The position numbers were made by a program, and so were the translations under genes. A DNA stretch of 64,000 nt, taken from the NCBI GenBank assembly GCA_965197585.1, contig OZ240215.1:128001-192000 (forward strand). Reading direction: 5' to 3'. Under the pieces are notes generated by a model. It was not told the origin of the DNA. It ran no database searches and was given only the letters and a program-made list of their open reading frames with translations. The DNA is from Dehalococcoidia bacterium (GTDB lineage Bacteria; Chloroflexota; Dehalococcoidia; Plut-88900). Shown here piece by piece: positions 1-64,000 of the stretch. How positions within the stretch are numbered: position 1 is the stretch's first letter; each line of letters begins with the position of its first letter.

Positions 1-265
1 ATACCCGTATCAACCCCCACACTCCTCACCAAAGTGACGCGGGCCCCTTGTGCCACCGACCCGCCATCCTTATCCTTTATCCATGACGAAATTCGACGCC
101 ATCGTCACATATATTCCACACCTTCTTCACACACTTATTCCGTGACAAGCAGGCGAAGGTAACGCCTGAATCTCGAATTCAATCAATACTCGTGCCTGAT
201 AATGCAAAACAATCAGAAGTCCCCGGCCTCCCGGACCGCTACAAGAGTGTTAAGACGAAACAGCG

Positions 266-274
266 TGCTATAAT
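266..274 (+). promoter_or_regulatory. extended -10 promoter element (TGcTATAAT) upstream of the DsbA/FrnE gene
   Basis: TG-n-TATAAT about 40 nt upstream of ATG 316. Confidence 0.5.
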
Positions 275-315
275 CGTCCATCTCTCAGACTAGACATAAC
301 ACCTTGGAAGATCAC

Positions 316-945
316 ATGGCCCCAGACCTGTCAGTCACCATCTATTCCGACTACATATGACCTTGGTGCTACATCACGTCGGTACGGCTGGACAAGGTCA
401 AAGATGCACTCGGCCCTCGGGTGGAGTTCCAATGGAAGAGCTATGCCCTCCTCATGGGCCGCGCCGACTCCCGCCTTGTCACACCCCACGGCAGGACCTC
501 CCGTGCCGCGGCCGCAGAAGCTGAACCTCAGGCCCGTTTCGAGCCCTGGGCCACTGACAAGTCCTACATCTCCTCCAGTCTTCCCGCTTTGGAAGCCGCC
601 AAGTGTGCCGCCGCCCAGGGACCCCAAGCTTTCGAGTCCTACCACCGTGCCCTGTTCCGGGCAATCTTCGTCGAGAGCATTGACGTCAGCGACTATTCGC
701 AGCTAACGGCCCTCGCCGCCCGTGAAGGCCTGGACGCCGAGAGATTCAAAAGGGATCTGGATGGCGGTCAACAGAAAGTGGCGGTCATCGGCGAGCATCT
801 GGAGATGGTGATGGACTACGGAGAAGCGCCGGCGGGACTGCCGCTGGTGCTCATCGAAGGTCGGGAGCCGATAGTCGGGGCCGCACCAGCCGACCTTTAC
901 CGCAGGATATTGGAGCGAGCCATTGAGAAGCGAGGGGTGGTGTAA
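316..945 (+). CDS. DsbA/FrnE-family thiol oxidoreductase, probable selenoprotein (UxxC)
   Basis: ATG316 reads MAPDLSVTIYSDYI-[TGA 358-360]-PWCYITSVRL in frame with ORF 421-945. This matches the FrnE N-terminal motif SDxxCPWCY with TGA at the first Cys. Confidence 0.85.
358..400 (+). promoter_or_regulatory. putative bacterial SECIS hairpin
   Basis: TGACCTTG (358-365) pairs with CAAGGTCA (393-400). The apical stem CA-c-GTC/GGCTG closes a GGTAC loop about 20 nt after the TGA. Confidence 0.6.
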
Positions 946-951
946 CCGGAC

Positions 952-1260
952 ATGGCAGTGATGAGGCTATCCACGTTCACTCCGAAGCCCGGCAATGAGG
1001 AGCGAATCGCAAACCTCCTCGAAGCCCTGGACACGGCTTTCTCTCTCCAGCAGGGCTACGTGCTCGGGCTACGATTTACGGGCCGCGCCGGCTCTAACGA
1101 GATGGGCCGCATATTCGTCTGGGAATCCCCTGAGGCAGCCGACACCGCAGAATCCTCTCCCGAGGCTTCCCCACTCTCAAGGCGCATTGAGGCGTTATCC
1201 GAAGATGCGCGCCTGGACCGTACCTTCGACCTCCAGGGCTATGCCCTGCGCCCGAGCTAG
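952..1260 (+). CDS. ABM-like (dimeric alpha-beta barrel, antibiotic biosynthesis monooxygenase family) protein
   Basis: 102 aa with the PKPG-x-E, QQGY and VWES-x-EAA pattern typical of ABM domains. Confidence 0.65.
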   Translation: MAVMRLSTFTPKPGNEERIANLLEALDTAFSLQQGYVLGLRFTGRAGSNEMGRIFVWESPEAADTAESSPEASPLSRRIEALSEDARLDRTFDLQGYALRPS

Positions 1261-1679
1261 TCGGGCACTACGGCAATCACGTCCACTTCCAGAAGTAGGT
1301 CCGGCCTCGCAAGCCCGGCCACAACCACTGAAGTTATAGCTCGAAGCTTCACTTCGCCTAAGGCAGCCTTCCGTGCGCGGCTCATCCCCGCGAAGTTTTC
1401 TTTACCCACCACGAACTGGAATACCTTCACTATGTCGTCCATGCTCGCCCCGACCGAGGTGAGAATAGTCTCGATATGTCTCCAGATGGCTAGGCCTTGG
1501 GCCTCGACATCGCTTCCTCCCTCCGCCTCCCCGTTCAACCCCCGAGCCGTCTGCCCCGAGATGTGAATCGTATTGCCGACCCTTATCGCGTGACTGATCT
1601 TCTGGTGCTCAGGAAATGACCAGATGCCGGGTACCGTATAGCTGGTCCAGTGTTTTGACCCTGTCTCTGCCGAGCTCAT
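1257..1679 (-). CDS. Rid (YjgF/YER057c/UK114) family protein
   Basis: SHAIRVGNTIHISGQ, DDIVKV and LLLEVDVIA motifs. Confidence 0.9.
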   Translation of the reverse strand: MSSAETGSKHWTSYTVPGIWSFPEHQKISHAIRVGNTIHISGQTARGLNGEAEGGSDVEAQGLAIWRHIETILTSVGASMDDIVKVFQFVVGKENFAGMSRARKAALGEVKLRAITSVVVAGLARPDLLLEVDVIAVVPD

Positions 1680-2077
1680 TGGCCTATCTCCGCAATCACG
1701 TCCACTTCCAGCAGAAGCTCGGGTTTTACCAGCCCCGAGACTACTATCGCCGTGATGGCCCTCAAGGGCGCCTCTCCTAATACTTTGCGCCGTGACCTGG
1801 ACATCCCCGCGAAGTTATCCGCCCCGACTACGAACTGGAACACCTTGACTACGTCGTCCATCGACGCCCCGGCCGCCTCCAGCACCTTACCAATGTTCTC
1901 CCAGATCAGGTCTCCCTGCGCCTCTACGTCTCCCTCGCCCACCACGTTCCCGTCAACATCCAGTGCTACCTGCCCCGAGATGTACACGGTGTTGCCCGTC
2001 CTCACCGCATGGGCAATCTTCAAATTGTCTTTGTACGAAAATATGCCGTCGACGTTGAACTCTTGCCAGTGATGCAT
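1676..2077 (-). CDS. Rid family protein, tandem paralog
   Basis: AHAVRTGNTVYISGQ and LLLEVDVIA motifs; 4-nt overlap with the downstream paralog. Confidence 0.9.
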   Translation of the reverse strand: MHHWQEFNVDGIFSYKDNLKIAHAVRTGNTVYISGQVALDVDGNVVGEGDVEAQGDLIWENIGKVLEAAGASMDDVVKVFQFVVGADNFAGMSRSRRKVLGEAPLRAITAIVVSGLVKPELLLEVDVIAEIGQ

Positions 2078-2582
2078 CTTTGGTCCTCTTTCCTTCTCGG
2101 TTACGGGGCCCGAGCCCCGATTTCAGGAGGGGATGATATGCCTGCCGCGCCTGGGTGTCAAAGATGAGAGTTTGGAAACCTTCTATTCCTGCTGCAACGT
2201 TAGACCAATTGGTCGACTGTTGGGATGAGGGGATATAATCCTATTGTGAACAGGCTCAGAAATATAACCAAAGTTCTATGGGCCTCGAACGGACGGCCAA
2301 GGCTCTTCGAACACAGGGCAGTTCTATCCTTAAGGCACTCTGATCGATCCGATGAGAGCACCAATTCGTGCGCCGGGTTGCGCAGCGCAAAACGAGACTA
2401 AAGAGGACGTATTCACAGACGAAGGCCTAAGATAAATTCAAGATAAACCACAGTCACCGGCACATTGTTTGGGCTGTTATGTCTGAAGAACAAAGGCCGG
2501 AAAACCCTGATTTAATACTTAGATGACTAAATCGAAGCACTGGTAGGCCAGTGTCCGCATTGAAGAATCTCGAGTTAGTTGC

Positions 2583-3545
2583 ATGAAATACGCCTTAGGC
2601 GGCATTCTCATTGCCATCGTCATCCTCACGATTGGGATTGGCTATACGATGCGTGCCAATGCTCAAGAGTCTTTGGAGTGCACGTACTACTACTACGACG
2701 AAGACGGCGAGAGCAACCATGCCACTACCAGTTGCGATAGCAGCGGTCTGCCTATACCCCCTTCCGATCCGTCTATCAATGTGACGACATGTGCCGTCAG
2801 CAGTGGAGGCGCGGAATGCCAGTTCCCCTGTGGAAGCGACCCCAGATCATGGTGCAGTCTCCTTGATGGTGACCCCCCTCCGCCACCACCGCCGCCGCCA
2901 CCTCCACCACCTCCGCCACCTCCACCACCTCCACCGCCTCCCACTGCTACGCCAACGCCCACTCCTCGCCCTATACCAACCTCAACTCCACGGCCCAGGC
3001 CAACTGCCACTCCCCTTCCTACGTCTACACCCACTCCGACACCGATGCCAACTCCCACCCCAACTCCGACGCCGCCACCCACTCCGATTCCCACGCCCAC
3101 GCCAACCCCAACGCCCACGCCAACCCCAACGCCCACGCCAACCCCAACGCCCACGCCAACCCCAACGCCCACGCCAACCCCAAAGCCCACGCCAACCCCC
3201 ACCCCAACGCCCACGCCAACCCCCACCCCCACCCCAACACCGACTCCGGTTCCCACTCCCGTTCCCGCTCCGACACCTACTTCGGCCCCCACACCCACAC
3301 CCACCGCCATCCCTACTGCCGCGCCGCTATCTACTCCCGGGGGAGAATCGACGCCTCAAACCGACTTGCAAGATTTGGAGCAGCCTGCGGCACCCGTAAT
3401 CGGCGACGCCATACCGCGCATCCGCAACACGTTGGGGGGTATTGCTTCCAGCCCGCGGAGACGGACCACCCTAATAGTTATTCAGGCTGTCACCAGTGCC
3501 TTCGCCCTTGGCGTATTCTCCTACCTGATAGCGCGGAAACGCTAA
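2583..3545 (+). CDS. secreted/membrane-anchored Pro/Thr-rich protein with a small Cys-rich N-terminal domain
   Basis: Signal peptide (ANA-Q), 6-Cys domain, poly-Pro, long PT repeats, C-terminal hydrophobic helix followed by ARKR. Confidence 0.75.
2875..3305 (+). repeat. coding poly-Pro and PT tandem repeats, including exact 18-nt ACGCCCACGCCAACCCCA units
   Basis: Directly visible tandem repeats, about 3093-3180 near-exact. Confidence 0.9.
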
Positions 3546-3592
3546 GGGTAAAGACGAGATGCCGAACAGGGAATGTGTGGCATAAGGGCCTG

Positions 3593-5527
3593 TTAGACAG
3601 ACCCTTGCAACAGACTTTCTTCCATCTCAGGCACAGAAGGGCTGTCTGTCGTAATTGGTAGCGTCATGATGAACTCGGCGTATTCACCGAATACAGTGTC
3701 CACGGATAGATCACCCCCGAACCTGCGGGCCACGTCGGCCGCTAGAGGAAGACCTAACCCTGCCCCTGCTGCTCCGTCCCGTGTCGAGAAGAACGGGTTG
3801 AATATACGTCCAAGCACATCATCGGATATTCCGGTGCCGTTGTCCCGCACTCGTATCTCCACCATATCACCGACCCGACGACTTGAAACGGCCAGAACTG
3901 GTTCATAGCCTTCCGAGATCTGCCGTTTCTGGTCCATGGCATAGAAAGCATTCGAAACCAGATTTAGCAGCGCCTCGGAGAAATCTCTTTCGACCAACGT
4001 CGTCTCACCTACAGATTTATCCAGGTCAAGAACTGGTTCCACTGAGAAGTCCTGCCACTGGGCATTAAAGGTGTTGCACCCCGAATTCACCGCCTCCCGC
4101 AATACTTCATTCAAGCCGACCACAACGGGGTCTCCGCCCGTGACACCCAACCCCCGCATCCGTTCGACAATTGCCAGGGCACGCCCACCGTTGGAAAGGA
4201 CGCGATTGAGGCTTGCGGTCATCTCCTGGGTGATGTCATCCAGTAAGGCGGTATCGTCCTTTGACATTCTATCCCTGTAGTTGTCCAGCATCTCCGTTAG
4301 TTCACTGTACAGTTCGAGAGAGCCTTCGGAGAAGTTATTGACGAAGTTCAACGGATTACTGATCTCATGCGCCACCCCCGACACCAGCTCACCCAAAGCC
4401 GCCAGTTTCTCCTGGGCCACCAGCCGGGCCTGGACCCGTTTCAGTTCTGCGTTGGTCACACGCAGCTCTTCGTATAGCTTCTCGACCAAATTCAAACGCT
4501 GGACTTCCAGGGCTTGCTGTCTGAAGACTTCCAGGGCGTTGGCCAATTCTCCAATCTCGTCGCGGCCCACTTCTGGCACCGGAGTCTCCAGGTCTCCGTC
4601 GGCCATCTTCCTCATGCGATCAGACATGCGGGAAAGCCGCCTGACCATACCGTTGCCTACCCAGATCCAGGCTGCCAAAGTCGCCGCAATCACGCTGATT
4701 ACGCTGATACCTGCCAACAGCGTTCGGCCTTCGTCAAAACTGCTCACGGCAAGTCCCAGCGCTTCTGAGGAATGCTCGCTGGATGCAGTCAGCAGCGCCG
4801 TCACTGAGCTTTCTAATGCGGCACTCGACCCGTCGAAGGATGCTGCCAGCTCCCTGATGTTGGTTTCCAGTACCAGCTGTTGGCCGCGGATGTAGAAGAC
4901 CCCCGCACCTTCGCCCAAAGATGACACCGCTGGGTCTATGCCGGTTGCATGTATGCCTAAAAACCTCTCCAGCATCCCCTGAAGGGATGGATCATCCGGA
5001 GCTTGCAATGCCTGCCGCAGCACCGACAGTGCAGCCTCTGACTCCCCGATATCCGAGGAGGTTGTTGCCAGGCGTAACCGGTAATCGAATGCGAGGTCGT
5101 TTGCCGTCAGCAAGGCATCGCGGGCTAGTACTAGACTGTCTATAACCTCGGCCAGGTCATAGGCCGTATCGCTGACGGCCTGGGCTTCGGTTGCTAGGGT
5201 CGGCACACCGCTCACGCTTTCCAAGGCGGTCTCCAACCTTTGTAGAGACCTGGCGATGGCTTCAGTATCCTGGCGTTGGAAGCCGGATTCAGCGTCGGCC
5301 ACCACCTCGAGCCCCAGAATCCGTAAGCGTTCCGCCTCACGAGCGGCTATCCAGGACGACTCCAAAGCCGGCACCGACTCCGATTGGACCCGGTAGTTAT
5401 GGTCTCCGCTCTGCTCGAAGTAGTAGACGGCAACCCCACCGGAGATTAGCGTCAGTGCCACAGCAAATCCCAAAGCTAGATACAGTCGTGTGCCGATGCG
5501 CCGCCATCTATCTATGAAGAATCGCAT
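3593..5527 (-). CDS. membrane sensor histidine kinase (TorS-like sensor region, HAMP, HisKA, HATPase)
   Basis: Two TM helices, HAMP (GRDEIGEL), H-box GVAHEISNPLN, N-box, DNGTG, FNPFFST and GAGLGL. Confidence 0.92.
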   Translation of the reverse strand: MRFFIDRWRRIGTRLYLALGFAVALTLISGGVAVYYFEQSGDHNYRVQSESVPALESSWIAAREAERLRILGLEVVADAESGFQRQDTEAIARSLQRLETALESVSGVPTLATEAQAVSDTAYDLAEVIDSLVLARDALLTANDLAFDYRLRLATTSSDIGESEAALSVLRQALQAPDDPSLQGMLERFLGIHATGIDPAVSSLGEGAGVFYIRGQQLVLETNIRELAASFDGSSAALESSVTALLTASSEHSSEALGLAVSSFDEGRTLLAGISVISVIAATLAAWIWVGNGMVRRLSRMSDRMRKMADGDLETPVPEVGRDEIGELANALEVFRQQALEVQRLNLVEKLYEELRVTNAELKRVQARLVAQEKLAALGELVSGVAHEISNPLNFVNNFSEGSLELYSELTEMLDNYRDRMSKDDTALLDDITQEMTASLNRVLSNGGRALAIVERMRGLGVTGGDPVVVGLNEVLREAVNSGCNTFNAQWQDFSVEPVLDLDKSVGETTLVERDFSEALLNLVSNAFYAMDQKRQISEGYEPVLAVSSRRVGDMVEIRVRDNGTGISDDVLGRIFNPFFSTRDGAAGAGLGLPLAADVARRFGGDLSVDTVFGEYAEFIMTLPITTDSPSVPEMEESLLQGSV

Positions 5528-6033
5528 GCAGAAAACGGCTCCTGGAATCGTCTGGAACTTCCAGAAATTGCCTTTGAAAATTCTCTAGTAGCTAGGATAT
5601 CACAGCCGGTATGGGCTAGTGACCAAGGCTTAATTTATGAGAGCCGAAGCGCTGTAGAAGAAGGGAGTTCTGCTAAAATCCGTATCAATTACAGTGTACA
5701 TTTCTACTGTACGTTGTCACCGATAATCGACTGCTGGACGAAACCGGTGATATAGGACAGACCTGCAGATAGGTCAATGGACGTACCATCCATTCCCGGC
5801 GTGCTCAAGGCCCAGGCCTGTTGGCCCCTCCCGATTTGTGTTACAACTAGCGAGGTTGCATCAGTATGTTTAGGAAGAGTGTGAATCTTACGCCCGCTGC
5901 ATAAATGGAAAGTCATTAACGCTCGTGACTCCTTCCAAATTATTCAGGATTCACATCGGACAAGGGCTGGGTTTGTATCTCGGTCCTACAGGTACGCCTA
6001 AACTGGGGATTTCTACCGTCTAACGGAAGCCTT

Positions 6034-6810
6034 ATGGACATTAACGACATCTTCACCAAGGGACTGGACCTTAATGAGGCCTTAGATTTGCTGTGGCCGG
6101 TCTCGATTTACGTTCTGGGCATGGCTGCCTATGCAATCTTTGTCTTCAAGTTCTATCGGTTTGTGGCTGCTCGGGATGTGTTTGACCTGGACCTGTCCAG
6201 GTATGAAGAGTCGAGTCACCGATGGATACGATCTTCGCTCCACTTTACTTTGTACGTGGCGAAATATCTCATTCTGTTTCCGGTATTCGCATTCTTCTGG
6301 TTCGCAGTCCTCACTCTTGTATTGGCCTTCCTCTCTAAAGAGCAAACCTTCGCGGATACGCTGTTGATAGCCCTTGCCACGGTCAGTGCAATCCGAGTCG
6401 CAGCCTATTACAAGGAGGACCTATCCCGAGACCTCGCCAAGATGCTGCCCTTCGCAGTCCTCGGTGTATTCCTCATCGATGCGTCATTCTTCTCCGTCTC
6501 CGATTCCCTTGACTCTCTCAAAGGGGCAGGAGACTACACCGAAAACATCTTGTACTACCTTTTGTTCCTCATTGGCCTGGAATTTGTGTTGCGGCTTCTG
6601 ATGGGGATCATAAAACTCATAGTAGGCTTAAGAAATCGGATTCGGAAACAGCGTGCCCCCACTGTGGATGTTGAGTCCTCTCCTTTGAAGGAAGAAGCGA
6701 CAACTGAACAGGAATCAGAGCGTGGAAGTCCAACAGAAGACCATCAACCCGAGCCGGCCTCCTGCGGCGCAGAGGATGGAGAATCCTCCAGCCCGACGAA
6801 AAATCCCTAG
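6034..6810 (+). CDS. hypothetical multi-pass membrane protein
   Basis: 258 aa, about 5 hydrophobic segments, acidic disordered tail. Confidence 0.7.
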   Translation: MDINDIFTKGLDLNEALDLLWPVSIYVLGMAAYAIFVFKFYRFVAARDVFDLDLSRYEESSHRWIRSSLHFTLYVAKYLILFPVFAFFWFAVLTLVLAFLSKEQTFADTLLIALATVSAIRVAAYYKEDLSRDLAKMLPFAVLGVFLIDASFFSVSDSLDSLKGAGDYTENILYYLLFLIGLEFVLRLLMGIIKLIVGLRNRIRKQRAPTVDVESSPLKEEATTEQESERGSPTEDHQPEPASCGAEDGESSSPTKNP

Positions 6811-7300
6811 AACATCGCCTTATTCGTGCGCAACAAATATCTGCTATCAGAGAGACGTAGTCTGGCTGAACAGACTGCGGAAGGCACTAGGAACTACGAA
6901 ATAAAGGTGATCTGGGACAATAACGAGCAGGAGTGGGAATAGTGTTGGTGGGTCAGAGTTGGACGTGAGGGAATGGGCATTATCGTGTAATGCCCTCCTT
7001 CATCTAATGAGTACATAAGGGTGTCAGTGCGCGGATTAGCGGCGACCGTCATCCCGACCATCTACTCGGCACAACTCTTTAACACGCCCCTCCTGTGAAT
7101 ACCCACCAAGAGGCACTGGTTTGCCGTCCACCCCTTCCGCCTCAACAGCTAGATCCCCACAACCTACATAGGACCTTCATTACTCTCGACCACCCTCGGG
7201 ATTTTAGCCTTCAAATGCGGCGGCGCGCTAGACATGAACTCATCGTGAGGCATCATCCCCAAGTCGATGTGGCTATCAGGCGATATGACCCTGCAGGTCA

Positions 7301-7339
7301 TTCATCGTATCCTGCCGTTCTCAGGCAGGATACGATGAA
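7301..7339. terminator. perfect 16-bp inverted repeat, probable terminator downstream of the SBP remnant
   Basis: TTCATCGTATCCTGCC-7 nt-GGCAGGATACGATGAA. Confidence 0.6.
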
Positions 7340-7401
7340 GCCAAGCCGGTTGTGTCCGATGTCAACAGCTTCTACTTATTCTAGTTTGGACCTGCTCTTT
7401 G

Positions 7402-7936
7402 CTACTGGGTTGCGGTGATATACATCTCCTCAGCCCAGTCCAGAATTTCTCCCAAATAGACCTCATCCAGGATGATTCCGTAGGGGGCGTTTGCCGCCGA
7501 GGTGGGCAGCTCGTCTCGTACATCGTCAAAGGCAGGGTCGTCCAACAATGGTATGGCTTTCCGGTTGACCGGCCCATATGAGATGTATTTGGACATCTGA
7601 ACGTTGATCTCGGCGAAGGTTACCCAGGCGATGACCAGGTTGCCCAACTCGTACCTTTCGGGATGCAACTCCTTCATGCCGTTGACCATGTCCCATCCGC
7701 TTATATTAATGATGTGGCCGCATTCCCAGCAGATGCCCAAGGGAGCGCCTTCACCTTCCACCGCATCAAAGATTCGACCGTTCCAGGCAGAGCACATGTC
7801 GACCTCTCCGGCGATAAGCATCTGGGGACAGTCTGAGCCACTGCTCCAATACACTATGTCGCTGTCTTCGTCGTCAACCCAATCGGCAAACCAGGCGAAA
7901 TCTTCCTCTATTTGCTCTCTGCTCGGTGTGTTGGCA
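7402..7936 (-). pseudogene. 5'-truncated PotD-like ABC substrate-binding protein (C-terminal part only)
   Basis: WSSGSDCPQMLIAGEVDMCSAWNGRI...ICWECGH...YGPVN, homologous to the repeat unit of 15764-18235. The frame runs upstream into tRNA sequence with no N-terminus. Confidence 0.8.
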
Positions 7937-7998
7937 GGATTCGAACCCCTGACCCCCTCAATGCCATTGAGGTGCTCTCCCAGCTGAGCTACAGCCCC
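7937..7998 (-). tRNA. tRNA-Ala(GGC), 3' end missing or replaced (probable pseudo-tRNA)
   Basis: GGGGCTGTAGCTCAGCTGGGAGAGCACCTCAATGGCATTGAGGGGGTCAGGGGTTCGAATCC followed by TGCCAACACACCG, which cannot complete the T-stem, acceptor stem or CCA. Confidence 0.85.
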
Positions 7999-8095
7999 AC
8001 TTGAGCGAATCGCGGACTAAGAAGATAGCAGATTGGGTAGTAGCTATCAACAGAGGGGACTCTGCCGCTCCCAATGGACTAGCTGATGCAGAGTG

Positions 8096-8974
8096 TTAGC
8101 GAGAGTTAAGTACCTTCTGCATCGTGATCCCGATTTCAGCAGGACTATAGGCAATCGTGGCACCCGCGTCACTGAGAGCCTGTGCCTTAGCCTTGGCGGT
8201 GCCACTCTCGCCAGTGATGATGGCCCCGGCGTGACCCATCCGACGCCCGGGAGGTGCGGTAGCGCCTCCGATAAACGAGACCACCGGCTTGGTCATATTG
8301 CTCTTGATAAACGCCGCTGCCTCCTGCTCCCGAGACCCGCCTATCTCTCCTATCATCACTATAGCTTCGGTTTCGTCGTCCTCTTGGAAAAGACCGAGAA
8401 TCTCCACGAAGTCAGACCCGATTATCGGGTCTCCACCAATGCCCACACACGTTGACTGACCAATCCCGAGCTCGGTCAACTGAGCGACGGCCTCGTAGGT
8501 GAGGGTGCCGCTCCGGGAGACGATGCCGACTCGACCGGCCATGTGTATGTTGCCCGGCATGATTCCCACCTTGGCCTTGGATCCGGGGGATATCGCTCCT
8601 GGGCAGTTGGGGCCGATCAGGCGGACGGGCTTGTCCTTCAGATACTTGCCCACATTGACCATGTCCAGCACGGGTAGCCCCTCGGTGATGGCGATGATCA
8701 GGGGCACTCCTGCATCGGCGGACTCTAGGATAGCGTCCGCAGCGAAAGGGGCGGGAACGAAAATCAGGGCGACATTTGCATCCGTCTCGGCAACGGCCTG
8801 GGACACGGAGTTGTATACCGGCACCCCCTCCACGTCCGTTCCCCCTTTGCCCGGAGTCACCCCGGCGACCAGGTTCGTGCCGTAGTCTCGGCAGCGCATG
8901 GCGTGAAAGCTGCCGTCTCTGCCGGTGATGCCCTGGACCATCAGCCGTGTATTGTCGTCTACTAGAATGCTCAT
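8096..8974 (-). CDS. sucD: succinyl-CoA synthetase alpha subunit
   Basis: [26 protein letters not shown] and RMGHAGA motifs. Confidence 0.98.
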
Positions 8975-8986
8975 TTGTATAATTCC

Positions 8987-10150
8987 TTAGCGGGAGTTCT
9001 GGGCTGCAACTATCCTCTGGGCGGCGCCTTGGAGGTCGGGGACGAAGGCGATGTTCAGCCCCGAATCTTCGAGAATCTGCCGTCCCTCATCGACGTTCGT
9101 TCCCCTCATCCTCACCACCACCGGCATGTCCACGTCGACCTCCCTGGCCGCTGCCACAATGCCCCGGGCAGCCACATCGCAACGAAGGATGCCGCCGAAG
9201 ATGTTTACCAGCACCTTCTTCACTTTGGGGTCCGACACCAGGAGCTTGAAGGCCTGGGCGATCTTCTCTTCATTGGCGCCACCGCCCACGTCCAAAAAGT
9301 TGGCCGGCGCAGCCCCGAGAAGCTGGATAATGTCCATGGTAGCCATCGCGAGACCCGCCCCATTGACCATGCACCCCACGTCGCCGTCGAGCTTGATGTA
9401 GTTGATGTCATATTCGTTGGCTTGTACGTCCAGGGGGTCTTCTTGGGAATCATCTCGCAGGTCTTGTACGTCCCGGTGACGGAAAAGGCCGTCGTCATCG
9501 AAATCCACCTTGGCGTCCAGTGCCATCAGCGACCCGTCTCCGGTCAGGATCAACGGGTTAATCTCGACAAGCGAGCATCCCTTCTCCCGCATTAGCCGGT
9601 ACAGCCCCGCGAATATGGCCCCGGCTGGGCGGACCTGCTTGTCCCCAAGCCCAAGACCATAGGCTAGGCGCCGGCCCTGGAAGGGCTGAAGCCCGATAGT
9701 TGGGTCGACCCGCTCCTTGAGTATCTTCTCAGGGGTGGCCGCAGCGACCTCCTCTATCTCCATGCCTCCCGCTTCGCTGGCCATGATTACCGGCACGCCT
9801 GCTGATCCGTCGATGACGATTCCGACGTACAGCTCCTTGCCCTCCGGCGCAGCCTTTTCGACAAGCACTTTCCCGATGGGTACGCCTTCCGCAGTGGTCT
9901 GATGGGTGACGAGCCGGGTCCCTAGCAGCGATTTTGCGTGGGCCGCGGCCTCCTCCGGCGTATCGGCTACCTTTATGCCCCCCGCCTTGCCCCGGCCCCC
10001 GGCGTGGACTTGCGCTTTGACGACGACTCGTCCGCCCAATTCGCGGGCGATCTCGGCGGCTTGCTCCGGGGTCTCAGTAGCGCGACCTTCGGGTACAGGG
10101 ACTTTGTACTGGGCCAGCAGGATCTTGGCCTGATATTCGTGAATTTTCAT
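8987..10150 (-). CDS. sucC: succinyl-CoA synthetase beta subunit
   Basis: MKIHEYQAK, GGRGKAGG, GCMVNGAGLAM, ANFLDVGGGA and NIFGGI motifs. Confidence 0.98.
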   Translation of the reverse strand: MKIHEYQAKILLAQYKVPVPEGRATETPEQAAEIARELGGRVVVKAQVHAGGRGKAGGIKVADTPEEAAAHAKSLLGTRLVTHQTTAEGVPIGKVLVEKAAPEGKELYVGIVIDGSAGVPVIMASEAGGMEIEEVAAATPEKILKERVDPTIGLQPFQGRRLAYGLGLGDKQVRPAGAIFAGLYRLMREKGCSLVEINPLILTGDGSLMALDAKVDFDDDGLFRHRDVQDLRDDSQEDPLDVQANEYDINYIKLDGDVGCMVNGAGLAMATMDIIQLLGAAPANFLDVGGGANEEKIAQAFKLLVSDPKVKKVLVNIFGGILRCDVAARGIVAAAREVDVDMPVVVRMRGTNVDEGRQILEDSGLNIAFVPDLQGAAQRIVAAQNSR

Positions 10151-10235
10151 TTTAGGCTCCTTTAACGAGCGGCGATTATGATATCTGACAGGCTATGACC
10201 TGTCCATTAAGTCGGAATGAGGCGTATGTTTCCTG

Positions 10236-11495
10236 CTAGCCCTTTTCCAGCTTGGGAGAGGGCATCGATAGAAGGGGCCGGTCCCGGATCGCGAGTACAG
10301 CTATATACCCGACTACCGAGAGGATTAATGCCAAGAGCCAAACATCTTGATAGTCGCCGCTATTGTCGAACATTAGCCCGCCTATGAAGGCGCCCAACCC
10401 CCCCGACATCTGGTGCACCATGTTGGCTGTTCCCGTAAGCGCTCCCAGATTCCTGACGCCGAAACCCCGAGCCAGGTATATCGGGGCGAGTGGAGCGGTC
10501 ATAAGGAATGTAAACCCGTAAAGAAGGCCGAAGACGATAACAGCCGCGGGGGAGGTGGAAGTCACAACTAGGGCGAAGATCACGATTCTTATTAGGAAGC
10601 ACACCCCGGAGGGCTTGCCAGGCCCAAAGGCATCGGAAAGGTACCCCGAGACCAGCACTCCGAACATTCCCATTACTCCCATAATCGCCAGCAAATTGCC
10701 GGCCAGAAAAGGGGTGAGTCCCTGATCGGTTGCAAAGGCGACGATATGCGTGCTGACAAGGAAGTCCTGGAAGCCGCAGATGGATAACATGAATATCAGC
10801 GTGAGGAACTTCCGGGAGGTTACAACCTGTTTGTAGGCGATGCCGGTTTCAGGAGTTCGACTCTCCGCACTCTGGTTTGCTTTCTCTACCGACCCGGTGG
10901 CCTCTTGCACTTTGGGACGGGAGCGGATGAAGGCCAAGGTCATCGGCACACTGAGGGTGGGTATCATCAACCCAATGATCATGTATGAGGTCCTCCAGCC
11001 CCAGTCGAGCAGAACGGACGACAATAGCGAGATTATTACCAGCTGTCCTATGGCGCCGCCGGTAATTGCGGTGCTATTGGCCTTGCCCGGATTGTTCGGG
11101 AACCAGCGGCTCACGAGGACGATCATGACGCCCAGGTTCGAGCCTCCGCTCCCGACCGCAAATACCACCCCGTAGAGCAGGAAAAGCTGCCACGGGGCTT
11201 TCACGAATCCGGTGAATCCGGCGCCCGCGGCCATGACCAGAACAAAGGCCGCAATGATCAGCCGAAAGCCGTACCTGTCTGCGAAACGCCCCGCCAGCGG
11301 CATAGTAAGTGCCGAGACCACCATATAAGTGGTCTGTACCAGGGAAAGGGGGCCCCGACTCCAGCCCAAGTCCGCCTCAAGAGGCTTGAGTACTACACCG
11401 AAAGCCATCCGAGACCCGCTGTTGAAGAAGATAACCACGAAGGCAGTGGCTAGCACTAGCCAACTACGATCTATCCTACGGGCCCAATTCAGCAT
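10236..11495 (-). CDS. MFS transporter (OFA/monocarboxylate-like)
   Basis: About 12 TM helices; GRFADRYG and GYLSDAFG motif A. Confidence 0.9.
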   Translation of the reverse strand: MLNWARRIDRSWLVLATAFVVIFFNSGSRMAFGVVLKPLEADLGWSRGPLSLVQTTYMVVSALTMPLAGRFADRYGFRLIIAAFVLVMAAGAGFTGFVKAPWQLFLLYGVVFAVGSGGSNLGVMIVLVSRWFPNNPGKANSTAITGGAIGQLVIISLLSSVLLDWGWRTSYMIIGLMIPTLSVPMTLAFIRSRPKVQEATGSVEKANQSAESRTPETGIAYKQVVTSRKFLTLIFMLSICGFQDFLVSTHIVAFATDQGLTPFLAGNLLAIMGVMGMFGVLVSGYLSDAFGPGKPSGVCFLIRIVIFALVVTSTSPAAVIVFGLLYGFTFLMTAPLAPIYLARGFGVRNLGALTGTANMVHQMSGGLGAFIGGLMFDNSGDYQDVWLLALILSVVGYIAVLAIRDRPLLSMPSPKLEKG

Positions 11496-11529
11496 GTTCT
11501 TCGAGTGTTGTTGGAGCCGGAAGATCTAG

Positions 11530-12724
11530 GGAAGCTCTGAACAACTCACTGTAAACCAGCTTAGGTTGTCTTGCATGGAGTTTTGGGGAGAGGTTGGGTC
11601 GTAATGTTGCGTCCCGGTGGCTTATTTGCATCCTATGTTCTGGCCTGTCAGGGCATCCAGTCACCATCAACCCGGATTTGACCACACTGCTCCTCCGTCA
11701 CACCGCTAAGTGGCGCTCGGCCCTTACCAAGTTGGCCAGCCCCAGCAGCATCGCCACCCGTTGCGTGTTCTTGTACAGGCCCCTGTAGCGGACCTTGGCG
11801 TAGCCGAAGTGCCGTTTCACGTACAGGAACGGATGCTCCACCTTAGCCCTGATGGATGATTTGCTCTTCTCCGCCAAGGCCTCGCAGCTCCCCGCCCTCA
11901 GTTTCCGACGCCGTCCAGGTCTCATCGCCACCCGCCACTCCACATCCATATCCCGATTCTCCGCCCGCTTCTCCACTCCCTGATATCCCGCATCTCCCCA
12001 CACTCGCCTCTCCCCTCCATGCAGCAGCCGGTGCGCCTCCGTCACGTCATGCACGTTCGCAGCTGTCGTACTCATACTGTGCACCACCCCCGTGTCAGCG
12101 TCTGCACCAATGTGCACTTTCATACCGAAGTGCCACTCCTTCCCCTTCTTCACCTGGTGCATATCGGGGTCTCGCTCTCCAGCACGGTTCTTCGTAGACG
12201 CCGGCGCCTCGATGATGCTCGCATCCACAATCGTACCCTCCCTGAGCCTCAGTCCCCGAGACTCCAGATGACGGTTGATCTCCTCGAACAGCCCCCGACC
12301 CAACTCCTGCTCTTCCAGCAGATGGCGGAAGTTCAGTATCGTAGTCTCGTCAGGCAAGGGGCCGGACAGCCTCAGACCTGTGAACCGCCTCACCGACTCC
12401 ACCTCGTAGAGCATGTCCTCCATGCCCGGATCGCTCAGGTTGTAGAACAGCTGCACGCAGTGTATCCGCAGCATCACCGACAACTCGTAGGGCCTCCGTC
12501 CACGGCCTGCCCTGCAATAGTAGGGCCGGATTCGCTCCTCTAACTTTCCCCATGGAACCAGGTCCTCCATCCGCTCCAGAAATATCTCCCGGCGGGTCTT
12601 TCGCTTCTTGCCCTCGTATTCCAAGTCTGCAAATGTCGGCTGCTTCATCAAATCTCACCTCAGCTTTGGCCTTACTCTCCTTATCTTACTATTACCTATG
12701 CCCCTATACTTGTTCAGAGGTTTC
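11530..12724 (-). mobile_element. IS5-family insertion sequence, 1195 bp, with CTAG target duplication
   Basis: TIRs GGAAGCTCTGAACAAC / GAAACCTCTGAACAAG; CTAG at 11526-11529 and 12725-12728. Confidence 0.92.
11698..12651 (-). CDS. IS5-family DDE transposase
   Basis: KKTRREIFL, PDETTILNFRHLL, IVDASII, WHFGMKVHIG, GDAGY and RAKVEHPF motifs. Confidence 0.95.
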   Translation of the reverse strand: MMKQPTFADLEYEGKKRKTRREIFLERMEDLVPWGKLEERIRPYYCRAGRGRRPYELSVMLRIHCVQLFYNLSDPGMEDMLYEVESVRRFTGLRLSGPLPDETTILNFRHLLEEQELGRGLFEEINRHLESRGLRLREGTIVDASIIEAPASTKNRAGERDPDMHQVKKGKEWHFGMKVHIGADADTGVVHSMSTTAANVHDVTEAHRLLHGGERRVWGDAGYQGVEKRAENRDMDVEWRVAMRPGRRRKLRAGSCEALAEKSKSSIRAKVEHPFLYVKRHFGYAKVRYRGLYKNTQRVAMLLGLANLVRAERHLAV

Positions 12725-13858
12725 CTAGGTCACGCGCTCCAGAAAGCGCCGATACGCCTGCATCAGCTCCCGCGCCCGATCCCAAGCCTCAGACGGGTGA
12801 ATGCTGGGACAGTCGTAGTCTAATAGGTCTTTCAGCCGGCCACGGGTCTCCTCTAAATATAGAGCAGTCCCGTCTCCCTGCACTTCGGAGATGCCGAATA
12901 CGGGCAGAGCCGCTCGCCCGATCCTTTCCGCCTCCCCCCGAGATAACTCCTCAGGAAGGGCCAGTTCTGCGCCATCTGTCCCAAGCCTGACTGGATAATC
13001 GCCTGGCAGCCCAAGAGGTGAATTTACAGTCATAAGCTCCCGGCTGTCCTGAGCAATTGCAAGGGCATTCTTTACCGCCGAGGCCGCGGGGGTTGGGAAC
13101 AGGGGTGGATAGCCTTCGACGGGGAAGAAACGGCTTCGCATGGCCGCCTCGATGAGCGATTTCGGGTCGTAGTTCGATGTGACGTCTTTACCGTCTACCG
13201 AGAGCTTGAGAAAGTAGGGCATCTTGCTGGGTCCAGCATGGAGCATGGCGCTGCCGCCGCTAACAAGGAAGACCTGAACGGCGTCTGCGGTGCACTCGTG
13301 CTCTGCGGCGACGGTACGGCGTATCTCGTAGGCCAAATGCTCGCAGTTTCCCGCCCCGCACACCGCCCCGAGCCCCGCGCTCCAGAGCATCGGGTTTACA
13401 ACGTCGGCAAAGGATACGTTGACGACCGGCGTATCGGGTGTGGCGCTGTCCCGAGCCTTCATCACGTTGTAGGCGGGAGCTAGGTGCCAGGGCAGCTGTG
13501 CCCCGATGGTCAGGGCCGCCCGGGCCTGCTCTCCGGCCTCACCCGGGACTCGGGATAGCTGCTCGGTAACGGACCTGGGAGAAAGCAGAGATGATATGTT
13601 GATCACCACGTCCGGCTTGACGTCGGCGAGGACTGCTGCGGTCTGAGACACATTGCTTAGATTGACAGGGTGGAATGCGAAGGACTTGTCATGGCCGTTC
13701 ATTGACGCGCCGATGGCAGCGAGATTGGTGCGGTATCGCCCCCAGTCGGCGCGTAGGTCGGCAACGGCTATGGCGCCTACACCAGGCTCCCGAGCCAGGA
13801 ACTCCAGTGCCCAGGCGCCCACGTCGCCCAGCCCGATGATCAGTACTGTGGTGCTCAA
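12725..13858 (-). CDS. NAD(P)-binding oxidoreductase (saccharopine dehydrogenase/LDH-MDH-like)
   Basis: N-terminal Rossmann IIGLGDVG; VVNVSFAD-x-VNP; PLGLPGDYPV. Confidence 0.7.
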   Translation of the reverse strand: MSTTVLIIGLGDVGAWALEFLAREPGVGAIAVADLRADWGRYRTNLAAIGASMNGHDKSFAFHPVNLSNVSQTAAVLADVKPDVVINISSLLSPRSVTEQLSRVPGEAGEQARAALTIGAQLPWHLAPAYNVMKARDSATPDTPVVNVSFADVVNPMLWSAGLGAVCGAGNCEHLAYEIRRTVAAEHECTADAVQVFLVSGGSAMLHAGPSKMPYFLKLSVDGKDVTSNYDPKSLIEAAMRSRFFPVEGYPPLFPTPAASAVKNALAIAQDSRELMTVNSPLGLPGDYPVRLGTDGAELALPEELSRGEAERIGRAALPVFGISEVQGDGTALYLEETRGRLKDLLDYDCPSIHPSEAWDRARELMQAYRRFLERVT

Positions 13859-13906
13859 GGCATAATCCCCAAATCGATGCTATAAACCTGACTCTCGTAG
13901 CGTGGA

Positions 13907-13925
13907 TGGCGGAGGGAGTGGGATT
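13907..13925 (-). repeat. att repeat: tRNA-Ser-like 3' end fragment, copy 1
   Basis: TGGCGGAGGGAGTGGGATT is the reverse complement of AATCCCACTCCCTCCGCCA; identical at 26749-26767. Confidence 0.8.
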
Positions 13926-14776
13926 TAGCTATAAAATTACGGCTTCCGACTATGACTTCCCACATTTGTTACCACCCCATCAGCGCAAATGATTAGTACG
14001 AGTGCACGTTGGTGGCCAAGGGAGACTGTACCAGAACCTTTTAATTCGTTGTAGAGTTGCGAGTTTCCAGTAGTGGAACACCAGATATAGAAAAAGTGGA
14101 GCCTTTGGGATAACACCCTTTACATGGTCGCCCGTAATACTAACTTATTCAGAGAAGCTGCGCAGGGTTCGATTCCACCTAGGTGGGCCTGAGTTGACCG
14201 CAGGCAGTACCACGTTCGAGTTGACGGTGGCGTTCCTGCCCAACCAAGTGGAGACACGAGCCCGAGGGTACAGTTGCGCCGCTGGCCCACCAGCCTTTCG
14301 CTTTGATTGGGTGCCCACCCGAGGCCGGCTCCCAACTCTGTCTAACCCATCCCATGAGGCTCGAACTGCCCATTTGGCTCGTGATGCCGAGGGGGGAGAC
14401 GACGGGTCCCCCTCAAGAACGATAGCAGCCCCCACGAATGGTGTCGTCCGACTACGTGCTGGCCTCAAGTCCACCGCCCACGAGTACCTGAGTATTTCGT
14501 GTCTATTCTGTACCGTGAATGTTCACGGCTGTTTCGCAATAGACATCAAACTCTGCACTACTCCTGGGCAGCAGAACTGAATTCCACTTCGGAAATCTAG
14601 CTGACCGAGGATTCATTTTTTAGTCTTGGCGATTGTTAGTTCGCAAGTTATTGGCATCGGGAAACACATACAGCATTCTTCTCTCCAAGAGAGGTGAAAT
14701 TGGGAGGGGTAATTGCAGACTCACACATGATCATATTGTAGGATAGGCCCTACCAATTCAGGTTTGGAGGAATGCC

Positions 14777-14920
14777 TTGGAAGCGTATTGTGTGAAGTGC
14801 AGGTCCAAGAGGGAGATGAACAACTCCCAGTCCGTTACGATGAAGAATGGGCGCCCGGCCACTCAGGGTGTATGCCCAGTCTGCTCCACAAAGATGTTCC
14901 GGATCGGTAAAGCCGAATAG
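14777..14920 (+). CDS. 47-aa DUF5679-like zinc-ribbon protein (below the ORF-track cutoff)
   Basis: GGAGG RBS, TTG start; EAYCVKCRSKREM...MKNGRPATQGVCPVCSTKMFRIGK; paralog at 60187. Confidence 0.85.
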   Translation: MEAYCVKCRSKREMNNSQSVTMKNGRPATQGVCPVCSTKMFRIGKAE

Positions 14921-15055
14921 TCCGGCAGTCTCCAGCAAGCCAGAGGGTCCTGCTTCAGCAGGTGCCTCTGGCTTCTGGCTTCTCCCTCGGCTACCGGTTG
15001 GCCTGCTCCGTCGGTTCTTGGTGGTTTCCCCCGATGTGGCAGGATAGGATTCCGA

Positions 15056-15108
15056 CTACAAGTTCAGAACACATATCAATGCGAAAGTTCTTGATTTTGT
15101 CCAGTTTG
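15056..15108 (-). repeat. recombination-site-like arm A
   Basis: GAAAGTTCTTGATTTTGTCCAGTTTG (15083-15108) is identical to 40256-40281. Minus strand reads NWTKSRTFALICVLNL*. Confidence 0.75.
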
Positions 15109-15763
15109 TTGAACTGTGTTTGACTGTAGGCATTACCATTTCCGAGTTTCGCCTGAAGCTGTCATGACAAGCAAGTCGCTTGGATACATCGCCACCACCG
15201 CAAATAATCACTCGGAGATTGTCACACAGAATCTAGCTTGAGACCTCCTTCGGATGCAGATTACCTATTCACGTATGCGTCAAACGAGGGTATCTGCGGT
15301 GAGCTCCGCGGCGTAACCAAAGGACACGTGCTGCAACGTCACTTCAGTCACTATCTGTGGCATCCGACATTCCTCTTATTACGTACCCCAAGATAACTAC
15401 ACTCAATACGACAGAACATTACAGGACTTGTAGTAAACAAAGACAGTGTGCTAGCATCCCGCTAGGCCGTGGGCAGGATGCCAGGAGGTGTATGTGGTCT
15501 TCACTTATTTGTCCCTCACCTAATTCCTTGCTGGCCTATCGTTTCCGTGATCTTGCCTCTACTGCCCTAACCTTCTCCCTCCCACTTCCTCCTCGGATGC
15601 ATCACACCGGAAACGCTCCAATTGCTTCAGCGCGATGCAGTTACCGTCCATTGTGACCCGTATTGCTTACCGATACCGAATAGGAGTCTTTTATGTGCCG
15701 TTCTAAGGTCTGCCCATCACAATCCTTGGGGCAGTTGGGGCCGTTGTTTATGAGGAGGATCCA

Positions 15764-18235
15764 GTGAAACAATTCGTGGCTAATCGGAAGGGACCTTGGC
15801 AAAAGCGGCTCCTGTACATCGGGATTCTAAGCATCACGTTGCTGGCCCTGCTGGTATTCGCAACATGCGGTGACGATGATCCAGAAGAAATTCCCGGTAC
15901 GGCTACTTCCGTCGCGGTAGCTCCCACGCCCGAAGCGCCTGGCACTACCCTGAGGCCGAGGAGTGAGTGGACCGAGGAGGCTCCTGCTACCAGGGCCGAG
16001 ATAGAAGCTGAACTGGGGAAGTACAGGGGTAAGAGCATCAGCGTCCTAGACGGCGGCGGCGCTTGGCAAGCCGCCCACCGCAAGGCTTATTACATTCCCT
16101 TCCAGGAGCAGTTCGGCATCGAGATCATCGAGGACACCGCCTCCTCCATCGTCGGCCAGATCCGCGGCATGTCGGAGACCGGCAACATCACCGTGGACAT
16201 CGGTGTCTGGGGCATTGACGTCGCCATCCAGCTTGGCCGCTCGGGCCACGCCGCAGAACTCGACTACTCCGTCATCGACCTGCGAGACCACTTCCCCGAT
16301 CTGGTGGAGGCCGGTAAACCCTACATCGCCGGCGGGGGAGACATTTTCTCCACAGTAGTTGCCTACAGCACCGAGTCCTTCCCCGATTCCGGCCCCCAGC
16401 CCTCCACTATGGCTGACTTCTTCGACTTGGAAGAATTCCCCGGCAAGCGGGGTATGTGGAGCTTCTGGCAGATCAACCCCCACCTCGCCTACATTGCCCA
16501 GCACCCCGAGGTCTTCGATAACCCTGGTGCCCTTGCTTCGCTCTCCAGCCTCACCGACGCCCAGATGGAGGAGGCCTGGACCTACCTCGACGATTTCGTC
16601 GCGAGAGCAGGCAGCGACTTCATCACCTGGGACAGCGGCTCCGACTGCCCAGCCCTCTTGATAGCTGGTGAACTGGATCTCTGCACCACCTGGAACGGTC
16701 GTATCTACGACGCCGTAGTCGCAGACGATGCGCCCATCAACATCTGCTGGGAATGCGGTCACGTCATGGACGCCGACTACTACTTCGTCCCCAACGGGCT
16801 GAAAGAACTTGACGCCGAGAGATGGGAGATGGCCCAACTCTTCCTGGCATGGATGTCCTTCCCGGACATCAACGCCCAGGAGTCCCTGTACATCCCCTAT
16901 GGACCCGTGAACCAGAAGGCCCTGCCACTCCTCGATGACCCGGCCTGGGATCACATCAGGGATGCCCTGCCCACTGCCCCCGACAACGCCCAGTACGGCC
17001 TCTTCCTCGACTCCTCCTGGGCCGGGGCCACCGCAGATGCTGCCCAGGAACGTTGGTCTTCTATCCTGCTGAGACAAGAACAACCTGAAGCACCTGGCAC
17101 GACGCTGAGGCCCAGGAACGAGTGGACCGAAGACGCCCCTGCTACCAGGGCCGAGATCGAGGCCGAGCTAGGCAAGTACAGGGGCAAAAGCATCAGCGTC
17201 CTGGACGGCGGCGGCGCTTGGCAAGCGGCCCACCGCAAGGCCTATTACATCCCCTTCCAGGAAGAATTTGGCATCGAGATCGTCGAGGACACTACATCAT
17301 CCATCGTCGGTCAGATTCGCGGCATGTCCGAGACAGGCAACATCACCGTAGACATAGGGGTATGGGGCATTGACGTTGCAATCCAGCTAGGCCGTTCGGG
17401 CCACGCTGCAGAGCTCGATTACTCCGTCATCGACCTACGAGACCACTTCCCCGATTTGGTAGAGGCTGGTAAACCCTACATCGCCGGTGGCGGAGACATC
17501 TTCTCCACCGTAGTCGCTTACAGCACCGAGTCCTTCCCCGATTCCGGCCCTCAACCCTCCACAATGGCCGACTTTTTCGACCTGGAAGAATTCCCTGGCA
17601 AGCGGGGTATGTGGAGCTTCTGGCAGATCAACCCGCACCTCGCCTACATAGCCCAGCACCCCGAGGTCTTCGAAAACCCTGGTGCCCTTGCTTCGCTCTC
17701 CAGCCTCACCGACGCCCAGATGGAGGAGGCTTGGACCTACCTCGACGACTTCGTATCGAGAGCCGGCAGCGACTTCATCACCTGGGACAGCGGATCCGAC
17801 TGCCCAGCCCTCTTGATAGCCGGTGAATTGGATCTCTGCACCACCTGGAACGGCCGCATCTACGACGCGGTAGTGGCCGACGATGCGCCCATCAACATCT
17901 GCTGGGAGTGCGGCCACGTCATGGACGCCGACTACTACTTCGTCCCCAATGGGCTGAAAGAACTCGATGCAGAGAGATGGGAGATGGCCCAACTCTTCCT
18001 AGCTTGGATGTCCTTCCCGGACGTCAATGCCAGGGAGTCCCTGTACATTCCCTATGGGCCCGTGAACCAGAAGGCCCTGCCACTCCTCGATGACCCGGCC
18101 TGGGATCACATCAGGGATGCCCTGCCCACTGCCCCCGACAACGCCCAGTACGGCCTCTTCCTCGACTCCTCCTGGGCCGGGGCCACCGCAGATGCCGCCC
18201 AGGAACGCTGGTCTACAATCCTACAAACCAGATAA
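15764..18235 (+). CDS. PotD-like ABC substrate-binding lipoprotein with two tandem near-identical SBP domains
   Basis: Lipobox-like VFATC; repeat units 15929-17083 and 17084-18232; GGAWQAA, FFDLEEFPGKRG, WNGRI and YGPVN motifs. Confidence 0.9.
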   Translation: MKQFVANRKGPWQKRLLYIGILSITLLALLVFATCGDDDPEEIPGTATSVAVAPTPEAPGTTLRPRSEWTEEAPATRAEIEAELGKYRGKSISVLDGGGAWQAAHRKAYYIPFQEQFGIEIIEDTASSIVGQIRGMSETGNITVDIGVWGIDVAIQLGRSGHAAELDYSVIDLRDHFPDLVEAGKPYIAGGGDIFSTVVAYSTESFPDSGPQPSTMADFFDLEEFPGKRGMWSFWQINPHLAYIAQHPEVFDNPGALASLSSLTDAQMEEAWTYLDDFVARAGSDFITWDSGSDCPALLIAGELDLCTTWNGRIYDAVVADDAPINICWECGHVMDADYYFVPNGLKELDAERWEMAQLFLAWMSFPDINAQESLYIPYGPVNQKALPLLDDPAWDHIRDALPTAPDNAQYGLFLDSSWAGATADAAQERWSSILLRQEQPEAPGTTLRPRNEWTEDAPATRAEIEAELGKYRGKSISVLDGGGAWQAAHRKAYYIPFQEEFGIEIVEDTTSSIVGQIRGMSETGNITVDIGVWGIDVAIQLGRSGHAAELDYSVIDLRDHFPDLVEAGKPYIAGGGDIFSTVVAYSTESFPDSGPQPSTMADFFDLEEFPGKRGMWSFWQINPHLAYIAQHPEVFENPGALASLSSLTDAQMEEAWTYLDDFVSRAGSDFITWDSGSDCPALLIAGELDLCTTWNGRIYDAVVADDAPINICWECGHVMDADYYFVPNGLKELDAERWEMAQLFLAWMSFPDVNARESLYIPYGPVNQKALPLLDDPAWDHIRDALPTAPDNAQYGLFLDSSWAGATADAAQERWSTILQTR

Positions 18236-18284
18236 GCTTGAAATACAAATAGGCGTGCCAAAGCAGAAGTGATAAAACGTTGTA

Positions 18285-18321
18285 GCACGGGTCCCGGTAT
18301 CAGCTAGACCGGGACCCGTGC
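18285..18321 (+). terminator. 14-bp hairpin (extendable) after the SBP gene; terminator or mRNA stabiliser
   Basis: GCACGGGTCCCGGT / ACCGGGACCCGTGC; outer ACGTTG/CAACGT and TGCCAAAG/CTTTGGCA pairs. Confidence 0.65.
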
Positions 18322-18425
18322 CCAACGTGCCTTTGGCATTCAATTCCTGGACAAACCACCACTGAACGGGGCTGCAAGTCTCTGGGAACGCGTAGCCCTA
18401 TGAACGACCCATCCGGAGTAGAACG

Positions 18426-18962
18426 TTGGCAAAGAGGCTAAAGTCGGTCAGAGAATTGAGTGAACCTCTTAAGGAATTCATCAAGCGACCCAACCCTGCC
18501 GTTCTGGGCACGCTACGAAAAGACGGCACTTCTCATCTGACCGTCGTTTGGTACGAATATGACGAAGGCGATGACTTGGTCCGCATAAGCCTCACCGATA
18601 CCCGGGTCAAGTATAAAAACGCCCGTCGAGACCCGCGCGTCTCATTGGCCATCGTCGCCACCGAAGACGCCCGCTGGTTGACGAAAGACGACGCCTCTAA
18701 AGTAGCTTACAAGGAGGTTGTTCTGGAAGGTTCGGCCCAGTTCACCGATGAGGGAGCCGATGAAGTAGACCGTCGAATAGCCGTCAATTACTACGGGTAC
18801 GAGGAAGGAACCAAGTACGCCGAATATACTCTGGCGGCAACTTCCGAGAATCGCATAGTGATGTACTTCAGGCCCGACAGGATAATGGCCTGGGACTTTG
18901 AAGTGGAGGATGACGACCACCGGCCATGGAAGGTCGAAGCCGATATCCCATCGGAAAAATAA
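18426..18962 (+). CDS. PPOX-class (probably F420-dependent) split-barrel oxidoreductase
   Basis: LGTLRKDG-x-SHLTVVWY and K-x-KNARRDPRVSL motifs. Confidence 0.8.
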   Translation: MAKRLKSVRELSEPLKEFIKRPNPAVLGTLRKDGTSHLTVVWYEYDEGDDLVRISLTDTRVKYKNARRDPRVSLAIVATEDARWLTKDDASKVAYKEVVLEGSAQFTDEGADEVDRRIAVNYYGYEEGTKYAEYTLAATSENRIVMYFRPDRIMAWDFEVEDDDHRPWKVEADIPSEK

Positions 18963-20470
18963 TGGACATATCGCCACCAGAAAAGCAAGATTTGCTCGAT
19001 GCCGCGTCCAAGAACTACCTTGACCTGACAGAAGAGGAGTTGGACGGGTTTAACCTCCTGCTCCAAGGGATATTCAGTGAGTTGGAGGCCCTTGACAGGC
19101 TGTCTTCAGCCGTCCCAGCACCAGTTACGGGACCCCGGGACTTCGGGCAAAGGCCCGGCCCTGGCAAAGATCCCTACAATGCTATCCTACGCCGATGTAT
19201 GGTCAAAGGCTCCGGGTCAGGCAAGCTGTCCGGAGTCAGGGTTGGCGTGAAGGACAACATTTCGGTATCCCGTATGCCTATGACCTGCGGGTCCCATTTT
19301 CTTTCGGACTATATTCCCGACACCGATGCGACGGTAGTACAGCGAATTCTAGACGAGGGCGGAAACATCGTCGCCATGCTGAACATGGACGACTTTGCCT
19401 GGTCGGGCAGCGGTGAGACAAGCGTGTTCGGCCCGGTACGGAACCCGCACAGCACTGAGTATTTGGCAGGCGGCTCCTCTGCTGGTTCAGGCGCCGCCCT
19501 TTTCTACAACGACATCGACGTCACCTTGGGCTGCGATCAGGGTGGTTCGATCAGGATACCGGCGGCTTGGTGTGGGGTAGTGGGACTCAAACCCACCTTT
19601 GGTCTCGTCCCCTACACGGGAATAGTATCCGGAGAGACCACCTTCGACCACGTAGGGCCCATGGCCCGTTCCGTCGATAAAGTTGCCCTGATGTTGGACG
19701 TTATCGCTGGTAAAGATCCCTTGGACCAGAGGCAAGGTCACGTTCCCCGGCAAAACTATACCGATTTTCTAGGCCAGGATGTAGCCGGGATGCGGATAGG
19801 CATTGTAAAGGAGGGTTTCGGCGCGGAAGACTCGGAAGAGGAGGTTGACGAAGCCGTTCGCAGCGCATTGGCGGATGTAGCCAGCTTGGGAATCGAGACC
19901 ACGGATGTCTCCATACCGTATCACTTGAGCTCACTGGCTATTTACCGAGGGGTGATCCCTGAAGGTGCGACCGCTCTGCTTCAGACGTGGGGGCTCGGAT
20001 ACAACCACCTGGGCTACTATGACTCTGGGCTGGGCACTGCGATAAGGGATGGACTAGAGTCCAGGGCGAACAGTCTTCCGCCTGATGTAAAGTTGACCCT
20101 GCTATTGGGCAGCTACCTCCGTGAGCGTTACGGAGGCTGGGCCTACGCCAAATCTCAGAACCTCAGACCCGCTTTGAGGAAGGCATATGACGACATGCTT
20201 TCGGAGGTGGACATTCTTGCAATGCCTACGGTGCCAACCCTGCCCTTCAAGTACGACCCCGACCAGGATTGGATAACCAGGATTGACCGTGGTGCGGTCG
20301 TGTCCAAGAACTGCGCCCCGTTTAATGCCTCGGGGCATCCTGCCATCTCGCTTCCATGTGCAAAGGTCAACGGACTGCCCGTGGGGTTGATGCTCGTGGC
20401 CAAACATTTTGACGACGGGTTGTTAATCAAGGTTGCTGATGCACTACAGAGGGAGATGGGGTGGGATTAG
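18962..20470 (+). CDS. amidase signature family enzyme
   Basis: VKDN, GGSSAGSG and GCDQGGSIRIPA (Lys-Ser-Ser triad); ATG 18962 coupled to the upstream stop. Confidence 0.92.
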   Translation: MDISPPEKQDLLDAASKNYLDLTEEELDGFNLLLQGIFSELEALDRLSSAVPAPVTGPRDFGQRPGPGKDPYNAILRRCMVKGSGSGKLSGVRVGVKDNISVSRMPMTCGSHFLSDYIPDTDATVVQRILDEGGNIVAMLNMDDFAWSGSGETSVFGPVRNPHSTEYLAGGSSAGSGAALFYNDIDVTLGCDQGGSIRIPAAWCGVVGLKPTFGLVPYTGIVSGETTFDHVGPMARSVDKVALMLDVIAGKDPLDQRQGHVPRQNYTDFLGQDVAGMRIGIVKEGFGAEDSEEEVDEAVRSALADVASLGIETTDVSIPYHLSSLAIYRGVIPEGATALLQTWGLGYNHLGYYDSGLGTAIRDGLESRANSLPPDVKLTLLLGSYLRERYGGWAYAKSQNLRPALRKAYDDMLSEVDILAMPTVPTLPFKYDPDQDWITRIDRGAVVSKNCAPFNASGHPAISLPCAKVNGLPVGLMLVAKHFDDGLLIKVADALQREMGWD

Positions 20471-20540
20471 GGATTGAGACTTCTAGACATCTGGCGGAAA
20501 ACTTCATTCTAAATTGACTACTTGACCAGAGAGGAGAGCC

Positions 20541-20957
20541 GTGGCCAAGAAAGAAGCCGTACATTCGAAAGTCGCACCGAACAGCAGCCATCATTTCAAC
20601 TGGGGGCTCATAGTTTCTGATTTTTCCGAGATGTTCGTGCTCACGGGAAGGGTGGACGGCGATGCCGAAGACAACTGTCTACATCCCGGAGACCCGGTAG
20701 GACAGACCAGGGGCATATTCGAACAAGCCAAGGCCCTACTGGAGCAAAAAGGATGGAGCCTATCGGATGTCATTAGGATCGACATCTGCGTTACCAAAGA
20801 CGCCGACTATGCAAAGAATGAAGCGGGCATCATGCAGGTCTGGGAAGAATTCTTCAAGGATGTAGACCCTCGGCCCGCGGCGGGCACCCTGAAAATTGTA
20901 GATGGGCTCTTCAGGCCCGAATTTCTCGTGGAGTTGGAGTTCCTGGCAGCCCGTTGA
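20541..20957 (+). CDS. Rid family protein (divergent)
   Basis: LSDVIRI and GLFRPEFLVELEFLA motifs. Confidence 0.75.
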   Translation: MAKKEAVHSKVAPNSSHHFNWGLIVSDFSEMFVLTGRVDGDAEDNCLHPGDPVGQTRGIFEQAKALLEQKGWSLSDVIRIDICVTKDADYAKNEAGIMQVWEEFFKDVDPRPAAGTLKIVDGLFRPEFLVELEFLAAR

Positions 20958-20984
20958 GGATGGTTCCGTAGTTGGAAAGAAGCT

Positions 20985-21770
20985 ATGAGACTGGAAGGCA
21001 AAGTTGCGATCATTACCGGCGCCACCTTTGGCATCGGACGGGCTACTGCCCAGTTATTCGCTCGCGAGGGTGCAAAGGTTGTGGCTGCCGGCCGCACCGC
21101 CGAAGCTGGAGAGTCTCTGATTGAAGAGATTCGATCAGAGGGAGGACAGGCCACCTTTGTCCGGACTGATGTCTCCGATTCTGGAGACGTCCAACGAATG
21201 ATCGGCACGGCTGTCGATTCCTACGGCAAGCTGGACGTGCTTTTCAACAATGCCGGTATCGTTACTTGGGGCAAATTGGTCGACGAACCGGAAGAGGAGT
21301 GGGACCGCTGCATAGACATCAACCTCAAGGGAGTTTTTCTGGGCATTAAATATGCGGTTCCCGTCATGATCAAGAACGGTGGCGGCTCCATCATCAACAA
21401 CTCGTCGATCTGGGGTGTGGCTGCCAGCCACCGGGGAGGGGTGGCGTACCACGCCTCCAAGGGTGGCGTGATAATGCTTACCAAAAAAGCCGCGTTGGAC
21501 TACGGTAGTGAGAGCATTCGGGTCAATAGCATAGTCCCCGGAGACATAGCCATGATTGGCGACGCCCCGGACGAATACTGGCGGCAGCCTGACGTCATCA
21601 GTGACCGGCTGCGCCGCCAACCTCTTCCCAGAATTGGCATGCCTATGGATGTCGCCCCGATGGTGGTTTTCCTAGCTTCGGACGAGGCAAGCTTCGTCAC
21701 GGGAGCTACATTCATGGTTGATGGCGGCAACACCATGACCGAGTACGGAGCGTTGAATGGTCCCGGATAG
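20985..21770 (+). CDS. SDR family oxidoreductase
   Basis: TGATFGIG, NNAG and YHASK motifs. Confidence 0.95.
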   Translation: MRLEGKVAIITGATFGIGRATAQLFAREGAKVVAAGRTAEAGESLIEEIRSEGGQATFVRTDVSDSGDVQRMIGTAVDSYGKLDVLFNNAGIVTWGKLVDEPEEEWDRCIDINLKGVFLGIKYAVPVMIKNGGGSIINNSSIWGVAASHRGGVAYHASKGGVIMLTKKAALDYGSESIRVNSIVPGDIAMIGDAPDEYWRQPDVISDRLRRQPLPRIGMPMDVAPMVVFLASDEASFVTGATFMVDGGNTMTEYGALNGPG

Positions 21771-21795
21771 CCTATGCTCCCGAATCACTGGTTGA

Positions 21796-23199
21796 TCACC
21801 TGTTGTTCAGGTCTACCGGAACTCTTTTGATGAACCTTCCATTGCCAGGCCTCCCCAGAAACTTGTCATCCGCGACTATTGTCTCTCCCCGAAGAAAAAC
21901 CGTTTTCACCGCGCCGGTAATTTCGAAGCCTTCATATGGGTTGTAGTCAACTTGCATGTGATGGGTATCACTGCTTATCAGTTTTTGCTTGGTTGGGTCG
22001 AAGATAACCAGGTCGGCGTCACTGCCGGCCTGTATGGTTCCCTTCCGCGGATAAAGACCAAACATCTTGGCGGGCGTCGTGGCCAGTACGTCGACCAGAC
22101 GGGTCAAGCTCATCCTGCCCTCGTTGAGCGCTCCGTGGTGCATCAACTCAAGTCTGTTTTCGATGCCTGGCGCCCCGAAAGGTATGCTGGAAAAGTTGTC
22201 TAGGCCCAGCCTCTTGCCCCGAGGATCATGGAAACAGAATGAAGAATGGTCTGTTGAAACAATTTGCAGGTCATCACTGGCAAGACCTTTCCAAAGCTCC
22301 CCTTCGTTCCCTGGGGGGCGAAGCGGTGGGGCCATAACGTATTTTGCGCCATCAAAGCCGGGCCGCTCGTACTCTCTCTCAGAGAGAAATAGGTACTGGG
22401 GGCAGGTCTCGGCATATACGGGCAGGCCGCGTGCTCGGGCCTCCCTGACCTCCTTTAGAGCGCCCGCCGCCGAGAGGTGGACGATGTAGATGGGCACTGC
22501 AGCTATCTCCGCAAGCAGAATTGCCCTGCGCGTAGCTTCTACTTCGGTGCTCATCGGTCTGGTAACGGCGTGATATTTCGGTTCGAAGTGACCGTCGGCC
22601 AGGGCCTGATTTACAAGGACATCAATTATGCCGCCGTTTTCCGCATGTATACAGACCAGTGCCCCGGTTTCCTTGGTCTGGAGCAGCATCTTGAGGATAG
22701 CCGCATCGTCCAGCATGAAGGTCCCGGGATATGCCATAAACAGCTTGAAGCTCGTCACGCCTTCGTTTGATACCAACCCGTTCACATCGCCGAGCTGGTT
22801 CTGTGAAAGCTCACTAACAATAAGATGGAATGCATAGTCTATGGCCGCTCGGGATTCCGCCTTCTCGTGCCATGCATCCAGTCCCTCTTGAAGTCTCTGT
22901 CCCCTTAGTTGTGTCGCAAAGTCAATAATGGTCGTAGTTCCGCCCCAGGCCGCAGCGATAGTCCCACTTTCGAAGTCGTCCGAGGTTCGAAGGCCATCGT
23001 AAGCATCGTCGAGGTGGGTGTGGACGTCGATACAGCCCGGAAGCACGAGACAGCTTTCGGCAGATACCACTTCCGCACCTTCAACGGACAGGCCGGGGCC
23101 GACGGCTGTGATTTTTTCGCCCGTGATCCCGACATCAGCCTTGAAGGTGTCGCTGGCAGACACTACAACTCCGTCCTTGACTATTCGTTCAAATTCCAA
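21796..23199 (-). CDS. hydA: dihydropyrimidinase / D-hydantoinase
   Basis: DVHTH, GGTTTIIDF, SFKLFMAY, HAENG, AETCPQY and STDH motifs. Confidence 0.93.
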   Translation of the reverse strand: MEFERIVKDGVVVSASDTFKADVGITGEKITAVGPGLSVEGAEVVSAESCLVLPGCIDVHTHLDDAYDGLRTSDDFESGTIAAAWGGTTTIIDFATQLRGQRLQEGLDAWHEKAESRAAIDYAFHLIVSELSQNQLGDVNGLVSNEGVTSFKLFMAYPGTFMLDDAAILKMLLQTKETGALVCIHAENGGIIDVLVNQALADGHFEPKYHAVTRPMSTEVEATRRAILLAEIAAVPIYIVHLSAAGALKEVREARARGLPVYAETCPQYLFLSEREYERPGFDGAKYVMAPPLRPPGNEGELWKGLASDDLQIVSTDHSSFCFHDPRGKRLGLDNFSSIPFGAPGIENRLELMHHGALNEGRMSLTRLVDVLATTPAKMFGLYPRKGTIQAGSDADLVIFDPTKQKLISSDTHHMQVDYNPYEGFEITGAVKTVFLRGETIVADDKFLGRPGNGRFIKRVPVDLNNR

Positions 23200-23219
23200 T
23201 GCCCACTCCTCTTTGTTTC

Positions 23220-23300
23220 CGCGGGTAAGAGCCTGGCTATCGCCTCGCCTATCCCCCCGGCTCCTCGGGTGACTATTGCCACCTTACCCTCCATTCTCAC
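23220..23300 (-). pseudogene. frameshifted N-terminal fragment of an SDR
   Basis: MRMEGKVAIVT-x-GAGG / IGEAIARL split across frames, then truncated. Confidence 0.6.
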
Positions 23301-23480
23301 GGTTCATAACCCCCTTTTCCATCGTCTGTCAGGCGAAATCCGAGCCCGTGCCGCCACTGTGACTCCGCCATATTTGACTCGTCCACTGCCCCGTCTGGTC
23401 TATCAGATTTCCTCAACCCCCTGTACGCCAGTCCTAAGAGAGGATCGGTAATGTCATATGGCACAGCGGCAGACGGTAAA

Positions 23481-23694
23481 CTAATTTCCGAAGCGGAAGA
23501 GTTTTGCGGCGGTTGAGTATACGAACTTAGTCTGCTCGTCTGCCGGAATATCTTTCAGGATCTCGCCCAGGACCTGCTGGGAACGGGGCCAGGTCGACTC
23601 TCTGTGGGGATAGTCGGAGCCCCACATGATGTTGTCGACGCCAATCAAGTCTCGGTGGGTCATTCCGATGAGGTCCTCGGTGAAGTTTACAAAC
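23481..23694 (-). pseudogene. C-terminal remnant of an amidohydrolase-2 protein, cut by IS30
   Basis: IGVDNIMWGSDYPHRESTWP...TAAKLF; ends at the IS30 terminal repeat. Confidence 0.8.
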
Positions 23695-24684
23695 TGTGGA
23701 TTCACATTTGAAGTGCAACACGCTTTCCAAAAAGATCTCTGGCGGAGTCCTGTAGCCCAGGCACTTGCGCGGGGTATTGTTGTAGGCCTGAATCATCTGC
23801 GTAAACCGCTCCTGGGGCAACGTCGCCAAGTCCGTCTTGCGGGGCAGAGTTCGCCGCAACCGGCCTATAGCGTTCTCCACCCCGCCCTTCTGCCAGGGGG
23901 AGTGGGTATCGCAGAAGAAGGTCTCGATGCCCAGTTCGTGGAGCCGGTAATGGAGTGCAAACTCGGTCCCGTTATCGAAGGTCACCGTCCGGTGCCATTC
24001 AGGCGGCATCTGACCGAGCACCTGCGACATGGCCCCTGCGATGGGCCTGGATGCCTTGCCAGGGGGCCTGAGCGCTATGAGGATGCGGGAATAGCGTTCG
24101 TGCATGGTCAGCACCGCATGTCCATAGGTACTGAACAGCATCAGATCCGCCTCCCAATGCCCGGGAGTGCGGCGGTCAGCAGCACTCTGCGGACGCTCGG
24201 CAATCGGGCGCCGCATAGCCATGAAGGAGGCAGGACTGACCCCTTTGCGCCCTCGCCAGCCCCGCTTCGACTTGGCTCGAGGAAGGTAGTGTCTCCACCC
24301 ATAGTTCTTCTTCCGAGCCATCTGGCCATATATGAATCGGTAGATGCTCTCATGGGAGATGACCCTCTTGCCTGACTCCATCGCCAGCCGACCCGCCACC
24401 TGCTCCGGAGACCAACCCTGCTTGAGCCGACAGAGCACCTGCTCCCGCAGACCCCTGTCCCGCTCCAACCGGGACCCGCTCCATCGCCGGGCATGCGCCT
24501 GTTGGTACGCATACCTGGGCTCGTATCCCTGGGTTCTTGAACCATTGCGCTTCAGATCCCGAGCAACTGTCGATGGCGAGCGATCCAGACTTGCCGCGAT
24601 TTGGCGGACTGAGTATCCCGCGGCTTGTAGTCGGGCCACTTCACATCGCTCTTCAATGGTGACATGTCCATAACTCTTTCCCAT
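23527..24684 (-). CDS. IS30-family transposase (reads through the IS end into flanking DNA)
   Basis: HTH, WSPEQV, GHWEAD, TFDNGTEF, PWQKGGVEN and NNTPRKCLGY motifs. Confidence 0.93.
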   Translation of the reverse strand: MGKSYGHVTIEERCEVARLQAAGYSVRQIAASLDRSPSTVARDLKRNGSRTQGYEPRYAYQQAHARRWSGSRLERDRGLREQVLCRLKQGWSPEQVAGRLAMESGKRVISHESIYRFIYGQMARKKNYGWRHYLPRAKSKRGWRGRKGVSPASFMAMRRPIAERPQSAADRRTPGHWEADLMLFSTYGHAVLTMHERYSRILIALRPPGKASRPIAGAMSQVLGQMPPEWHRTVTFDNGTEFALHYRLHELGIETFFCDTHSPWQKGGVENAIGRLRRTLPRKTDLATLPQERFTQMIQAYNNTPRKCLGYRTPPEIFLESVLHFKCESTVCKLHRGPHRNDPPRLDWRRQHHVGLRLSPQRVDLAPFPAGPGRDPERYSGRRAD

Positions 24685-24728
24685 GACAACACCTTAACCA
24701 AGTGTTGCACTTCGTTTGTGAGTTTAGA
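23695..24728 (-). mobile_element. IS30-family insertion sequence
   Basis: 27-bp imperfect TIRs TGTGGATTCACATTTGAAGTGCAACAC / GTGTTGCACTTCGTTTGTGAGTTTAGA; no target duplication seen. Confidence 0.88.
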
Positions 24729-25186
24729 CCATGGTCGACGGGTCCAGGTAGAGAGTCTTGACGCCAGATGTCGGATGGGTTTGCACCAGCGTGTGGGTTA
24801 GGTAGGCGTCTGTGCCAGAATTTCTTCGCAGGGTACGCACTCGTCTTCTCGAACAAACAAACGTGATCTCGTATACGCCCCCTATCCTCATGGTGTTGCC
24901 CGACCTGGCGAACGTGACTAGGCGCGTTCAAGCGGAGTTGCGGGAACACAAAACGAGGCTGGGTGTCCCAGAGGGAATGCTTGCGGCCTTATGCGTGAAC
25001 CCGGAGACTGAGGTCTATAAGTATCTGGCCGATCTCATCAATGATAGCGACGGACTGAAGCATACCTGCCTCACATGCCTGACATGCAGATTCAAGGGCC
25101 CATAAAGAGAGGCCAGAGGCCCGGCGACTAATTGGAAGACTAGTACTTTGGCGCTACAAATCAGAGTATATGAAGAGGTGATGACA

Positions 25187-25411
25187 ATGCATGACAGACT
25201 GCTGAGGCGTCGACAGGTTGAGGAAATCACGGGCATGGGCCGCTCGTCGATCTATCGGCTGATGAAGGACGGTGAATTTCCCCGGGCCGTAAGGATCGGC
25301 CCTTCCGCCGTCAGATGGAAGGCAAGCGATATCACGGCCTGGATGGAGTCCCGGCCGGTGGCCAGGAATGAATTTGACCCGCCGGGTGCGGGCTGGATAC
25401 GGCCTTCATAA
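25187..25411 (+). CDS. AlpA-family regulator / excisionase-like protein
   Basis: LLRRRQVEEITGMGRSSIYRLMKDGEFP...VRW; RBS GAGGTG. Confidence 0.9.
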   Translation: MHDRLLRRRQVEEITGMGRSSIYRLMKDGEFPRAVRIGPSAVRWKASDITAWMESRPVARNEFDPPGAGWIRPS

Positions 25412-25453
25412 GCGGAGCCGGTGCTCGGAATGGCTGTTCCGACTTCCTTGAGA

Positions 25454-26601
25454 TTAGCCGGTCAGGTAGTCCGCCCACTGCTTCATGAGTGTGCGCCGCC
25501 GCTCGAAGAGGTCGGACCTGGCGTAGGCCTGCTCAGTGGAATTGCTCAGGGTGTGGGCATGGGCCGTCTCTGAGACGGCCCACGGGGTGTCCGTTTGCTC
25601 CAGCGTCCAGTTCTTGAAGCTGCTGCGGAACCCGTGGACAGTGGCACGATCCGCCAGGCCGACCGAGCGGAGCACCTTCGTCAACGTCATGTCGGACATC
25701 GGCGTCCCCGGCTTCAGCGGGGACGGGAACACTAGACCGGTGTCTTCACGCAGTGTAGAGGCTTCACCAAGCAGGTCGAGTGCCTGTCCGCTGAGGGGGA
25801 TCCGATGCTCCATGCCTGCCTTCATCCGTTCAGACGGTATCCGCCAAACCTGGTCTTGGAGGTCGATCTCGTCCCAGATTGCGCCCCTGGCTTCACCGGA
25901 GCGCGCCGCCGTGAGAACCAGGAATCGGAAGCACAACTTGGCGGACATCGAAGCTTGGGACGCTGCAACCGTCTCGAGCGCTGCCCCGGCTTCCTGATAG
26001 GGCAGCGCTCTGAAGTGTGCCTTCACCTTCGGCATAGTGGGCAAAGCGCCGTCGACAGCTTCGCCCGCCGGATTGGACTCCATGAACCCGTATGATATTG
26101 CCCATTTGAAGACGGTCCTCATACGCTGACGGACCCGACGGGCCGTCTCCGGACGAGTTGTCCATATCGGGGTGAGGACTTGCAGCACATCCCCGCGGTC
26201 TATCCGGTCCAGGGGCGTGTTTCCCAGAACCGGCATTGCATGACGCTCCAGGGTCTGAATCCAGCCTGCAGCGTGCCTGGGATTGCGCCAGCGGGGCTTG
26301 TTGGCCTCATGGACGGCATAGGCGGCTTCCCTGAAGGTCGGCATCGCAGGCGCGTGCTTTTCGGCCACAGGATCCCTACCTTCCGCAATGGCGGCGCGGT
26401 AGTCCGCCGCCTTCTCGCGAGCAAGAGCCAGACTTACGGACGGGTATCCGCCCAGGCCGATATCTCGTCGGCGTCCGTCTACGGTAATGCGCAGGACCCA
26501 TGACTTGTGTCCCGCTTTGCAGATATAAAGATGCAAGCCTCCGCCATCGGAGTATCGCCCCGGCTCCTCAGGGCCTTCACCCGCGTCGTCGATAACGTCA
26601 C
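25454..26601 (-). CDS. P4-type tyrosine integrase with Arm-DNA-binding domain, probable N-terminal frameshift
   Basis: PGRYSDGGGL, IGLGGYP, TAARSGE, HGFRSSF and AYARS motifs. The native-looking start GTG 26601 (RBS GGGAG; MTLSTTRVKAL) is out of frame with the body. Confidence 0.88.
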
Positions 26602-26748
26602 AGATCTCCCTCTCTGTCCCGAGCTGTTCCCACATCTGAGATGGGAGACATCAGGAACCGGGAAGCGCGCCTAGATGCACGATGAGGGTTGATCAGCCAT
26701 GCAATAAGGGTGTCTTGGGACAATAAGGGCCAAGGAAATAAGGGATAG

Positions 26749-26767
26749 TGGCGGAGGGAGTGGGATT
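26749..26767 (-). repeat. att repeat: tRNA-Ser-like 3' end fragment, copy 2
   Basis: Identical to 13907-13925; no complete tRNA body adjacent. Confidence 0.8.
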
Positions 26768-27397
26768 AGGAGTTAGCTACGGAATACCTGCAATTTAGTG
26801 CCCATTCCCACAACGCTTACCACACTTATAGGTCGAAGGTAACGCTCCCTGAAGATCACCTCGCAATGTATGGTAACACGCCTTCTCCTATGACTATGAC
26901 CGGAGTGACTGAATCTGGCTTGCGGAACGCATTTAAGTGTCGGTCGCGTAGGGCCTTGATTAGAGGTTCGGGTCTGGTCAGGTACATCTAAGCGTATTGT
27001 ACTGCGAACTTTTCGGTGGGTCGTGTCAATCTAAGTAGCCGCCTCATAGGCCGCAAACGGTTATTGCCGGTAGACAGACCCATCTTCGAGATGTGGCTGG
27101 CCTGATGAAGCTACAAGAATCTGATGTAGATATTATGGTCAAGCCGCATAATGACGGCTATGCCTACTACGTACAGGGGAGAGCCCATTAACCAGGAGTG
27201 GCCTTGCATGAACTCTTCGGTGTAGTTCGCAGATCATCAAGACACTGAGTTGGGATGCTAAGCGGAGTGAGCCTATTATTAGGCTGTGCTCCGGAGTATT
27301 CCCGAAGGCTCACTTCCGTGCCGGCCATTTCATGGTGGGAGGTCAGGGTATCACTCACCACAAGGTAAATGAACTAATGGAACTGCAGGACTACCTA

Positions 27398-28201
27398 CTA
27401 ATGTTTGTAGTCCGGCAGTGGGTCTTCCTGACCAAAATTGCTGTAAACTGTCGATCCGCCATCTACCGGGAGCAAGGCCCCAGTCACAAAAGAGGATTCC
27501 TCACAGGCTAAGAACAGTGCAGCATTGGCTATGTCCGTCGGTACGCCCACCCTGCGGATGGGTTGTCTTCTCGACAAGTCTTGTTGCACTTCGGCGTAAG
27601 CGATGGTCTCATCAGGAGTTCCCGCCATTTCTGTAGCGATGACTCCTGGCAGAATACAATTAACTCTAATGTTAAACCTGGCATAGTCCACCGCGGTCTT
27701 TTTTGTAAGGCCGACTATTCCTGCTTTGGACGCTGTATAGGAGGCTCCGTCAAAGGTGGCTGCCAAAGTTGCCACACATGAAGAGATGTTAATAATTGAA
27801 CCGCCACCTACTTTTAACATCTCAGGGATAGCATACTTCGTGCACAGAAATAACCCCTTTAGGTTGACATCTATGACTTCGTCCCACATCTCTTCCGTTT
27901 CGTCTGCGAGCGGGCCTGAATAAAAGATAGCCGCATTGTTCACCAATATATCCAGCTTGCCATATTCTTGTATCGCGGCCCCGATGACATTTCTTACGTC
28001 AGCATTCTTGGATTGGTCCGTTTGGACATATATCGCACGTCCTCCCCGCTCAACAATGTCCTTTGCCGCCTCCTGGCCGGACGATTGGGTGCGTGCTGCT
28101 AACACTACTGCCGCTCCCTCCTCGGCGAAGCGAATGGCGATACCTCTACCAATACCCTTGCTGCTGCCCGTTACCAACGCCACCTTGTCCTTCAATCTCA
28201 T
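27398..28201 (-). CDS. SDR family oxidoreductase
   Basis: MRLKDKVALVTGSSKGIG, NNAA and YTASK motifs; start at ATG 28201 with RBS GAGG. Confidence 0.95.
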   Translation of the reverse strand: MRLKDKVALVTGSSKGIGRGIAIRFAEEGAAVVLAARTQSSGQEAAKDIVERGGRAIYVQTDQSKNADVRNVIGAAIQEYGKLDILVNNAAIFYSGPLADETEEMWDEVIDVNLKGLFLCTKYAIPEMLKVGGGSIINISSCVATLAATFDGASYTASKAGIVGLTKKTAVDYARFNIRVNCILPGVIATEMAGTPDETIAYAEVQQDLSRRQPIRRVGVPTDIANAALFLACEESSFVTGALLPVDGGSTVYSNFGQEDPLPDYKH

Positions 28202-28474
28202 ATACCCCTCCTCTAAGCGACAATTGTATACACGCGGACAAATTATACCAGAAGGCAACTGCTAATCATTGAGGACTAATATTATATGTAGAACAATAAC
28301 ATAAGCACATGTCGTTTATACACACCAGACCCACACGCTTCAAATCGGGAGACCGCAAATTTGCAAATCAGGATCTAAAGAGGTTCTACAATTGCCATGC
28401 CAAACTTTGTTAATGGTGCTAGATAATGTTCGCTAATATTACCTAGTAGGAGCGGAGGCTCTAGATTAGTTACA

Positions 28475-29401
28475 CTAGCGGCTGGATCTCGTGTTTCCCA
28501 GGCGAGGATCTAGCAGATCTCTTAGGCCATCTCCAAAAACCTGCACACCGAAGACAAAGAGGCTGATTGCAAAGCCGGGAAAGATTACCAGCCAAGGTGC
28601 CTGACGCATCTTGTTTAGGGAGTCACCAAGCATACCTCCCCAAGATGGAAATGGAGGGGGAACACCGAACCCGAGAAAGCTTAGGGCTGCCTCTAAGAGT
28701 ACGGCCCAGGCTACGCTTAGGGTAGCTAGGATGATAATGGTGGGCATAATGTTTGGAAGGATATAGAACATCATTATCCTGAAGTCGGAACATCCAACTG
28801 CCTTTGCCGCCTCTACGTATTGTAGCTCTTTAGTAGCCAAAACCGCCCCTCTTACAACCCGTGACAACCATATTGTGAAGAGTATCCCCAAGACCACAAT
28901 CACCTTAAACATTCCTCCTTCAGGACCCCTCCATACATCCTGGAAAATACCGACGACCATTAGCGCAAATAGCAAGAATGGAAAAGCCATCAAGCCATCT
29001 ACTAGGCGTTGTGCTGCAATATCAACCTTCCCGCCGATGTAACCGGACAGAGTGCCTACAATAACGGCCCCTCCAACCCCTATGGCCGTGGCACACAACC
29101 CCACGATCACGGATACCACTGCCCCTTTAACTATTCTGCTATATTGATCCCGGCCAAGGGCATCGGTACCAAACCAGAATTCCGCACTGGGAGCTTTGAG
29201 GCTGTTGCTGGCATCCTCAGGGAGTTCATTGATGCCTTCTCGAGCTATCACAGAGGAAGAGAGAGCTATAGCAAGCCACATTACTACAATAAGAAAACCC
29301 ACCCTGGCTAGAGGCTTCTCCTTGAACATGCGAACCAGAAGCCTCACCAAAGGGTGTTTAGTAATGGGGATTAAAGTCGTTCTAATACCGCTTTCCAGCA
29401 C
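28475..29401 (-). CDS. DppC/OppC-type ABC permease
   Basis: FGTDALGRD, YVEAAKAVG, SFLGFG and GDGLRDLLDP motifs. Confidence 0.93.
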   Translation of the reverse strand: MLESGIRTTLIPITKHPLVRLLVRMFKEKPLARVGFLIVVMWLAIALSSSVIAREGINELPEDASNSLKAPSAEFWFGTDALGRDQYSRIVKGAVVSVIVGLCATAIGVGGAVIVGTLSGYIGGKVDIAAQRLVDGLMAFPFLLFALMVVGIFQDVWRGPEGGMFKVIVVLGILFTIWLSRVVRGAVLATKELQYVEAAKAVGCSDFRIMMFYILPNIMPTIIILATLSVAWAVLLEAALSFLGFGVPPPFPSWGGMLGDSLNKMRQAPWLVIFPGFAISLFVFGVQVFGDGLRDLLDPRLGNTRSSR

Positions 29402-29506
29402 TGAATTCTCGGCCAGCTAACCTTGAATTCCAATGGTATAGCCTGCCCCCTTCGCGAAAATTCTGTCAGTAACCAATTGGCAAGAGGGGAAACGCATATT
29501 GATCCG

Positions 29507-31555
29507 CTATTGACGAATTCTAGGGTCCAGATAGGTATAAAGAAGGTCTACTCCGAGATTAACAAACACTATGAAGAACCCCATGGTCAGTGCCACTCCT
29601 TGAAGTGTGGAAAAGTCTCGGAGCTTAACACTATCAAACCCAAGGCGTCCCAACCCAGGCACACCAAATATCTGCTCGATAACCACTAGTTCACCTGCTG
29701 TGGCCGCAAATTCAATTCCCATAACACTGACCACGGGTATCATGGCGTTCTTAAGCAGATGACGCCTAACTATTACTGTTTCCCTAAGGCCCTTGGCCCA
29801 AGCAGTTCGAATGTAATCTTGGCGAGCTATCTCTAGGGCCATTGCCCGGGTTATTCGCATAATGCCAGCCATTAAGGGTATAGCGGCAATGGCGGCCGGT
29901 ATTGCTATATAGCCGAGATTGGCAAAGGGGTTGTCGGCGAAGCTTATGTAAGCCAATGGGGGAGTCCAATTAAAAAGAATGGACGGAATAATGATTACGA
30001 GAGTAGCTGACCAGAAAGTGGGCACTGCCAACCCACCTACAGCTACAATCCGGCCAGCATAGTCTCCCACGGTGTCCTGACGTAGCGCTGACAAAACCCC
30101 GATAGGAACTCCCACTAGTGACGCCATCAATACGGCCAATAGCCCCAACTCAAAAGTTATCGGGGCGGCTCTAGTTAATTGGTCTATTACCGGTGTGCCT
30201 ACAGCAGTGGTCACTGATTTCCCTAAATTCCCTCCAACGACGCCCCACTGCCATTCAACTTTTGTCCCTATGGCGTGGGCTGTAGTGCCAGTCATAAGGA
30301 CTTCCCCGAGGGCTTTTGTTGTATTGCTTTCAACCTCTACCCAGTGGATTCCACCGTCTATGCTTCTGAGGATGGTGCCATTATCGCCTACTGCCAGACC
30401 GCTATTGGCGTCGCTAAATGCTACTGAAAGCAGTTCAACGTCCGTATCCAGCAACTGTGCAACCCAGTGGATCCCTCCATCACTGGTAGTAAGAATAGTC
30501 CCTTTGTCTCCCACTATGTATCCCTGCAGCGGGTTGATGAAAACGATATCATTAAGTCGGTGCGCTGATGTGCTCTCCTTGATAACCCATGTAATACCTC
30601 CATCAAGAGTGTGAACGATGACTCCATGATCCCCAACTGCCCAGCCTTGCTTAGCACTTATGAAGTGAAAATCAGATATCTCTGAGTCTGTGCCAAAGAC
30701 GGATGTTGTCCATACATAACCACCATCAGTTGTGAAGAGAAGCTGGTTGTTCTCGGTCAAAATCCAACCGTTGTTGGCATCGATAAAAAGAACCTCCAGC
30801 AAGTTCTCAGTATTGTCAACCGATTGCTGTACCCATGGTTCTATTGTGCCATTTTCTCCCATGAGCATCTGGTGCAGAATTTTATCTACATCATCATCGG
30901 TCAGGTTCTCAGTCCGGTCTCGGAAGGGAGCTGCCTTGATAAATGAGGCGACTTCCTCCCTGGGAAATAAAGAGTCTTCATTCGCAGCCTTTTGAAGTAG
31001 CTGCTTTATCTGCTGTGTTTCGTTCAAATATTCAGCTATATCCCTTATTGCCTTATTGACAAAGAAAACAACACCATTATCTCCCACGATCCATCCGGTA
31101 TCCTTGTCGATAAAGGATAACGCAGTAATGTCCACTTCTTTGCTTCTAGCAAAAAAGGTCCATTGGAGACCTCCGCTAGAGAGTTCGAAAACTCTGTTGT
31201 TCCTCCCTAGTCCCCAGCCATTGTTTTGATCTACAAAAGTCATACTCCTTCCTTTATTATTGCTAATCGGCTTAATGTTTCTCCACGTCGCACCACCGTC
31301 GGTACTTTTCAATCCCTCGGTCACAAATATAGGCCACCCTATCAACCATTGGACATATTGCTGAAAGGGATTGGCACTAAGTCCCAGCCTCTCCTTCAAC
31401 AATTCCACGCCCTCCTCGCTAATGGAGCCTGAGCGTCCCGCTATTATATCCAGTGAGCTGGCAGGCACTACTCTTATCACCGCAAAGACAAGGATGGTTA
31501 CGATTAATAGCGTAGGGAAGACAAGGAGAAGTCTTCTAATGACATATGTCCCCAC
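29507..31555 (-). CDS. DppB/OppB-type ABC permease with an inserted YCF48/BNR beta-propeller domain
   Basis: YVIRRLL...QYVQWL, then repeated GWAVGD-x-G-x-I-x-x-T-x-DGG-x-x-W units, then GNLGKS, YIRTAWAKG and DLLYTYLDPRI. Confidence 0.9.
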   Translation of the reverse strand: MGTYVIRRLLLVFPTLLIVTILVFAVIRVVPASSLDIIAGRSGSISEEGVELLKERLGLSANPFQQYVQWLIGWPIFVTEGLKSTDGGATWRNIKPISNNKGRSMTFVDQNNGWGLGRNNRVFELSSGGLQWTFFARSKEVDITALSFIDKDTGWIVGDNGVVFFVNKAIRDIAEYLNETQQIKQLLQKAANEDSLFPREEVASFIKAAPFRDRTENLTDDDVDKILHQMLMGENGTIEPWVQQSVDNTENLLEVLFIDANNGWILTENNQLLFTTDGGYVWTTSVFGTDSEISDFHFISAKQGWAVGDHGVIVHTLDGGITWVIKESTSAHRLNDIVFINPLQGYIVGDKGTILTTSDGGIHWVAQLLDTDVELLSVAFSDANSGLAVGDNGTILRSIDGGIHWVEVESNTTKALGEVLMTGTTAHAIGTKVEWQWGVVGGNLGKSVTTAVGTPVIDQLTRAAPITFELGLLAVLMASLVGVPIGVLSALRQDTVGDYAGRIVAVGGLAVPTFWSATLVIIIPSILFNWTPPLAYISFADNPFANLGYIAIPAAIAAIPLMAGIMRITRAMALEIARQDYIRTAWAKGLRETVIVRRHLLKNAMIPVVSVMGIEFAATAGELVVIEQIFGVPGLGRLGFDSVKLRDFSTLQGVALTMGFFIVFVNLGVDLLYTYLDPRIRQ

Positions 31556-31603
31556 TTAAATGACCTCTAGAACTTTTGCTTCAAAGCCGCCAAGACGGAT
31601 ATT

Positions 31604-31642
31604 CAATTGGGAGCGGCTGCGAACCGCAGCCGCTCCCAATTG
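31604..31642. terminator. perfect 17-bp hairpin between the SBP and permease genes
   Basis: CAATTGGGAGCGGCTGC-GAACC-GCAGCCGCTCCCAATTG. Confidence 0.7.
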
Positions 31643-31670
31643 TGTGAGTAGCTTCTATTAATCCTCGTGC

Positions 31671-33443
31671 CTATTTCCGACCCGGTGCATCCTCCGCTAA
31701 CCAAGCCTCCAACAGCCACGCGCCTATTTCGAACTCTTCCTTAAATCCTACGTTATTTACCCAGCCATGCCAGCCGCTATCGGCAGATGGGCTAGAACTG
31801 CAGATGTAGTAGAATTTATCGGAAAGATACCGGTAGATATCGTCCCACAGCGCCTTTCTTTGCACAGGGTCAAGTTCAGCCCTTTGGGCCAGCAGCATGT
31901 CCGTGAGAACAGGGTCATCCACGTGGCTTGAATTGAAGGGCGAACCCGGCAGATACCAGATGGCAGTTGCCCCCTCGGGATCATTCCATAGCAACTGCGA
32001 GTACAAGGCCATGCCTTCAAAGTCACCAACTGGAACCGAGCTGACGTAGGCGCCATACTCCAAGCTCACTATCTCTACTTGGATATCTATCAAAGACAAA
32101 GAACTGGCGATGAATTCTGCTTCCTGGACCAGCGTGGGGCCATAATCCGCAGTGGCGACCAAGGTGATATCGAATCCATCCTGGTATCCCGCTTGAACCA
32201 TTAGCTCCTTGGCCAACTCTTGGTCAAACTCGTAGAACTTGAGGACATCAGGGTTAAGCTCGCTATCAGGCAGCCACCACTTTATGAACCCTGGGGAGAT
32301 CTCTCCCCGTCCGACCTCCGCATGCCCTCCATATACTGTGTCCACAATGGTACGGCTATTCAAAACTGACCGTATAGCTTGCCTCACCCGAACATCGTCT
32401 AAAGGAGGACGGTCCGTCCGCATCAGGATGGGGTCGGTGCACTGAGGGAAAGGATGAGAGTTGTAGACTACGCCGGGCACCTGTGACAGGGCACTACGAT
32501 CACCTCCGGCTATGGTGAAGTAATTGCTGTAATTGACTGAGACAAAGTCAAGGTCCCCAGCCTGGAACGATGCAAAGGCCGTATTGATGTCTGGGACAAC
32601 CTTCCACACCACCTCATCAAGATAAGGCAGTGGGGTCCTATAGTAGTCGGGGTTTCTTTCGAACACTACCTCGACTCCAGGGTTGTGACTTTTGAGAATG
32701 AAGGGACCTGTGCCAATGACTGCCTCAGCGGTTTCTAGGGTGCCGAACTCCTCCAGGACCTCGGGTGCGTACATGGGGTACTGGTTCGCAGCCAGGATTT
32801 GGGGTAGGGCAACATATGGTTCCGAGAGATTAATCACCACTGTTAGGGCATCCCTACATTCCACAGAGTCAATGGGACCCAAGAGATAACTAACAGGCGA
32901 CTCTGGGTCCAAGTAACGGTTTATGCTGAATTGAACGTCGGAACACGCAAATTGACGTCCGTTAAGAGGAGGCAGATTTTGCCATTTGACTCCCTCTCTC
33001 AAGTCGATCCTCAACCGGGTAGGTGTTTCAAACTCGTAGTCTCTTGCAAGGTCACCCTGGAATTCATAGTTGAGCACATACTCAACAGAGTTAGGATCTG
33101 CAAAGTTCGGCCCATTGAAGTATCTGAACAACCTGCTGTGGGTCATGGAATTGGAGTTCATAGTCCCGAAATCCGCTACCCTACTGGCATCAAAACCAAA
33201 AGGATCCGCGTACACAGGCATTGTCACTGTTCCACCAGGAATCGGCCCTTCCATTGAAGTGGCGGCTTCAGTGGGGGCAGCAGATGGTGATGTGGGAGTA
33301 GCTTGGGTTGTCGGACTTGTGGCTGTGGGATCAACCGTCTCCTCTTCTCCACCTCCACATGCCACCACTAACAACACGATTGCTGCCACTAACCCTACGG
33401 CCAAGATCAGGTTCATTCGTCTCTTCGGCCTGTAGGCAAACAT
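31671..33443 (-). CDS. family-5 (DppA/OppA-type) ABC substrate-binding lipoprotein
   Basis: VVAC lipobox, T/P linker, LREGVKW, GTGPF, RNPDYY and DVRVRQA motifs. Confidence 0.93.
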   Translation of the reverse strand: MFAYRPKRRMNLILAVGLVAAIVLLVVACGGGEEETVDPTATSPTTQATPTSPSAAPTEAATSMEGPIPGGTVTMPVYADPFGFDASRVADFGTMNSNSMTHSRLFRYFNGPNFADPNSVEYVLNYEFQGDLARDYEFETPTRLRIDLREGVKWQNLPPLNGRQFACSDVQFSINRYLDPESPVSYLLGPIDSVECRDALTVVINLSEPYVALPQILAANQYPMYAPEVLEEFGTLETAEAVIGTGPFILKSHNPGVEVVFERNPDYYRTPLPYLDEVVWKVVPDINTAFASFQAGDLDFVSVNYSNYFTIAGGDRSALSQVPGVVYNSHPFPQCTDPILMRTDRPPLDDVRVRQAIRSVLNSRTIVDTVYGGHAEVGRGEISPGFIKWWLPDSELNPDVLKFYEFDQELAKELMVQAGYQDGFDITLVATADYGPTLVQEAEFIASSLSLIDIQVEIVSLEYGAYVSSVPVGDFEGMALYSQLLWNDPEGATAIWYLPGSPFNSSHVDDPVLTDMLLAQRAELDPVQRKALWDDIYRYLSDKFYYICSSSPSADSGWHGWVNNVGFKEEFEIGAWLLEAWLAEDAPGRK

Positions 33444-33937
33444 ACGCTTTCTCCTCCTTAATGTCCCTATATCCAGTGCTTATTTGTAGAAGCGTGCAGC
33501 TTATTGTTGAGTTAGTGTATGTCTCCTACAACGATTGTCAGCCTTACCAAAATCTAGCATTGATGCCGATAAGGCCTGGCGCAATGAGTGAATGGTACTT
33601 TCCAATAGCCTAGGAGGCACATAACCCGTCCTTTAGAGGGACATCGTTTGCCGAGGCAACGGAAATGACTTTTGTCCGTTGGGTATCGTGCCTGTTGCAT
33701 CAGCAGGACATGCGGCCACACCTACGCCAGAGCTATTGTCTAGGTACGGACCTTCCAATTCACGCAGGCGGTGATCCATATCGCGATTTTGTATCTAGAA
33801 CTCCAAAGAACAGTAGGGTTGTTTTCGGTCGGATAAACACAAGGTGGGCGCATAGCCCAGCAAGGCTCAGATGGGACTCCTTTTAGGGGCTTCCTCGGTC
33901 AGCACGGTCACACAGCAGTCAAACAAGCAGCCCAATC

Positions 33938-35101
33938 CTATAGGTTATATGTCTTTATCCCGTTTTCCGATAGGACCTTCCTTTGGTCCTCCTCCGACAA
34001 GGGTGCTATCAAAGCCTTTACTTTGTTGAGGACTCCAGGATATCCATCGTGGTGTGGAAAGTCAGTAGCCCAGAAGAACCTGTCTGCTCCCCACCGATTT
34101 ATTACATGGGGTATTAGTTCCTCTTCTGGCTCAAAGGAGATCCAACACTGCCGCTGGAAATATTCACTAGGCTGTAGACTGAATTGGACAGTAACTTGTT
34201 CTCGCTCCCATCTATCGTCCATCCGCTCAAGCCAATAAGCTATCCAGGTGGCGCCAGTTTCCAGAAGCACAAACTTAAGCTCAGGGAAGCGGTCGAACGC
34301 ACCCCTGCTTGTCATACTGAGGAGCGCTAAGTGGGATTGAAACGCTACTGTCTGGGTGGTCCACCAGAAATTGGAGAACAAGAAATCCATGGAATCGTTG
34401 ACTTCTTCGTATGGGTCCATACCCATATAGTTCAGGTCTGTGGTGGGGTGGGGTGCAACAGGTAAGCCCGTTTCTTGGACTTCTTTAAAAAGGGAATTGA
34501 AATATGGGTCACCCCAGTGGCGATCATTGGGGCAAGCGCTATAGATCATAAATCCCTTTACTCCCAGATCGGCGGTTCTCTTCACTTCTTTCACTGCCTC
34601 TTGCACATCCATGGTCGGAATATGAGCTATGGGAAAGAGCCGGTCTGGATAGGGTTTGCAGAAGTCCATTAACCAGTCGTTGTAAGCACGGCAATATGCG
34701 GCGGCCGCTTTAGGGTCATCACACTCAGCTTCCCAGTAGAGCCCTAGGGAGGGGTAGTGCAGAGCGATGTCAACTCCTTCTGCATCCATCCATTCAATTC
34801 TAGCGTGAGGGTCGTGTGCCGCGGGAATCATACCGTCGTAATAGTCCACACCTCCAGGGGTGAAGAAGGGCAGCAGCTCCTCTGGGGTCGCACCGAACCC
34901 TTTGCCGGCCTCAAGACCTAGGCCCGCCCCACCCTGAAGCATAATAGACTTCTTGCCGTTGATCTCCACATACTCCAGACCCCTTTCATCTTTTAACAAG
35001 CGCAAGGGGCGATCCTTAAATGCCGGATCAAGGTACTCGTCCATGATTAGAGTTATGGGCTCGGCCACATGAGCGTCAATATCCACAGTTTTGAAGGCCA
35101 T
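33938..35101 (-). CDS. amidohydrolase-2 family protein
   Basis: DIDAH, RAYNDW, FPELKFVLLE and WATDFPH motifs. Confidence 0.9.
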   Translation of the reverse strand: MAFKTVDIDAHVAEPITLIMDEYLDPAFKDRPLRLLKDERGLEYVEINGKKSIMLQGGAGLGLEAGKGFGATPEELLPFFTPGGVDYYDGMIPAAHDPHARIEWMDAEGVDIALHYPSLGLYWEAECDDPKAAAAYCRAYNDWLMDFCKPYPDRLFPIAHIPTMDVQEAVKEVKRTADLGVKGFMIYSACPNDRHWGDPYFNSLFKEVQETGLPVAPHPTTDLNYMGMDPYEEVNDSMDFLFSNFWWTTQTVAFQSHLALLSMTSRGAFDRFPELKFVLLETGATWIAYWLERMDDRWEREQVTVQFSLQPSEYFQRQCWISFEPEEELIPHVINRWGADRFFWATDFPHHDGYPGVLNKVKALIAPLSEEDQRKVLSENGIKTYNL

Positions 35102-35141
35102 CGTAAATACCTGCCTTTCTGGTCAATATCTCCTAGAGATG

Positions 35142-36869
35142 TTACCCGCCCACCGCATAGTCATAGCTACGAAGTAGTTTACCCGGCAAGGCGCCGGTAC
35201 ATTGATTGTCATCTTCGAATGTTACTACTCCGTTTACAAGCGTGTAGCGATATCCTTCGGCCTTTTGGATTAGGCGCCGGTCCCCACCCGGCAAATCATT
35301 AGTGAAAATGGGAGAGTCATACTTAACACGCAGCTTGTCAAAGTCATAGACTATGATATCGGCTGCCATTCCCTCACGTAGCATGCCACGGTCTCGGTAT
35401 CCAGCGATCCAGGCTGGCAAAGCGCTCAGCTTGTAGTGAGCCTTTTCCAGACTCATGATCCCTCTATCACGTACCCAAGTGCTCAGAAGATCGGTGGGCC
35501 AGAAGGCCATCTGGACGAAGCTGAAGTGCGCTCCGCCATCAGATATAGCTGGATGCGTACCCGGATGATTGAGAATCTCAGCGGTTGCGTTCGGCTCGGA
35601 ATTAACGAAACATGGGAACGCCAACTCAGTGAGCAAGTCTTCATCAAGAGCCAGATCAAGCAGGGCGTCCACCGGGTGCTTGCCCATCATATTGGCAACC
35701 TCACCTACACTAAGACCGTCATATTTACGGTTGCGGTCCCTGGCGGTCTTTACAACCATGACTCTGTTCCAGTTGTTGTGGAAGTCTCCTGTCCGGCCTT
35801 CATCAACATCCTTCTTCATCGCTTCCCTTACTTCAGGCTTGCGGAGTTTAGCCATACGCTCTTCAGCCGTGCCCACCAGAGGTTGGACCCAACTAGGAAT
35901 GTGATCGAAGAAGTTAAAGTCGACCAGGCGGAACTGCATATCCAAGGATATAGAACTGGTCTGAGCATAGATGGGAAGCCCTAATGTATGGTTTTCTTCA
36001 GTCCACTCAAGAAGCTCTTTCCACTCGTCTTGGTCGCCTTCCTTATGCTGTATGATTCCGAGCCACTGCACTGGTCTCCCACTGACTCGGGTCAACTCCC
36101 TGATAAATTCCTCCCCTTCTTTGGGTGTTCCCTCCATTTCACCTCTTGTCCAGAAGATGTGTCCTATCCCATACTCACCCAATATCTCTGCCAGCGCTAG
36201 ATATTCCTCATTTGAACCTAAGTGGGTGGGTAGATAGCCCCCATCTCCTGCTCGGTCCTCTAGGCTCTTGTGACCCGAGAAACCCCAAGCACCTGCTTCC
36301 ATACCAAGGCGGAACAATGCCTTCATCTCCTCCAGTTCCGTATCCGTCATCGAAGTTCTTTGCCTTGACTCATCCGGACCCATAACGTGGGCCCTTAAAG
36401 GTGAGAAAGGAACGAGAGAGGCCACGTTTACACCCAGTCCCTGCTTATCTATGCTGTCTAAGTATTCTGGAAAAGTAACCCAATCCCAACGCATCCATTT
36501 CCGCAGCGACTCTACAGGGAGTGACATTACCCGGCTCAGCATCGCCAGGTAGGCGTCTCTGTTTTCCGGTTTGCAGGGCGCCCATCCAAATCCACACCCC
36601 CCGATGGTGACGGTGGTCACTCCATGCCAACCTGATGAGGTGCAGTATGGATCCCACTGAATTTGAGCGTCGTAGTGGCCGTGTATCTCTACGGCCCCTG
36701 GCGCTACAATACATCCTGTGGCATCGATTTCCCTTTTGCTGTTCGTATTTATTCGACCGCTGATTTGGGCAATTGTGCCATTCTTGATACCCAAATCTGC
36801 TTTGTAGGCAGGCAGTCCGCTACCATCTACTATTGTTCCATTGCGAATTACTGTATCAAAATCGGACAT
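35142..36869 (-). CDS. N-acyl-D-amino-acid deacylase-like amidohydrolase
   Basis: IVDGSG, EIHGHYD, HGVTTV, SDGGAH and GMAADI motifs; start ATG 36869 with GGAGG RBS. Confidence 0.88.
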   Translation of the reverse strand: MSDFDTVIRNGTIVDGSGLPAYKADLGIKNGTIAQISGRINTNSKREIDATGCIVAPGAVEIHGHYDAQIQWDPYCTSSGWHGVTTVTIGGCGFGWAPCKPENRDAYLAMLSRVMSLPVESLRKWMRWDWVTFPEYLDSIDKQGLGVNVASLVPFSPLRAHVMGPDESRQRTSMTDTELEEMKALFRLGMEAGAWGFSGHKSLEDRAGDGGYLPTHLGSNEEYLALAEILGEYGIGHIFWTRGEMEGTPKEGEEFIRELTRVSGRPVQWLGIIQHKEGDQDEWKELLEWTEENHTLGLPIYAQTSSISLDMQFRLVDFNFFDHIPSWVQPLVGTAEERMAKLRKPEVREAMKKDVDEGRTGDFHNNWNRVMVVKTARDRNRKYDGLSVGEVANMMGKHPVDALLDLALDEDLLTELAFPCFVNSEPNATAEILNHPGTHPAISDGGAHFSFVQMAFWPTDLLSTWVRDRGIMSLEKAHYKLSALPAWIAGYRDRGMLREGMAADIIVYDFDKLRVKYDSPIFTNDLPGGDRRLIQKAEGYRYTLVNGVVTFEDDNQCTGALPGKLLRSYDYAVGG

Positions 36870-37389
36870 GCTCAGCCTCCTCGTAAACGATAGCCTCACA
36901 GTTGACCCTCAATGAAATGCTGGAAGACTGATTAAAAGCCATTTCCGACATTACAACTTAGGCTTAAGTTCATTGAGGGTAACAGTACGCCCATGGCCAA
37001 AGAGGGTCAAGGATACGCGGCTCAATAGCTAGTGTCAAGAGTTGTATCGACTCCCCGCGGCTCATAGCCGTTTAGGGAAATAGATTCACTCCGGCTAACG
37101 GGAATTTGGAATACAACACGGTACAGAAGTGGGGCATCCAACATTGGCATATCACATGTATGCGCTCGTCCAATCGGACCAGCACTCTCTTGGGCTCGTA
37201 CGTAGTCTCAACGCCAGGTGACGTCAGCATGGCTGATCCTCTTTGGTTGATAAGACGTTATCAACGGCAGCATGCAGGCATGGGGTTGGACCATATAATT
37301 GCACTACGGTTCCCAACTTTTGGGCAAGGATTGAAATTAGTGGAACTCCTACGGGTAGTACCATAGGTAATCGTCCCGGCTGCCTATGG

Positions 37390-38376
37390 CTAGTAGAGGT
37401 GGCAGGCGACGGAGTGGCCCTGGGTGGTCTGCTTTAAGACGGGAGTGATTTCCCGGCAGACGTCCATGGCGAAGGGGCAACGGGGGTGGAAGGAGCAGCC
37501 TTTTGGGGGGTCGATGGGGCTGGGTACGTCGCCGGTGAGGATAATTCGCTCGCGGGAGGCCTCGACTACGGGGTCGGGGATGGGGACGGCGGAGAGAAGG
37601 GCACGGGTGTAAGGGTGCTTGGGGTCTCGGTAGAGTTCGTCCCTGCCGGTAATCTCGACGATCTTGCCCAAGTACATGACCGCGACCCTGTCGGAGATGT
37701 GCCTCACGACAGAGAGGTCGTGGGCGATGAAGAGATAGGTTAGGTCGAAGCGCTCCTGGAGGGAACGGAGCAGGTTGATGACCTGGGCCTGAATCGAAAC
37801 GTCGAGGGCGGAGACGGGTTCGTCGCAGACGATGAAGGTTGGGTTTACGGCGAGGGCTCGTGCGATGCCGATCCTCTGGCGCTGGCCACCACTGAACTCG
37901 TAGGGGTAGCGGTCCATCATGTTGGGATTGAGGCCCACAACCTCGAACAGCTCCTGCACCCTGTTCCTTCGCTCGTTTCGGTCGCCAATCTTGTGGATGA
38001 TGAGGGGTTCTTCGACTATAGCGCCGACGGTCATGCGGGGGTTCAAGGAGCCGTAGGGGTCCTGGAAGATGACCTGAAGTTCTTTCCTGAGGGGACGCAT
38101 TTCCTTGCCGGAGAGCTGGGTAAGGTCCTCGCCCCGGAAGCGGACTTCACCGCCGGTGGGTTTGAGGAGCTGGAGGATGCACCTGCCGATGGTGGTCTTG
38201 CCACAGCCGCTTTCGCCGACGAGGCCGAGGGTCTCTCCGCGCATGATCTGGAAGGATACGCCGTCGACGGCCTTGATTTCGCCCACCTTGGACTGGAAAA
38301 TGACGCCCTTGCTTACGGGGAAGTGCATCTGCAGGTCACGAACGTCCAGGAGGATGTAGGGGTCGGGAATCATCAT
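37390..38376 (-). CDS. DppF/OppF-type ABC ATPase
   Basis: [29 protein letters not shown] and C-terminal FHPRCP motifs. Confidence 0.95.
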
Positions 38377-39368
38377 AAGGCGGGCTCCGGGGTGCGACGG
38401 GTGACGTCTACGAGGCATGCTGCGGAGTGTCCGGGCCGCTTTAGCTCCAGGAGCGGGTCAGTGTGAGCGCAAGCGTCTATGGCAAAGGCGCATCGTGGGT
38501 GGAAAGAGCATCCCGCAGGTCGGTGGGCCAGGTCGGGGGGTGCGCCCTCGATGGGGACGAGTTGCTCCCTGATAGACTCGTCTAGGCGAGGGACGGAGGC
38601 GAGGAGGCCGAGGGTGTAGGGGTGGCGGGGAGTCCCGTAGACGTTGTGAGCGGAGGAACTTTCGACGATTCTGCCGGCGTACATGACGTTGACGGAATCG
38701 GCGTAACGGGCCACGACGCCGAGGTTGTGGGTGATGATGACTACTGCGGTGCCGCGCTCCTTGGAGAGCCGGCTGATGAGCTCGAGGAGTTGGGCCTGTA
38801 TGGTGACGTCGACGGCTGTGGTGGGTTCGTCGGCAAGGAGCACTTTAGGCTCGCAACTGAGGGCCATGGCCACCATGACGCGTTGCCTCATGCCACCGCT
38901 CATGCGGTGGGGGTAGTCGTCGAGCCTGCGTCCGGGGTCGGCTAAACCGACCTCTTCGAGGAGCTCACCGGCGCGGGTGTTGGCGGCTCTTCCGGAGAGG
39001 CCGAGGTGCACTTCGAGGGCCTCCGTCATTTGACGGCCGATGGTGAGGACGGGGTTGAGGGAGGTCATGGGCTCCTGGAAGATAATGGCGATGTCCTTGC
39101 CGCGCCGGCGTCTCATCTGGTCGTTGCTGAGCTTGAGCAGGTCTTGGCCGTCGAGAAGGACCTCACCTTCGACGATCTCGCCCGGGGGTGAAGGGATGAG
39201 GCGCATCAGGGAGAGAGCGCTGACGGTTTTGCCGCACCCGCTCTCGCCGACAAGGCCCATTGTTTCCCCGGCCCTGAGAGAGTAGGAGATGCCGTCGACG
39301 GCCTTGACCACACCGTCCTCGGTGTAGAAGTAGGTCTTAAGGTTTTTGACCTGTAGGAGCGGTGGCAT
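38373..39368 (-). CDS. DppD/OppD-type ABC ATPase
   Basis: [22 protein letters not shown] and HPYT motifs. Confidence 0.95.
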
Positions 39369-39469
39369 GGTTTGTTATTTGTGGCGGGGGACTTGGGGTG
39401 GGGTGGGAATCACTAATGACAAGTTTACCAGTGAAGGGGATGGAATCGGCAAGCAGGGGAAGGTAATGG

Positions 39470-40110
39470 GCGATCAGGCTTTGGGATCTACTCGTGAAGT
39501 AGGAGGTGAATTCCCTCACCAAGGTGGAGAAATCTCACCACAACCTGCTGGAAATGGTGCTGCCGGGAATCGACTAGTTCGAACTGATGAAGCGCATCGT
39601 GCGGATCACCATTGCGCCGGCGGCCTTCCTTCGTTCCGGGACGGGAATCAGAACATCGCTCGGGCCTTCGAAAAGGGGGCCGACGACTACATCATGAAGC
39701 ACTTTTCCTCCACAGAACTGGTGGCGGAGAGTCAAGGCGTCCCTGCACAGGCGAGGGGTCGCATGGAGTGTGCCTCTCGAACCCTATGTGCTGAGGGACC
39801 TGACCATCAATTATGGAAACGTCTAGTGACTGGAGGGGGCCGCTCGGTGAAGCTGATCCCGACCGAATAGAAGCTTCTATTCGAGCTTTCGGTTCACGCC
39901 GGACGAGCATTGACCAACGATCAGCTACTGCGACGGGTCTTAGTACAGAGAGAGCCGGGCGATCCACAGGTGGTACGCGCCTAAGTGGGACGTCTCAGCG
40001 GCAGGCCGAGAGACCACGCCTACAGCCCAGACTACACCTTCAACGAGTCCCGGGTGGACTATCGCATGGCCAAGGGCGAGACGCAGGAACGGGAGGAGCC
40101 GTGTCCTTTG
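39470..40110 (+). pseudogene. decayed OmpR/KdpE-family response regulator
   Basis: Fragments LPGID*FELMKRI, RAFEKGADDYIMK-x-FS-x-x-ELVA and L-x-PTE*KLLFEL...LTNDQLLRRV, with stops and frameshifts. Confidence 0.7.
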
Positions 40111-40228
40111 GGGCGCTGAATGGCCGAAGACTCCCAAACCGAACACCCCCGCTGCCCTGCGGCGGCATCTGAGGCAACCCGCCAGTCAACGGTAGGCTTT
40201 CACCTGACCATGTATGTCCAGCACCAGT

Positions 40229-40281
40229 TTACAAGGCCAAGACGAATACCAAAGTGAAAGTTCTTGATTTTGTCCAGTTTG
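40229..40281 (-). repeat. recombination-site-like arm B
   Basis: 26 nt identical to arm A; minus strand reads PNWTKSRTFTLVFVLAL*. Confidence 0.75.
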
Positions 40282-41067
40282 GTGGGGAGTGAACAAGCCC
40301 ACGAACCCCACTACACCCGCCAGGGACACCGCGGCGCCTGCCAACACCCCCGCGGAGGACAACGCTACTAATCGGGTAGTTTTGGGGCTGGCCCCCAGCT
40401 GCCAGGCAAGCCGGTCGCCTAGTACTAGAAGGTTCAGCCGCCCTGCCGCCAGGACTGCGAGGCCTAGTCCGAGAGCAAGGTAAGGAATCGCCGGCGTGAC
40501 GTCTTCCCAACCTCGGTTGGACAAACTCCCGCTGAACAGGGACAACGCTTGCAGGCTGAAAACTCGTGCGTGAGTGAGGATGGCTGCGGCGATTGCCAGA
40601 GTCAGAGCCCCTATGGATACTCCAACTAAAGCGAGTCGAGTCGGGGTCAGGCTTTCCCGTGAAGCCAACAGGAATATGAGAAGGGCGCCGATAAGTCCCG
40701 CGGCAACCGAAAGGGAGGTTAGTCCCCAGGCCCCCACTGTAATCGCCCCGGATAAGGCCAAGGCCTGGACGATGGATGCCCCACCGCCCAACCCAAAGAT
40801 CTGGGGGTCTCCCAGTGGGTTTCGGGTAGCGCTTTGAATCAGCGATCCCGCAGCGCCCAGACACGCACCTGCCACCAGCGCTGCTACGACCCTGGGAATG
40901 CGTAGGGAACGAACTATTACCTCGGCGGTGGGGTCTCCACTGTCGGTGAAGAGGGCCTTAAGGAGTGTTGAGGCGTCCAGGTTCGCACTGCCGAAAGCGA
41001 TCCCGACAATGCAGCCTCCCAGTAAGGCAACGGCGAGGCCAGTCAGAACCAGGATCGGGCGTCGCAA
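40282..41067 (-). pseudogene. FecCD/BtuC-type iron-chelate permease, 3'-truncated at arm B
   Basis: RIPR, TRNPLGDP and GFVGLFTPH motifs, then an abrupt switch to arm sequence; the last TM helices are missing. Confidence 0.8.
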
Positions 41068-42213
41068 CTATGGGGCGCTTCCTACAATTTCGGCCATGGC
41101 TTCCACGGCCTCGGCTATGCGCGGCCCCTGGTTGCGCAGGAAGATCACGACGTCGAGTTCATGCAACTGGCCACTTGTAATTGCCCGTAGGCTCGAGAAT
41201 CCGGGTATGCGAGGCAGCATCACCGAGAGTCGGGGCGCGGGTTCCGGCGCAGGTGTGATCGTGAACAGGAAGTCCGGGTCCATAGTGAGCAACTGCTCAG
41301 CCGAAATCTGGGCGAAACCCGGAAACGTCCCGCTGTCGGGCAAGTCGGCCGCCGGGTTTGACAGTTGCAGCATCGAAGTTATGGCCCCGGGGTACGATTG
41401 TGGCTTGGCGACATACAGGTTTCTGTCCGCGTCCGAGATCAGGACCAGCGCACTAGTGCCGACGCTCGTATTCCCGATCGCCGACTCCACCCGTGCCTCT
41501 ATCTCCCTAGCCGCCAGCTGAGCCCCTTCCTCCTTCCCAATAATCTGCCCCAAAAGCTTGATTCCCATCGTCACGTCCTCCAGCGAGGCCGCACGAACCG
41601 CCACCACTGGCGGTCCCAGCTGTGATAGCGGCCCTAGGAACCGTGCCTGGGTCAGTGCCTCAATTAGTATCAGGTCCGGGCGTTGGGCCGCAATCGCCTC
41701 GAAACTGGGCGAGTAGGCGCCTCCCAACTCCGGAAGGCCGAGCACCTCGTCAGGAAAAGTCGAGCTCGAGTCCCGTGCCACTGCCATACCGCCTGCAACG
41801 TAAAGCATCTCCGTCGCCGTTGGGCTGATGCTCGCTATCCGCACTGGCTTGGCTGCAATCTCCACGGGCCTGCCCATCATGTCCGTAATCTGCAATGGGT
41901 AGGGTCCCGGCATGGCCTCAGGGGTCGACGTCGGTTCAGGTTCAGGCTCGGGTGTGGCCTGGTCGGCCGGAGCCGGAGTTGGGGTGGGCACATGGGTTGG
42001 AGCAACCGTGGGCAATGGGGTCGGGGCTACGGTGGGCACGGGTGTCGGAAGCGGTGAACTCTCAGTGGGAGCCACCGTGGCAGTGGGTCGCACGGTATCA
42101 TCGCTCCATGGTCCCAAGTTTAGACACGGGGGTATGATCAGAACCAATGCCAGCGTGAAAAATAAGGATACAGCCAATACTCTAGTTCGTGTAATGATGT
42201 TCAACTTAATCAC
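41068..42213 (-). CDS. iron-siderophore/cobalamin ABC substrate-binding protein with PT linker
   Basis: ITDMMGR-x-V, RIASISP-x-ATEML, PSFEAI-x-x-x-RPDL and GPRI motifs. Confidence 0.88.
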   Translation of the reverse strand: MIKLNIITRTRVLAVSLFFTLALVLIIPPCLNLGPWSDDTVRPTATVAPTESSPLPTPVPTVAPTPLPTVAPTHVPTPTPAPADQATPEPEPEPTSTPEAMPGPYPLQITDMMGRPVEIAAKPVRIASISPTATEMLYVAGGMAVARDSSSTFPDEVLGLPELGGAYSPSFEAIAAQRPDLILIEALTQARFLGPLSQLGPPVVAVRAASLEDVTMGIKLLGQIIGKEEGAQLAAREIEARVESAIGNTSVGTSALVLISDADRNLYVAKPQSYPGAITSMLQLSNPAADLPDSGTFPGFAQISAEQLLTMDPDFLFTITPAPEPAPRLSVMLPRIPGFSSLRAITSGQLHELDVVIFLRNQGPRIAEAVEAMAEIVGSAP

Positions 42214-42390
42214 TTACTAGACCTCTCTTATGTCTTCGCGCGGCATCAAGCGCTGAATTATCCCTGTCCCGGCCCGCTACTTCACTGACGACAAAACGAC
42301 CTGGTTTCTTATGGTCCCCACGGTAAATGGTCATGGTCCATGCCGTGAAAGGATTGCCACCTGCCCAGTCCTTGAGACGGCTGCCAAGAA

Positions 42391-43731
42391 TCAGAAGGCG
42401 GGGTGTACCGCGGTTATCTTTCGTTCCGGCGATCTTGCTTCTCCCCGACCCACTCCCTTGTATTTGAAGCCCATCTTGGCCAACTCGTCAGGGTCCAGGA
42501 CGTTTCTGCCATCGAAGATGAACTTGGGTGGCAGCATATTGCGGGATATCGACCCCCAGTCAGCGCGTGAGAACTCATCCCATTCGGTCAGAAGCGCCAC
42601 CGCATGAGCTCCGAGGCAGGCCTGTTCTACAGAATCCATGAACAGCACCGAAGGTGGAAGCACGGCGCGCGCCGCTTCTGTGGCTCGGGGGTCAAACGCC
42701 TGCACCCGCGCTCCCCGCCGGATCAACTCATCGATTGCTGTTAGGGATGCTGCCCCGCGGACGTCGTCAGTGTTCGGCTTGAAAGCCAGCCCCAGGACCC
42801 CGATGGTGACACCCGATAGGTCACCCCCGAATCGGGCCGCAAGGGCCTCAACCGGCAATCTGCGCTGCCGATCGTTCACCTGCGCCACCGACTTCAGCAG
42901 CTTGAGTTCAACGCCGCTGGACACCGCGAGGTGGTTTAGTGCGCGAATGTCCTTGGGGAAGCAGGATCCGCCGTACCCTACTCCCGCCTTCACCATGCTT
43001 CCTGTCCTGGCATCCATGAAGATTCCCCTGGTCACTGCGTCTATCGAACCCCCGACCTCGTCGCACAAAGCAGCGATCTCATTCATAAACGAGATCCGAG
43101 TGGCCAGAAAGGCATTGCTGGCGTACTTGATCATCTCTGCGCTAGTGACGTTTGTGACCAGGAATGGCGCATCGATACCCGTGTGCATCTCCTTCACCAC
43201 CTTCACGGAACGACCATCAGGCGTCTCCGCACCGATGACTATGCGGTACGGAGACTGCCAGTCTTCCAGGGCTTGTCCTTCCCGCAGAAATTCGGGATTG
43301 GAAACGTAGCTCGCACCAGTCCCCCTCAACACCCGCTCCATGATGATACGGCCCGTTCCGGGCGGCACCGTACTCTTCATAATCACCACAACTCCCCTTA
43401 GGTCGAAGCGCTTAATCCAACCAAGTGCTGACCAGACCTGTCGAAGGTCCGGGGCGCCGTTGTTCATCGGCGGAGTCCCCGTGGCGATCAGGACTATGTC
43501 GCCGATCATTCCCTTCATCTCATCCTGGTGAATGAATCGCAGGTTACCCTTCTGCAGGCCCCACTTGATCCAGGCACTGAGCCCCGGCTCATACATGAAC
43601 AACCTCTGCGATTTGAGCATTTGAACGCGTTGCCGGTCAACGTCCACGCCATTGACTTGATGTCCCGTTATGGCCAGCCCTGCGGCTGCCGCCATTCCCA
43701 GATGTCCGAGCCCCAATACTGTAATTCTCAC
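42391..43731 (-). CDS. ugd: UDP-glucose/GDP-mannose 6-dehydrogenase
   Basis: KSTVPPGT, NPEFLREG, KYASNAFLA, GYGGSCFPKD and GLAFKPNTDD motifs. Confidence 0.93.
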   Translation of the reverse strand: MRITVLGLGHLGMAAAAGLAITGHQVNGVDVDRQRVQMLKSQRLFMYEPGLSAWIKWGLQKGNLRFIHQDEMKGMIGDIVLIATGTPPMNNGAPDLRQVWSALGWIKRFDLRGVVVIMKSTVPPGTGRIIMERVLRGTGASYVSNPEFLREGQALEDWQSPYRIVIGAETPDGRSVKVVKEMHTGIDAPFLVTNVTSAEMIKYASNAFLATRISFMNEIAALCDEVGGSIDAVTRGIFMDARTGSMVKAGVGYGGSCFPKDIRALNHLAVSSGVELKLLKSVAQVNDRQRRLPVEALAARFGGDLSGVTIGVLGLAFKPNTDDVRGAASLTAIDELIRRGARVQAFDPRATEAARAVLPPSVLFMDSVEQACLGAHAVALLTEWDEFSRADWGSISRNMLPPKFIFDGRNVLDPDELAKMGFKYKGVGRGEARSPERKITAVHPAF

Positions 43732-43860
43732 CTGTCGTGCCTCCCGATCCTTCGGTATCCGGCTAACGCCGGGAATTCCCTGTCAGCGGTCTTCGGCGGC
43801 CGAGCGCCAGCCCCGCCGGAGCATTTCCAGAAATTGATTTGGATTACCTTACTACGGGTA

Positions 43861-43888
43861 TTGACAAATGGCAATATAGCAGTAATAT
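43861..43888 (+). promoter_or_regulatory. sigma70-type promoter for the 43958 operon
   Basis: TTGACA-N16-TAATAT in the AT-rich divergent intergenic region. Confidence 0.5.
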
Positions 43889-43957
43889 CACCACAACTTT
43901 CACAATTAGGTAACACATAAATCATAAACATGCAACTACCTATTATCTGAGCTACTG

Positions 43958-46900
43958 ATGCAGCACAATGCAATTTCGCCTGACGAACAGGCCGCGATGC
44001 ACACCCCTCCTCCAGGCCCTGGCGCCAAGGATAGTCCCCGCGCAGGAGGTCTATTCTCTCTTTCTCCAATACGGATCATTGTTGCAATTACTCTTGTGGT
44101 TGCGGTTGCCATGGTAGTGGTCTTCTTCGCGGACAGGGGTCACCTGGAGGCCGCATTTTCGGGATTTAGGGCCAGACCCCTTTGGCTGCTGCTTTTCCTG
44201 GTTGCCTATACGGCAGCCTTCTTGCTGCGAGCCGTTGCGTGGAGAGTCTTGTTGGGGCCCGGTGGTGGCATTTACCGCCTTTTCGTCGCCATACAGGCTG
44301 CTTTGTTGGCAAATCACCTCCTTCCCTTCAAGCTGGGGGAGTTGGTCCGGCCTATAGTGGCCCACAGATCAGGGGTCCCACTGGTGCAGGCCACCGCAAC
44401 TACCGCAGTAGCGCGGATGTTGGACCTCGCCGCCCTCGTGGTGATCGCCGGCCTTGTCGGGCCCTTCGTTTCCCTTTCCACCGGCGACGACTTCTGGATG
44501 CAGGCTATGGCCTTCCCGGCATTGGCACTGCTTGCGGCGGTAGTATTGCTCGAGGTCATCCGAAGGTGGGGGTTGGAGACCCGGCTCCCGGCACCTGTTT
44601 TGCGCCGCTTCACCGAGTTCAGGTCACAACTCAAGCAGGTCTCCGCTGCAAGAATCGTCCACGCTGCCCTGTGGACTCTCCCGAGCTGGGTCCTGGAAGC
44701 TTCAGTTCTATTTGCGGTGGCGAGGGTGCTTGGAATCGAGCTATCTATCACAGCAGCGATAGCGATTACCGCCTTCACAATCCTGTTCCAGATATTCCAC
44801 CTGACACCCGGCGGCATCGGCGTCTATGAAGGGGTGATGTCCGGTGCCCTGTATGCCCACGGAATTCCATTTGAGGAAGGACTTGCCCTGGCGGCCCTTA
44901 CCCACGCCCTGAAATTCGCCTACTCCTACACCGTATCGCTGGCATTCACCCTTACAGCCGCGCGCCACCTGCCCGAGCTGAACCCTCTGAGCAAATTGCG
45001 AGGTTCCTCGGATGGCGCAAAGGCTGCCTCACGCTTCGAGGTCATTGCCGCCCGGCTCTGGAACGTCCTCAACGAAGGCAAGCCCTTCACACCCGTGTTC
45101 GTCCTCGGTGTCCTGGGGCTGATAAGCCTCCTCCACGTGACTGACGCCTCATACTGGCCTAAGGCCGGTATTGCTCTCCTTGCCCTGATACCCCTCTCAC
45201 TGGTCTTCTACCGTTTCGACTTTCCCCTCAAGCTGCGCGTCGCACTGTGGGTATTCCTGGGCATCTTCTTCGGCGTGTTCCGCTTCGTAGACCCGGTAGC
45301 CGCGGCGATTACCGTGGGGCTCTATATTGCTTTTACCGTCTTCCTTTGGGGTTCCGTCTACTACCACCTCCGCATCGGAACGCCGTGGACCAACTTCACC
45401 AGGTTCTGGCGGCTGGTCCTGGAAAACCCTGACCCTACCAGCGGCAATTTCTTGGAGCAGGTCCCCAAGGCCCTGCTGTTGGTCTTGTCGTTCCAATTGA
45501 TGGTCCAGCAGCCCGGACTGAGTACGGCCCTAGGATTGGAGTTCTTCTTCCTGGGCATTGGGGTGGTCGCGCTTCTGGCCCACCAGTGGTTCTTCACCTG
45601 GCCCCCGGCCCATTCGCTGGCGGCTACCCGTGCGCCATACGGCGGTCAGAGCAGTCGAGGCAAACGGTTTATAGCCATCGTCATCGATGGGTGCCGCGCC
45701 GACCGGCTGCTCGAAGCGGACACGCCGTTCATCGACCGCCTCCGGCGTGAAGGAGCAGACTATACAAACACCGCGACGGTATATCCCGCTCGGACGGTGA
45801 CGGGCTTCAGTTCCATGCTCACAGGCGCCCCGCCCAAACTCCATGGAATGCGCAGTAACTTCGTTCCCAACCTGGGAGTGAAGTGCGAATCCATATTCGA
45901 CTCTTTGCGGGCTGCCGGGATGACCGGAAAGCTGGTGGGCATTGCTCACTTGGTGGATGCCTTTGGCCATAAGGACGTCGAGACCGTCACAGCCGTCACC
46001 CACAACGACGAAATCGACAACGCCCTCGTGGCCCGGGCAAAGGCCGTCATGGATCGAGAAAACCCCGATTTGCTGGTCCTTCAACTACTGAGTGTAGACC
46101 AGACCGGCCACGCCCGTGGCAGCTACAACACCGAGTACCTCGAGAAAATAGAGATAACCGATCGCATAATCGAGGACTTCCTCGCATGGTGCCGGGAATC
46201 CGGCTACCTCGAAGATGCCACCGTGCTTATCACTTCCGACCACGGCCAAGGCATAGGCATAGGCGGCCACGGTCACATGAGCCCATCAGAGGTCCATGTC
46301 CCATGCATTATGTGGGGGGCCGGGGTGGAGCAGACCGGAGCGTTTGATAGACCCCGGTCTGTCATGGACGTAGCGCCAACCATCGCTCACTTCCTCGGTG
46401 CAGACCCTCCATCTCAGTCGGTGGGTCAGGTCCTGGGTGTCGCTGACCAATGTGAGAGTGCGAAGCCGTTGGCTGTGATAATTCCTGCCCACAACGAAGC
46501 GGAAAACCTGCCCGAGACACTCTCATCAATTCCCAGGACCCAACTGTCCAACCTCCGAATCATCGTCGTGGACGATGGGTCTACGGATGGAACCGGACAG
46601 GTCGCTCGATCGCACGGGGCCGACCTCGTGGTACGGCACGACAAAAACCGCGGGTTGGGCGCTGCCTTGAGGACAGGAATGGAAACTGCCCGGCAACTGG
46701 ACGCTCGGGCCGCGGTCTACATCGACGCTGACGGAGAATACCCGCCTTCCCAAATACCCGACCTCCTAGCCCCCATCAATGCCAGGGAGGCTGACTACGT
46801 GCTTGGCTCCCGCTACATGGGCGGCATAAAGGGCCAGTCCATCGTGCGTCGGATGGGCAACTTTTGCTTCACCGCCCTGCTGTCCCTCGCCGCCGGCCGG

Positions 46901-47140
46901 CGCATCACTGACGGTCAGACCGGCTTCAGAGCTTTCTCCCGCCGCGCCCTGGAATGCGCTGAGATCATCCATGACTACAACTACGCACAGGTCCTCACCC
47001 TGGATCTACTCAAGAAAGGGATGAAGATGAAGGAAGTTCCCATCTCTTACCAGCCCCGATCCAGAGGCAAGTCCTTCATAAGCCTCAAGTATTTATGGCG
47101 GGTACCGGTCGCCATGTTCAGACAGATGCTGAATACGTAA
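43958..47140 (+). CDS. triple fusion: UPF0104/LPG-synthase-like flippase + membrane-bound alkaline-phosphatase-superfamily domain + GT2 (DPM1-like) glycosyltransferase
   Basis: NHLLPFKLGELVR and TPGGIGVYE; IVIDGCRAD, YPARTV, DQTGH and TSDHG; IIPAHNE, VVDDGSTD, DADGEY and TDGQTGFR. Confidence 0.85.
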   Translation: MQHNAISPDEQAAMHTPPPGPGAKDSPRAGGLFSLSPIRIIVAITLVVAVAMVVVFFADRGHLEAAFSGFRARPLWLLLFLVAYTAAFLLRAVAWRVLLGPGGGIYRLFVAIQAALLANHLLPFKLGELVRPIVAHRSGVPLVQATATTAVARMLDLAALVVIAGLVGPFVSLSTGDDFWMQAMAFPALALLAAVVLLEVIRRWGLETRLPAPVLRRFTEFRSQLKQVSAARIVHAALWTLPSWVLEASVLFAVARVLGIELSITAAIAITAFTILFQIFHLTPGGIGVYEGVMSGALYAHGIPFEEGLALAALTHALKFAYSYTVSLAFTLTAARHLPELNPLSKLRGSSDGAKAASRFEVIAARLWNVLNEGKPFTPVFVLGVLGLISLLHVTDASYWPKAGIALLALIPLSLVFYRFDFPLKLRVALWVFLGIFFGVFRFVDPVAAAITVGLYIAFTVFLWGSVYYHLRIGTPWTNFTRFWRLVLENPDPTSGNFLEQVPKALLLVLSFQLMVQQPGLSTALGLEFFFLGIGVVALLAHQWFFTWPPAHSLAATRAPYGGQSSRGKRFIAIVIDGCRADRLLEADTPFIDRLRREGADYTNTATVYPARTVTGFSSMLTGAPPKLHGMRSNFVPNLGVKCESIFDSLRAAGMTGKLVGIAHLVDAFGHKDVETVTAVTHNDEIDNALVARAKAVMDRENPDLLVLQLLSVDQTGHARGSYNTEYLEKIEITDRIIEDFLAWCRESGYLEDATVLITSDHGQGIGIGGHGHMSPSEVHVPCIMWGAGVEQTGAFDRPRSVMDVAPTIAHFLGADPPSQSVGQVLGVADQCESAKPLAVIIPAHNEAENLPETLSSIPRTQLSNLRIIVVDDGSTDGTGQVARSHGADLVVRHDKNRGLGAALRTGMETARQLDARAAVYIDADGEYPPSQIPDLLAPINAREADYVLGSRYMGGIKGQSIVRRMGNFCFTALLSLAAGRRITDGQTGFRAFSRRALECAEIIHDYNYAQVLTLDLLKKGMKMKEVPISYQPRSRGKSFISLKYLWRVPVAMFRQMLNT

Positions 47141-47214
47141 TGCCACGCTGCGGGCCGGGCGAACAAACTTAACGGCTCAAGAAGAAGAGTTCCCGCAAAA
47201 GTAACAGGAGGGAT

Positions 47215-48507
47215 TTGAAAATGGCCACTAGGGACAGAATCAGGCCTAGAGGCGTCAAGGGCTACGTCTTGGTCGCCGGTTTGGCGATTCTCTTGGCGCT
47301 GCTGCTCATTGCAGCCTGTAGCGACGACGCCGGAGAAGATCGCCCCGGCATCCAGGTAATTGACAGCGAGAGCGGCTCCGTTAGCGCATCCGCAAGCGGG
47401 TCCGTCAGTGGCACCGGAACGACGACCGGCTCAGGAACAGGGACCGTTTCGGCTACTGGAACCGGCACAGGAACAGTTTCGGCCACCGGGACCGGTATGA
47501 CGTCCGGATCTGGAGAGGGTCGAGGCCTCTGGATTCCCGTCGGTCAGGAGCCCGAGACCGAAGGGCCCACGAAGTCAGACGGTTACTACACCCCCACCAC
47601 CAACCGGGAGATTTACCAGAAGATCTCCTCCGACTACCAGGAGATAGTCAATCTCACCAACGTAATCAAAGAGGGTAATCCCTTGCCCGCAGCGGAGATA
47701 TGGCTTATGTACGAAGCGGGTACGCATACCCGCATAGGCGCACAGAGCCGCACGCTTCGGTCCTTTGCGGCCGGCACGACGCCGGGGACGTATTTCCCGG
47801 ACTCGGTGGAGTTCTACGGCTCAGCCCGCTTCCTTGACTCTCCGATATCAAATGCCATACGCGGGCGCGGAGAAGCGGAGAACTACTCCGATGCTCAGAA
47901 ACGACAGGCGATAAATAAGTCCGCCCTCAGAATCGTCTACCACTGGGCCAAGTTCTACATGATCATTGGCGGCGAGCAGATGAGGTCCGGTTTGGTCGAT
48001 GAGGCTTGGGCCATCTACGTGGGCGAGGAAGTGGACGGGGCATACCCGAACTCACTGGCGGCCACCGCCCAAAGTCGGGAGGGCAACTTCGGCCGGGAAG
48101 GCACGATCGACATTCCCCTGCGCCAGGCCATGGACAGGGCAAGACAGGCAGCTGATGAGATGGACGCCGCAGCCTATGAGGCTGCAGCTCAGGAGGTCTA
48201 CTCACGCTTTAACGCCATCTTCTACCTCGCCACGGTCAGGTACATCGGCAGCGTATCGAATGATGCGGAAGCCGGCGACCACGACAGCTTGGGGACGCAC
48301 CAGGTCGAAGCGTTGGCCTTCTACCGGTCCATTCAACCCGAGGTCGCAAAGACTGACGCGGCTGCCGACGAGACCATCGTCGCCTACCTCGTAGCCGAGC
48401 CAGACCAGATCACTACTGCGGCCCGTGACGAGGCCCTTGCTGCCCTCAACCGGACTTCATCGGCACTCCTTCTGACTGAAGATGACCTTGAAACCAGCTA
48501 CGAGTGA
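47215..48507 (+). CDS. FEA1-like (low-iron-inducible) putative iron-binding lipoprotein with S/T/G-rich linker
   Basis: IAAC lipobox; RTLRSF and VDEAWAIYVG...SLAATAQSREGNFG resemble Fea1-family motifs. Confidence 0.6.
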   Translation: MKMATRDRIRPRGVKGYVLVAGLAILLALLLIAACSDDAGEDRPGIQVIDSESGSVSASASGSVSGTGTTTGSGTGTVSATGTGTGTVSATGTGMTSGSGEGRGLWIPVGQEPETEGPTKSDGYYTPTTNREIYQKISSDYQEIVNLTNVIKEGNPLPAAEIWLMYEAGTHTRIGAQSRTLRSFAAGTTPGTYFPDSVEFYGSARFLDSPISNAIRGRGEAENYSDAQKRQAINKSALRIVYHWAKFYMIIGGEQMRSGLVDEAWAIYVGEEVDGAYPNSLAATAQSREGNFGREGTIDIPLRQAMDRARQAADEMDAAAYEAAAQEVYSRFNAIFYLATVRYIGSVSNDAEAGDHDSLGTHQVEALAFYRSIQPEVAKTDAAADETIVAYLVAEPDQITTAARDEALAALNRTSSALLLTEDDLETSYE

Positions 48508-48546
48508 TAATCTCCATAACCTCATAACAATGCCAAGGTCAAGAAA

Positions 48547-49581
48547 ATGAAAACAGAGTTAAGTAAGAGCCAGATTGTAAAGATGCTGATTGCCGCCACC
48601 CTAGTGGTGGCGGCAATCAGCGCTTCCCTGGCATGTGGGGGCGGCGATAATACCTTGACCGTCTACTCGGGCCGGTCTCAAAACCTGGTGCATCCACTCC
48701 TGGAGGAGTTCATCGAGCAGAGCGGCATAAATGTGCGCGTCAAGTATGCGGGCAGTTCCTCCATCGCAGCCACCGTGTTGGAGGAGGGGGAAAACACCCC
48801 GGCAGACGTGGTGTTCATGCAGGATCCCGGCACTCTCGGCGCCCTCGCCGATGCCGGTAGGCTCGAAGAGTTGCCTGAAGAACTACTTGCCAAGGTGGAT
48901 CCGAACTTCAGGTCTCCTGACGACCTGTGGATAGGCACATCCGGCCGAGCTCGGACCCTGGTCTACAACACCAAGGCCATTGACCCCGAAGTTGACCTTC
49001 CCGCATCCATAAGGGACTTCACTAAACCCGAGTGGCGAGGCCGTATAGGCTGGGCGCCCCAGAACGCATCCTTCCAGACCTTCGTCACTGCCTTTCGCGT
49101 AAAGTGGGGAGAGCAGGCAGCTCGGGAGTGGCTGGAGGGCATCCATGCCAACGAACCGCGCCAATACCCCAACAACGTCACCACGGTAGCCGGAACGGCC
49201 AGGGGAGAGGTGGACGTAGGTTTCGTGAACCACTACTACCTGCAGAGATTCCTCGAGGAAGAAGGGCCCGACTTCCAGGCCCGTAACCACTTCCTCGGCG
49301 ATGGCGATCCGGGTAGCCTCATTCTGGTAGCCGGGGCAGGGATCATTAAGGAGTCCGAAAACAAGAAAGCTGCAGAGCAATTCATCGAGTTTCTGCTTTC
49401 CGACATCGCCCAGAACTACTTCTCCGAGAGCACCAAGGAATATCCCTTGGCATCGGGTGTAGCTCCTGATGCAGGGCTTCCTCCCCTGGACGCTTTGGAC
49501 CCCGTACAAATTGACCTTGGGTCTCTAAGCGACCTCCAGGGCACACTTGATTTGCTTCGGGAGGTAGGCCTCATCCCGTGA
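48547..49581 (+). CDS. Fe3+ ABC substrate-binding lipoprotein (FutA/FbpA family)
   Basis: LTVYSGR, EEGENTPADV, GRAR-x-LVYN, VNHYY and EYPL motifs. Confidence 0.92.
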   Translation: MKTELSKSQIVKMLIAATLVVAAISASLACGGGDNTLTVYSGRSQNLVHPLLEEFIEQSGINVRVKYAGSSSIAATVLEEGENTPADVVFMQDPGTLGALADAGRLEELPEELLAKVDPNFRSPDDLWIGTSGRARTLVYNTKAIDPEVDLPASIRDFTKPEWRGRIGWAPQNASFQTFVTAFRVKWGEQAAREWLEGIHANEPRQYPNNVTTVAGTARGEVDVGFVNHYYLQRFLEEEGPDFQARNHFLGDGDPGSLILVAGAGIIKESENKKAAEQFIEFLLSDIAQNYFSESTKEYPLASGVAPDAGLPPLDALDPVQIDLGSLSDLQGTLDLLREVGLIP

Positions 49582-51005
49582 CCCAAGTATCAAGCTTCAT
49601 TCGCCGGCGAGGGCTGCCGCTCAGCGCGGCAGCCCTCTTTCTCTTGCTGCTCGGCGCCTACATGTTCTCGATAGACATACGAGCGAGTCGGGGCGCGTCA
49701 ATAACAGGCGATGAGCCCTTTTACCTTCTCACTACCCAGAGCCTGATCCAGGACGGTGACCTGGACCTCACCAACCAGTACGACGCCAGATCTTACGAGA
49801 GTTTCTTTGATCACCCAGATGGGCTCTGGCAGCAATCTGTGCGCTCCCCGGACGGGCGTCTGCTAAGTCCCCACAACCCGGGACTTTCATTGCTTCTGAT
49901 CCCGGGATTTGCATTGGGTGGCCTTGTGGGTGCGCAATGCCAGTTGCTTCTAATCAGCGCTGCGGCCTTGACCCTCGCCTACCTACTGGCTAACCGTCTT
50001 TCCAAGAGTCGACGCCTCAGCTGGACCCTGACCATGGTTGTGGGTCTCTCAGCCACACCGTTCATCTACTCTACCGAGATCTATCCAGAGTTTCCTGCAG
50101 CACTTGCCTTGCTTGTCTGCCTCTTGATGGTTACCCGGCAAAAGAAGCTCTCCGCGGATGATGGGTTGTACATGGCAGTCGCGCTGACTGCGCTATGCTG
50201 GCTCGGAGTCAAGTATGCGCCCTTGGCCGCGCTTGTTGCGGCTTACTTTCTCTACAGGTCAGACAAATGCGGGAAGTTTACTTTATTGACGTCCGGGGCA
50301 GTGTCAGGGGCGTACTTCATCTGGTTCCACCTCTCTACTTTCGACAGCCTTACCCCGTACAACGTTAACGTGGTCTACGCCGGCCAGTCCTCCTTCGAGT
50401 TGATTGACAGTCACGTATCGTTTATCGACCGGTTCTACAGGCTATGGGGCCTTTTCATGGACCGGCGCTTCGGGATCGGCAGATGGACCCCCATTTTCTT
50501 GGTTGCGGTACCCGCCATGATTCTATTGCTCCCACGAGACGGGAATCGACGGCTCCTTCTCGGTCTCGTAGTCATCCAATTGCTTATCGCCACCTTCGTG
50601 GCCATAACAATGATGGGTTGGTGGTTTCCCGGCAGAACCATGCTGACCGTTTTGCCATTGTTCGTAGTCCCGCTCACCTTGATCGCCTCCAGGATGGGTC
50701 GACGATTAAGATGGATGATGGTGGGCTTGGCCACCTACAGCATTGCGGTCACTGGAGGTCTCGCATACGCCGGTCATACACGAGAAGTCACCATAGCAGT
50801 GGACCCGTTTGACATGGAATTCCCCCTGTTTAGGGGACTGTCGTGGGCCTTTCCCCAATACACCTACTGGAATTGGGAAACCTGGACGCTGACGGTCATA
50901 TGGCTGGCCATTGCTGCTATAGCGATTGGAGTAACTGCAAGACACATCTTTGGTAACGCTAGCATGAAACCCTCAGCCACCGACGGAGACTTAGAACCTA
51001 CTTGA
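49578..51005 (+). CDS. polytopic membrane protein, GT-C-fold glycosyltransferase-like
   Basis: GDEPFY after TM1, DGDLDL-x-NQY, YPE and PGR motifs; more than 10 TM helices. Confidence 0.6.
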   Translation: MTQVSSFIRRRGLPLSAAALFLLLLGAYMFSIDIRASRGASITGDEPFYLLTTQSLIQDGDLDLTNQYDARSYESFFDHPDGLWQQSVRSPDGRLLSPHNPGLSLLLIPGFALGGLVGAQCQLLLISAAALTLAYLLANRLSKSRRLSWTLTMVVGLSATPFIYSTEIYPEFPAALALLVCLLMVTRQKKLSADDGLYMAVALTALCWLGVKYAPLAALVAAYFLYRSDKCGKFTLLTSGAVSGAYFIWFHLSTFDSLTPYNVNVVYAGQSSFELIDSHVSFIDRFYRLWGLFMDRRFGIGRWTPIFLVAVPAMILLLPRDGNRRLLLGLVVIQLLIATFVAITMMGWWFPGRTMLTVLPLFVVPLTLIASRMGRRLRWMMVGLATYSIAVTGGLAYAGHTREVTIAVDPFDMEFPLFRGLSWAFPQYTYWNWETWTLTVIWLAIAAIAIGVTARHIFGNASMKPSATDGDLEPT

Positions 51006-51984
51006 GATCCCGCGCCCATTCCCGATTCTCCATATACCAGTCCACAACCCGTCCGATCCCCTCTTCTACACCAATTGTCGGTCTCCACTTCAATAGCATG
51101 CCGGCACGGGTGACATCCGCCCACGTGACTAGTGGGTCGGTGCGATGCCTCTCCCGAAATGCGATCCGAGCCTTCCTGTCGACCCTCTTCTGTATGATGT
51201 TGATGACCTCATTGATGGATACGGGACTCTCATTGCCGAGGTTGACTGTCTCATATCCCTCAAGACCCAGCGCCGCCACTGTACCCCGGGCGACGTCAGT
51301 CACGTAGGTGAAATCCCTCCGCTGGGTTCCATCTCCATAGACTGTTATAGGTTCACCCTCGACGATGCCCCTTACGAAACGGAAAATGCTCATGTCAGGC
51401 CGACCCGCTGGCCCATACACTGTGAAGTAGCGCAAGACCGATGCATCGATCCCGTACAGATGATGGTAGGAATACAGAAGGGTTTCCGCGGCTATTTTGG
51501 ATGCGGCATAGGGAGACAATGGTCGGCTCGATTGCGCATCCTCGCTGACCGGCCCCTTAATTTCAGAGCCGTATACGCTCGACGTGGAGGCAAGAATAAA
51601 TTTTCCGATATCGAGCTCCTTGCACATTTCCAGCAGGTTAACGCACCCTAGGACATTTGCCTCATAGTAGGCTCGGGGCTCTTCCACGCTACCTCCGACC
51701 CCAGCCCGGGCAGCGAAATTAATGATCACCGTTATTGGATTGACTTTATGTTCCTGCCGGATCGTGGATTTCAACGAATCAAGGTCGGAAATATCCAGCT
51801 TCTTAAAGGTGAATCCTGGGTTCGCAGTGAGACTGTCAAGTCGCCACTTTTGCAGCCGAGCGTCGTTCCCACCGTGCAGGTTATCGATTCCAAGCACCCT
51901 ATGACCCTCTTCAAGCAGAAGCTTGGCCACGTTGGACCCTATGAAACCCGCACAGCCTGTGACAAGGACGTTCAAATAAGTCAC
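50998..51984 (-). CDS. NAD-dependent epimerase (UDP-glucuronate 4-epimerase-like)
   Basis: TGCAGFIG, AARAGV, ASTSSVYG, YAASK and RYFTVYGP-x-GRPDM motifs. Confidence 0.88.
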   Translation of the reverse strand: MTYLNVLVTGCAGFIGSNVAKLLLEEGHRVLGIDNLHGGNDARLQKWRLDSLTANPGFTFKKLDISDLDSLKSTIRQEHKVNPITVIINFAARAGVGGSVEEPRAYYEANVLGCVNLLEMCKELDIGKFILASTSSVYGSEIKGPVSEDAQSSRPLSPYAASKIAAETLLYSYHHLYGIDASVLRYFTVYGPAGRPDMSIFRFVRGIVEGEPITVYGDGTQRRDFTYVTDVARGTVAALGLEGYETVNLGNESPVSINEVINIIQKRVDRKARIAFRERHRTDPLVTWADVTRAGMLLKWRPTIGVEEGIGRVVDWYMENREWARDLK

Positions 51985-52264
51985 GTCTTCCTGATCAATT
52001 CCATTGCCGCTTTCGGTTGCCAGAAAACTCCGACATTCCTACCTTCAGAGGGCTAATCCAGGCAAGTACAGTCCAGTTACTGGACGGCCTTTTTGCATCA
52101 GTAGCCGTTTACTCTCCCAGGTCATTCGTCCCACACCTGATAGCAGGATAGAATCGGGCCGGGTCCAAGACCGATTCTATCCTACACCGGATACGGCTAC
52201 CGCAAACTACAGATTGATTGAGAAACTTTTCCGTTAATGTGCTTACAAATGCTCCATATTAGTA

Positions 52265-52293
52265 TTGACATTGAAGCTTGTCTTGTCTAGACT
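52265..52293 (+). promoter_or_regulatory. sigma70-type promoter of bfd-bfr
   Basis: TTGACA-N17-TAGACT. Confidence 0.6.
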
Positions 52294-52338
52294 ACCGACA
52301 ATCTGTGCATAGCCTATAGCAATGAGGAAGCCCCCACT

Positions 52339-52584
52339 ATGTTACTATGTGTGTGCAAAGGCATAAGGGTCTCTGAGGCAGTCGATGCGGCCAGATCGGG
52401 CAACAGGTCACCTGCGTCATTAATCAACAGGTTTGGGCTCGAAGACGATGATTGTTGCGGCAGGTGTGCGAGTGACATCGTCCGGCTGACCAGCCTTGTG
52501 AACGGGGAACTCGCCAGAGCAGATGCGAGGCACAGCTCCGTCCAGTATAATAGCCCCAGGGTACCTGCTACCGTCTCGATCTAG
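52339..52584 (+). CDS. bfd: bacterioferritin-associated ferredoxin
   Basis: CVC...CCGRC (2Fe-2S) pattern; directly upstream of bfr. Confidence 0.85.
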   Translation: MLLCVCKGIRVSEAVDAARSGNRSPASLINRFGLEDDDCCGRCASDIVRLTSLVNGELARADARHSSVQYNSPRVPATVSI

Positions 52585-52599
52585 TAGAGGAAGGCACAT

Positions 52600-53076
52600 T
52601 TGAGGGCTAAAGAAGGCGTAGTTGAACGCCTGAATAACATACTGACGATTGACCTGACGGCCATAAACCAGTACTTCATCCATTCGGAGATGTGCAAGAA
52701 CTGGGGTTTTAACCGGATGGCCCACAGCCTCCGGTCCAACAGCTTCGAGGAGATGAAGGATGCCCAGAACCTGATCCAACACGTCCTCTATCTGGAGGGA
52801 ATCCCTAACCTGCAAAGGCTCAATCAGGTAAAAGTTGGGGAGTCGGTCCTGGAGGACCTACAGCTGGATCTTCAGTCGGAGAAAGAGGCGGTTGAGATCC
52901 TAACGGAAGCGATCACACACTGCGTACGGGTGGAAGACTATACGACCCGAGGCCTGCTCGAAGGGATGGTGCGCTCAGAGGAAGAGCACATCGACTGGCT
53001 TGAGACCCAGTTGGAAACCATAAATACCATAGGACTGGAACTGTACCTCAACCAGCAGATCCACGAAGACGACTGA
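52600..53076 (+). CDS. bfr: bacterioferritin
   Basis: AINQYFIH, EEMK, LEG-x-PNLQ and EEEHIDWLETQ motifs. Confidence 0.95.
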   Translation: MRAKEGVVERLNNILTIDLTAINQYFIHSEMCKNWGFNRMAHSLRSNSFEEMKDAQNLIQHVLYLEGIPNLQRLNQVKVGESVLEDLQLDLQSEKEAVEILTEAITHCVRVEDYTTRGLLEGMVRSEEEHIDWLETQLETINTIGLELYLNQQIHEDD

Positions 53077-53471
53077 CAAGCCTGCCCCAACATTAGTGTC
53101 ACAATCTTAGGTTACCGTTAGCGCTCGAGCCATTGTTGCTCGGGCGCTGGTTTTTGGCCTCTACTCACCCAGTTTACTGAGAAACTCGGCATTTATCCTC
53201 TTTACATCTTTACGGAACCGGCAAAGAGGATTCGTATGGGAAAACCCAAAATCACTGTGGAAAACGTGCGTAGCAACGTGGAACGCACCGGAGGGGACCC
53301 TGCTATAAGCCAGTACGTCTGATTTATTGGTCCTGGTTGGCTTATTGAATGGAAGAGGGTTTAGCGTGTGACTCGGGCTCCCTTGATATTCTGCGAAATC
53401 AACCATAAACATTCGCTAGAAAACAAGACCTATACAATTCCAGTCGAAGCTGGACAGAACCGACGCAGCGT

Positions 53472-53583
53472 TCACAGCGCAAGTCTATACCTAAGTAAAA
53501 GAGTTCTCGATTTTGTCAAGTTTGTTGGCCCCAACCGCATAAATGACAGAACCTTTTCGGTGAGGTTCAGGATAGGCCTTCAG
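53472..53583. repeat. double (inverted) recombination-site-like arm C
   Basis: Left arm on minus reads RTLLLRYRLAL*; right arm on plus reads GPNRINDRTFSVRFRIGL(CAG). Confidence 0.7.
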
Positions 53584-54162
53584 TGGTCGGAGCATATATT
53601 CCGCCAAGTGAGTCGAATCCACGTTGGTGGACTATATGATCCCGTACTGTGGGTGTTGTCCTTGAATGTGTCGCTCTGGGTGGACACGCCAGACTCTTTA
53701 GATTGTTCGGCATGCCTGAGGCTTCACCTTCTCAGTCCTTGAGTTCATTGGACTTCTGGACCGCCATCCCCCCGCAGTCCCGAGGCATCACACCAATTGC
53801 GAGGTCAAATCGGATATTCTATAGATCTGCACGATTGGCCTGCAATGTCCACCTGGGCCTGTCGGATAGATTCGATCAATCCTAGGTATCAGGCTCTGGT
53901 TAATGGCATCAACCGGAAGAGACGCTTACGCCCCCTCTACCCTGTAACCTTTCCATAACTATCCATATATCCGGACTCGCACCCCATCCCGAGGCTTGAG
54001 TGATACTGCCTAGTCTTTGAGACTACTCGTACCCTTAATGGTCTTTTCATCCCCCACAACGAACGCGGAGGACCTCGCCACTTTTGCACGCCTCTTCCAT
54101 CTCGGGGTGCTATATCCCCGTAATTGCCCTCGAACGACTTAAATTTGTTGGGCAATTAACTG

Positions 54163-54266
54163 TTGACACTTAACAAAAGTTAGTCTAATCTGCCTTCCGC
54201 GATTAGGTTAGGCCACCCTAAATATTGTTATGTGTAAGCCAGAATATATGGGTTAGTCTTACCTAG
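54163..54266 (+). promoter_or_regulatory. promoter with DtxR/IdeR-type iron boxes
   Basis: TTGACA(54163)-N17-TAATCT; TTAGGTTAGGCCACCCTAA 54203-54221; ATGGGTTAGTCTTACCTAG 54248-54266. Confidence 0.75.
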
Positions 54267-54685
54267 CTGTGGCACTTGTCACGATATAGTTCATTAGAGT
54301 GGCAATCCTAAGCTAATATAGGATCCTCAACAATGTCGGCTTGAGAAACGGTAACTAATGCCCCCCACTCACTTGCCAATTACTCTCTTGGCTATACTCG
54401 CAGATTTGCGCTACGTCAGCTGCAGATCCGATCCACCTCCAACTTCTCCCTCACCGACCACCGCCCCGCCTCTCCCCACTCCAACCAAACCCTTGAATTC
54501 CGCTACCACAGAGGCTCTCGCTCAGAATCCAACCTCTAGCCCTGTTCCCGCATTTCGGTTTGCATGAAATTCGGCTTGCTCCCACATTATGGAGGCGAAG
54601 ATGTAATTGTAGGCGCGAAGCAAGACCAACGAAAGGTGTCCTTGAAGGAGTCCCGGATATACAAAAGAAGATTAGGAGGAAAAGT

Positions 54686-55837
54686 ATGCTCAGAATGGCA
54701 TTAGTGTTGCTGGTCATATCCGCCTTGGCCTTCGCCATGGCCTGCGGCGGGGGCGGAGCCAGCGACGACCTTAAGACCCAGGTAGTCGACAATTATGCCG
54801 CGGGTGCCCACGCGTCTTATGCCCGAAGCCTCGCTTCCGCAAGAGCGATGGATTCCGCCATTGATAGCTTCCTAGCTGCCCCGTCCCAGCACCGTCTGGA
54901 TGCCGCCAAGTACGCCTGGCTACTGGGCCGCGACGACTACGGAGTCACCGAGATTTACCGCTTCTACGATGGCCCAATCGACAACGAAGAGGACGGCCCT
55001 GAGGGCCTCATCAATGCCTGGCCTCTGGACGAGTCCTACATAGACTACGTCGAAGGCGCCCCGAGCGCCGGCATCATAAACAACCCCGAGGAATTCCCGA
55101 CCATCGACGCTGATTTGCTGGTATCTCTTAACGAGGTAGGCGGTGAAGAGAACGTCTCTACCGGTTGGCACGCCATCGAGTTCCTGCTGTGGGGTCAGGA
55201 CCTCAACGCCGACGGCCCCGGCTACCGCCCGGTTGAAGACTACACGGTCAATGAGAACGCAGACCGCAGGGCTGCCTACCTTCGCGTGGCTTCAGACGTC
55301 CTGCTGGGCCACATGCAGGACATGGTCGACGCCTGGGCCCCGGGCGAGGGCAACTACCGCGCGCAGTTCGTGTCCAAGGACTCCGACGAGGCTATAACGG
55401 ACATAATCACCGGTATCGGAGAGATGAGCCGGGGTGAACTTGCGGGCGAGCGCATGACCGTAGCTTACGAGGAGAGGTCGCAGGAAGATGAGCATTCCTG
55501 CTTCTCCGACAATACCACCGCCGACATCATTGCCAACGCAGTCGGCGTCCAGCGGGTCTACTTCGGAGACTACGGCGACGTTAGCGGCCCCGGCATCATG
55601 GACCTGATCGCCGCCGAGGACGAGGCTCTCGCCGAGACCCTGGCAAACGAGATCAACCGTTCCGTCGCATTGGCAAGGTCTATTCCTATTCCTTTCGACA
55701 GACACCTTGCCGAGGGCCTCGCGGACTCCGACCAGGGGCGCAAGGCGGTGCTTGCAACAATTGAAGCTCTGGAAGACCAGACCGATACGATTGTCCAGGC
55801 AGCCGAGAACGTTGGCATTACCATCAGCGTAAGCTGA
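54686..55837 (+). CDS. imelysin-like (peptidase M75/IrpA) iron-regulated lipoprotein
   Basis: AGGAGG RBS, AMAC lipobox, INAWPLDE, GWHAIEFLLWGQD, ELAGER and EDEHSCFSDNT motifs. Confidence 0.92.
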   Translation: MLRMALVLLVISALAFAMACGGGGASDDLKTQVVDNYAAGAHASYARSLASARAMDSAIDSFLAAPSQHRLDAAKYAWLLGRDDYGVTEIYRFYDGPIDNEEDGPEGLINAWPLDESYIDYVEGAPSAGIINNPEEFPTIDADLLVSLNEVGGEENVSTGWHAIEFLLWGQDLNADGPGYRPVEDYTVNENADRRAAYLRVASDVLLGHMQDMVDAWAPGEGNYRAQFVSKDSDEAITDIITGIGEMSRGELAGERMTVAYEERSQEDEHSCFSDNTTADIIANAVGVQRVYFGDYGDVSGPGIMDLIAAEDEALAETLANEINRSVALARSIPIPFDRHLAEGLADSDQGRKAVLATIEALEDQTDTIVQAAENVGITISVS

Positions 55838-55843
55838 TTTAGC

Positions 55844-57265
55844 ATGCACCATTCCGGGTTGGTGATTAGGTTGTGGTCACGGCCGCTGACAGCAGTGCTT
55901 CTCGTGGTCGTGATCACAACTGCCATCGCCTGTGGGCAGGATGAATCGGACGTTGATCTGGATGAGGTCTACAACGTCCTTCTCGGCGGAGAGACCACTG
56001 CCTTCAGTGCCGGTACGAACGCCTTCGAACTCTCCGCCCGAAACCTGACCAACGAGCTCCGACGCACCTTTGAAGTGGGCGACAGCTTCTTTAATCAGAA
56101 TTGGGTTGCCGCGCCCGCAAGCACCGTGGCCCGGGACGGTCTCGGCCCCACCCACAACGCCCTGTCCTGCTCCTCCTGCCACAGCCACGACGGTCGTGGC
56201 AAACCACCTGATGGCCCCGACGACCCGGAACGGGGCCTCCTCATCAGGCTGAGCATCCCGGGCCCCGACGGTCCCATAGACGATCCTGTATACGGAGGCC
56301 AGTTGCAGGACAGGGCTATTCTCCTCGTGCCACCCGAGGGTCGCGTGCTAATCACGTACGAAGAAATGCCGGGAACGTATCCGGACGGCACGGAATACAG
56401 CCTCAGACTTCCAGTCTATACTTTCGAGGGCCTTGCCTTCGGCCCATTGCATTCTGAGATCATGACCTCGCCGAGGGTGGCGCCCGCCGTCATAGGAATG
56501 GGGCTCCTGGAGGCCATCCCGGAAGAGGACATACTTGCGCTCTCTGATCCCGACGACGCCGATGAGGACGGCATTTCCGGACGCCCGAATAACGTTTGGG
56601 ACATCCGCCGCGGCGAGAAGGTGGTCGGCCGTTTCGGTTGGAAAGCGGGACAACCTACTGCAGAGCAGCAGGCTGCCGGTGCATTCTTGGGAGACATAGG
56701 AATAACTTCCACACTATTCCCAGACGATAACTGCCCGACTGTCCAAGAAGCATGTCTGGCTGCACCCGATGGCGGCGAACCGGAGATCCCCGACGAACGT
56801 CTGCAAAAGGTTGCAGTTTACCTCCAGACCCTGGCCGTTCCGGCCATGCGCAACACGGAGGATGAGACGGTTCAGCAGGGCGCCACGCTATTCGTACGCT
56901 CCCAGTGTGCCGCATGCCATACCACTCGCTACGAGACCGGAGATACGCACCCCGTCGAGCCGCTCCGCAGCCAGGTCATATTTCCCTTCACAGACCTCCT
57001 ATTGCACGACATGGGCTCCGGCCTAGCAGATAACCGGCCCGAGGCTGATGCAACCGGTAGCGAATGGCGTACACCCCCCCTGTGGGGTATCGGATTGGTC
57101 GAGACTGTAAACGGGCATACAATGTTTCTGCACGACGGCCGCGCCCGAAGCTTGGAAGAGGCCATCCTCTGGCACGACGGCGAGGCAGCCGGGTCCCGTG
57201 ACCTCTTCATGAGCCTGACCGCAGAAGAACGTGAAGCGCTCATCAAGTTCCTGGAGTCACTGTAA
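55844..57265 (+). CDS. di-heme oxidoreductase (DHOR) family lipoprotein
   Basis: DGLGP, CSSCH, GRFGWKA, CAACH, WRTPPLWG and LHDGRAR motifs. Confidence 0.92.
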   Translation: MHHSGLVIRLWSRPLTAVLLVVVITTAIACGQDESDVDLDEVYNVLLGGETTAFSAGTNAFELSARNLTNELRRTFEVGDSFFNQNWVAAPASTVARDGLGPTHNALSCSSCHSHDGRGKPPDGPDDPERGLLIRLSIPGPDGPIDDPVYGGQLQDRAILLVPPEGRVLITYEEMPGTYPDGTEYSLRLPVYTFEGLAFGPLHSEIMTSPRVAPAVIGMGLLEAIPEEDILALSDPDDADEDGISGRPNNVWDIRRGEKVVGRFGWKAGQPTAEQQAAGAFLGDIGITSTLFPDDNCPTVQEACLAAPDGGEPEIPDERLQKVAVYLQTLAVPAMRNTEDETVQQGATLFVRSQCAACHTTRYETGDTHPVEPLRSQVIFPFTDLLLHDMGSGLADNRPEADATGSEWRTPPLWGIGLVETVNGHTMFLHDGRARSLEEAILWHDGEAAGSRDLFMSLTAEEREALIKFLESL

Positions 57266-58351
57266 GTGCGGTACAAACTGAGCAAGATATTCCCGGTATC
57301 GATTGTCATCGTCCTTCTAGTTGTGGCGTGCGGTTCGGGTGGCCCTTCCGACAAGGACGTGATGATAAGTCTCACGGATAACGTAGTGATTCCCGCCTAT
57401 GAAACAGTTGCTGAGGATGCTTCCCAGCTGGACCGAGACGTACAGACCCTGTGCGGTGCTCCAGATGATGGATCATTGCGGGCTGCCCGGGAGTCCTGGC
57501 GCAAAGCAGTAAGGTCCTGGAGTTACTCTGAGGCGATGTGGTTCGGGCCCGTAATGGACCGGCGGTCGCTGCGACTTCTCGACTGGTCCCCTACCGACAC
57601 CGCCGCTATCGATGAACTCCTCGCCAAAAGATCATCTATCTCCATTGATGAGGTCAGGGAGGTGCTGGCTTCCAACCAGCGCGGGTTCGGGGCTATCGAA
57701 TACGCATTATTCGACAACCTTGCCTTGCCGAATCTCAGCGGTTCCCCCATTTATTGTGCTTATCTAACTGCCCTGACCCTGGTTGTGCAACAGGAGACTG
57801 CAGCCATTCTTTCCGATTGGGCGACCGGGTCTGATCGCGCTCCATACAAGGACTACTTTACCGACCGCGCCGATATCACCCTTGTTCCCAGTGACGCCGT
57901 AGCAGAGGTAATTCGTACTCAAGTCTTTCTAATTCGCAGCATGGTGGACATGCGGTTGGCCTCGGCCCTGGGCCTCCGGGACACCTCCCCCGACCTGACG
58001 GCCATTCCCGGAAACGCCGCCGACAACGGTCTGCAAGACCTCCGCAACGAGATCCTCGGAATGCAGGCCGTATACGAGGGGGTGGGGCAGGATAAATTGG
58101 GTATTTCAGCCCTTGTTGCCCATCTATCCGAAGATACCGATACTCGGATGCGAGGCCAGTTCACCGCTGCCATTGAAGCTATAGACTCAGTGGAGGGCTC
58201 GCTTCGACAGACCCTCTCCAAAAACCCCACGCGTATCCGTGCTGTCTACGACCGCCTGTCCGATGTCCAGCGTACCATTTCCACTGAAGTAGTCAGCTTG
58301 CTTGGCGTCTCCGTCGGTGTCAGTGAATCCGACGGAGACAGCCTGCGCTAG
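57266..58351 (+). CDS. second imelysin-like lipoprotein
   Basis: VVAC lipobox, FGP, RGFGAIEYALF and C-terminal SDGD. Confidence 0.85.
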   Translation: MRYKLSKIFPVSIVIVLLVVACGSGGPSDKDVMISLTDNVVIPAYETVAEDASQLDRDVQTLCGAPDDGSLRAARESWRKAVRSWSYSEAMWFGPVMDRRSLRLLDWSPTDTAAIDELLAKRSSISIDEVREVLASNQRGFGAIEYALFDNLALPNLSGSPIYCAYLTALTLVVQQETAAILSDWATGSDRAPYKDYFTDRADITLVPSDAVAEVIRTQVFLIRSMVDMRLASALGLRDTSPDLTAIPGNAADNGLQDLRNEILGMQAVYEGVGQDKLGISALVAHLSEDTDTRMRGQFTAAIEAIDSVEGSLRQTLSKNPTRIRAVYDRLSDVQRTISTEVVSLLGVSVGVSESDGDSLR

Positions 58352-58360
58352 AACGCCTCA

Positions 58361-59806
58361 ATGTCTTTCTTAGGCAGTGTCGGTGCGCACCATGTAGGCA
58401 CAGTACGCCCGAGGATTGGCGCCTGGGGCTTGGCCGACAAAGTGATCCGTGCCGGGTCTGAGCCCGTCTCCCCTGCATCGGCGGCCATCTTTCGTATCAT
58501 ACTCGGTGTTGTTGGTGTTTTTGCAGTCTTACGGATCGCCGCCAAAGGCTGGATCTCGGAACTGTACATAGAGCCTGCCCACCACTTTAGCTACTACGGT
58601 TTCGGCTGGATCCAACCTTGGCCCGGGTGGGGTATGTACCTCCACTTTGCCCTTCTCGGACTGGCGAGTCTCGGTGTGGCCCTGGGCTACCGCTACCGGC
58701 TGTCGATAACCGCTTTCTTCCTTCTCTTCACCTATATCGAGTTGATCGATAAGACCACTTACCTGAATCACTATTATTTCATTAGCCTGGCCAGTTTCAT
58801 CATGATTTTCTTGCCCCTTCATCGCGCCTTTTCTTTGGATGCCCGGATAGGGACGGAGAACGAAAGACCGTCGATTATCCCCGGGGCAACTCTCTGGATG
58901 CTCAGGGCGCAGGTCGGTGTAGTCTACTTCTTCGCGGGCGTTGCCAAGCTGAATCCCGATTGGCTTTTCCACGCCGAGCCCCTCGGTATCTGGCTTTACA
59001 ACAGCTCCGACACTGTACTTATCGGCCCGTTCCTCAGGGAGTCGTGGGTCGCCTATGGTATGAGTTGGGCCGGGGCCTTCTTTGACTTGACCGTAGTCGG
59101 CTGGCTCTTGTGGTCCAAGTCTCGTCCTTTCGCCTACGCTGTCCTCATATTATTCCACCTTTTGACGGCACTCATATTCCCTACCATTGGCGTATTCCCC
59201 TTGATAATGACCGGGTCTGCCTTAATTTTCTTCAGTCCTGACTGGCCTGTTCGATTGGTCAGACGTTTACGTTCTCTTCCGGATGAGCCAGGAACCCCCG
59301 GTCATCTCACAGCAACCGGCGCGCGGACAGTCTCCTGGCTGGCCCGAGCGGCCCTCCTCCTCGCTGTTGTCTTTTTCACAGTCCAGGTCGCCATTCCTCT
59401 GCGACATTTTGCTTACCCCGGCAACGTCCGATGGACCGAGGAGGGTTATCGCTTCTCTTGGAGGGTGCTCGTTACCGAAAAGACGGGGTTGGTCAAGTTC
59501 CGAGTTACCCCGGAGGGTGCTGGGGAAGAATGGTTCGTCTACCCGGAGCAATACTTGACGCCTCTTCAAGTCGAGCGGATGGCCTACCAGCCGGACATGA
59601 TACTGGCCACCGCCCACATCATTCGAGACGGCTACGGCTATAAGGGGTACGAAGGCGTTGAAGTCCGTGCCGACGCCTTCGTCACGTACAACAGACGTCC
59701 TTCAACCCGCCTGATAGATCCGAACGCCAATCTGGCCAGCGTAGAAGCAGGTATTGGGCCCAAGCGTTGGATTCTTCCCCCTCCAAACGGGCCGCCCCTA
59801 AACTAG
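58361..59806 (+). CDS. HTTM-domain / vitamin K-dependent gamma-carboxylase-like membrane protein
   Basis: FRI-x-x-G, YLNHYY, SLDAR, YFFAGVAKLNPDW, RFSWRV and LIDP motifs. Confidence 0.88.
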   Translation: MSFLGSVGAHHVGTVRPRIGAWGLADKVIRAGSEPVSPASAAIFRIILGVVGVFAVLRIAAKGWISELYIEPAHHFSYYGFGWIQPWPGWGMYLHFALLGLASLGVALGYRYRLSITAFFLLFTYIELIDKTTYLNHYYFISLASFIMIFLPLHRAFSLDARIGTENERPSIIPGATLWMLRAQVGVVYFFAGVAKLNPDWLFHAEPLGIWLYNSSDTVLIGPFLRESWVAYGMSWAGAFFDLTVVGWLLWSKSRPFAYAVLILFHLLTALIFPTIGVFPLIMTGSALIFFSPDWPVRLVRRLRSLPDEPGTPGHLTATGARTVSWLARAALLLAVVFFTVQVAIPLRHFAYPGNVRWTEEGYRFSWRVLVTEKTGLVKFRVTPEGAGEEWFVYPEQYLTPLQVERMAYQPDMILATAHIIRDGYGYKGYEGVEVRADAFVTYNRRPSTRLIDPNANLASVEAGIGPKRWILPPPNGPPLN

Positions 59807-59954
59807 TGTTCGGATATTCTGCCTCGGCTGACGAGGCTGCGCCCAAAGAGAAATGGCCAAGTCAGACTATCCTTCACTCTCTATCCAATAGCGCTCTTTG
59901 CCGCTCTCGATCGGAGCTGCCTGGCAAATCTTCACGCCGGTTACGCAATAAGCA

Positions 59955-60515
59955 CCAAACTCTGCACTACTCCTGGGCAACAGAACTGAACTCCCCTTCG
60001 GAGAGCTAGCTGACCGAGGGTTCACTTCTTAAGCCTTGGCGAATGCTAGTTCGAAGGTTGTAGGCATGCGGAGATACATACAGCATCTTTCTCTCAAAGA
60101 GAGGTGAGATTGAGAGGGGTAATCGCAGACTCACGCATGATCATATTGTAGGATAGGCCCTGCCAATTTAAGCTCGGAGGAATCCCATGGAAGCGTATTG
60201 TGTGAAGTGCCGGTCCAAGAGGGAGATGAGTAGCCAACAGGCCATTACGATGAAGAATGGGCGCCCGGCCACACGGGGTGTCTGCCCAGTCTGCTCCACA
60301 AGGATGTTCCGGATTGGCAAAACCGCATAGTCCAGCGGTCTGCAACTGACGAGATATATCCGCTTTAGCAGGGACCTCTTGCTACTATCTGAGCTACCGG
60401 TTGTCCTGCTCAGTCGGTTCTTGGTGGGTTTCGCACGACGTGGGAGGACAGGAGTTTGACTACAGGTCCAGCACGAACCTCAAGGAGAAGGTTATCCAAT
60501 TCGTCCAGTTGTTGG
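59955..60515 (+). repeat. duplicated block, copy 2 (leader + DUF5679-like gene + arm D)
   Basis: Collinear with 14545-15110; arm D on minus reads NWTNWITFSLRFVLDL* (stop 60460-60462). Confidence 0.85.
60187..60330 (+). CDS. 47-aa DUF5679-like zinc-ribbon protein
   Basis: GGAGG RBS; MEAYCVKCRSKREM...KNGRPATRGVCPVCSTRMFRIGK. Confidence 0.87.
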   Translation: MEAYCVKCRSKREMSSQQAITMKNGRPATRGVCPVCSTRMFRIGKTA

Positions 60516-60524
60516 CCTCTTTGA

Positions 60525-60827
60525 TCACCGCTCACACACGACGCCATCCCCGTCCCTGGAGCTGGGAACCATCTCCTTAGGAAATCCCCTCCCTCCACCC
60601 TCACTCCCCTCCACTCTTGACTCGCCGGCATTCTCCGCTTCCTCGCACGACTCGTATACCCCGCCTTCGCTTTCAGGTTCCGGCTGCGGCCTGGGGACGC
60701 CCTCCGCTCTTGCTGCCTCTACCTCGACGGGTTTTTCGCAGGTGTCCAGCATCGCGATGAGCGCCTCCGCCTCCCCCTGGGTCAATAGTGCTTGTGTACT
60801 TGCGCTGTTTTTGGGAACAGGTTGCAT
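60525..60827 (-). pseudogene. C-terminal remnant with an Excalibur Ca-binding domain (likely the tail of a secreted DUF1524-type protein)
   Basis: YESCEEA...RDGDGVVCE; LTQGEAEALIAMLDTC; no signal peptide. Confidence 0.6.
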
Positions 60828-60973
60828 GGTGGCCGGTATATGGATGGGATAATGTCGATAAATTCAAAACACATCCCGTCAACTGCTGACCCGACCCATT
60901 GACACTCCCTCTCTCTCTTGGGAACCTTCTGCCGTGGGCAAATCAAGGGAGTTCTCAACCAGCGAAATGCCCC

Positions 60974-61456
60974 CTATCTCTGCTTGTCTTTGATGAACGA
61001 TGCACACCACTCAATCGCGTCTCCAGTCAATGTGGTGATAATAAGAATTGCTGGTATCGTGATAGCAAACAAACCGATAGCAGCAGCAGGCGCTAACAAT
61101 GGGAAAGGCTCCCCGTTAGTCTGGTCAAGAAGTAGATTCCATGTAGCCAATAAAGCTAATAACGCACCAGCAAGGCGTGTTAACCACGGCGCTATTCTGG
61201 TAAAGATTTGGGCGTTGCCATTTGGGAGCAGTTCGTAGAACAGTGCAACTGCGCCCCCAAATGCAAACATCACTCCCTTGACGCCATAGCTGTAATCGGC
61301 ATCCAGTCCGTCTCCGAATTGTAGCCTCAAGGCCATGACTATCCCGAGGAAAGAGACTAGGACTTTTACCATAGGCAACATCACGCTAGTCAGCCATCGG
61401 GTAGGTTGTTGTTGAGTCTGTTCTTCTGATTTTGCAAACTGTCCTGTCATGGTCAA
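60974..61456 (-). CDS. hypothetical 4-TM membrane protein
   Basis: 160 aa, four hydrophobic segments, AAGGA RBS. Confidence 0.6.
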   Translation of the reverse strand: MTMTGQFAKSEEQTQQQPTRWLTSVMLPMVKVLVSFLGIVMALRLQFGDGLDADYSYGVKGVMFAFGGAVALFYELLPNGNAQIFTRIAPWLTRLAGALLALLATWNLLLDQTNGEPFPLLAPAAAIGLFAITIPAILIITTLTGDAIEWCASFIKDKQR

Positions 61457-61734
61457 TTTCCTTGGGGTGGCTTTCCTTCCATCATATCCAAAGTTCGAAT
61501 TCGTTCTTAACCAGCGAAATTTCCCGTCCCCGTTTTCCCTGCCTTTCAGCCCCCAAACCCCCTTCTTTCACGCCTATACTTGACAGAACCATCATTATGC
61601 ACCTTCCTCAGCCCCACGGAGGCCATAGGACAACGCCGGTCCAGGGCATTAGAACGCGGGGTGCGGGCCGGAGTTCCACGGAATGAATAGAGGAAATAAG
61701 TCTACAAAGTCTCCCCTGAAAGAAAGCCTCAGCC

Positions 61735-61850
61735 CTACACACTAAGCACAAAACTCAGCGTGAAAGTTCTCTATTTTCCTCAGGGGTTTTGGGCCTAATT
61801 GGAGAGTAGCCAGTACCGCCTTCGAGGTGTGGTTCGCCTTGCCGGGCTAG
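61735..61850. repeat. double recombination-site-like arm E
   Basis: Minus reads RTFTLSFVLSV*; plus reads GPNWRVASTAFEVWFALPG*. Confidence 0.65.
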
Positions 61851-62011
61851 CCACGTCTTGTAGCTGCCCGGTCGAGAGAACGTCCTGCCACAATGGCATG
61901 TGCCGGCGACAACTACGCCGTTGCTAGAACGAAAATCTCCGTCCCGGGCCCCGGGCCGTCCGCATTGCCGTTAAGCCAGTCGCCCAGTTTTAAGGATAAA
62001 GACCTGGTGCA

Positions 62012-63505
62012 TTACTTTTCCTCCCTCTCCCAACCAGAACTCAATCTCTTGGCATCAATGCAACCGGGGAGCCCCGCTTTCTCGAGGCGATCGCTAACAC
62101 GCTCGCCCAACCAGCGAGTTTCTTCGGCCCAAATGCGGTGCTCCCCGTCGACATCTCGTATCAGGACTCTAGCTGTTCCATGAGGGTCTACCACGATCTT
62201 TGCGGCGGACTGGCTTTTCGCCGGGATTTTCAAAGTAATCTCGACTAGACTTTCTTCGCTAATCGATATCGTCTCTATCGGATCGTTGAATGCTGCACAC
62301 AGTTGGCGAATTACCGGCTCCGAATGCCAGCCGGCCGCTGCTATTTCCACATTCTGGTCATGACCGTCACCACGTCTTTCGATTGCATCTCGCACCGCGC
62401 CCTGCAGTGCTGTCACACCTGAATACTCAGTTGTGAGTTCATCTAAATTGCCAGGTGGGTCATCGGCAGCGTACGGATGAGGTGAGTAGCGAGGCGAACT
62501 AGGCTCTCGAATGGGCAACAGCGACGTAAACTTCCGCGGGAGTGGATCTTCCGGCTCCGTAGATACGACTTGTGGAATAACCTGGGCGGGTTAGCCTCGG
62601 AGATGCCCTCTCATAGTTCCAAGCAGGGCAGGCGAGGCGGCTAGGTCCACAGTCTCTTCCTCATCAGGAGGCTCTTCTTCCGCAAGGACCGCAAATCGGT
62701 ATTCCCGCTGATCCTTGTACTTGATGTCTTTTACAAATATGGACTTCATCACGAACTGGAGGTCAGACGGAGAGTTGGCGATTACTCGATACGGGTCCTC
62801 AGAATAGACGACGGGGCCGTGATAAACAATTTGTTGCTTGTGGATGGTGCGGATCTTGTGTTCACCATTAAATGTATGTGTCATTTCATCTTCTTTGCCT
62901 CGTGGCCCAAGCTGCTCAGCCACCATCGAAGCTAGAGCGAGAGCAAACTCTCGTGGACGATAAATGTACGAGACATGATCATAGTCAGACTGCATAGACC
63001 TCCACCATGCCGATTCCTCGTTATCATCTCGCGGCTCCAAGGAAGCGCAGGACATCCACCCGTACTTATGGAAAGATAGCCACCTTCTATTTGTGTGCGT
63101 TCTCTTTGTACTATTGGTGGTTATCGAATCCTTCAAGCCCAAGAGTCTTGCTGCCTTGTTAATTTCGTCATTGAGGACGCGTTTCCCAGTTAGATGACGT
63201 GGGTCGTTGACGATCACGACTTCCGGCTGGGTATGTGTTGCGTATCCTTCTCCGCAATCCCGAATGAGCCCTTCTCCATATTCCCAGAAACGCGATGGCT
63301 TGGAAATGCGAACCTTCTTGAGAAGGTCAATGGCATGTTCCTTACGGCACCCTTTGGCCAAGACTGTCACTGGGATGAGGTCTTCTGAAGCGCGGAGATC
63401 AACGTACATTGTCGAAATGAGGTTGCCGAAACTGTCGATATGTAATCCTTCATTCAGTAGAAAAGGTCTAGTCATATGTCGCTCCAGTTGAATCATTGAG
63501 TTCAT
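62012..63505 (-). CDS. hypothetical protein in two same-frame ORFs separated by one TAA (possible pseudogene)
   Basis: 62591-63505 and 62012-62590 are in frame; K-x-x-x-Y-x-x-Q-x-EYR motif in the upstream part. Confidence 0.55.
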
Positions 63506-63824
63506 TGTACATTCCTTGCCATCTAGCTTTCAGTCGTTGTTTCTACGGAGGAATGACCGGCTTGTGCTTCTTCAGCATGTCTGGCTCCAAGCCCCTAGTC
63601 TGCACTTGGCTCAGCCGGACCCGAGGGCGACAACCCTACCGCAACGGGCAGTCGATCTACAGGACTGCTCGTGGGTAGGGCATAGACGGCTCACTCTTCC
63701 CGAGCGCCTACAGCACAGCGCAACCGGGAATCCGGTAGGGCCTTGTAGGGGCGTACATGTGTACGCCCCTACAAGGCCCACCAGCCTGAATTCGAACCAC
63801 CGACCTTACTATCCGCTCCGACGG

Positions 63825-64000
63825 CTAAAGGGCTAGACCAGAACTCATAGAAAAGGTTCTGCCTTTAATACGGTCGGGGTCACCTGCCCGGATTCGAAAC
63901 GAAAAGAACGCCTCGCCATTTATGGCAACGTTGCCTAGATTGACACAACCCGTCGAAAGGTTCTCTCTGCCGTACCGTTTGGCATGCCGACGGGCAGGAA
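63825..64000. repeat. recombination-site-like arms F and G
   Basis: Minus reads RTFSMSSGLAL* (63860-63825) and RTFRRVVSI* (63964-63935); G matches RTFRWVVSI* at 27005-27034. Confidence 0.6.

Follow-up and report, generated by a model that had tools for sequence, protein, structure and literature searches.

Probable attachment half-sites of large serine recombinases in an island mosaic of an uncultured Dehalococcoidia genome

The window, a stretch of 64,000 nucleotides from an uncultured Dehalococcoidia genome, carries a real family of short arms that are probably half-sites of large serine recombinase (LSR) attachment sites on Dehalococcoidia mobile islands, now decayed and accreted relics. 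The window is best read as decayed, accreted LSR islands like the ssrA islands of Dehalococcoides. On this reading, serine recombinase islands would have left behind a 50-kb mosaic of accessory metabolism genes (for transport of peptides and iron, amidohydrolases and ferritin). The mosaic is of a known kind, and is neither a new integron-like system nor a new class of gene capture. What the sequences show directly is the identity of arms with LSR gene ends, the adjacency of arms to tRNAs, and exact breakpoints of homology.

A repeat search of the window recovered a 55-nt direct repeat family at 15057, 40230, 53473, 60461 and 61736 (100, 82, 64, 67 and 62% identity to the reference copy, respectively). 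The 26 identical nucleotides described in an earlier note on this DNA were found again at 15083-15108 and 40256-40281. These five plus-strand arms share one orientation across 49 kb and none of them is accompanied by an LSR; in the window as a whole, arms are found on both strands. An nhmmer profile built from 44 arms, all of other genomes and none of the genome itself, matched the window at 40249-40287 (E = 2.9e-5), 53491-53531 (E = 2.5e-3) and 15079-15107 (E = 0.018). Only these three of about 11 reported arms reached E < 0.05. Positions 53542-53565 (minus strand), 60478-60517, 63846-63878 and 63954-63982 gave E values of 2.2 to 7.3 only, and the arms at 14033, 27005, 61762 and 61812 had no match to this profile. 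Of the reported arms, those at 60487, 61762, 61812, 63852 and 63956 are degenerate or statistically weak. A degenerate 29-mer (at most two mismatches) was present in 10 of 41 related genomes, and its reversed control pattern had no match in any of the 41. The 10-mer GTCCAGTTTG alone occurred at chance level (5 seen versus 3.45 expected).

In 79 of 80 related LSR loci of Dehalococcoidia MAGs, the 3′ end of the LSR ORF encodes VLDF(V/I). These codons form the arm GTTCTTGATTTCGTCMAGTC; next comes the core CRGCCCACCA, which resembles the 3′ end of a tRNA. In nucleotide form, the ORF end reads GTTCTTGATTT(C/T)GTCMAGTC before the core. The reading of the arms as LSR att-type half-sites is supported, and the earlier note's rule for Chloroflexota LSR genes, an ending of VL-x-x-V-x-x-GG that overlaps the att site, was borne out. 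The proteins of these loci carry Resolvase, Recombinase and Zn_ribbon_recom domains and are highly conserved (83-100% identity over the 80 loci). Their family is found widely on Dehalococcoidia mobile islands and reaches 37 copies in one genome. They are only distantly similar to LSRs of solved structure (E = 3e-9 to the TP901-1 N-domain and 4e-5 to SPbeta YokA). Among 30 loci of the genus, the ORF terminus is SVLDFV(Q/K)S for at least ten LSRs and a VxSTV-type motif for six. V-x-S-T-V with G-rich or tRNA-derived residues after it is the ending of further LSRs of the genus and of three of the four in the genome itself (VLSTVKNGGP in L024; VLSTV, VMSTV and VLSTV in the genome itself), at the same 20-nt distance to a tRNA CCA end. 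The spacing GTTCT-15 nt-TGG is common to the window arms and to those LSR ends of the genome itself that continue into tRNA-Glu(ctc) and tRNA-Glu(ttc). Tail-to-tail LSR pairs on one palindromic site were seen at 25 of 79 loci, and for 13 of 79 LSR ends the simple model proposed here does not explain how they are oriented towards the T-loop-like sequence that they face. The physical link between arm and LSR gene is present in relatives and absent inside the window. As the earlier note had stated, the window contains no LSR gene; all four LSR genes of the genome are located elsewhere, and none of them has the VLDFV end. With neither an LSR gene in the window nor a VLDFV-type LSR in the genome, there is no sign of activity here.

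We propose that a complete site would be an imperfect palindrome of ~51 bp, composed of GTTCT, 15 nt, a core of ~11 nt containing GCCCACCA, 15 nt and AGAAC. One arm would be the last codons of the LSR gene (VLDFVQ or VxSTV), and the other would mirror it at the opposite end of the element. The core would be the 3′ end of tRNAs ending in CCACCA, several of which would be targets. Because the core equals the tRNA 3′ end, we infer a crossover position within the last ~8 nt of the tRNA, which would be rebuilt upon integration. One end would then read tRNA-core-mirror arm and the other LSR end-core-flank. In the order of accretion that we infer, later elements would enter at the same core and push older ones outward, and the junctions would become back-to-back arms. 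The outer GTTC motif may be the contact of the zinc-ribbon domain, and we suggest that the GTTC of the tRNA T-loop may play the same role ~6 bp closer in on the tRNA side. In the window, plus-strand arms would be the LSR-distal ends of islands to their left, and minus-strand arms the relics of LSR-proximal ends whose LSR genes have been lost, with sites decayed to differing degrees. In one case, a pseudo-site that resembles a tRNA end, within a FecCD gene, would have received an island end.

In all four G006 loci examined, an arm of the window type lies 15.5-19 kb from the LSR end and faces outward. The in-frame ORF upstream of the arm is at most 37 codons long for 12 of 14 arms of the genome itself, so the arms are not gene ends themselves. 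Arms adjoin Val-tac, Val-cac and Lys-ctt tRNAs in relatives (3 of 11 non-self loci) and 6 of the 49 tRNAs of the genome itself. In G008 an arm adjoins tRNA-Val(tac), whereas the orthologous tRNA of G000 lacks one. In relatives and in the genome itself, arms lie against real tRNA 3′ ends or back-to-back with another arm. No tRNA or tmRNA gene lies within the window, so the array has no anchor there, and a tRNA model search for putative relics beside the arms (13850-14100 and 63700-64000) found no Rfam tRNA match.

The left-most arm of the window (14010-14051, minus strand) reads GTTCTGGTACAGTCTCCC followed by TTGGCCACCA, a VxSTV-like arm with core. It was matched at E = 0.12 by a profile of the genome's own arms and has a homologous copy at genome position 2224672; the sequence to its left is not an arm. 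To its right is a 590-nt repeat unit (14518-15111, plus strand) consisting of a leader, an ORF for a DUF5679 zinc ribbon (14777-14917; Pfam E = 8.3e-19) and a terminal type-1 arm (15057-15111, plus strand), which reads KVLDFVQF and has a decayed core (TGTTGA for TGGTGG). Further copies of the unit are found at 59927-60515, at genome position 216881-217462, and in G002 and G005, making at least five. Their homology stops at 15106-15111 and 60511-60514, i.e. at the arm cores. The block of SBP and amidase genes that is also present in G002, G003 and G005 begins ~600 nt away from the arm, at 15737, with no homology break at the core.

A transposase ORF with HTH_38 and rve domains (23527-24684, minus strand) belongs to a 1,034-bp multi-copy IS (23695-24728) that interrupts the array. 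A P4-type tyrosine integrase (25454-26635, minus strand; Pfam Arm-DNA-bind_3, Phage_int_M and Phage_integrase), whose paralogues adjoin tRNA-Ser and tRNA-Arg genes, is part of another integration system within the mosaic. By comparison with tRNA-Ser 3′ ends, positions 26751-26769 (minus strand) are a 19-nt copy of such an end and a putative att repeat of a tyrosine integrase island. The copy lies ~24 nt inside the left edge (26727) of a module that G002 shares. The earlier note had overlooked this integrase, the tRNA-Ser-type att copy and two IS elements, all of which are part of the mosaic. A type-3 arm (26985-27036, minus strand; GTTCGCAGTACAATAC) reads VRSTI and lies where a multi-copy repeat of 290 nt (26749-27036) ends on its inner side. 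Within the arm, 27006-27033 is a 28-nt inverted repeat of 63936-63963 (86%) and resembles an arm sub-type found in other places.

The cargo at 26771-40229 is of low GC (52.2%), encodes an SDR, a dpp-type ABC transporter and amidohydrolases, and is bounded on its right by the best-preserved type-1 arm (40230-40285, plus strand), which ends in TGGTGG and has no mismatch to the degenerate 29-mer. This arm is an exact homology breakpoint against a genome of the same genus. The module 26727-40285 is 97% identical in G002, compared with 91-94% in the rest of the shared DNA. Both of its flanks differ there, and it stops exactly at TGGTGG (40285). Its left edge is the tRNA-Ser-type repeat of the tyrosine integrase and not an LSR arm. 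The earlier note was also right that an arm cuts a permease gene. The FecCD gene (40186-41067, minus strand) covers Pfam positions 3-250 of 311 and is intact in G001. The break falls between G and GTGGGG, and homology to intact orthologues starts at 40282, so that the true coding part begins at ~40282. The missing 3′ part of FecCD was not found elsewhere in the genome, where only a 77% paralogue matched.

A second low-GC insert (51976-54952; 51.1% GC) contains a ferritin gene and two back-to-back arms, namely a type-1 arm (53473-53527, plus strand) reading KRVLDFVKFVG and a facing arm (53528-53575, minus strand) reading NLTEKVLSFMRLGP (E = 1.3e-4 with the own-genome profile and 2.2 with the independent one). 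The pair at 53473-53575, with GTTCT, ~41 nt and AGAAC, is an imperfect palindrome of ~51 bp, in line with the imperfect inverted repeat of ~40-50 bp around a short core that marks an LSR attachment site; this shape is expected at a two-element junction or an attP. The native-GC blocks on either side (41972-51975 and 54953-59793) are contiguous in G008, which is without 51975-54953 and has no arm at the junction. The 53.5-kb site therefore does not separate independently acquired blocks. The earlier note's placement of arms at the edges of functional blocks holds at 40285 (against G002 and G001) and at the ends of the 590-nt repeat, and does not hold at 53.5 kb. Of its inverted forms, that at 53548 is part of the palindrome, and that at 27005 is supported by the inverted repeat and by the sub-type likeness. 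Its second back-to-back pair, at 61.8 kb, would combine a decayed arm (61736-61790, plus strand) with a doubtful facing arm at 61811-61830. A decayed type-1 arm (60461-60515, plus strand; E = 3.3 with the independent profile) ends the second 590-nt copy. The last two arms (63826-63985, plus strand; AAAGGTTCTGCCTTTAATACGG and GAAAGGTTCTCTCTGCC; E = 6-7 with the independent profile) form a separate, KVLPxIRSG-like sub-type at 63852 and 63956 and resemble those found downstream of the genome's LSR at 299.4 kb.

The GC content of arm-bearing segments is 51-53%, below the first percentile (55.1%) of the 10-kb windows of the genome. The arms are placed in or at the edges of low-GC inserts, beside the P4-type tyrosine integrase and two IS elements, and IS and tyrosine integrase insertions intervene between arms. 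In the contigs from three runs, neither a joint at any arm nor an alternative or circular junction turned up, which is uninformative on recombination.

It seems rather unlikely that there is a class-wide LSR exchange network for which the arms still serve as competent, interchangeable half-sites. Every pair of P-type arms flanking a GCCCACCA core would then be a substrate, and LSRs brought in by other elements might excise LSR-less modules such as 26.7-40.3 kb, move them between genomes and re-insert them at any tRNA ending in CCACCA or at look-alikes inside genes; the frequent tail-to-tail LSR pairs might be the engine of a two-recombinase system, and the T-loop GTTC the built-in zinc-ribbon motif of a generic attB. 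We give little credence to the integron analogue of the earlier note, a working cassette system in which LSR-less, arm-bounded modules would be excised, captured and reordered by an LSR acting in trans, encoded at another place of the genome or brought along by incoming elements. The common orientation of the plus-strand arms would suit it, as would the 13.6-kb LSR-less module, whose flanks in G000 differ from those in G002 and whose identity exceeds that of other shared DNA, while G002 (87% complete) has no LSR match at all. Cis-mobilisable islands without an integration module are also accepted for Dehalococcoides ssrA islands in the account of PMC3146451. However, elements of relatives normally carry their own LSR, and the genome has no cognate, VLDFV-type one. 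Decay is seen in two cores (15107 and 60505) and in the arm at 61762, the modules of 1-13 kb are multi-gene and on both strands, the 13.6-kb module has a tyrosine integrase att copy as its left edge, and the native-GC blocks around 53.5 kb are contiguous in G008.

It is quite improbable that the arms are decayed 3′ stumps of dead LSR genes, i.e. pseudogene debris without a site function of its own, although they read in frame like LSR C-termini (KVLDFVQFGG) and a gene-less relic of an LSR end exists at tRNA-Ala(cgc). Conservation of the plus-strand arms starts at one point, ~30 nt before GTTCT, and this part upstream of GTTCT is unlike LSR coding sequence; moreover, the four G006 loci have the arms facing outward at the LSR-distal end, and the polarity of the core beside the arms is opposite to that of the core at LSR ends. 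A repeat of REP/MITE or regulatory type that has nothing to do with site-specific recombination (a terminator, a promoter or a signal for tRNA processing) is very improbable, since, although the arms are short, palindromic, intergenic and multi-copy, can form hairpins when facing and end a 590-nt unit of at least five copies, they match no Rfam family, are absent from 43 of 49 tRNAs, are the coding end of 79 of 80 LSR genes and break homology at the core.

The reading as LSR half-sites on accreted islands has its closest parallel in the same class of bacteria. As described in PMC3146451 (McMurdie et al. 2011), the ssrA islands of Dehalococcoides mccartyi lie in tandem downstream of a tRNA-like gene end with repeated att sequences and carry the gene of a serine recombinase, DsiB, at the island edge; some are without an integration module and are discussed as cis-mobilisable and joined by accretion. 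The likeness is drawn on island layout. That system, in the same account, has one target (tmRNA), a 20-bp direct repeat, T-loop insertion and a helper small recombinase, DsiA, and the concept of ICE/IME accretion is cited there as well. Here, in contrast, several tRNAs ending in CCACCA would be targets, the shared sequence is only ~6-8 nt long, the final codons of the LSR itself make up the arm, and the window has neither an anchoring tRNA/tmRNA nor a serine recombinase. In the model of the A118/LI integrase presented in PMC3783163 (Rutherford et al. 2013), the site is pseudo-palindromic and of ~50 bp, with 25-bp half-sites and an outer zinc-ribbon motif that is 5 bp closer to the centre in attB than in attP. 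The architecture found here fits that pseudo-palindromic attP, which argues for the LSR half-site reading, and hybrid sites after integration by phage-type LSRs are likewise without long direct repeats in that account. Unlike in phage-type LSRs, attP here overlaps the stop region of the integrase, two-P-arm sites are common in chromosomes, and the system is known from sequence alone.

Integrons are likewise arrays of gene units between imperfect palindromic recombination sites; they have the tyrosine recombinase IntI, attI and Pc, and mostly single promoterless cassettes in one orientation with folded single-stranded attC. None of these features (IntI, attI, Pc, single-ORF cassettes, attC) is present in the window, and an integron was rejected, as the only integrase there is P4-type with an arm-binding domain, modules of 1-13 kb are multi-gene and on both strands, and arms occur on both strands. 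In ICE/IME accretion, integrase-less att-flanked elements arise by decay and form tandem arrays with later arrivals. The described cis-mobilisable cases concern tyrosine integrases and Streptococcus, and mobilisation was shown experimentally there, whereas here it would be a prediction from sequence. Staphylococcal SCC elements target rlmH (orfX), not tRNAs, by the recombinases CcrAB or CcrC, in an unrelated phylum and with an unrelated site sequence. As in the islands discussed here, Ccr (LSR-family) elements of SCC composite islands (10.1101/336396) pile up in tandem at the 3′ end of one gene, and ccr-less pseudo-SCC members lie between repeated att sequences.

The att sites are readable directly from the 3′ end of the LSR gene itself, and GTTCT, 15 nt, a GCCCACCA-type core, 15 nt and AGAAC form a signature for mapping islands and their ages in MAGs. 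This could be of use to LSR miners seeking integration tools and to students of gene flow in Chloroflexota. Full palindromic sites are also found at 460.6 kb and 324.06 kb of the genome, and in relatives.

The window (G000:C1:128001-192000) lies in a single 3.43-Mb contig of this genome (G000) and has a GC content of 55.8%, compared with 59.3% for the contig. A repeat search grouped five 55-nt copies in the window, at 15057, 40230, 53473, 60461 and 61736 (100, 82, 64, 67 and 62% identity to the reference, respectively), which include five of the sites that an earlier note had read as half-sites (arms) of a large serine recombinase (LSR) attachment site. The best arm is a perfect match on the + strand at 40230-40285, and the reported 26-nt identity between 15083-15108 and 40256-40281 was exact. 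The 10-mer used in that note was, by itself, not above chance (5 matches vs 3.45 expected). An independent profile trained on 44 arms, all from other genomes, detected the arms at 40249-40287 (E = 2.9e-5), 53491-53531 (E = 2.5e-3) and 15079-15107 (E = 0.018), gave E-values of 2.2-7.3 for four further window arms and missed four listed arms altogether. A profile built from the five window copies revealed more copies genome-wide. The arm family is certainly real; for about half of its listed members the evidence is weaker and comes from context. Overall, the earlier note's observation is confirmed in part. The arms at 60487 and 61762 are decayed, and the supposed arm at 61812 is doubtful. Those at 63852 and 63956 belong to a different sub-type, which recurs downstream of the genome's LSR at 299 kb. 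Just upstream of these last arms is a perfect 20-nt inverted repeat with a 2-nt loop (63738-63779; GGGCCTTGTAGGGGCGTACA and its complement).

The arms terminate in TGGTGG, the reverse complement of the ...CCACCA end of tRNAs, and their in-frame reading gives KVLDFVQFGG-like peptides. Four LSR genes were found in the genome, none of them within the window. Three of the four have C-termini of VLSTV or VMSTV; of these, two continue into tRNA-Glu genes and one passes through a tRNA-like fragment. The three gene ends and the arms share a common spacing, namely GTTCT or GTTAT, 15 nt, and TGG or CGG. Among same-genus relatives, the sister genome G006 showed 37 LSR (PF07508) matches and 12 arm 29-mers, and G004 and G007 showed neither, as if LSR elements had multiplied in a burst within a single lineage. 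The LSR ORFs of G006 end in ...ESASVLDFVQS, and the DNA there consists, in this order, of the window arm, CAGCCCACCA and a second arm in reversed orientation. One G006-type LSR, compared with a species-representative genome collection, matched 80 loci (83-100% identity) in records titled "Dehalococcoidia bacterium" or "Chloroflexi bacterium". These proteins carry Resolvase, Recombinase and Zn_ribbon_recom domains, and the VLDFV-type LSRs have only distant similarity to solved LSRs. In 79 of the 80 loci the ORF ended with VLDF[VI] followed by CRGCCCACCA. Therefore, the rule on Chloroflexota LSR gene ends given in the earlier note was verified; arm plus core (the tRNA-3'-end-like stretch) makes up the ORF end in these loci. 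The note's reading of the arms as LSR attachment sites is supported. On sequence grounds, the window arms are copies of LSR gene ends and not gene ends themselves. An arm as the C-terminus of a long gene was ruled out, because the upstream in-frame ORF was at most 37 codons in 12 of 14 arms; the two exceptions were a weak match at 496820 (72 codons) and the LSR at 299.5 kb.

The class-wide LSR family and the tail-to-tail LSR pairs sharing one site are the most interesting side results. A second, convergent open frame of at least 300 codons was present at 25 of the 79 VLDFV-type loci (e.g. L063, L075 and L082), ending in ...ALNGSVLSTVKFGG, which reads ...VLSTVKFGG. In these pairs, each LSR gene end supplies one arm of a shared palindromic site. 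Another 10 VLDFV-type loci (set L063-L142) retain a relic of the second end, and G006:C5:1961-1963 kb is another example of tail-to-tail LSR frames. The pairs may represent two elements that accreted at a tRNA, or else a unit with two recombinases.

At LSR ends, the arm adjoins the ...GCCCACCA side of the core, and in the window arms it adjoins the TGGTGG side. At one LSR locus (L111), the same arm type flanks both sides of the core, as would be expected for attP. In all four G006 loci examined, a window-type arm faces outward at 15.5-19 kb from the LSR end. Taken together, core polarity, L111 and the outward-facing arms suggest an element whose order in the tRNA sense would be tRNA, core, (mirror arm, cargo, LSR gene with the arm as its end), core and flank, the mirror arm being the window-type half-site at the LSR-distal end. 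On the mirror side the sequences cease to be conserved directly after TGGTGG, and on the LSR side after CCACCA, which would place the exchange point within the shared GCCCACCA. In PMC3783163, attP is modelled as pseudo-palindromic with 25-bp half-sites, a model that the present site fits. Counted from the centre, the outer GTTC of the arms is at 22-25 bp and the tRNA T-loop GTTC at 16-19 bp. According to the same paper, the zinc-ribbon motif of attB is shifted 5 bp inward; judging from the counts, the closer T-loop GTTC may resemble this shift.

Two arms of the genome lie head-on at tRNA 3' ends, namely those of tRNA-Ile(gat) and tRNA-Lys(ttt). Several observations agree with the proposed form of the element. 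Of the 49 tRNAs in G000, 6 have an arm or an LSR end next to them with this common spacing. In relatives, window-type arms directly adjoin tRNA-Val(tac), tRNA-Val(cac) and tRNA-Lys(ctt) at 3 of 11 non-self loci, and stand back-to-back with another arm at 3 more. At the orthologous tRNA-Val(tac), an arm is present in G008 and absent in G000. The tRNA-Lys(ttt) region is collinear through the arm in G002 and G005, and synteny is broken at the tRNA 3' end in G001, G004, G006, G007 and G008, a pattern consistent with this 3' end being a hot spot. No clean empty site was found there among the relatives compared, and no tRNA 3'-end direct repeats of at least 14 nt bordered LSR elements for Glu-ctc, Glu-ttc, Lys-ttt or Ile-gat.

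The arm at 40230-40285 closes a 13.6-kb module (26727-40285; GC 52.2%) encoding an SDR, a dpp-type ABC transporter and amidohydrolases. The relative G002 shares this module at 97% identity, and the match stops exactly at TGGTGG, beyond which the genomes differ. Other shared DNA is 91-94% identical; this higher identity of the module suggests that it was transferred fairly recently. Its left edge is a 19-nt copy of a tRNA-Ser 3' end beside a P4-type tyrosine integrase (25454-26769, both included), and 240 nt further into the module there is a minus-strand arm of a different sub-type. P4-type tyrosine integrases with 71-82% DNA identity also adjoin the four tRNA-Ser genes (genome 261.9, 446.8, 828.3 and 2209.1 kb), and constitute a second, independent island-integration system. 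In one ABC permease of the module (BPD_transp_1; 29507-31555), an inserted large BNR/PSII_BNR repeat domain separates the N-terminal segment from the permease core, an unusual fusion.

At the right edge, an arm had been said to cut a permease gene, and indeed the arm at 40285 is joined to a FecCD gene lacking its last ~60 profile positions. FecCD is intact in the relative G001, and the break point falls between G and GTGGGG. The missing 3' part was discarded as a marker of the far end of the array, since a search of the genome matched only a 77% paralogue (1.887 Mb). The gene after the intact fec operon of G001 matches genome 3173057-3173583 in G000 (88%), 2.7 kb from a tRNA-Ile with an inverted arm (genome 3170.4-3173.6 kb). 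This hints at a larger rearrangement linking 40282 and genome 3.173 Mb, possibly a large inversion or translocation with two arms as its end points, in which fecCD' and fecE were lost.

Among described systems, the tandem ssrA genomic islands of Dehalococcoides come closest, their edge carrying a serine recombinase; some of these islands lack integration modules, and the authors discuss them as cis-mobilisable elements joined by accretion (PMC3146451). For Dehalococcoidia serine recombinases and tRNA, the journals covered yielded only this paper and one D. mccartyi preprint, and no description of this tRNA-end-targeting LSR family was found in them. SCC composite islands and ICE/CIME accretion are functional parallels. 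The integron analogue proposed in the earlier note is unsupported; the comparison fails on every defining integron feature testable here. tRNA relics, suggested visually beside the arms at 13850-14100 and 63700-64000, are also unsupported because no tRNA model matched there at E up to 10. Within the window there were no tRNA genes and no Rfam families at gathering thresholds. An ECF-sigma or sigma-70 promoter was set aside, as the aligned copies showed, by eye, no conserved -10 element on either strand. There were no signs of present-day recombination, the genome having no VLDFV-type LSR and its cores and arms being partly decayed. No joints at arms were seen in 44001-64000 in contigs from 3 public runs of one study, such contigs being blind to rare circles; one contig is unbroken across 48362-55192.

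The remaining window is a mosaic, and two IS elements interrupt the region. A 590-nt unit that contains a DUF5679 zinc-ribbon ORF and ends in an arm is present at 14518-15111 and 59927-60515; in all copies, G002 and G005 included, homology is lost at the arm core. DUF5679 as a constant arm partner was ruled out, no such ORF being found in four G006 element loci. The ~260-nt leader upstream of the 47-aa DUF5679 ORF (14518-14776 and 59927-60190) is ~86% identical between copies, with the ORF also conserved; it had no Rfam match and could be a cis-regulatory RNA. A full back-to-back site (53473-53575) lies inside a 2,977-bp insert (GC 51.1%) with a ferritin gene. G008, although syntenic here in other respects, lacks the insert and has no arm at the junction. 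The flanking fec-glycosylation and imelysin blocks (GC 58.2-58.3%, native-like) are contiguous in G008 and are not separate cassettes. An operon at 54560-59806 encodes imelysin, di-haem oxidoreductase (DHOR) and imelysin, followed by an HTTM/vitamin-K-dependent-carboxylase-like protein; of the 9 genus genomes, just G000 and G008 have the imelysin-DHOR-imelysin operon. An 823-aa ORF (15764-18235) has two SBP_bac_8 stretches and a 1,155-nt tandem duplication (15929-16228 vs 17084-17383, 86%), and is either a fusion of two solute-binding genes or the product of a stop or start that was missed. A 1,060-aa protein (43958-47140) fuses LPG_synthase_TM, a sulfatase/phosphodiesterase-type domain and a family-2 glycosyltransferase. 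Finally, 2870-3260 contains coding repeats rich in proline (CCNCCN, with 9- and 18-nt periods) that lie in overlapping ORFs on both strands (2583-3545, +; 2693-3310, -).

Follow-up and report, generated by a model that had tools for sequence, protein, structure and literature searches.

Short arms that resemble recombination half-sites recur along a 64-kb stretch of a Dehalococcoidia genome (64,000 nucleotides, called the window below), and most of them read outward into a peptide tail with a stop at the same codon. Are these arms parts of recombination sites, and is the tail the displaced end of a recombinase gene? A preliminary description had proposed both, and its translations were exact, for the seven 12-codon copies (including RTFSVRFRIGL followed by Q, CAG) as well as for the short tails, RTFRWVVSI plus stop at 27005-27034 (+) and RTFRRVVSI plus stop at 63964-63935 (-). 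Its grouping has to be corrected: the copies read from 63860 and 53548 belong to another half-site class (GACCGTAT.AA.G.CAGAAC) than the remaining five. These five form a real repeat family, being grouped as D4 by the repeat search in the window, and an nhmmer profile of the arm recovered them with E-values from 3.4e-13 to 2.7e-3. The same profile found about ten further copies elsewhere in the 3.43-Mb genome. The features of the window are listed in Table 1.

Table 1. Arms, tails and associated features in the 64-kb window (window coordinates).
Feature	Position	Strand	Remarks
B-type P' arm (half-site ...AACTGGACAAAATCAAGAAC) with 12-codon tail RTFALICVLNL + TAG	15056-15111	-	repeat family D4; nhmmer E 3.9e-12
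Module of about 600 bp: arm, tail, spacer, DUF5679 gene	14518-15111	.	copy at 59927-60515, about 86% identity; repeats D2, D5, D10, D4
DUF5679 gene (PF18930) of the 600-bp module	14777-14920	+	
B-type P' arm with tail RTFTLVFVLAL + TAA	40229-40284	-	core-joined to truncated FecCD gene; nhmmer E 3.4e-13
Truncated FecCD permease gene	40282-41067	-	ends at Pfam position 250 of 311, the arm start; intact in three relatives
B-type P' arm with tail RTLLLRYRLAL + TGA	53472-53527	-	left half of back-to-back arm pair (orphan site); nhmmer E 4.5e-10
Second-class (C-type) P' arm with tail RTFSVRFRIGL, CAG for stop	53528-53583	+	right half of the 53472-53583 orphan site
Diverged B-type P' arm (ATAAC) with tail ITFSLRFVLDL + TAG	60460-60515	-	nhmmer E 6.3e-8
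Diverged B-type P' arm with tail RTFTLSFVLSV + TAG	61735-61790	-	nhmmer E 2.7e-3
C-type P' arm with tail RTFSMSSGLAL + TAG	63825-63875	-	nhmmer E 0.24; 93% identical over 43 nt to copy beside LSR#1
tRNA-like T-arm and acceptor fragment (GTTTCGAATCC...)	63876-63900	-	immediately ahead of the C-type arm; no tRNA call
b-type P' arm (...GTATTGTACTGCGAAC) with short tail RTFRWVVSI + TAA	26984-27034	+	repeat I2
b-type P' arm with short tail RTFRRVVSI + TAG	63935-63985	-	repeat I2

On sequence grounds, the arms are P-type half-sites of attachment sites of large serine recombinases (LSRs), in line with their earlier designation as att-like. The LSR genes of relatives terminate in an inverted copy of the arm. 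Imperfect inverted-repeat half-sites surround a short asymmetric core: five 50-bp sites of the form GTTCT-N40-AGAAC with the core GGCCCACC were found on one contig of a relative (G006:C3), and the window site at 53472-53583 has the same form. Among 82 distinct arms from this genome, its relatives and metagenomes, 16 have a canonical tRNA 3' end to their left, and the gap between GTTCG and AGAAC is 34 nt in all 16, versus 40 nt in the 21 arms with a P-type partner. P-type half-sites of LSR attachment sites are about 5-6 bp longer than B-type ones, a rule that the two spacings fit. The tRNA partners are Ile, Lys, Val, Ala, Glu and Met; in this genome a tRNA-Lys and a tRNA-Ile gene, both real, abut arms.

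The broken FecCD gene allows the junction to be located. Its homology to relatives stops at window position 40282, the start of the arm, and the gene is intact in G001, G002 and G008; on the arm side, homology to G002 begins at the core (93.6% over 1.6 kb). These breaks place the exchange precisely at the core, with no long duplication, as at LSR attachment sites. The LSR gene belonging to the site, with Resolvase, Recombinase and Zn_ribbon_recom domains, is present in relatives and elsewhere in this genome; no LSR gene was found inside the window. The arms of the window would therefore be scars or ends of decayed islands that have lost the recombinase end, probably deposited successively in the same orientation. 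No arm was found in viral contigs, and no circle junction was seen in the contigs of four runs, which cannot show rare forms.

The four LSRs encoded in this genome, and dozens of those in relatives, reach ...VLSTVK.GGP or ...VLDFV.SGPP and then read on through the core. The LSR-A frames continue into antisense tRNA genes and have their stop outside the island. Beyond the core the LSR tails are very variable, consisting, for example, of antisense tRNA or the antisense of another LSR, and reach up to 100 codons. Thus, as far as the reading frames tell, LSR genes cross the crossover point and their C-terminus depends on the partner half-site, which is a real C-terminal swap. Several LSR types appear to recombine with one another's sites, to judge from LSR genes that overlap in convergent pairs and from arms paired back to back. 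In G006:C3 the order is arm-pair, LSR-pair, LSR-pair, arm-pair, LSR-pair, as expected of tandem islands. When arms and genes of G006 were paired from coordinates, 10 of 12 class-1 arms had an LSR-B gene 11-52 kb ahead in the reading direction of the arm and on the same strand; one annotated G006 island contains two methylase-like genes, a YaaC-like gene and LSR-B. With LSR#1 as the query, no LSR-B gene was detectable in this genome.

We propose that the arms are P' half-sites which carry the last LSR codons and the stop, so that the tail is the end of the LSR in the circular form (probability roughly 0.55). The arms would be the gene-distal (P') half-sites of attP in LSR islands that target tRNA 3' ends in Dehalococcoidia. 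An LSR gene would traverse its own half-site (...V-L-x-x-V-x-x-G-x-P) and then the crossover core, its last 17 or so codons and the stop being placed across the crossover, on the P' arm; RTFxLxFxLxL-stop would be the terminal piece of the LSR reading frame. In the excised circle, where P is joined to P', the recombinase would carry an amphipathic tail. Integration would strand this tail at the far end of the island beside the tRNA, and the integrated LSR would end as the partner half dictates, in antisense tRNA, in the antisense of a neighbouring LSR or in another arm.

The strongest regularity of the tail is its length. The first stop in the tail frame (F1) falls at codon 12 in 66 of the 82 distinct arms, compared with 5 of 246 control 36-nt windows taken just 3' of the arms. 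In the genome set, comprising this genome and its relatives, the codon-12 stop is present in 42 of 56 non-identical arms (TAG 26, TAA 12, TGA 4); in the metagenome set, retrieved by a pattern without any part of the tail past codon 3, it is present in 24 of 26 distinct arms. This pattern far exceeds chance, and the fixed stop that had been noticed in six of seven copies holds for most of the larger collection.

Codon-position analysis was carried out on 45 of the 56 arms. Second-position entropy in F1 is 0.26, 0.50, 0.00 and 0.43 bits at codons 5, 7, 9 and 11, respectively, with T being invariant at the second position of alternate codons, while entropy at first and third positions is 1.0-1.7 bits. 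Directly past the stop it rises to about 1.9 bits, that is, conservation ceases at the stop codon, where all three stop codons occur. No F1 frame has an internal stop (0/45), and the alignment of 42 arms contains no indel. At codon 3 the arms keep TTY and the LSR-B gene ends have GAG, so the TTY is not part of the binding site. The protein-level conservation suggested beforehand is supported by the second-position T, the lack of indels and the end at the stop.

The same bases could, in principle, encode protein on the opposite strand, the arms being remnant 3' ends of LSR-B-like genes that read ...Y-K-x-N-L-N-L-S-V-K-V-L-D-F-V-x-S-G-G toward the tRNA. In that case the tail peptide and its stop would mirror the coding of the other strand, since wobble positions coincide in the two frames and a pyrimidine followed by a Tyr codon yields TAG or TAA on the complementary strand. 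Indeed, KVLDFV.SGG is homologous to the genuine LSR-B C-terminus SVLDFVQSGPP, the antisense at 53.5 kb looks LSR-like further upstream (...TYTIP...), Tyr occupies the key antisense position in most arms, and the antisense frame is interrupted by stops in only 2 of 45. Past VLDF, however, the antisense peptide is unlike LSR-B (PMPSDGVTRESAS), and antisense frames are 31-159 aa long, never of LSR length. F1 has a BLOSUM62 score of 2.27 per site, the antisense frame reaches 1.44, and none of the others exceeds 1.2. The base that never varies occupies the second position of F1 codons and the first of antisense codons, and the variable first position of F1 produces radical antisense changes (K/N, S/R, T, I/M). 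Finally, the expected Tyr is replaced by a stop in three arms and by His in three, with the F1 stop being kept. Opposite-strand coding is thus highly unlikely.

Nor need a coding tail have a role of its own. It might be a neutral run-off that gives an early stop to frames entering across the core, and the likeness among tails might reflect recent common descent. The variable and often plainly accidental LSR tails beyond the core would agree with this, long or odd ones being seemingly tolerated, and McMurdie et al. (PMC3146451) made the same 'trivial' suggestion for dsiB. A mere stop, on the other hand, does not require F3, L5, F7, L9 and L11, and the alternating hydrophobic residues are kept across genera and in the independent metagenome set while intervening codons and third positions vary. 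The A-type arm, moreover, has a tail that matches in length and pattern. We consider a tail without a function very improbable.

The proposed fusion of the tail to a recombinase can be assessed at the gene ends themselves. LSR-A, LSR-B and arm frames all translate the shared core CCA CCA into Pro-Pro, and a crossover at the core would thus keep the tail in frame. This relation is automatic from the fixed 45-nt geometry of the site and is therefore not independent evidence of translation. An intact LSR-A of 545 aa (L265) ends in the A-type tail RTVFELRLGSL-stop, likewise 12 codons; LSR-B genes end in the A-type arm tail at 16 of 80 loci and in the short B-arm tail at 2 of 80. The class-1 tail itself terminates two N-truncated LSR-A frames (L127 and L128). 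An intact LSR with the 12-codon class-1 tail was found at none of the 80 LSR-B loci and not among the LSR-A ends listed. Nor does this tail occur in any of the 25 database proteins that matched an LSR end plus tail, and a word search of the tail against proteins longer than 120 aa gave no score, which is weak evidence. Hence, the C-terminal swap anticipated in the preliminary description stands with respect to frames that cross the core and C-termini that depend on the partner, but has no intact class-1 example.

The LSR-D family, which comprises LSR#4 of this genome and three orthologues, has an arm with a 12-codon tail directly behind the gene. There the gene frame differs from the tail frame and stops at a TGA within the tail in 4 of 4 copies, so that the expectation of a tail in frame with the recombinase would hold for LSR-A and LSR-B but fails for LSR-D. 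These tails nevertheless keep the pattern, with the stops TAG, TAG, TGA and TAA, which means that something besides fusion to LSR-D maintains the tail there.

A cis-acting DNA or RNA element could account for this, whether by binding an accessory or directionality factor, by extending the LSR footprint, or as a 3' trailer or hairpin replacing the downstream flank of the tRNA gene that the island displaces. The arms come right after tRNA CCA ends, and the consensus can pair as a 6-bp hairpin GAACCT/AGGTTC, with at least 5 of 6 pairs at a fixed position in 41 of 82 arms; in the control partner region the best of a 17-position scan had 5/6 pairs in 13 arms and 6/6 in none. RNAalifold, however, found no consensus pair in 42 arms, the hairpin has 0 compensatory changes, and the observed pairing was reached by 500 of 500 shuffles. 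No Rfam family was above threshold in the window. Single T's that recur every 6 nt at second codon positions would not be expected of a binding site, nor would an end, in 66 of 82 arms, at a position restricted to TAG, TAA and TGA. We therefore regard a cis element as unlikely, and coding in the frame of the tail itself is the best explanation for its conservation.

If translated, the 12-codon tail would most likely be the end of LSR-B in the circle and may have a function such as stability or directionality. A tentative and, in our opinion, rather unlikely version is that the tail is a state sensor within the recombinase gene, an amphipathic C-terminal strand, encoded only by the circle, that marks the enzyme for fast proteolysis or gates its coiled-coil, integration from the circle being favoured and re-excision from the chromosome restrained. 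LSRs are valued tools of genome engineering, and their directionality normally comes from a separate protein. A state sensor would mean directionality control without a separate factor; as LSR types have a common core and frame, islands inserting into one another's sites would swap tails, which would add a combinatorial regulatory layer to tandem island arrays. More generally, this would be a natural family with the whole attP in the 3' end of the recombinase gene, where each integration or excision rewrites the C-terminus of the enzyme. In Dehalococcoidia genomes, the arm with its tail may serve as a signature by which the limits of islands and the scars of old insertions can be mapped, and the same sites may account for the broken FecCD gene, the tandem defence-gene islands and the convergent overlapping recombinase genes of relatives.

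In canonical LSR systems (Bxb1, phiC31, A118/LI, CcrAB), attP lies outside the int gene and a separate directionality factor sets the direction. The LSRs described here have the same domain set, an imperfect inverted repeat around an asymmetric core and longer P-type half-sites, but the entire attP appears to lie within the 3' end of the gene. Integron arrays have the tyrosine integrase IntI and attC hairpins (R''-L''...L'-R') behind each cassette. An integron attC array was rejected: the window has a single tyrosine integrase, a P4-like one with an Arm-DNA-binding domain, and the arms match LSR gene ends and have no conserved hairpin.

Archaeal integrases of the SSV1 type are tyrosine recombinases whose gene is split near the middle, and so inactivated, by integration at tRNA genes. 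An attP inside the recombinase gene, tRNA targets and a gene that is whole only as a circle are common to both systems; here, in contrast, only about the last 17 codons would be exchanged, and the catalytic and DNA-binding domains remain intact. In mycobacteriophages of the BPs type, attP lies inside the repressor reading frame, and integration by a tyrosine integrase removes an ssrA-like tag and alters stability. With these phages our LSRs share an attP within a reading frame and a C-terminus that changes on integration, as the partner-dependent ends indicate, but here the gene that is split encodes the serine recombinase and not a repressor; the BPs precedent cited in the preliminary description is therefore an analogy only. 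The exchanged part in BPs is a proteolysis tag. Our tails end mostly in L-[A/D/E]-[L/V], and their likeness to the tmRNA tag of this genome, which ends in ALAA, is a resemblance only.

The closest parallel is provided by the ssrA-specific genomic islands of Dehalococcoides with the serine recombinase DsiB (McMurdie et al. 2011, PMC3146451). These islands belong to the same bacterial class, have a CcrB-like LSR at the island edge, with the 3' end of its gene overlapping attL and the stop outside the island, and form tandem arrays beside a small RNA gene. Their integration module comprises six genes, one of which encodes the small recombinase DsiA. They differ in targeting ssrA with a 20-bp direct repeat, whereas here many tRNA genes are targets and several LSR types appear to use one another's sites; the tmRNA gene of this genome (1082944-1083296) had no arm match beside it. 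A C-terminal swap was already suspected for dsiB in 2011: the gene was proposed to be fully functional only on a circular element or next to an island supplying its 3' fragment (PMC3146451). Here, the 3' fragment would be a conserved amphipathic tail, 12 codons long and with its stop at a fixed position; the considered part of PMC3146451 describes no such tail for dsiB. The tail on the far arm turns the remark of 2011 into a concrete hypothesis, that of one enzyme with or without a defined tail.

All translations in the preliminary description were exact on re-reading. Five of the arms (P'-type att half-sites ending in AGAAC, followed by a class-1 tail, RTFxLxFxLxL, with a stop as codon 12), at 15091, 40264, 53507, 60495 and 61770, form one repeat family and were matched by an nhmmer profile, built on ten genomic copies, at E = 3.4e-13 to 2.7e-3. 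The arms at 63860 and 53548 have a different half-site, with the AGAAC-YTT motif and the tail pattern kept. The protein-level conservation of the tail, proposed from these few copies, was supported by a larger alignment, where both codon periodicity (45 arms) and stop conservation (82 arms) were found. The stop is codon 12 in 66 of 82 distinct arms versus 5 of 246 control windows: 42 of 56 genome arms and 24 of 26 distinct metagenome-contig arms, the latter retrieved with a pattern ending at codon 3.

The frame analysis covered 45 of the 56 genome arms, those in which codon 12 is a stop or Tyr. Simple periodicity cannot tell the proposed frame (F1) from the antisense frame (R), since the two have wobble positions in common, and inside the half-site R reads LSR-B-like KVLDFV.SGG (LSR, large serine recombinase). 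The second positions of codons 5, 7, 9 and 11 are a near-invariant T (entropy 0.26, 0.50, 0.00 and 0.43 bits, respectively), with variable first and third positions (1.0-1.7 bits); codons 4, 6, 8 and 10 vary at every position, and right after the stop the entropy rises to ~1.9 bits. The mean pairwise BLOSUM62 score per site is 2.27 for F1, 1.44 for R and at most 1.2 for the other four frames. Internal stops are found in 0 of 45 arms in F1 and in 2 of 45 in R; opposite the F1 stop, R reads Tyr in most arms, a stop in three and His in three. There are no indels among 42 aligned arms. Codon 3 is kept as TTY in the arms, compared with GAG in LSR-B gene ends, and thus lies outside the recombinase binding site. 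Taken together, the sequence patterns favour F1 over R beyond the half-site. A possible 6-bp hairpin, GAACCT/AGGTTC, is present in about half of the arms, with no compensatory changes and with pairing not above shuffles; RNAalifold gave no consensus pair for the arms.

Genome-wide, two arms begin inside the CCA end of real tRNA genes (see table), and a canonical tRNA T-arm, acceptor and CCA precede 16 of 82 distinct arms. The spacing from GTTCG to AGAAC is 34 nt in all 16 tRNA-adjoining arms, as against 40 nt for arms having an LSR-like half-site as the left partner. Large serine recombinases require a B-type half about 6 bp shorter than the P-type half, and this rule together with the two spacings identifies the arms as P-type half-sites. 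On the same ground, the tRNA-arm junctions are attL/attR-like and the 40-nt sites attP-like.

The arm at 40 kb is joined to a broken host gene. In the FecCD permease gene (40282-41067) the Pfam match ends at position 250 of 311, and homology to intact genes in five relatives breaks off at window base 40282; three of these relatives, compared base by base, have normal coding sequence where the arm stands here. On the arm side, homology to the relative G002 (93.6% over 1.6 kb) starts at the core, and the left flank of the homologous G002 region is different. A search of this genome for the missing 3' part of the gene found nothing. The sequence downstream of the FecCD operon in another relative, G001, lies here at genome positions 3173057-3173482 (L001 5057-5482), compared with window 40282 for the break, and 2.7 kb from tRNA-Ile and its arm; this relocated neighbour may reflect a large rearrangement between LSR sites. 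Between the 40 kb arm and oligopeptide ABC ATPase genes, window 39334-40172 (+) looks like a frameshifted OmpR-type response regulator, with only a sub-threshold Pfam match to Trans_reg_C (16.9 bits versus a cut-off of 26.2, a 37-aa piece).

This genome encodes four large serine recombinases (LSR#1-LSR#4). Three related ones, of type LSR-A, reach ...V(L/M)STV..G.P and continue with no stop there: two of the frames traverse an antisense tRNA-Glu gene, and the third passes through a remnant resembling a tRNA and through a second-class (C-type) arm in antisense. No far end of the LSR#2 and LSR#3 islands was identified with confidence in this genome; one candidate is an A-type arm near 2,614,5xx, where a long reading frame ends. 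The family is abundant across 40 relatives, with up to 33 matches in one genome. The relatives also carry a second type, LSR-B, 54-60% identical to LSR#1 and with the same domains as LSR-A (Resolvase, Recombinase, Zn_ribbon_recom). Its C-terminus is ...SVLDFV.SGPP, and the class-1 arm is an exact inverted copy of the last ten LSR-B codons. The 80 LSR-B loci collected from public genomes are recorded as Dehalococcoidia or Chloroflexi MAGs; in this genome the LSR#1 query detected no LSR-B gene. Genes of the two types are often convergent, with overlaps of 50-170 nt at a 50-bp site, GTTCT-N40-AGAAC, with the asymmetric core GGCCCACC, each frame continuing through the antisense of the other for up to ~100 codons. 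Examples are L066, 1486-3156 (+) with 4601-2985 (-), and positions 24821, 58951 and 86826 of contig G006:C3.

That LSR genes end in the inverted arm also bears on other identities of the repeats. Tn7-like or other transposon ends were considered for the resemblance of GACAAAAT...GAAC to TnsB sites, and were dropped on this ground. An integron attC array, suggested by short unknown genes alternating with arms at 60-64 kb, was ruled out because there is no IntI, the arms are LSR gene ends and the conserved hairpin is absent. A tRNA or another known RNA was rejected as well: the T-arm-like pieces beside second-class arms are fragments only, and the window contains neither tRNA genes (ARAGORN) nor Rfam matches at gathering thresholds.

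The LSR frames traverse the core, and the sequence after it varies with the partner half. Some end in an antisense tRNA, for example ...SWTRTRDLSLIRTAL-stop, and others in the antisense of a convergent LSR, in an arm with its tail or in an unrelated flank. Among the 80 LSR-B loci, 31 have a convergent LSR gene, 16 an A-type arm tail, two a short B-arm tail (RTFI.(R/Q)TQ-stop), five a stop at most one codon from the core, and 26 other flanks. An intact LSR-A of 545 aa ends with an A-type tail, RTVFELRLGSL-stop, 12 codons from the Arg. The 3' ends of two further LSR-B genes, in G006 (L133) and G008 (L134), continue past the core into neighbouring genes, one giving a 1072-aa open frame and the other entering a small, putative HicB-type antitoxin gene.

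The class-1 tail itself ends two LSR-A-like frames that have no catalytic domain. They belong to a group of four ORFs from three relatives (see table) with a common start, ...WITD(I/K)LAQEVTRGMRE..., at about residue 146; all lack the catalytic Resolvase domain and keep Recombinase and Zn_ribbon_recom. Their common breakpoint suggests either a site-specific event or a real DNA-binding-only derivative.

The preliminary description had proposed that recombination fuses the tail onto the recombinase in one state only, as a C-terminal swap or degron switch. The structural half of this proposal, att arms and a C-terminal swap, is supported by the gene ends described here; its functional half, a degron or a role in directionality, is hypothetical. 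An intact LSR with the 12-codon class-1 tail was found neither in the 80 LSR-B loci nor among the LSR-A ends compared. For LSR-B the tail is in frame: the shared core CCA CCA reads Pro-Pro both in the LSR-B end and in the arm frame, so that recombination of the two at the core, the arrangement of an excised circle, would place the tail in frame with the recombinase. This relation follows from the fixed geometry of the site and is therefore not independent evidence. A query with an N-truncated LSR-A frame carrying the class-1 tail retrieved 35 candidate database proteins, and none of the 25 that scored has this tail; one, a 301-aa fragment, ends in a b-type tail (RTFR(W/R)VVSI). A word search with the tail region of L010 in proteins of more than 120 aa gave two candidates, neither of which scored, and the arm pattern had no matches in viral contigs. 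Contigs from one sample (four runs) show no joint of an LSR-B end to an arm over 16 kb at the G006 island; these contigs break at repeated sites, and the joints listed are unrelated. Such negatives are what one would see if the fused form occurred solely in a transient circle, and we infer fusion of an LSR to the class-1 tail as the central step.

The most difficult case for the fusion is the LSR-D type, to which the in-frame relation does not extend. LSR#4 and its three orthologues (G003, G010 and G011) each have a diverged arm immediately downstream. Its 12-codon tail retains the pattern, with the stops TAG, TAG, TGA and TAA, but in all four copies the LSR gene is read in a different frame and terminates at a TGA within the tail. 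At these loci the tail is maintained by something other than fusion to the adjacent LSR.

The first 100 kb of G006:C3 contain, in one core orientation, back-to-back arms at 11.5 kb, LSR pairs at 24.8 and 59.0 kb, back-to-back arms at 67.9 kb and an LSR pair at 86.8 kb. This order is what a tandem array gives if one end of each island is a tailed arm and the opposite end an LSR reading outward. By coordinate pairing, 10 of the 12 class-1 arms of G006 have an LSR-B 11-52 kb ahead in the arm's reading direction on the same strand. The island at 11.5-24.8 kb carries two methylase-like genes, a YaaC-like gene and LSR-B. Defence-like genes are common just inside arms, with an Mrr-type nuclease, an SMC/AAA ATPase, a 1741-aa AAA protein, an N6 methylase and MmeI/Eco57I-like methylases (see table). 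In L266, from the contigs of four runs of one sample, the summed depth is 500-6900 over two LSR genes (12817-16000) and ~20-650 over the cargo (1069-12816); in this sample the LSR genes are far more repeated than any one island.

The window (bases 128001-192000 of a single 3.43 Mb contig with 59% G+C) contains no serine recombinase genes; its recombinases are a P4-like tyrosine integrase and IS30-like and IS5-like transposases. The arms all have the same direction, on the minus strand, except for the right half of the back-to-back pair at 53.5 kb (53472-53583), and the series carries on beyond the window, at 217 kb. A tRNA-like fragment precedes the arm at 63.9 kb, and two arms are part of a 600-bp module that includes a DUF5679 gene and recurs at 86% identity. 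We read the window arms as ends or scars of successive islands that have lost their recombinase ends.

Several kinds of mobile DNA come together in this region: the integrase, both insertion-sequence types and an LSR arm. A DUF5679 gene lies ~135 nt past the tail stop at three arms of this genome, and no arm accompanies the fourth copy, at 1.09 Mb; a regular pairing of gene and arm was rejected, the gene being absent from all of the relatives' arm loci examined. An 823-aa ORF at 15764-18235 (+) consists of two tandem SBP_bac_8 solute-binding protein copies (1155-nt period, 86% identical over 300 nt). Between two arms, 54560-59806 (+) encodes an imelysin, a di-haem oxidoreductase, a second imelysin and an HTTM/vitamin-K-carboxylase-like membrane protein; with the adjoining bacterioferritin gene (52600-53076) this cluster looks like an iron-uptake set.

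Coordinates of tRNA genes with arms, mobile elements and genes near arms
Feature	Sequence	Coordinates	Strand	Remark
tRNA-Lys(ttt)	genome	1831692-1831766		with arm
tRNA-Ile(gat)	genome	3170312-3170388		with arm
IS5-like transposase	window	11698-12651		
DUF5679 zinc-ribbon gene	window	14777-14920	+	47 aa
IS30-like transposase	window	23527-24684		
P4-like tyrosine integrase	window	25454-26635	-	Arm-DNA-bind_3, Phage_int_M, Phage_integrase; 370 nt from b-type LSR arm
b-type LSR arm	window	26984-27034	+	
DUF5679 zinc-ribbon gene	window	60187-60330	+	47 aa
DUF5679 zinc-ribbon gene	genome	217138-217272		
LSR-A-like ORF	L127	2374-3624	+	
LSR-A-like ORF	L128	2383-3615	+	
LSR-A-like ORF	L129	3015-1804	-	
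LSR-A-like ORF	L130	2181-3461	+	
Defence-like gene locus	L001	2460-3476		
Defence-like gene locus	L002	15675-17480		
Defence-like gene loci	L003	7958-13183; 5881-6909		
Defence-like gene locus	L136	12079-18122		

A literature search for serine integrases with an attP overlapping the stop codon gave no title on point, which suggests only weakly that the tail itself is unpublished; the supplementary data of the 2011 article on dsiB may bear on this. The likeness to the BPs-type mycobacteriophages, cited earlier as a precedent, is one of logic and not of parts. Closer are the Dehalococcoides ssrA islands: according to the article text, the 3' end of dsiB always overlaps attL, its stop is found only outside the island, DsiB alignments diverge at the attL-overlapping end, and dsiB may be fully functional only on the circle or beside an island with the requisite 3' fragment (McMurdie et al. 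2011, PMC3146451). Measured against this published account of dsiB, the principle is the same, and the islands described here are tRNA-targeting relatives; they add a defined, conserved 3' fragment with a coding signature, and several cross-recombining LSR types that give rise to overlapping gene pairs.
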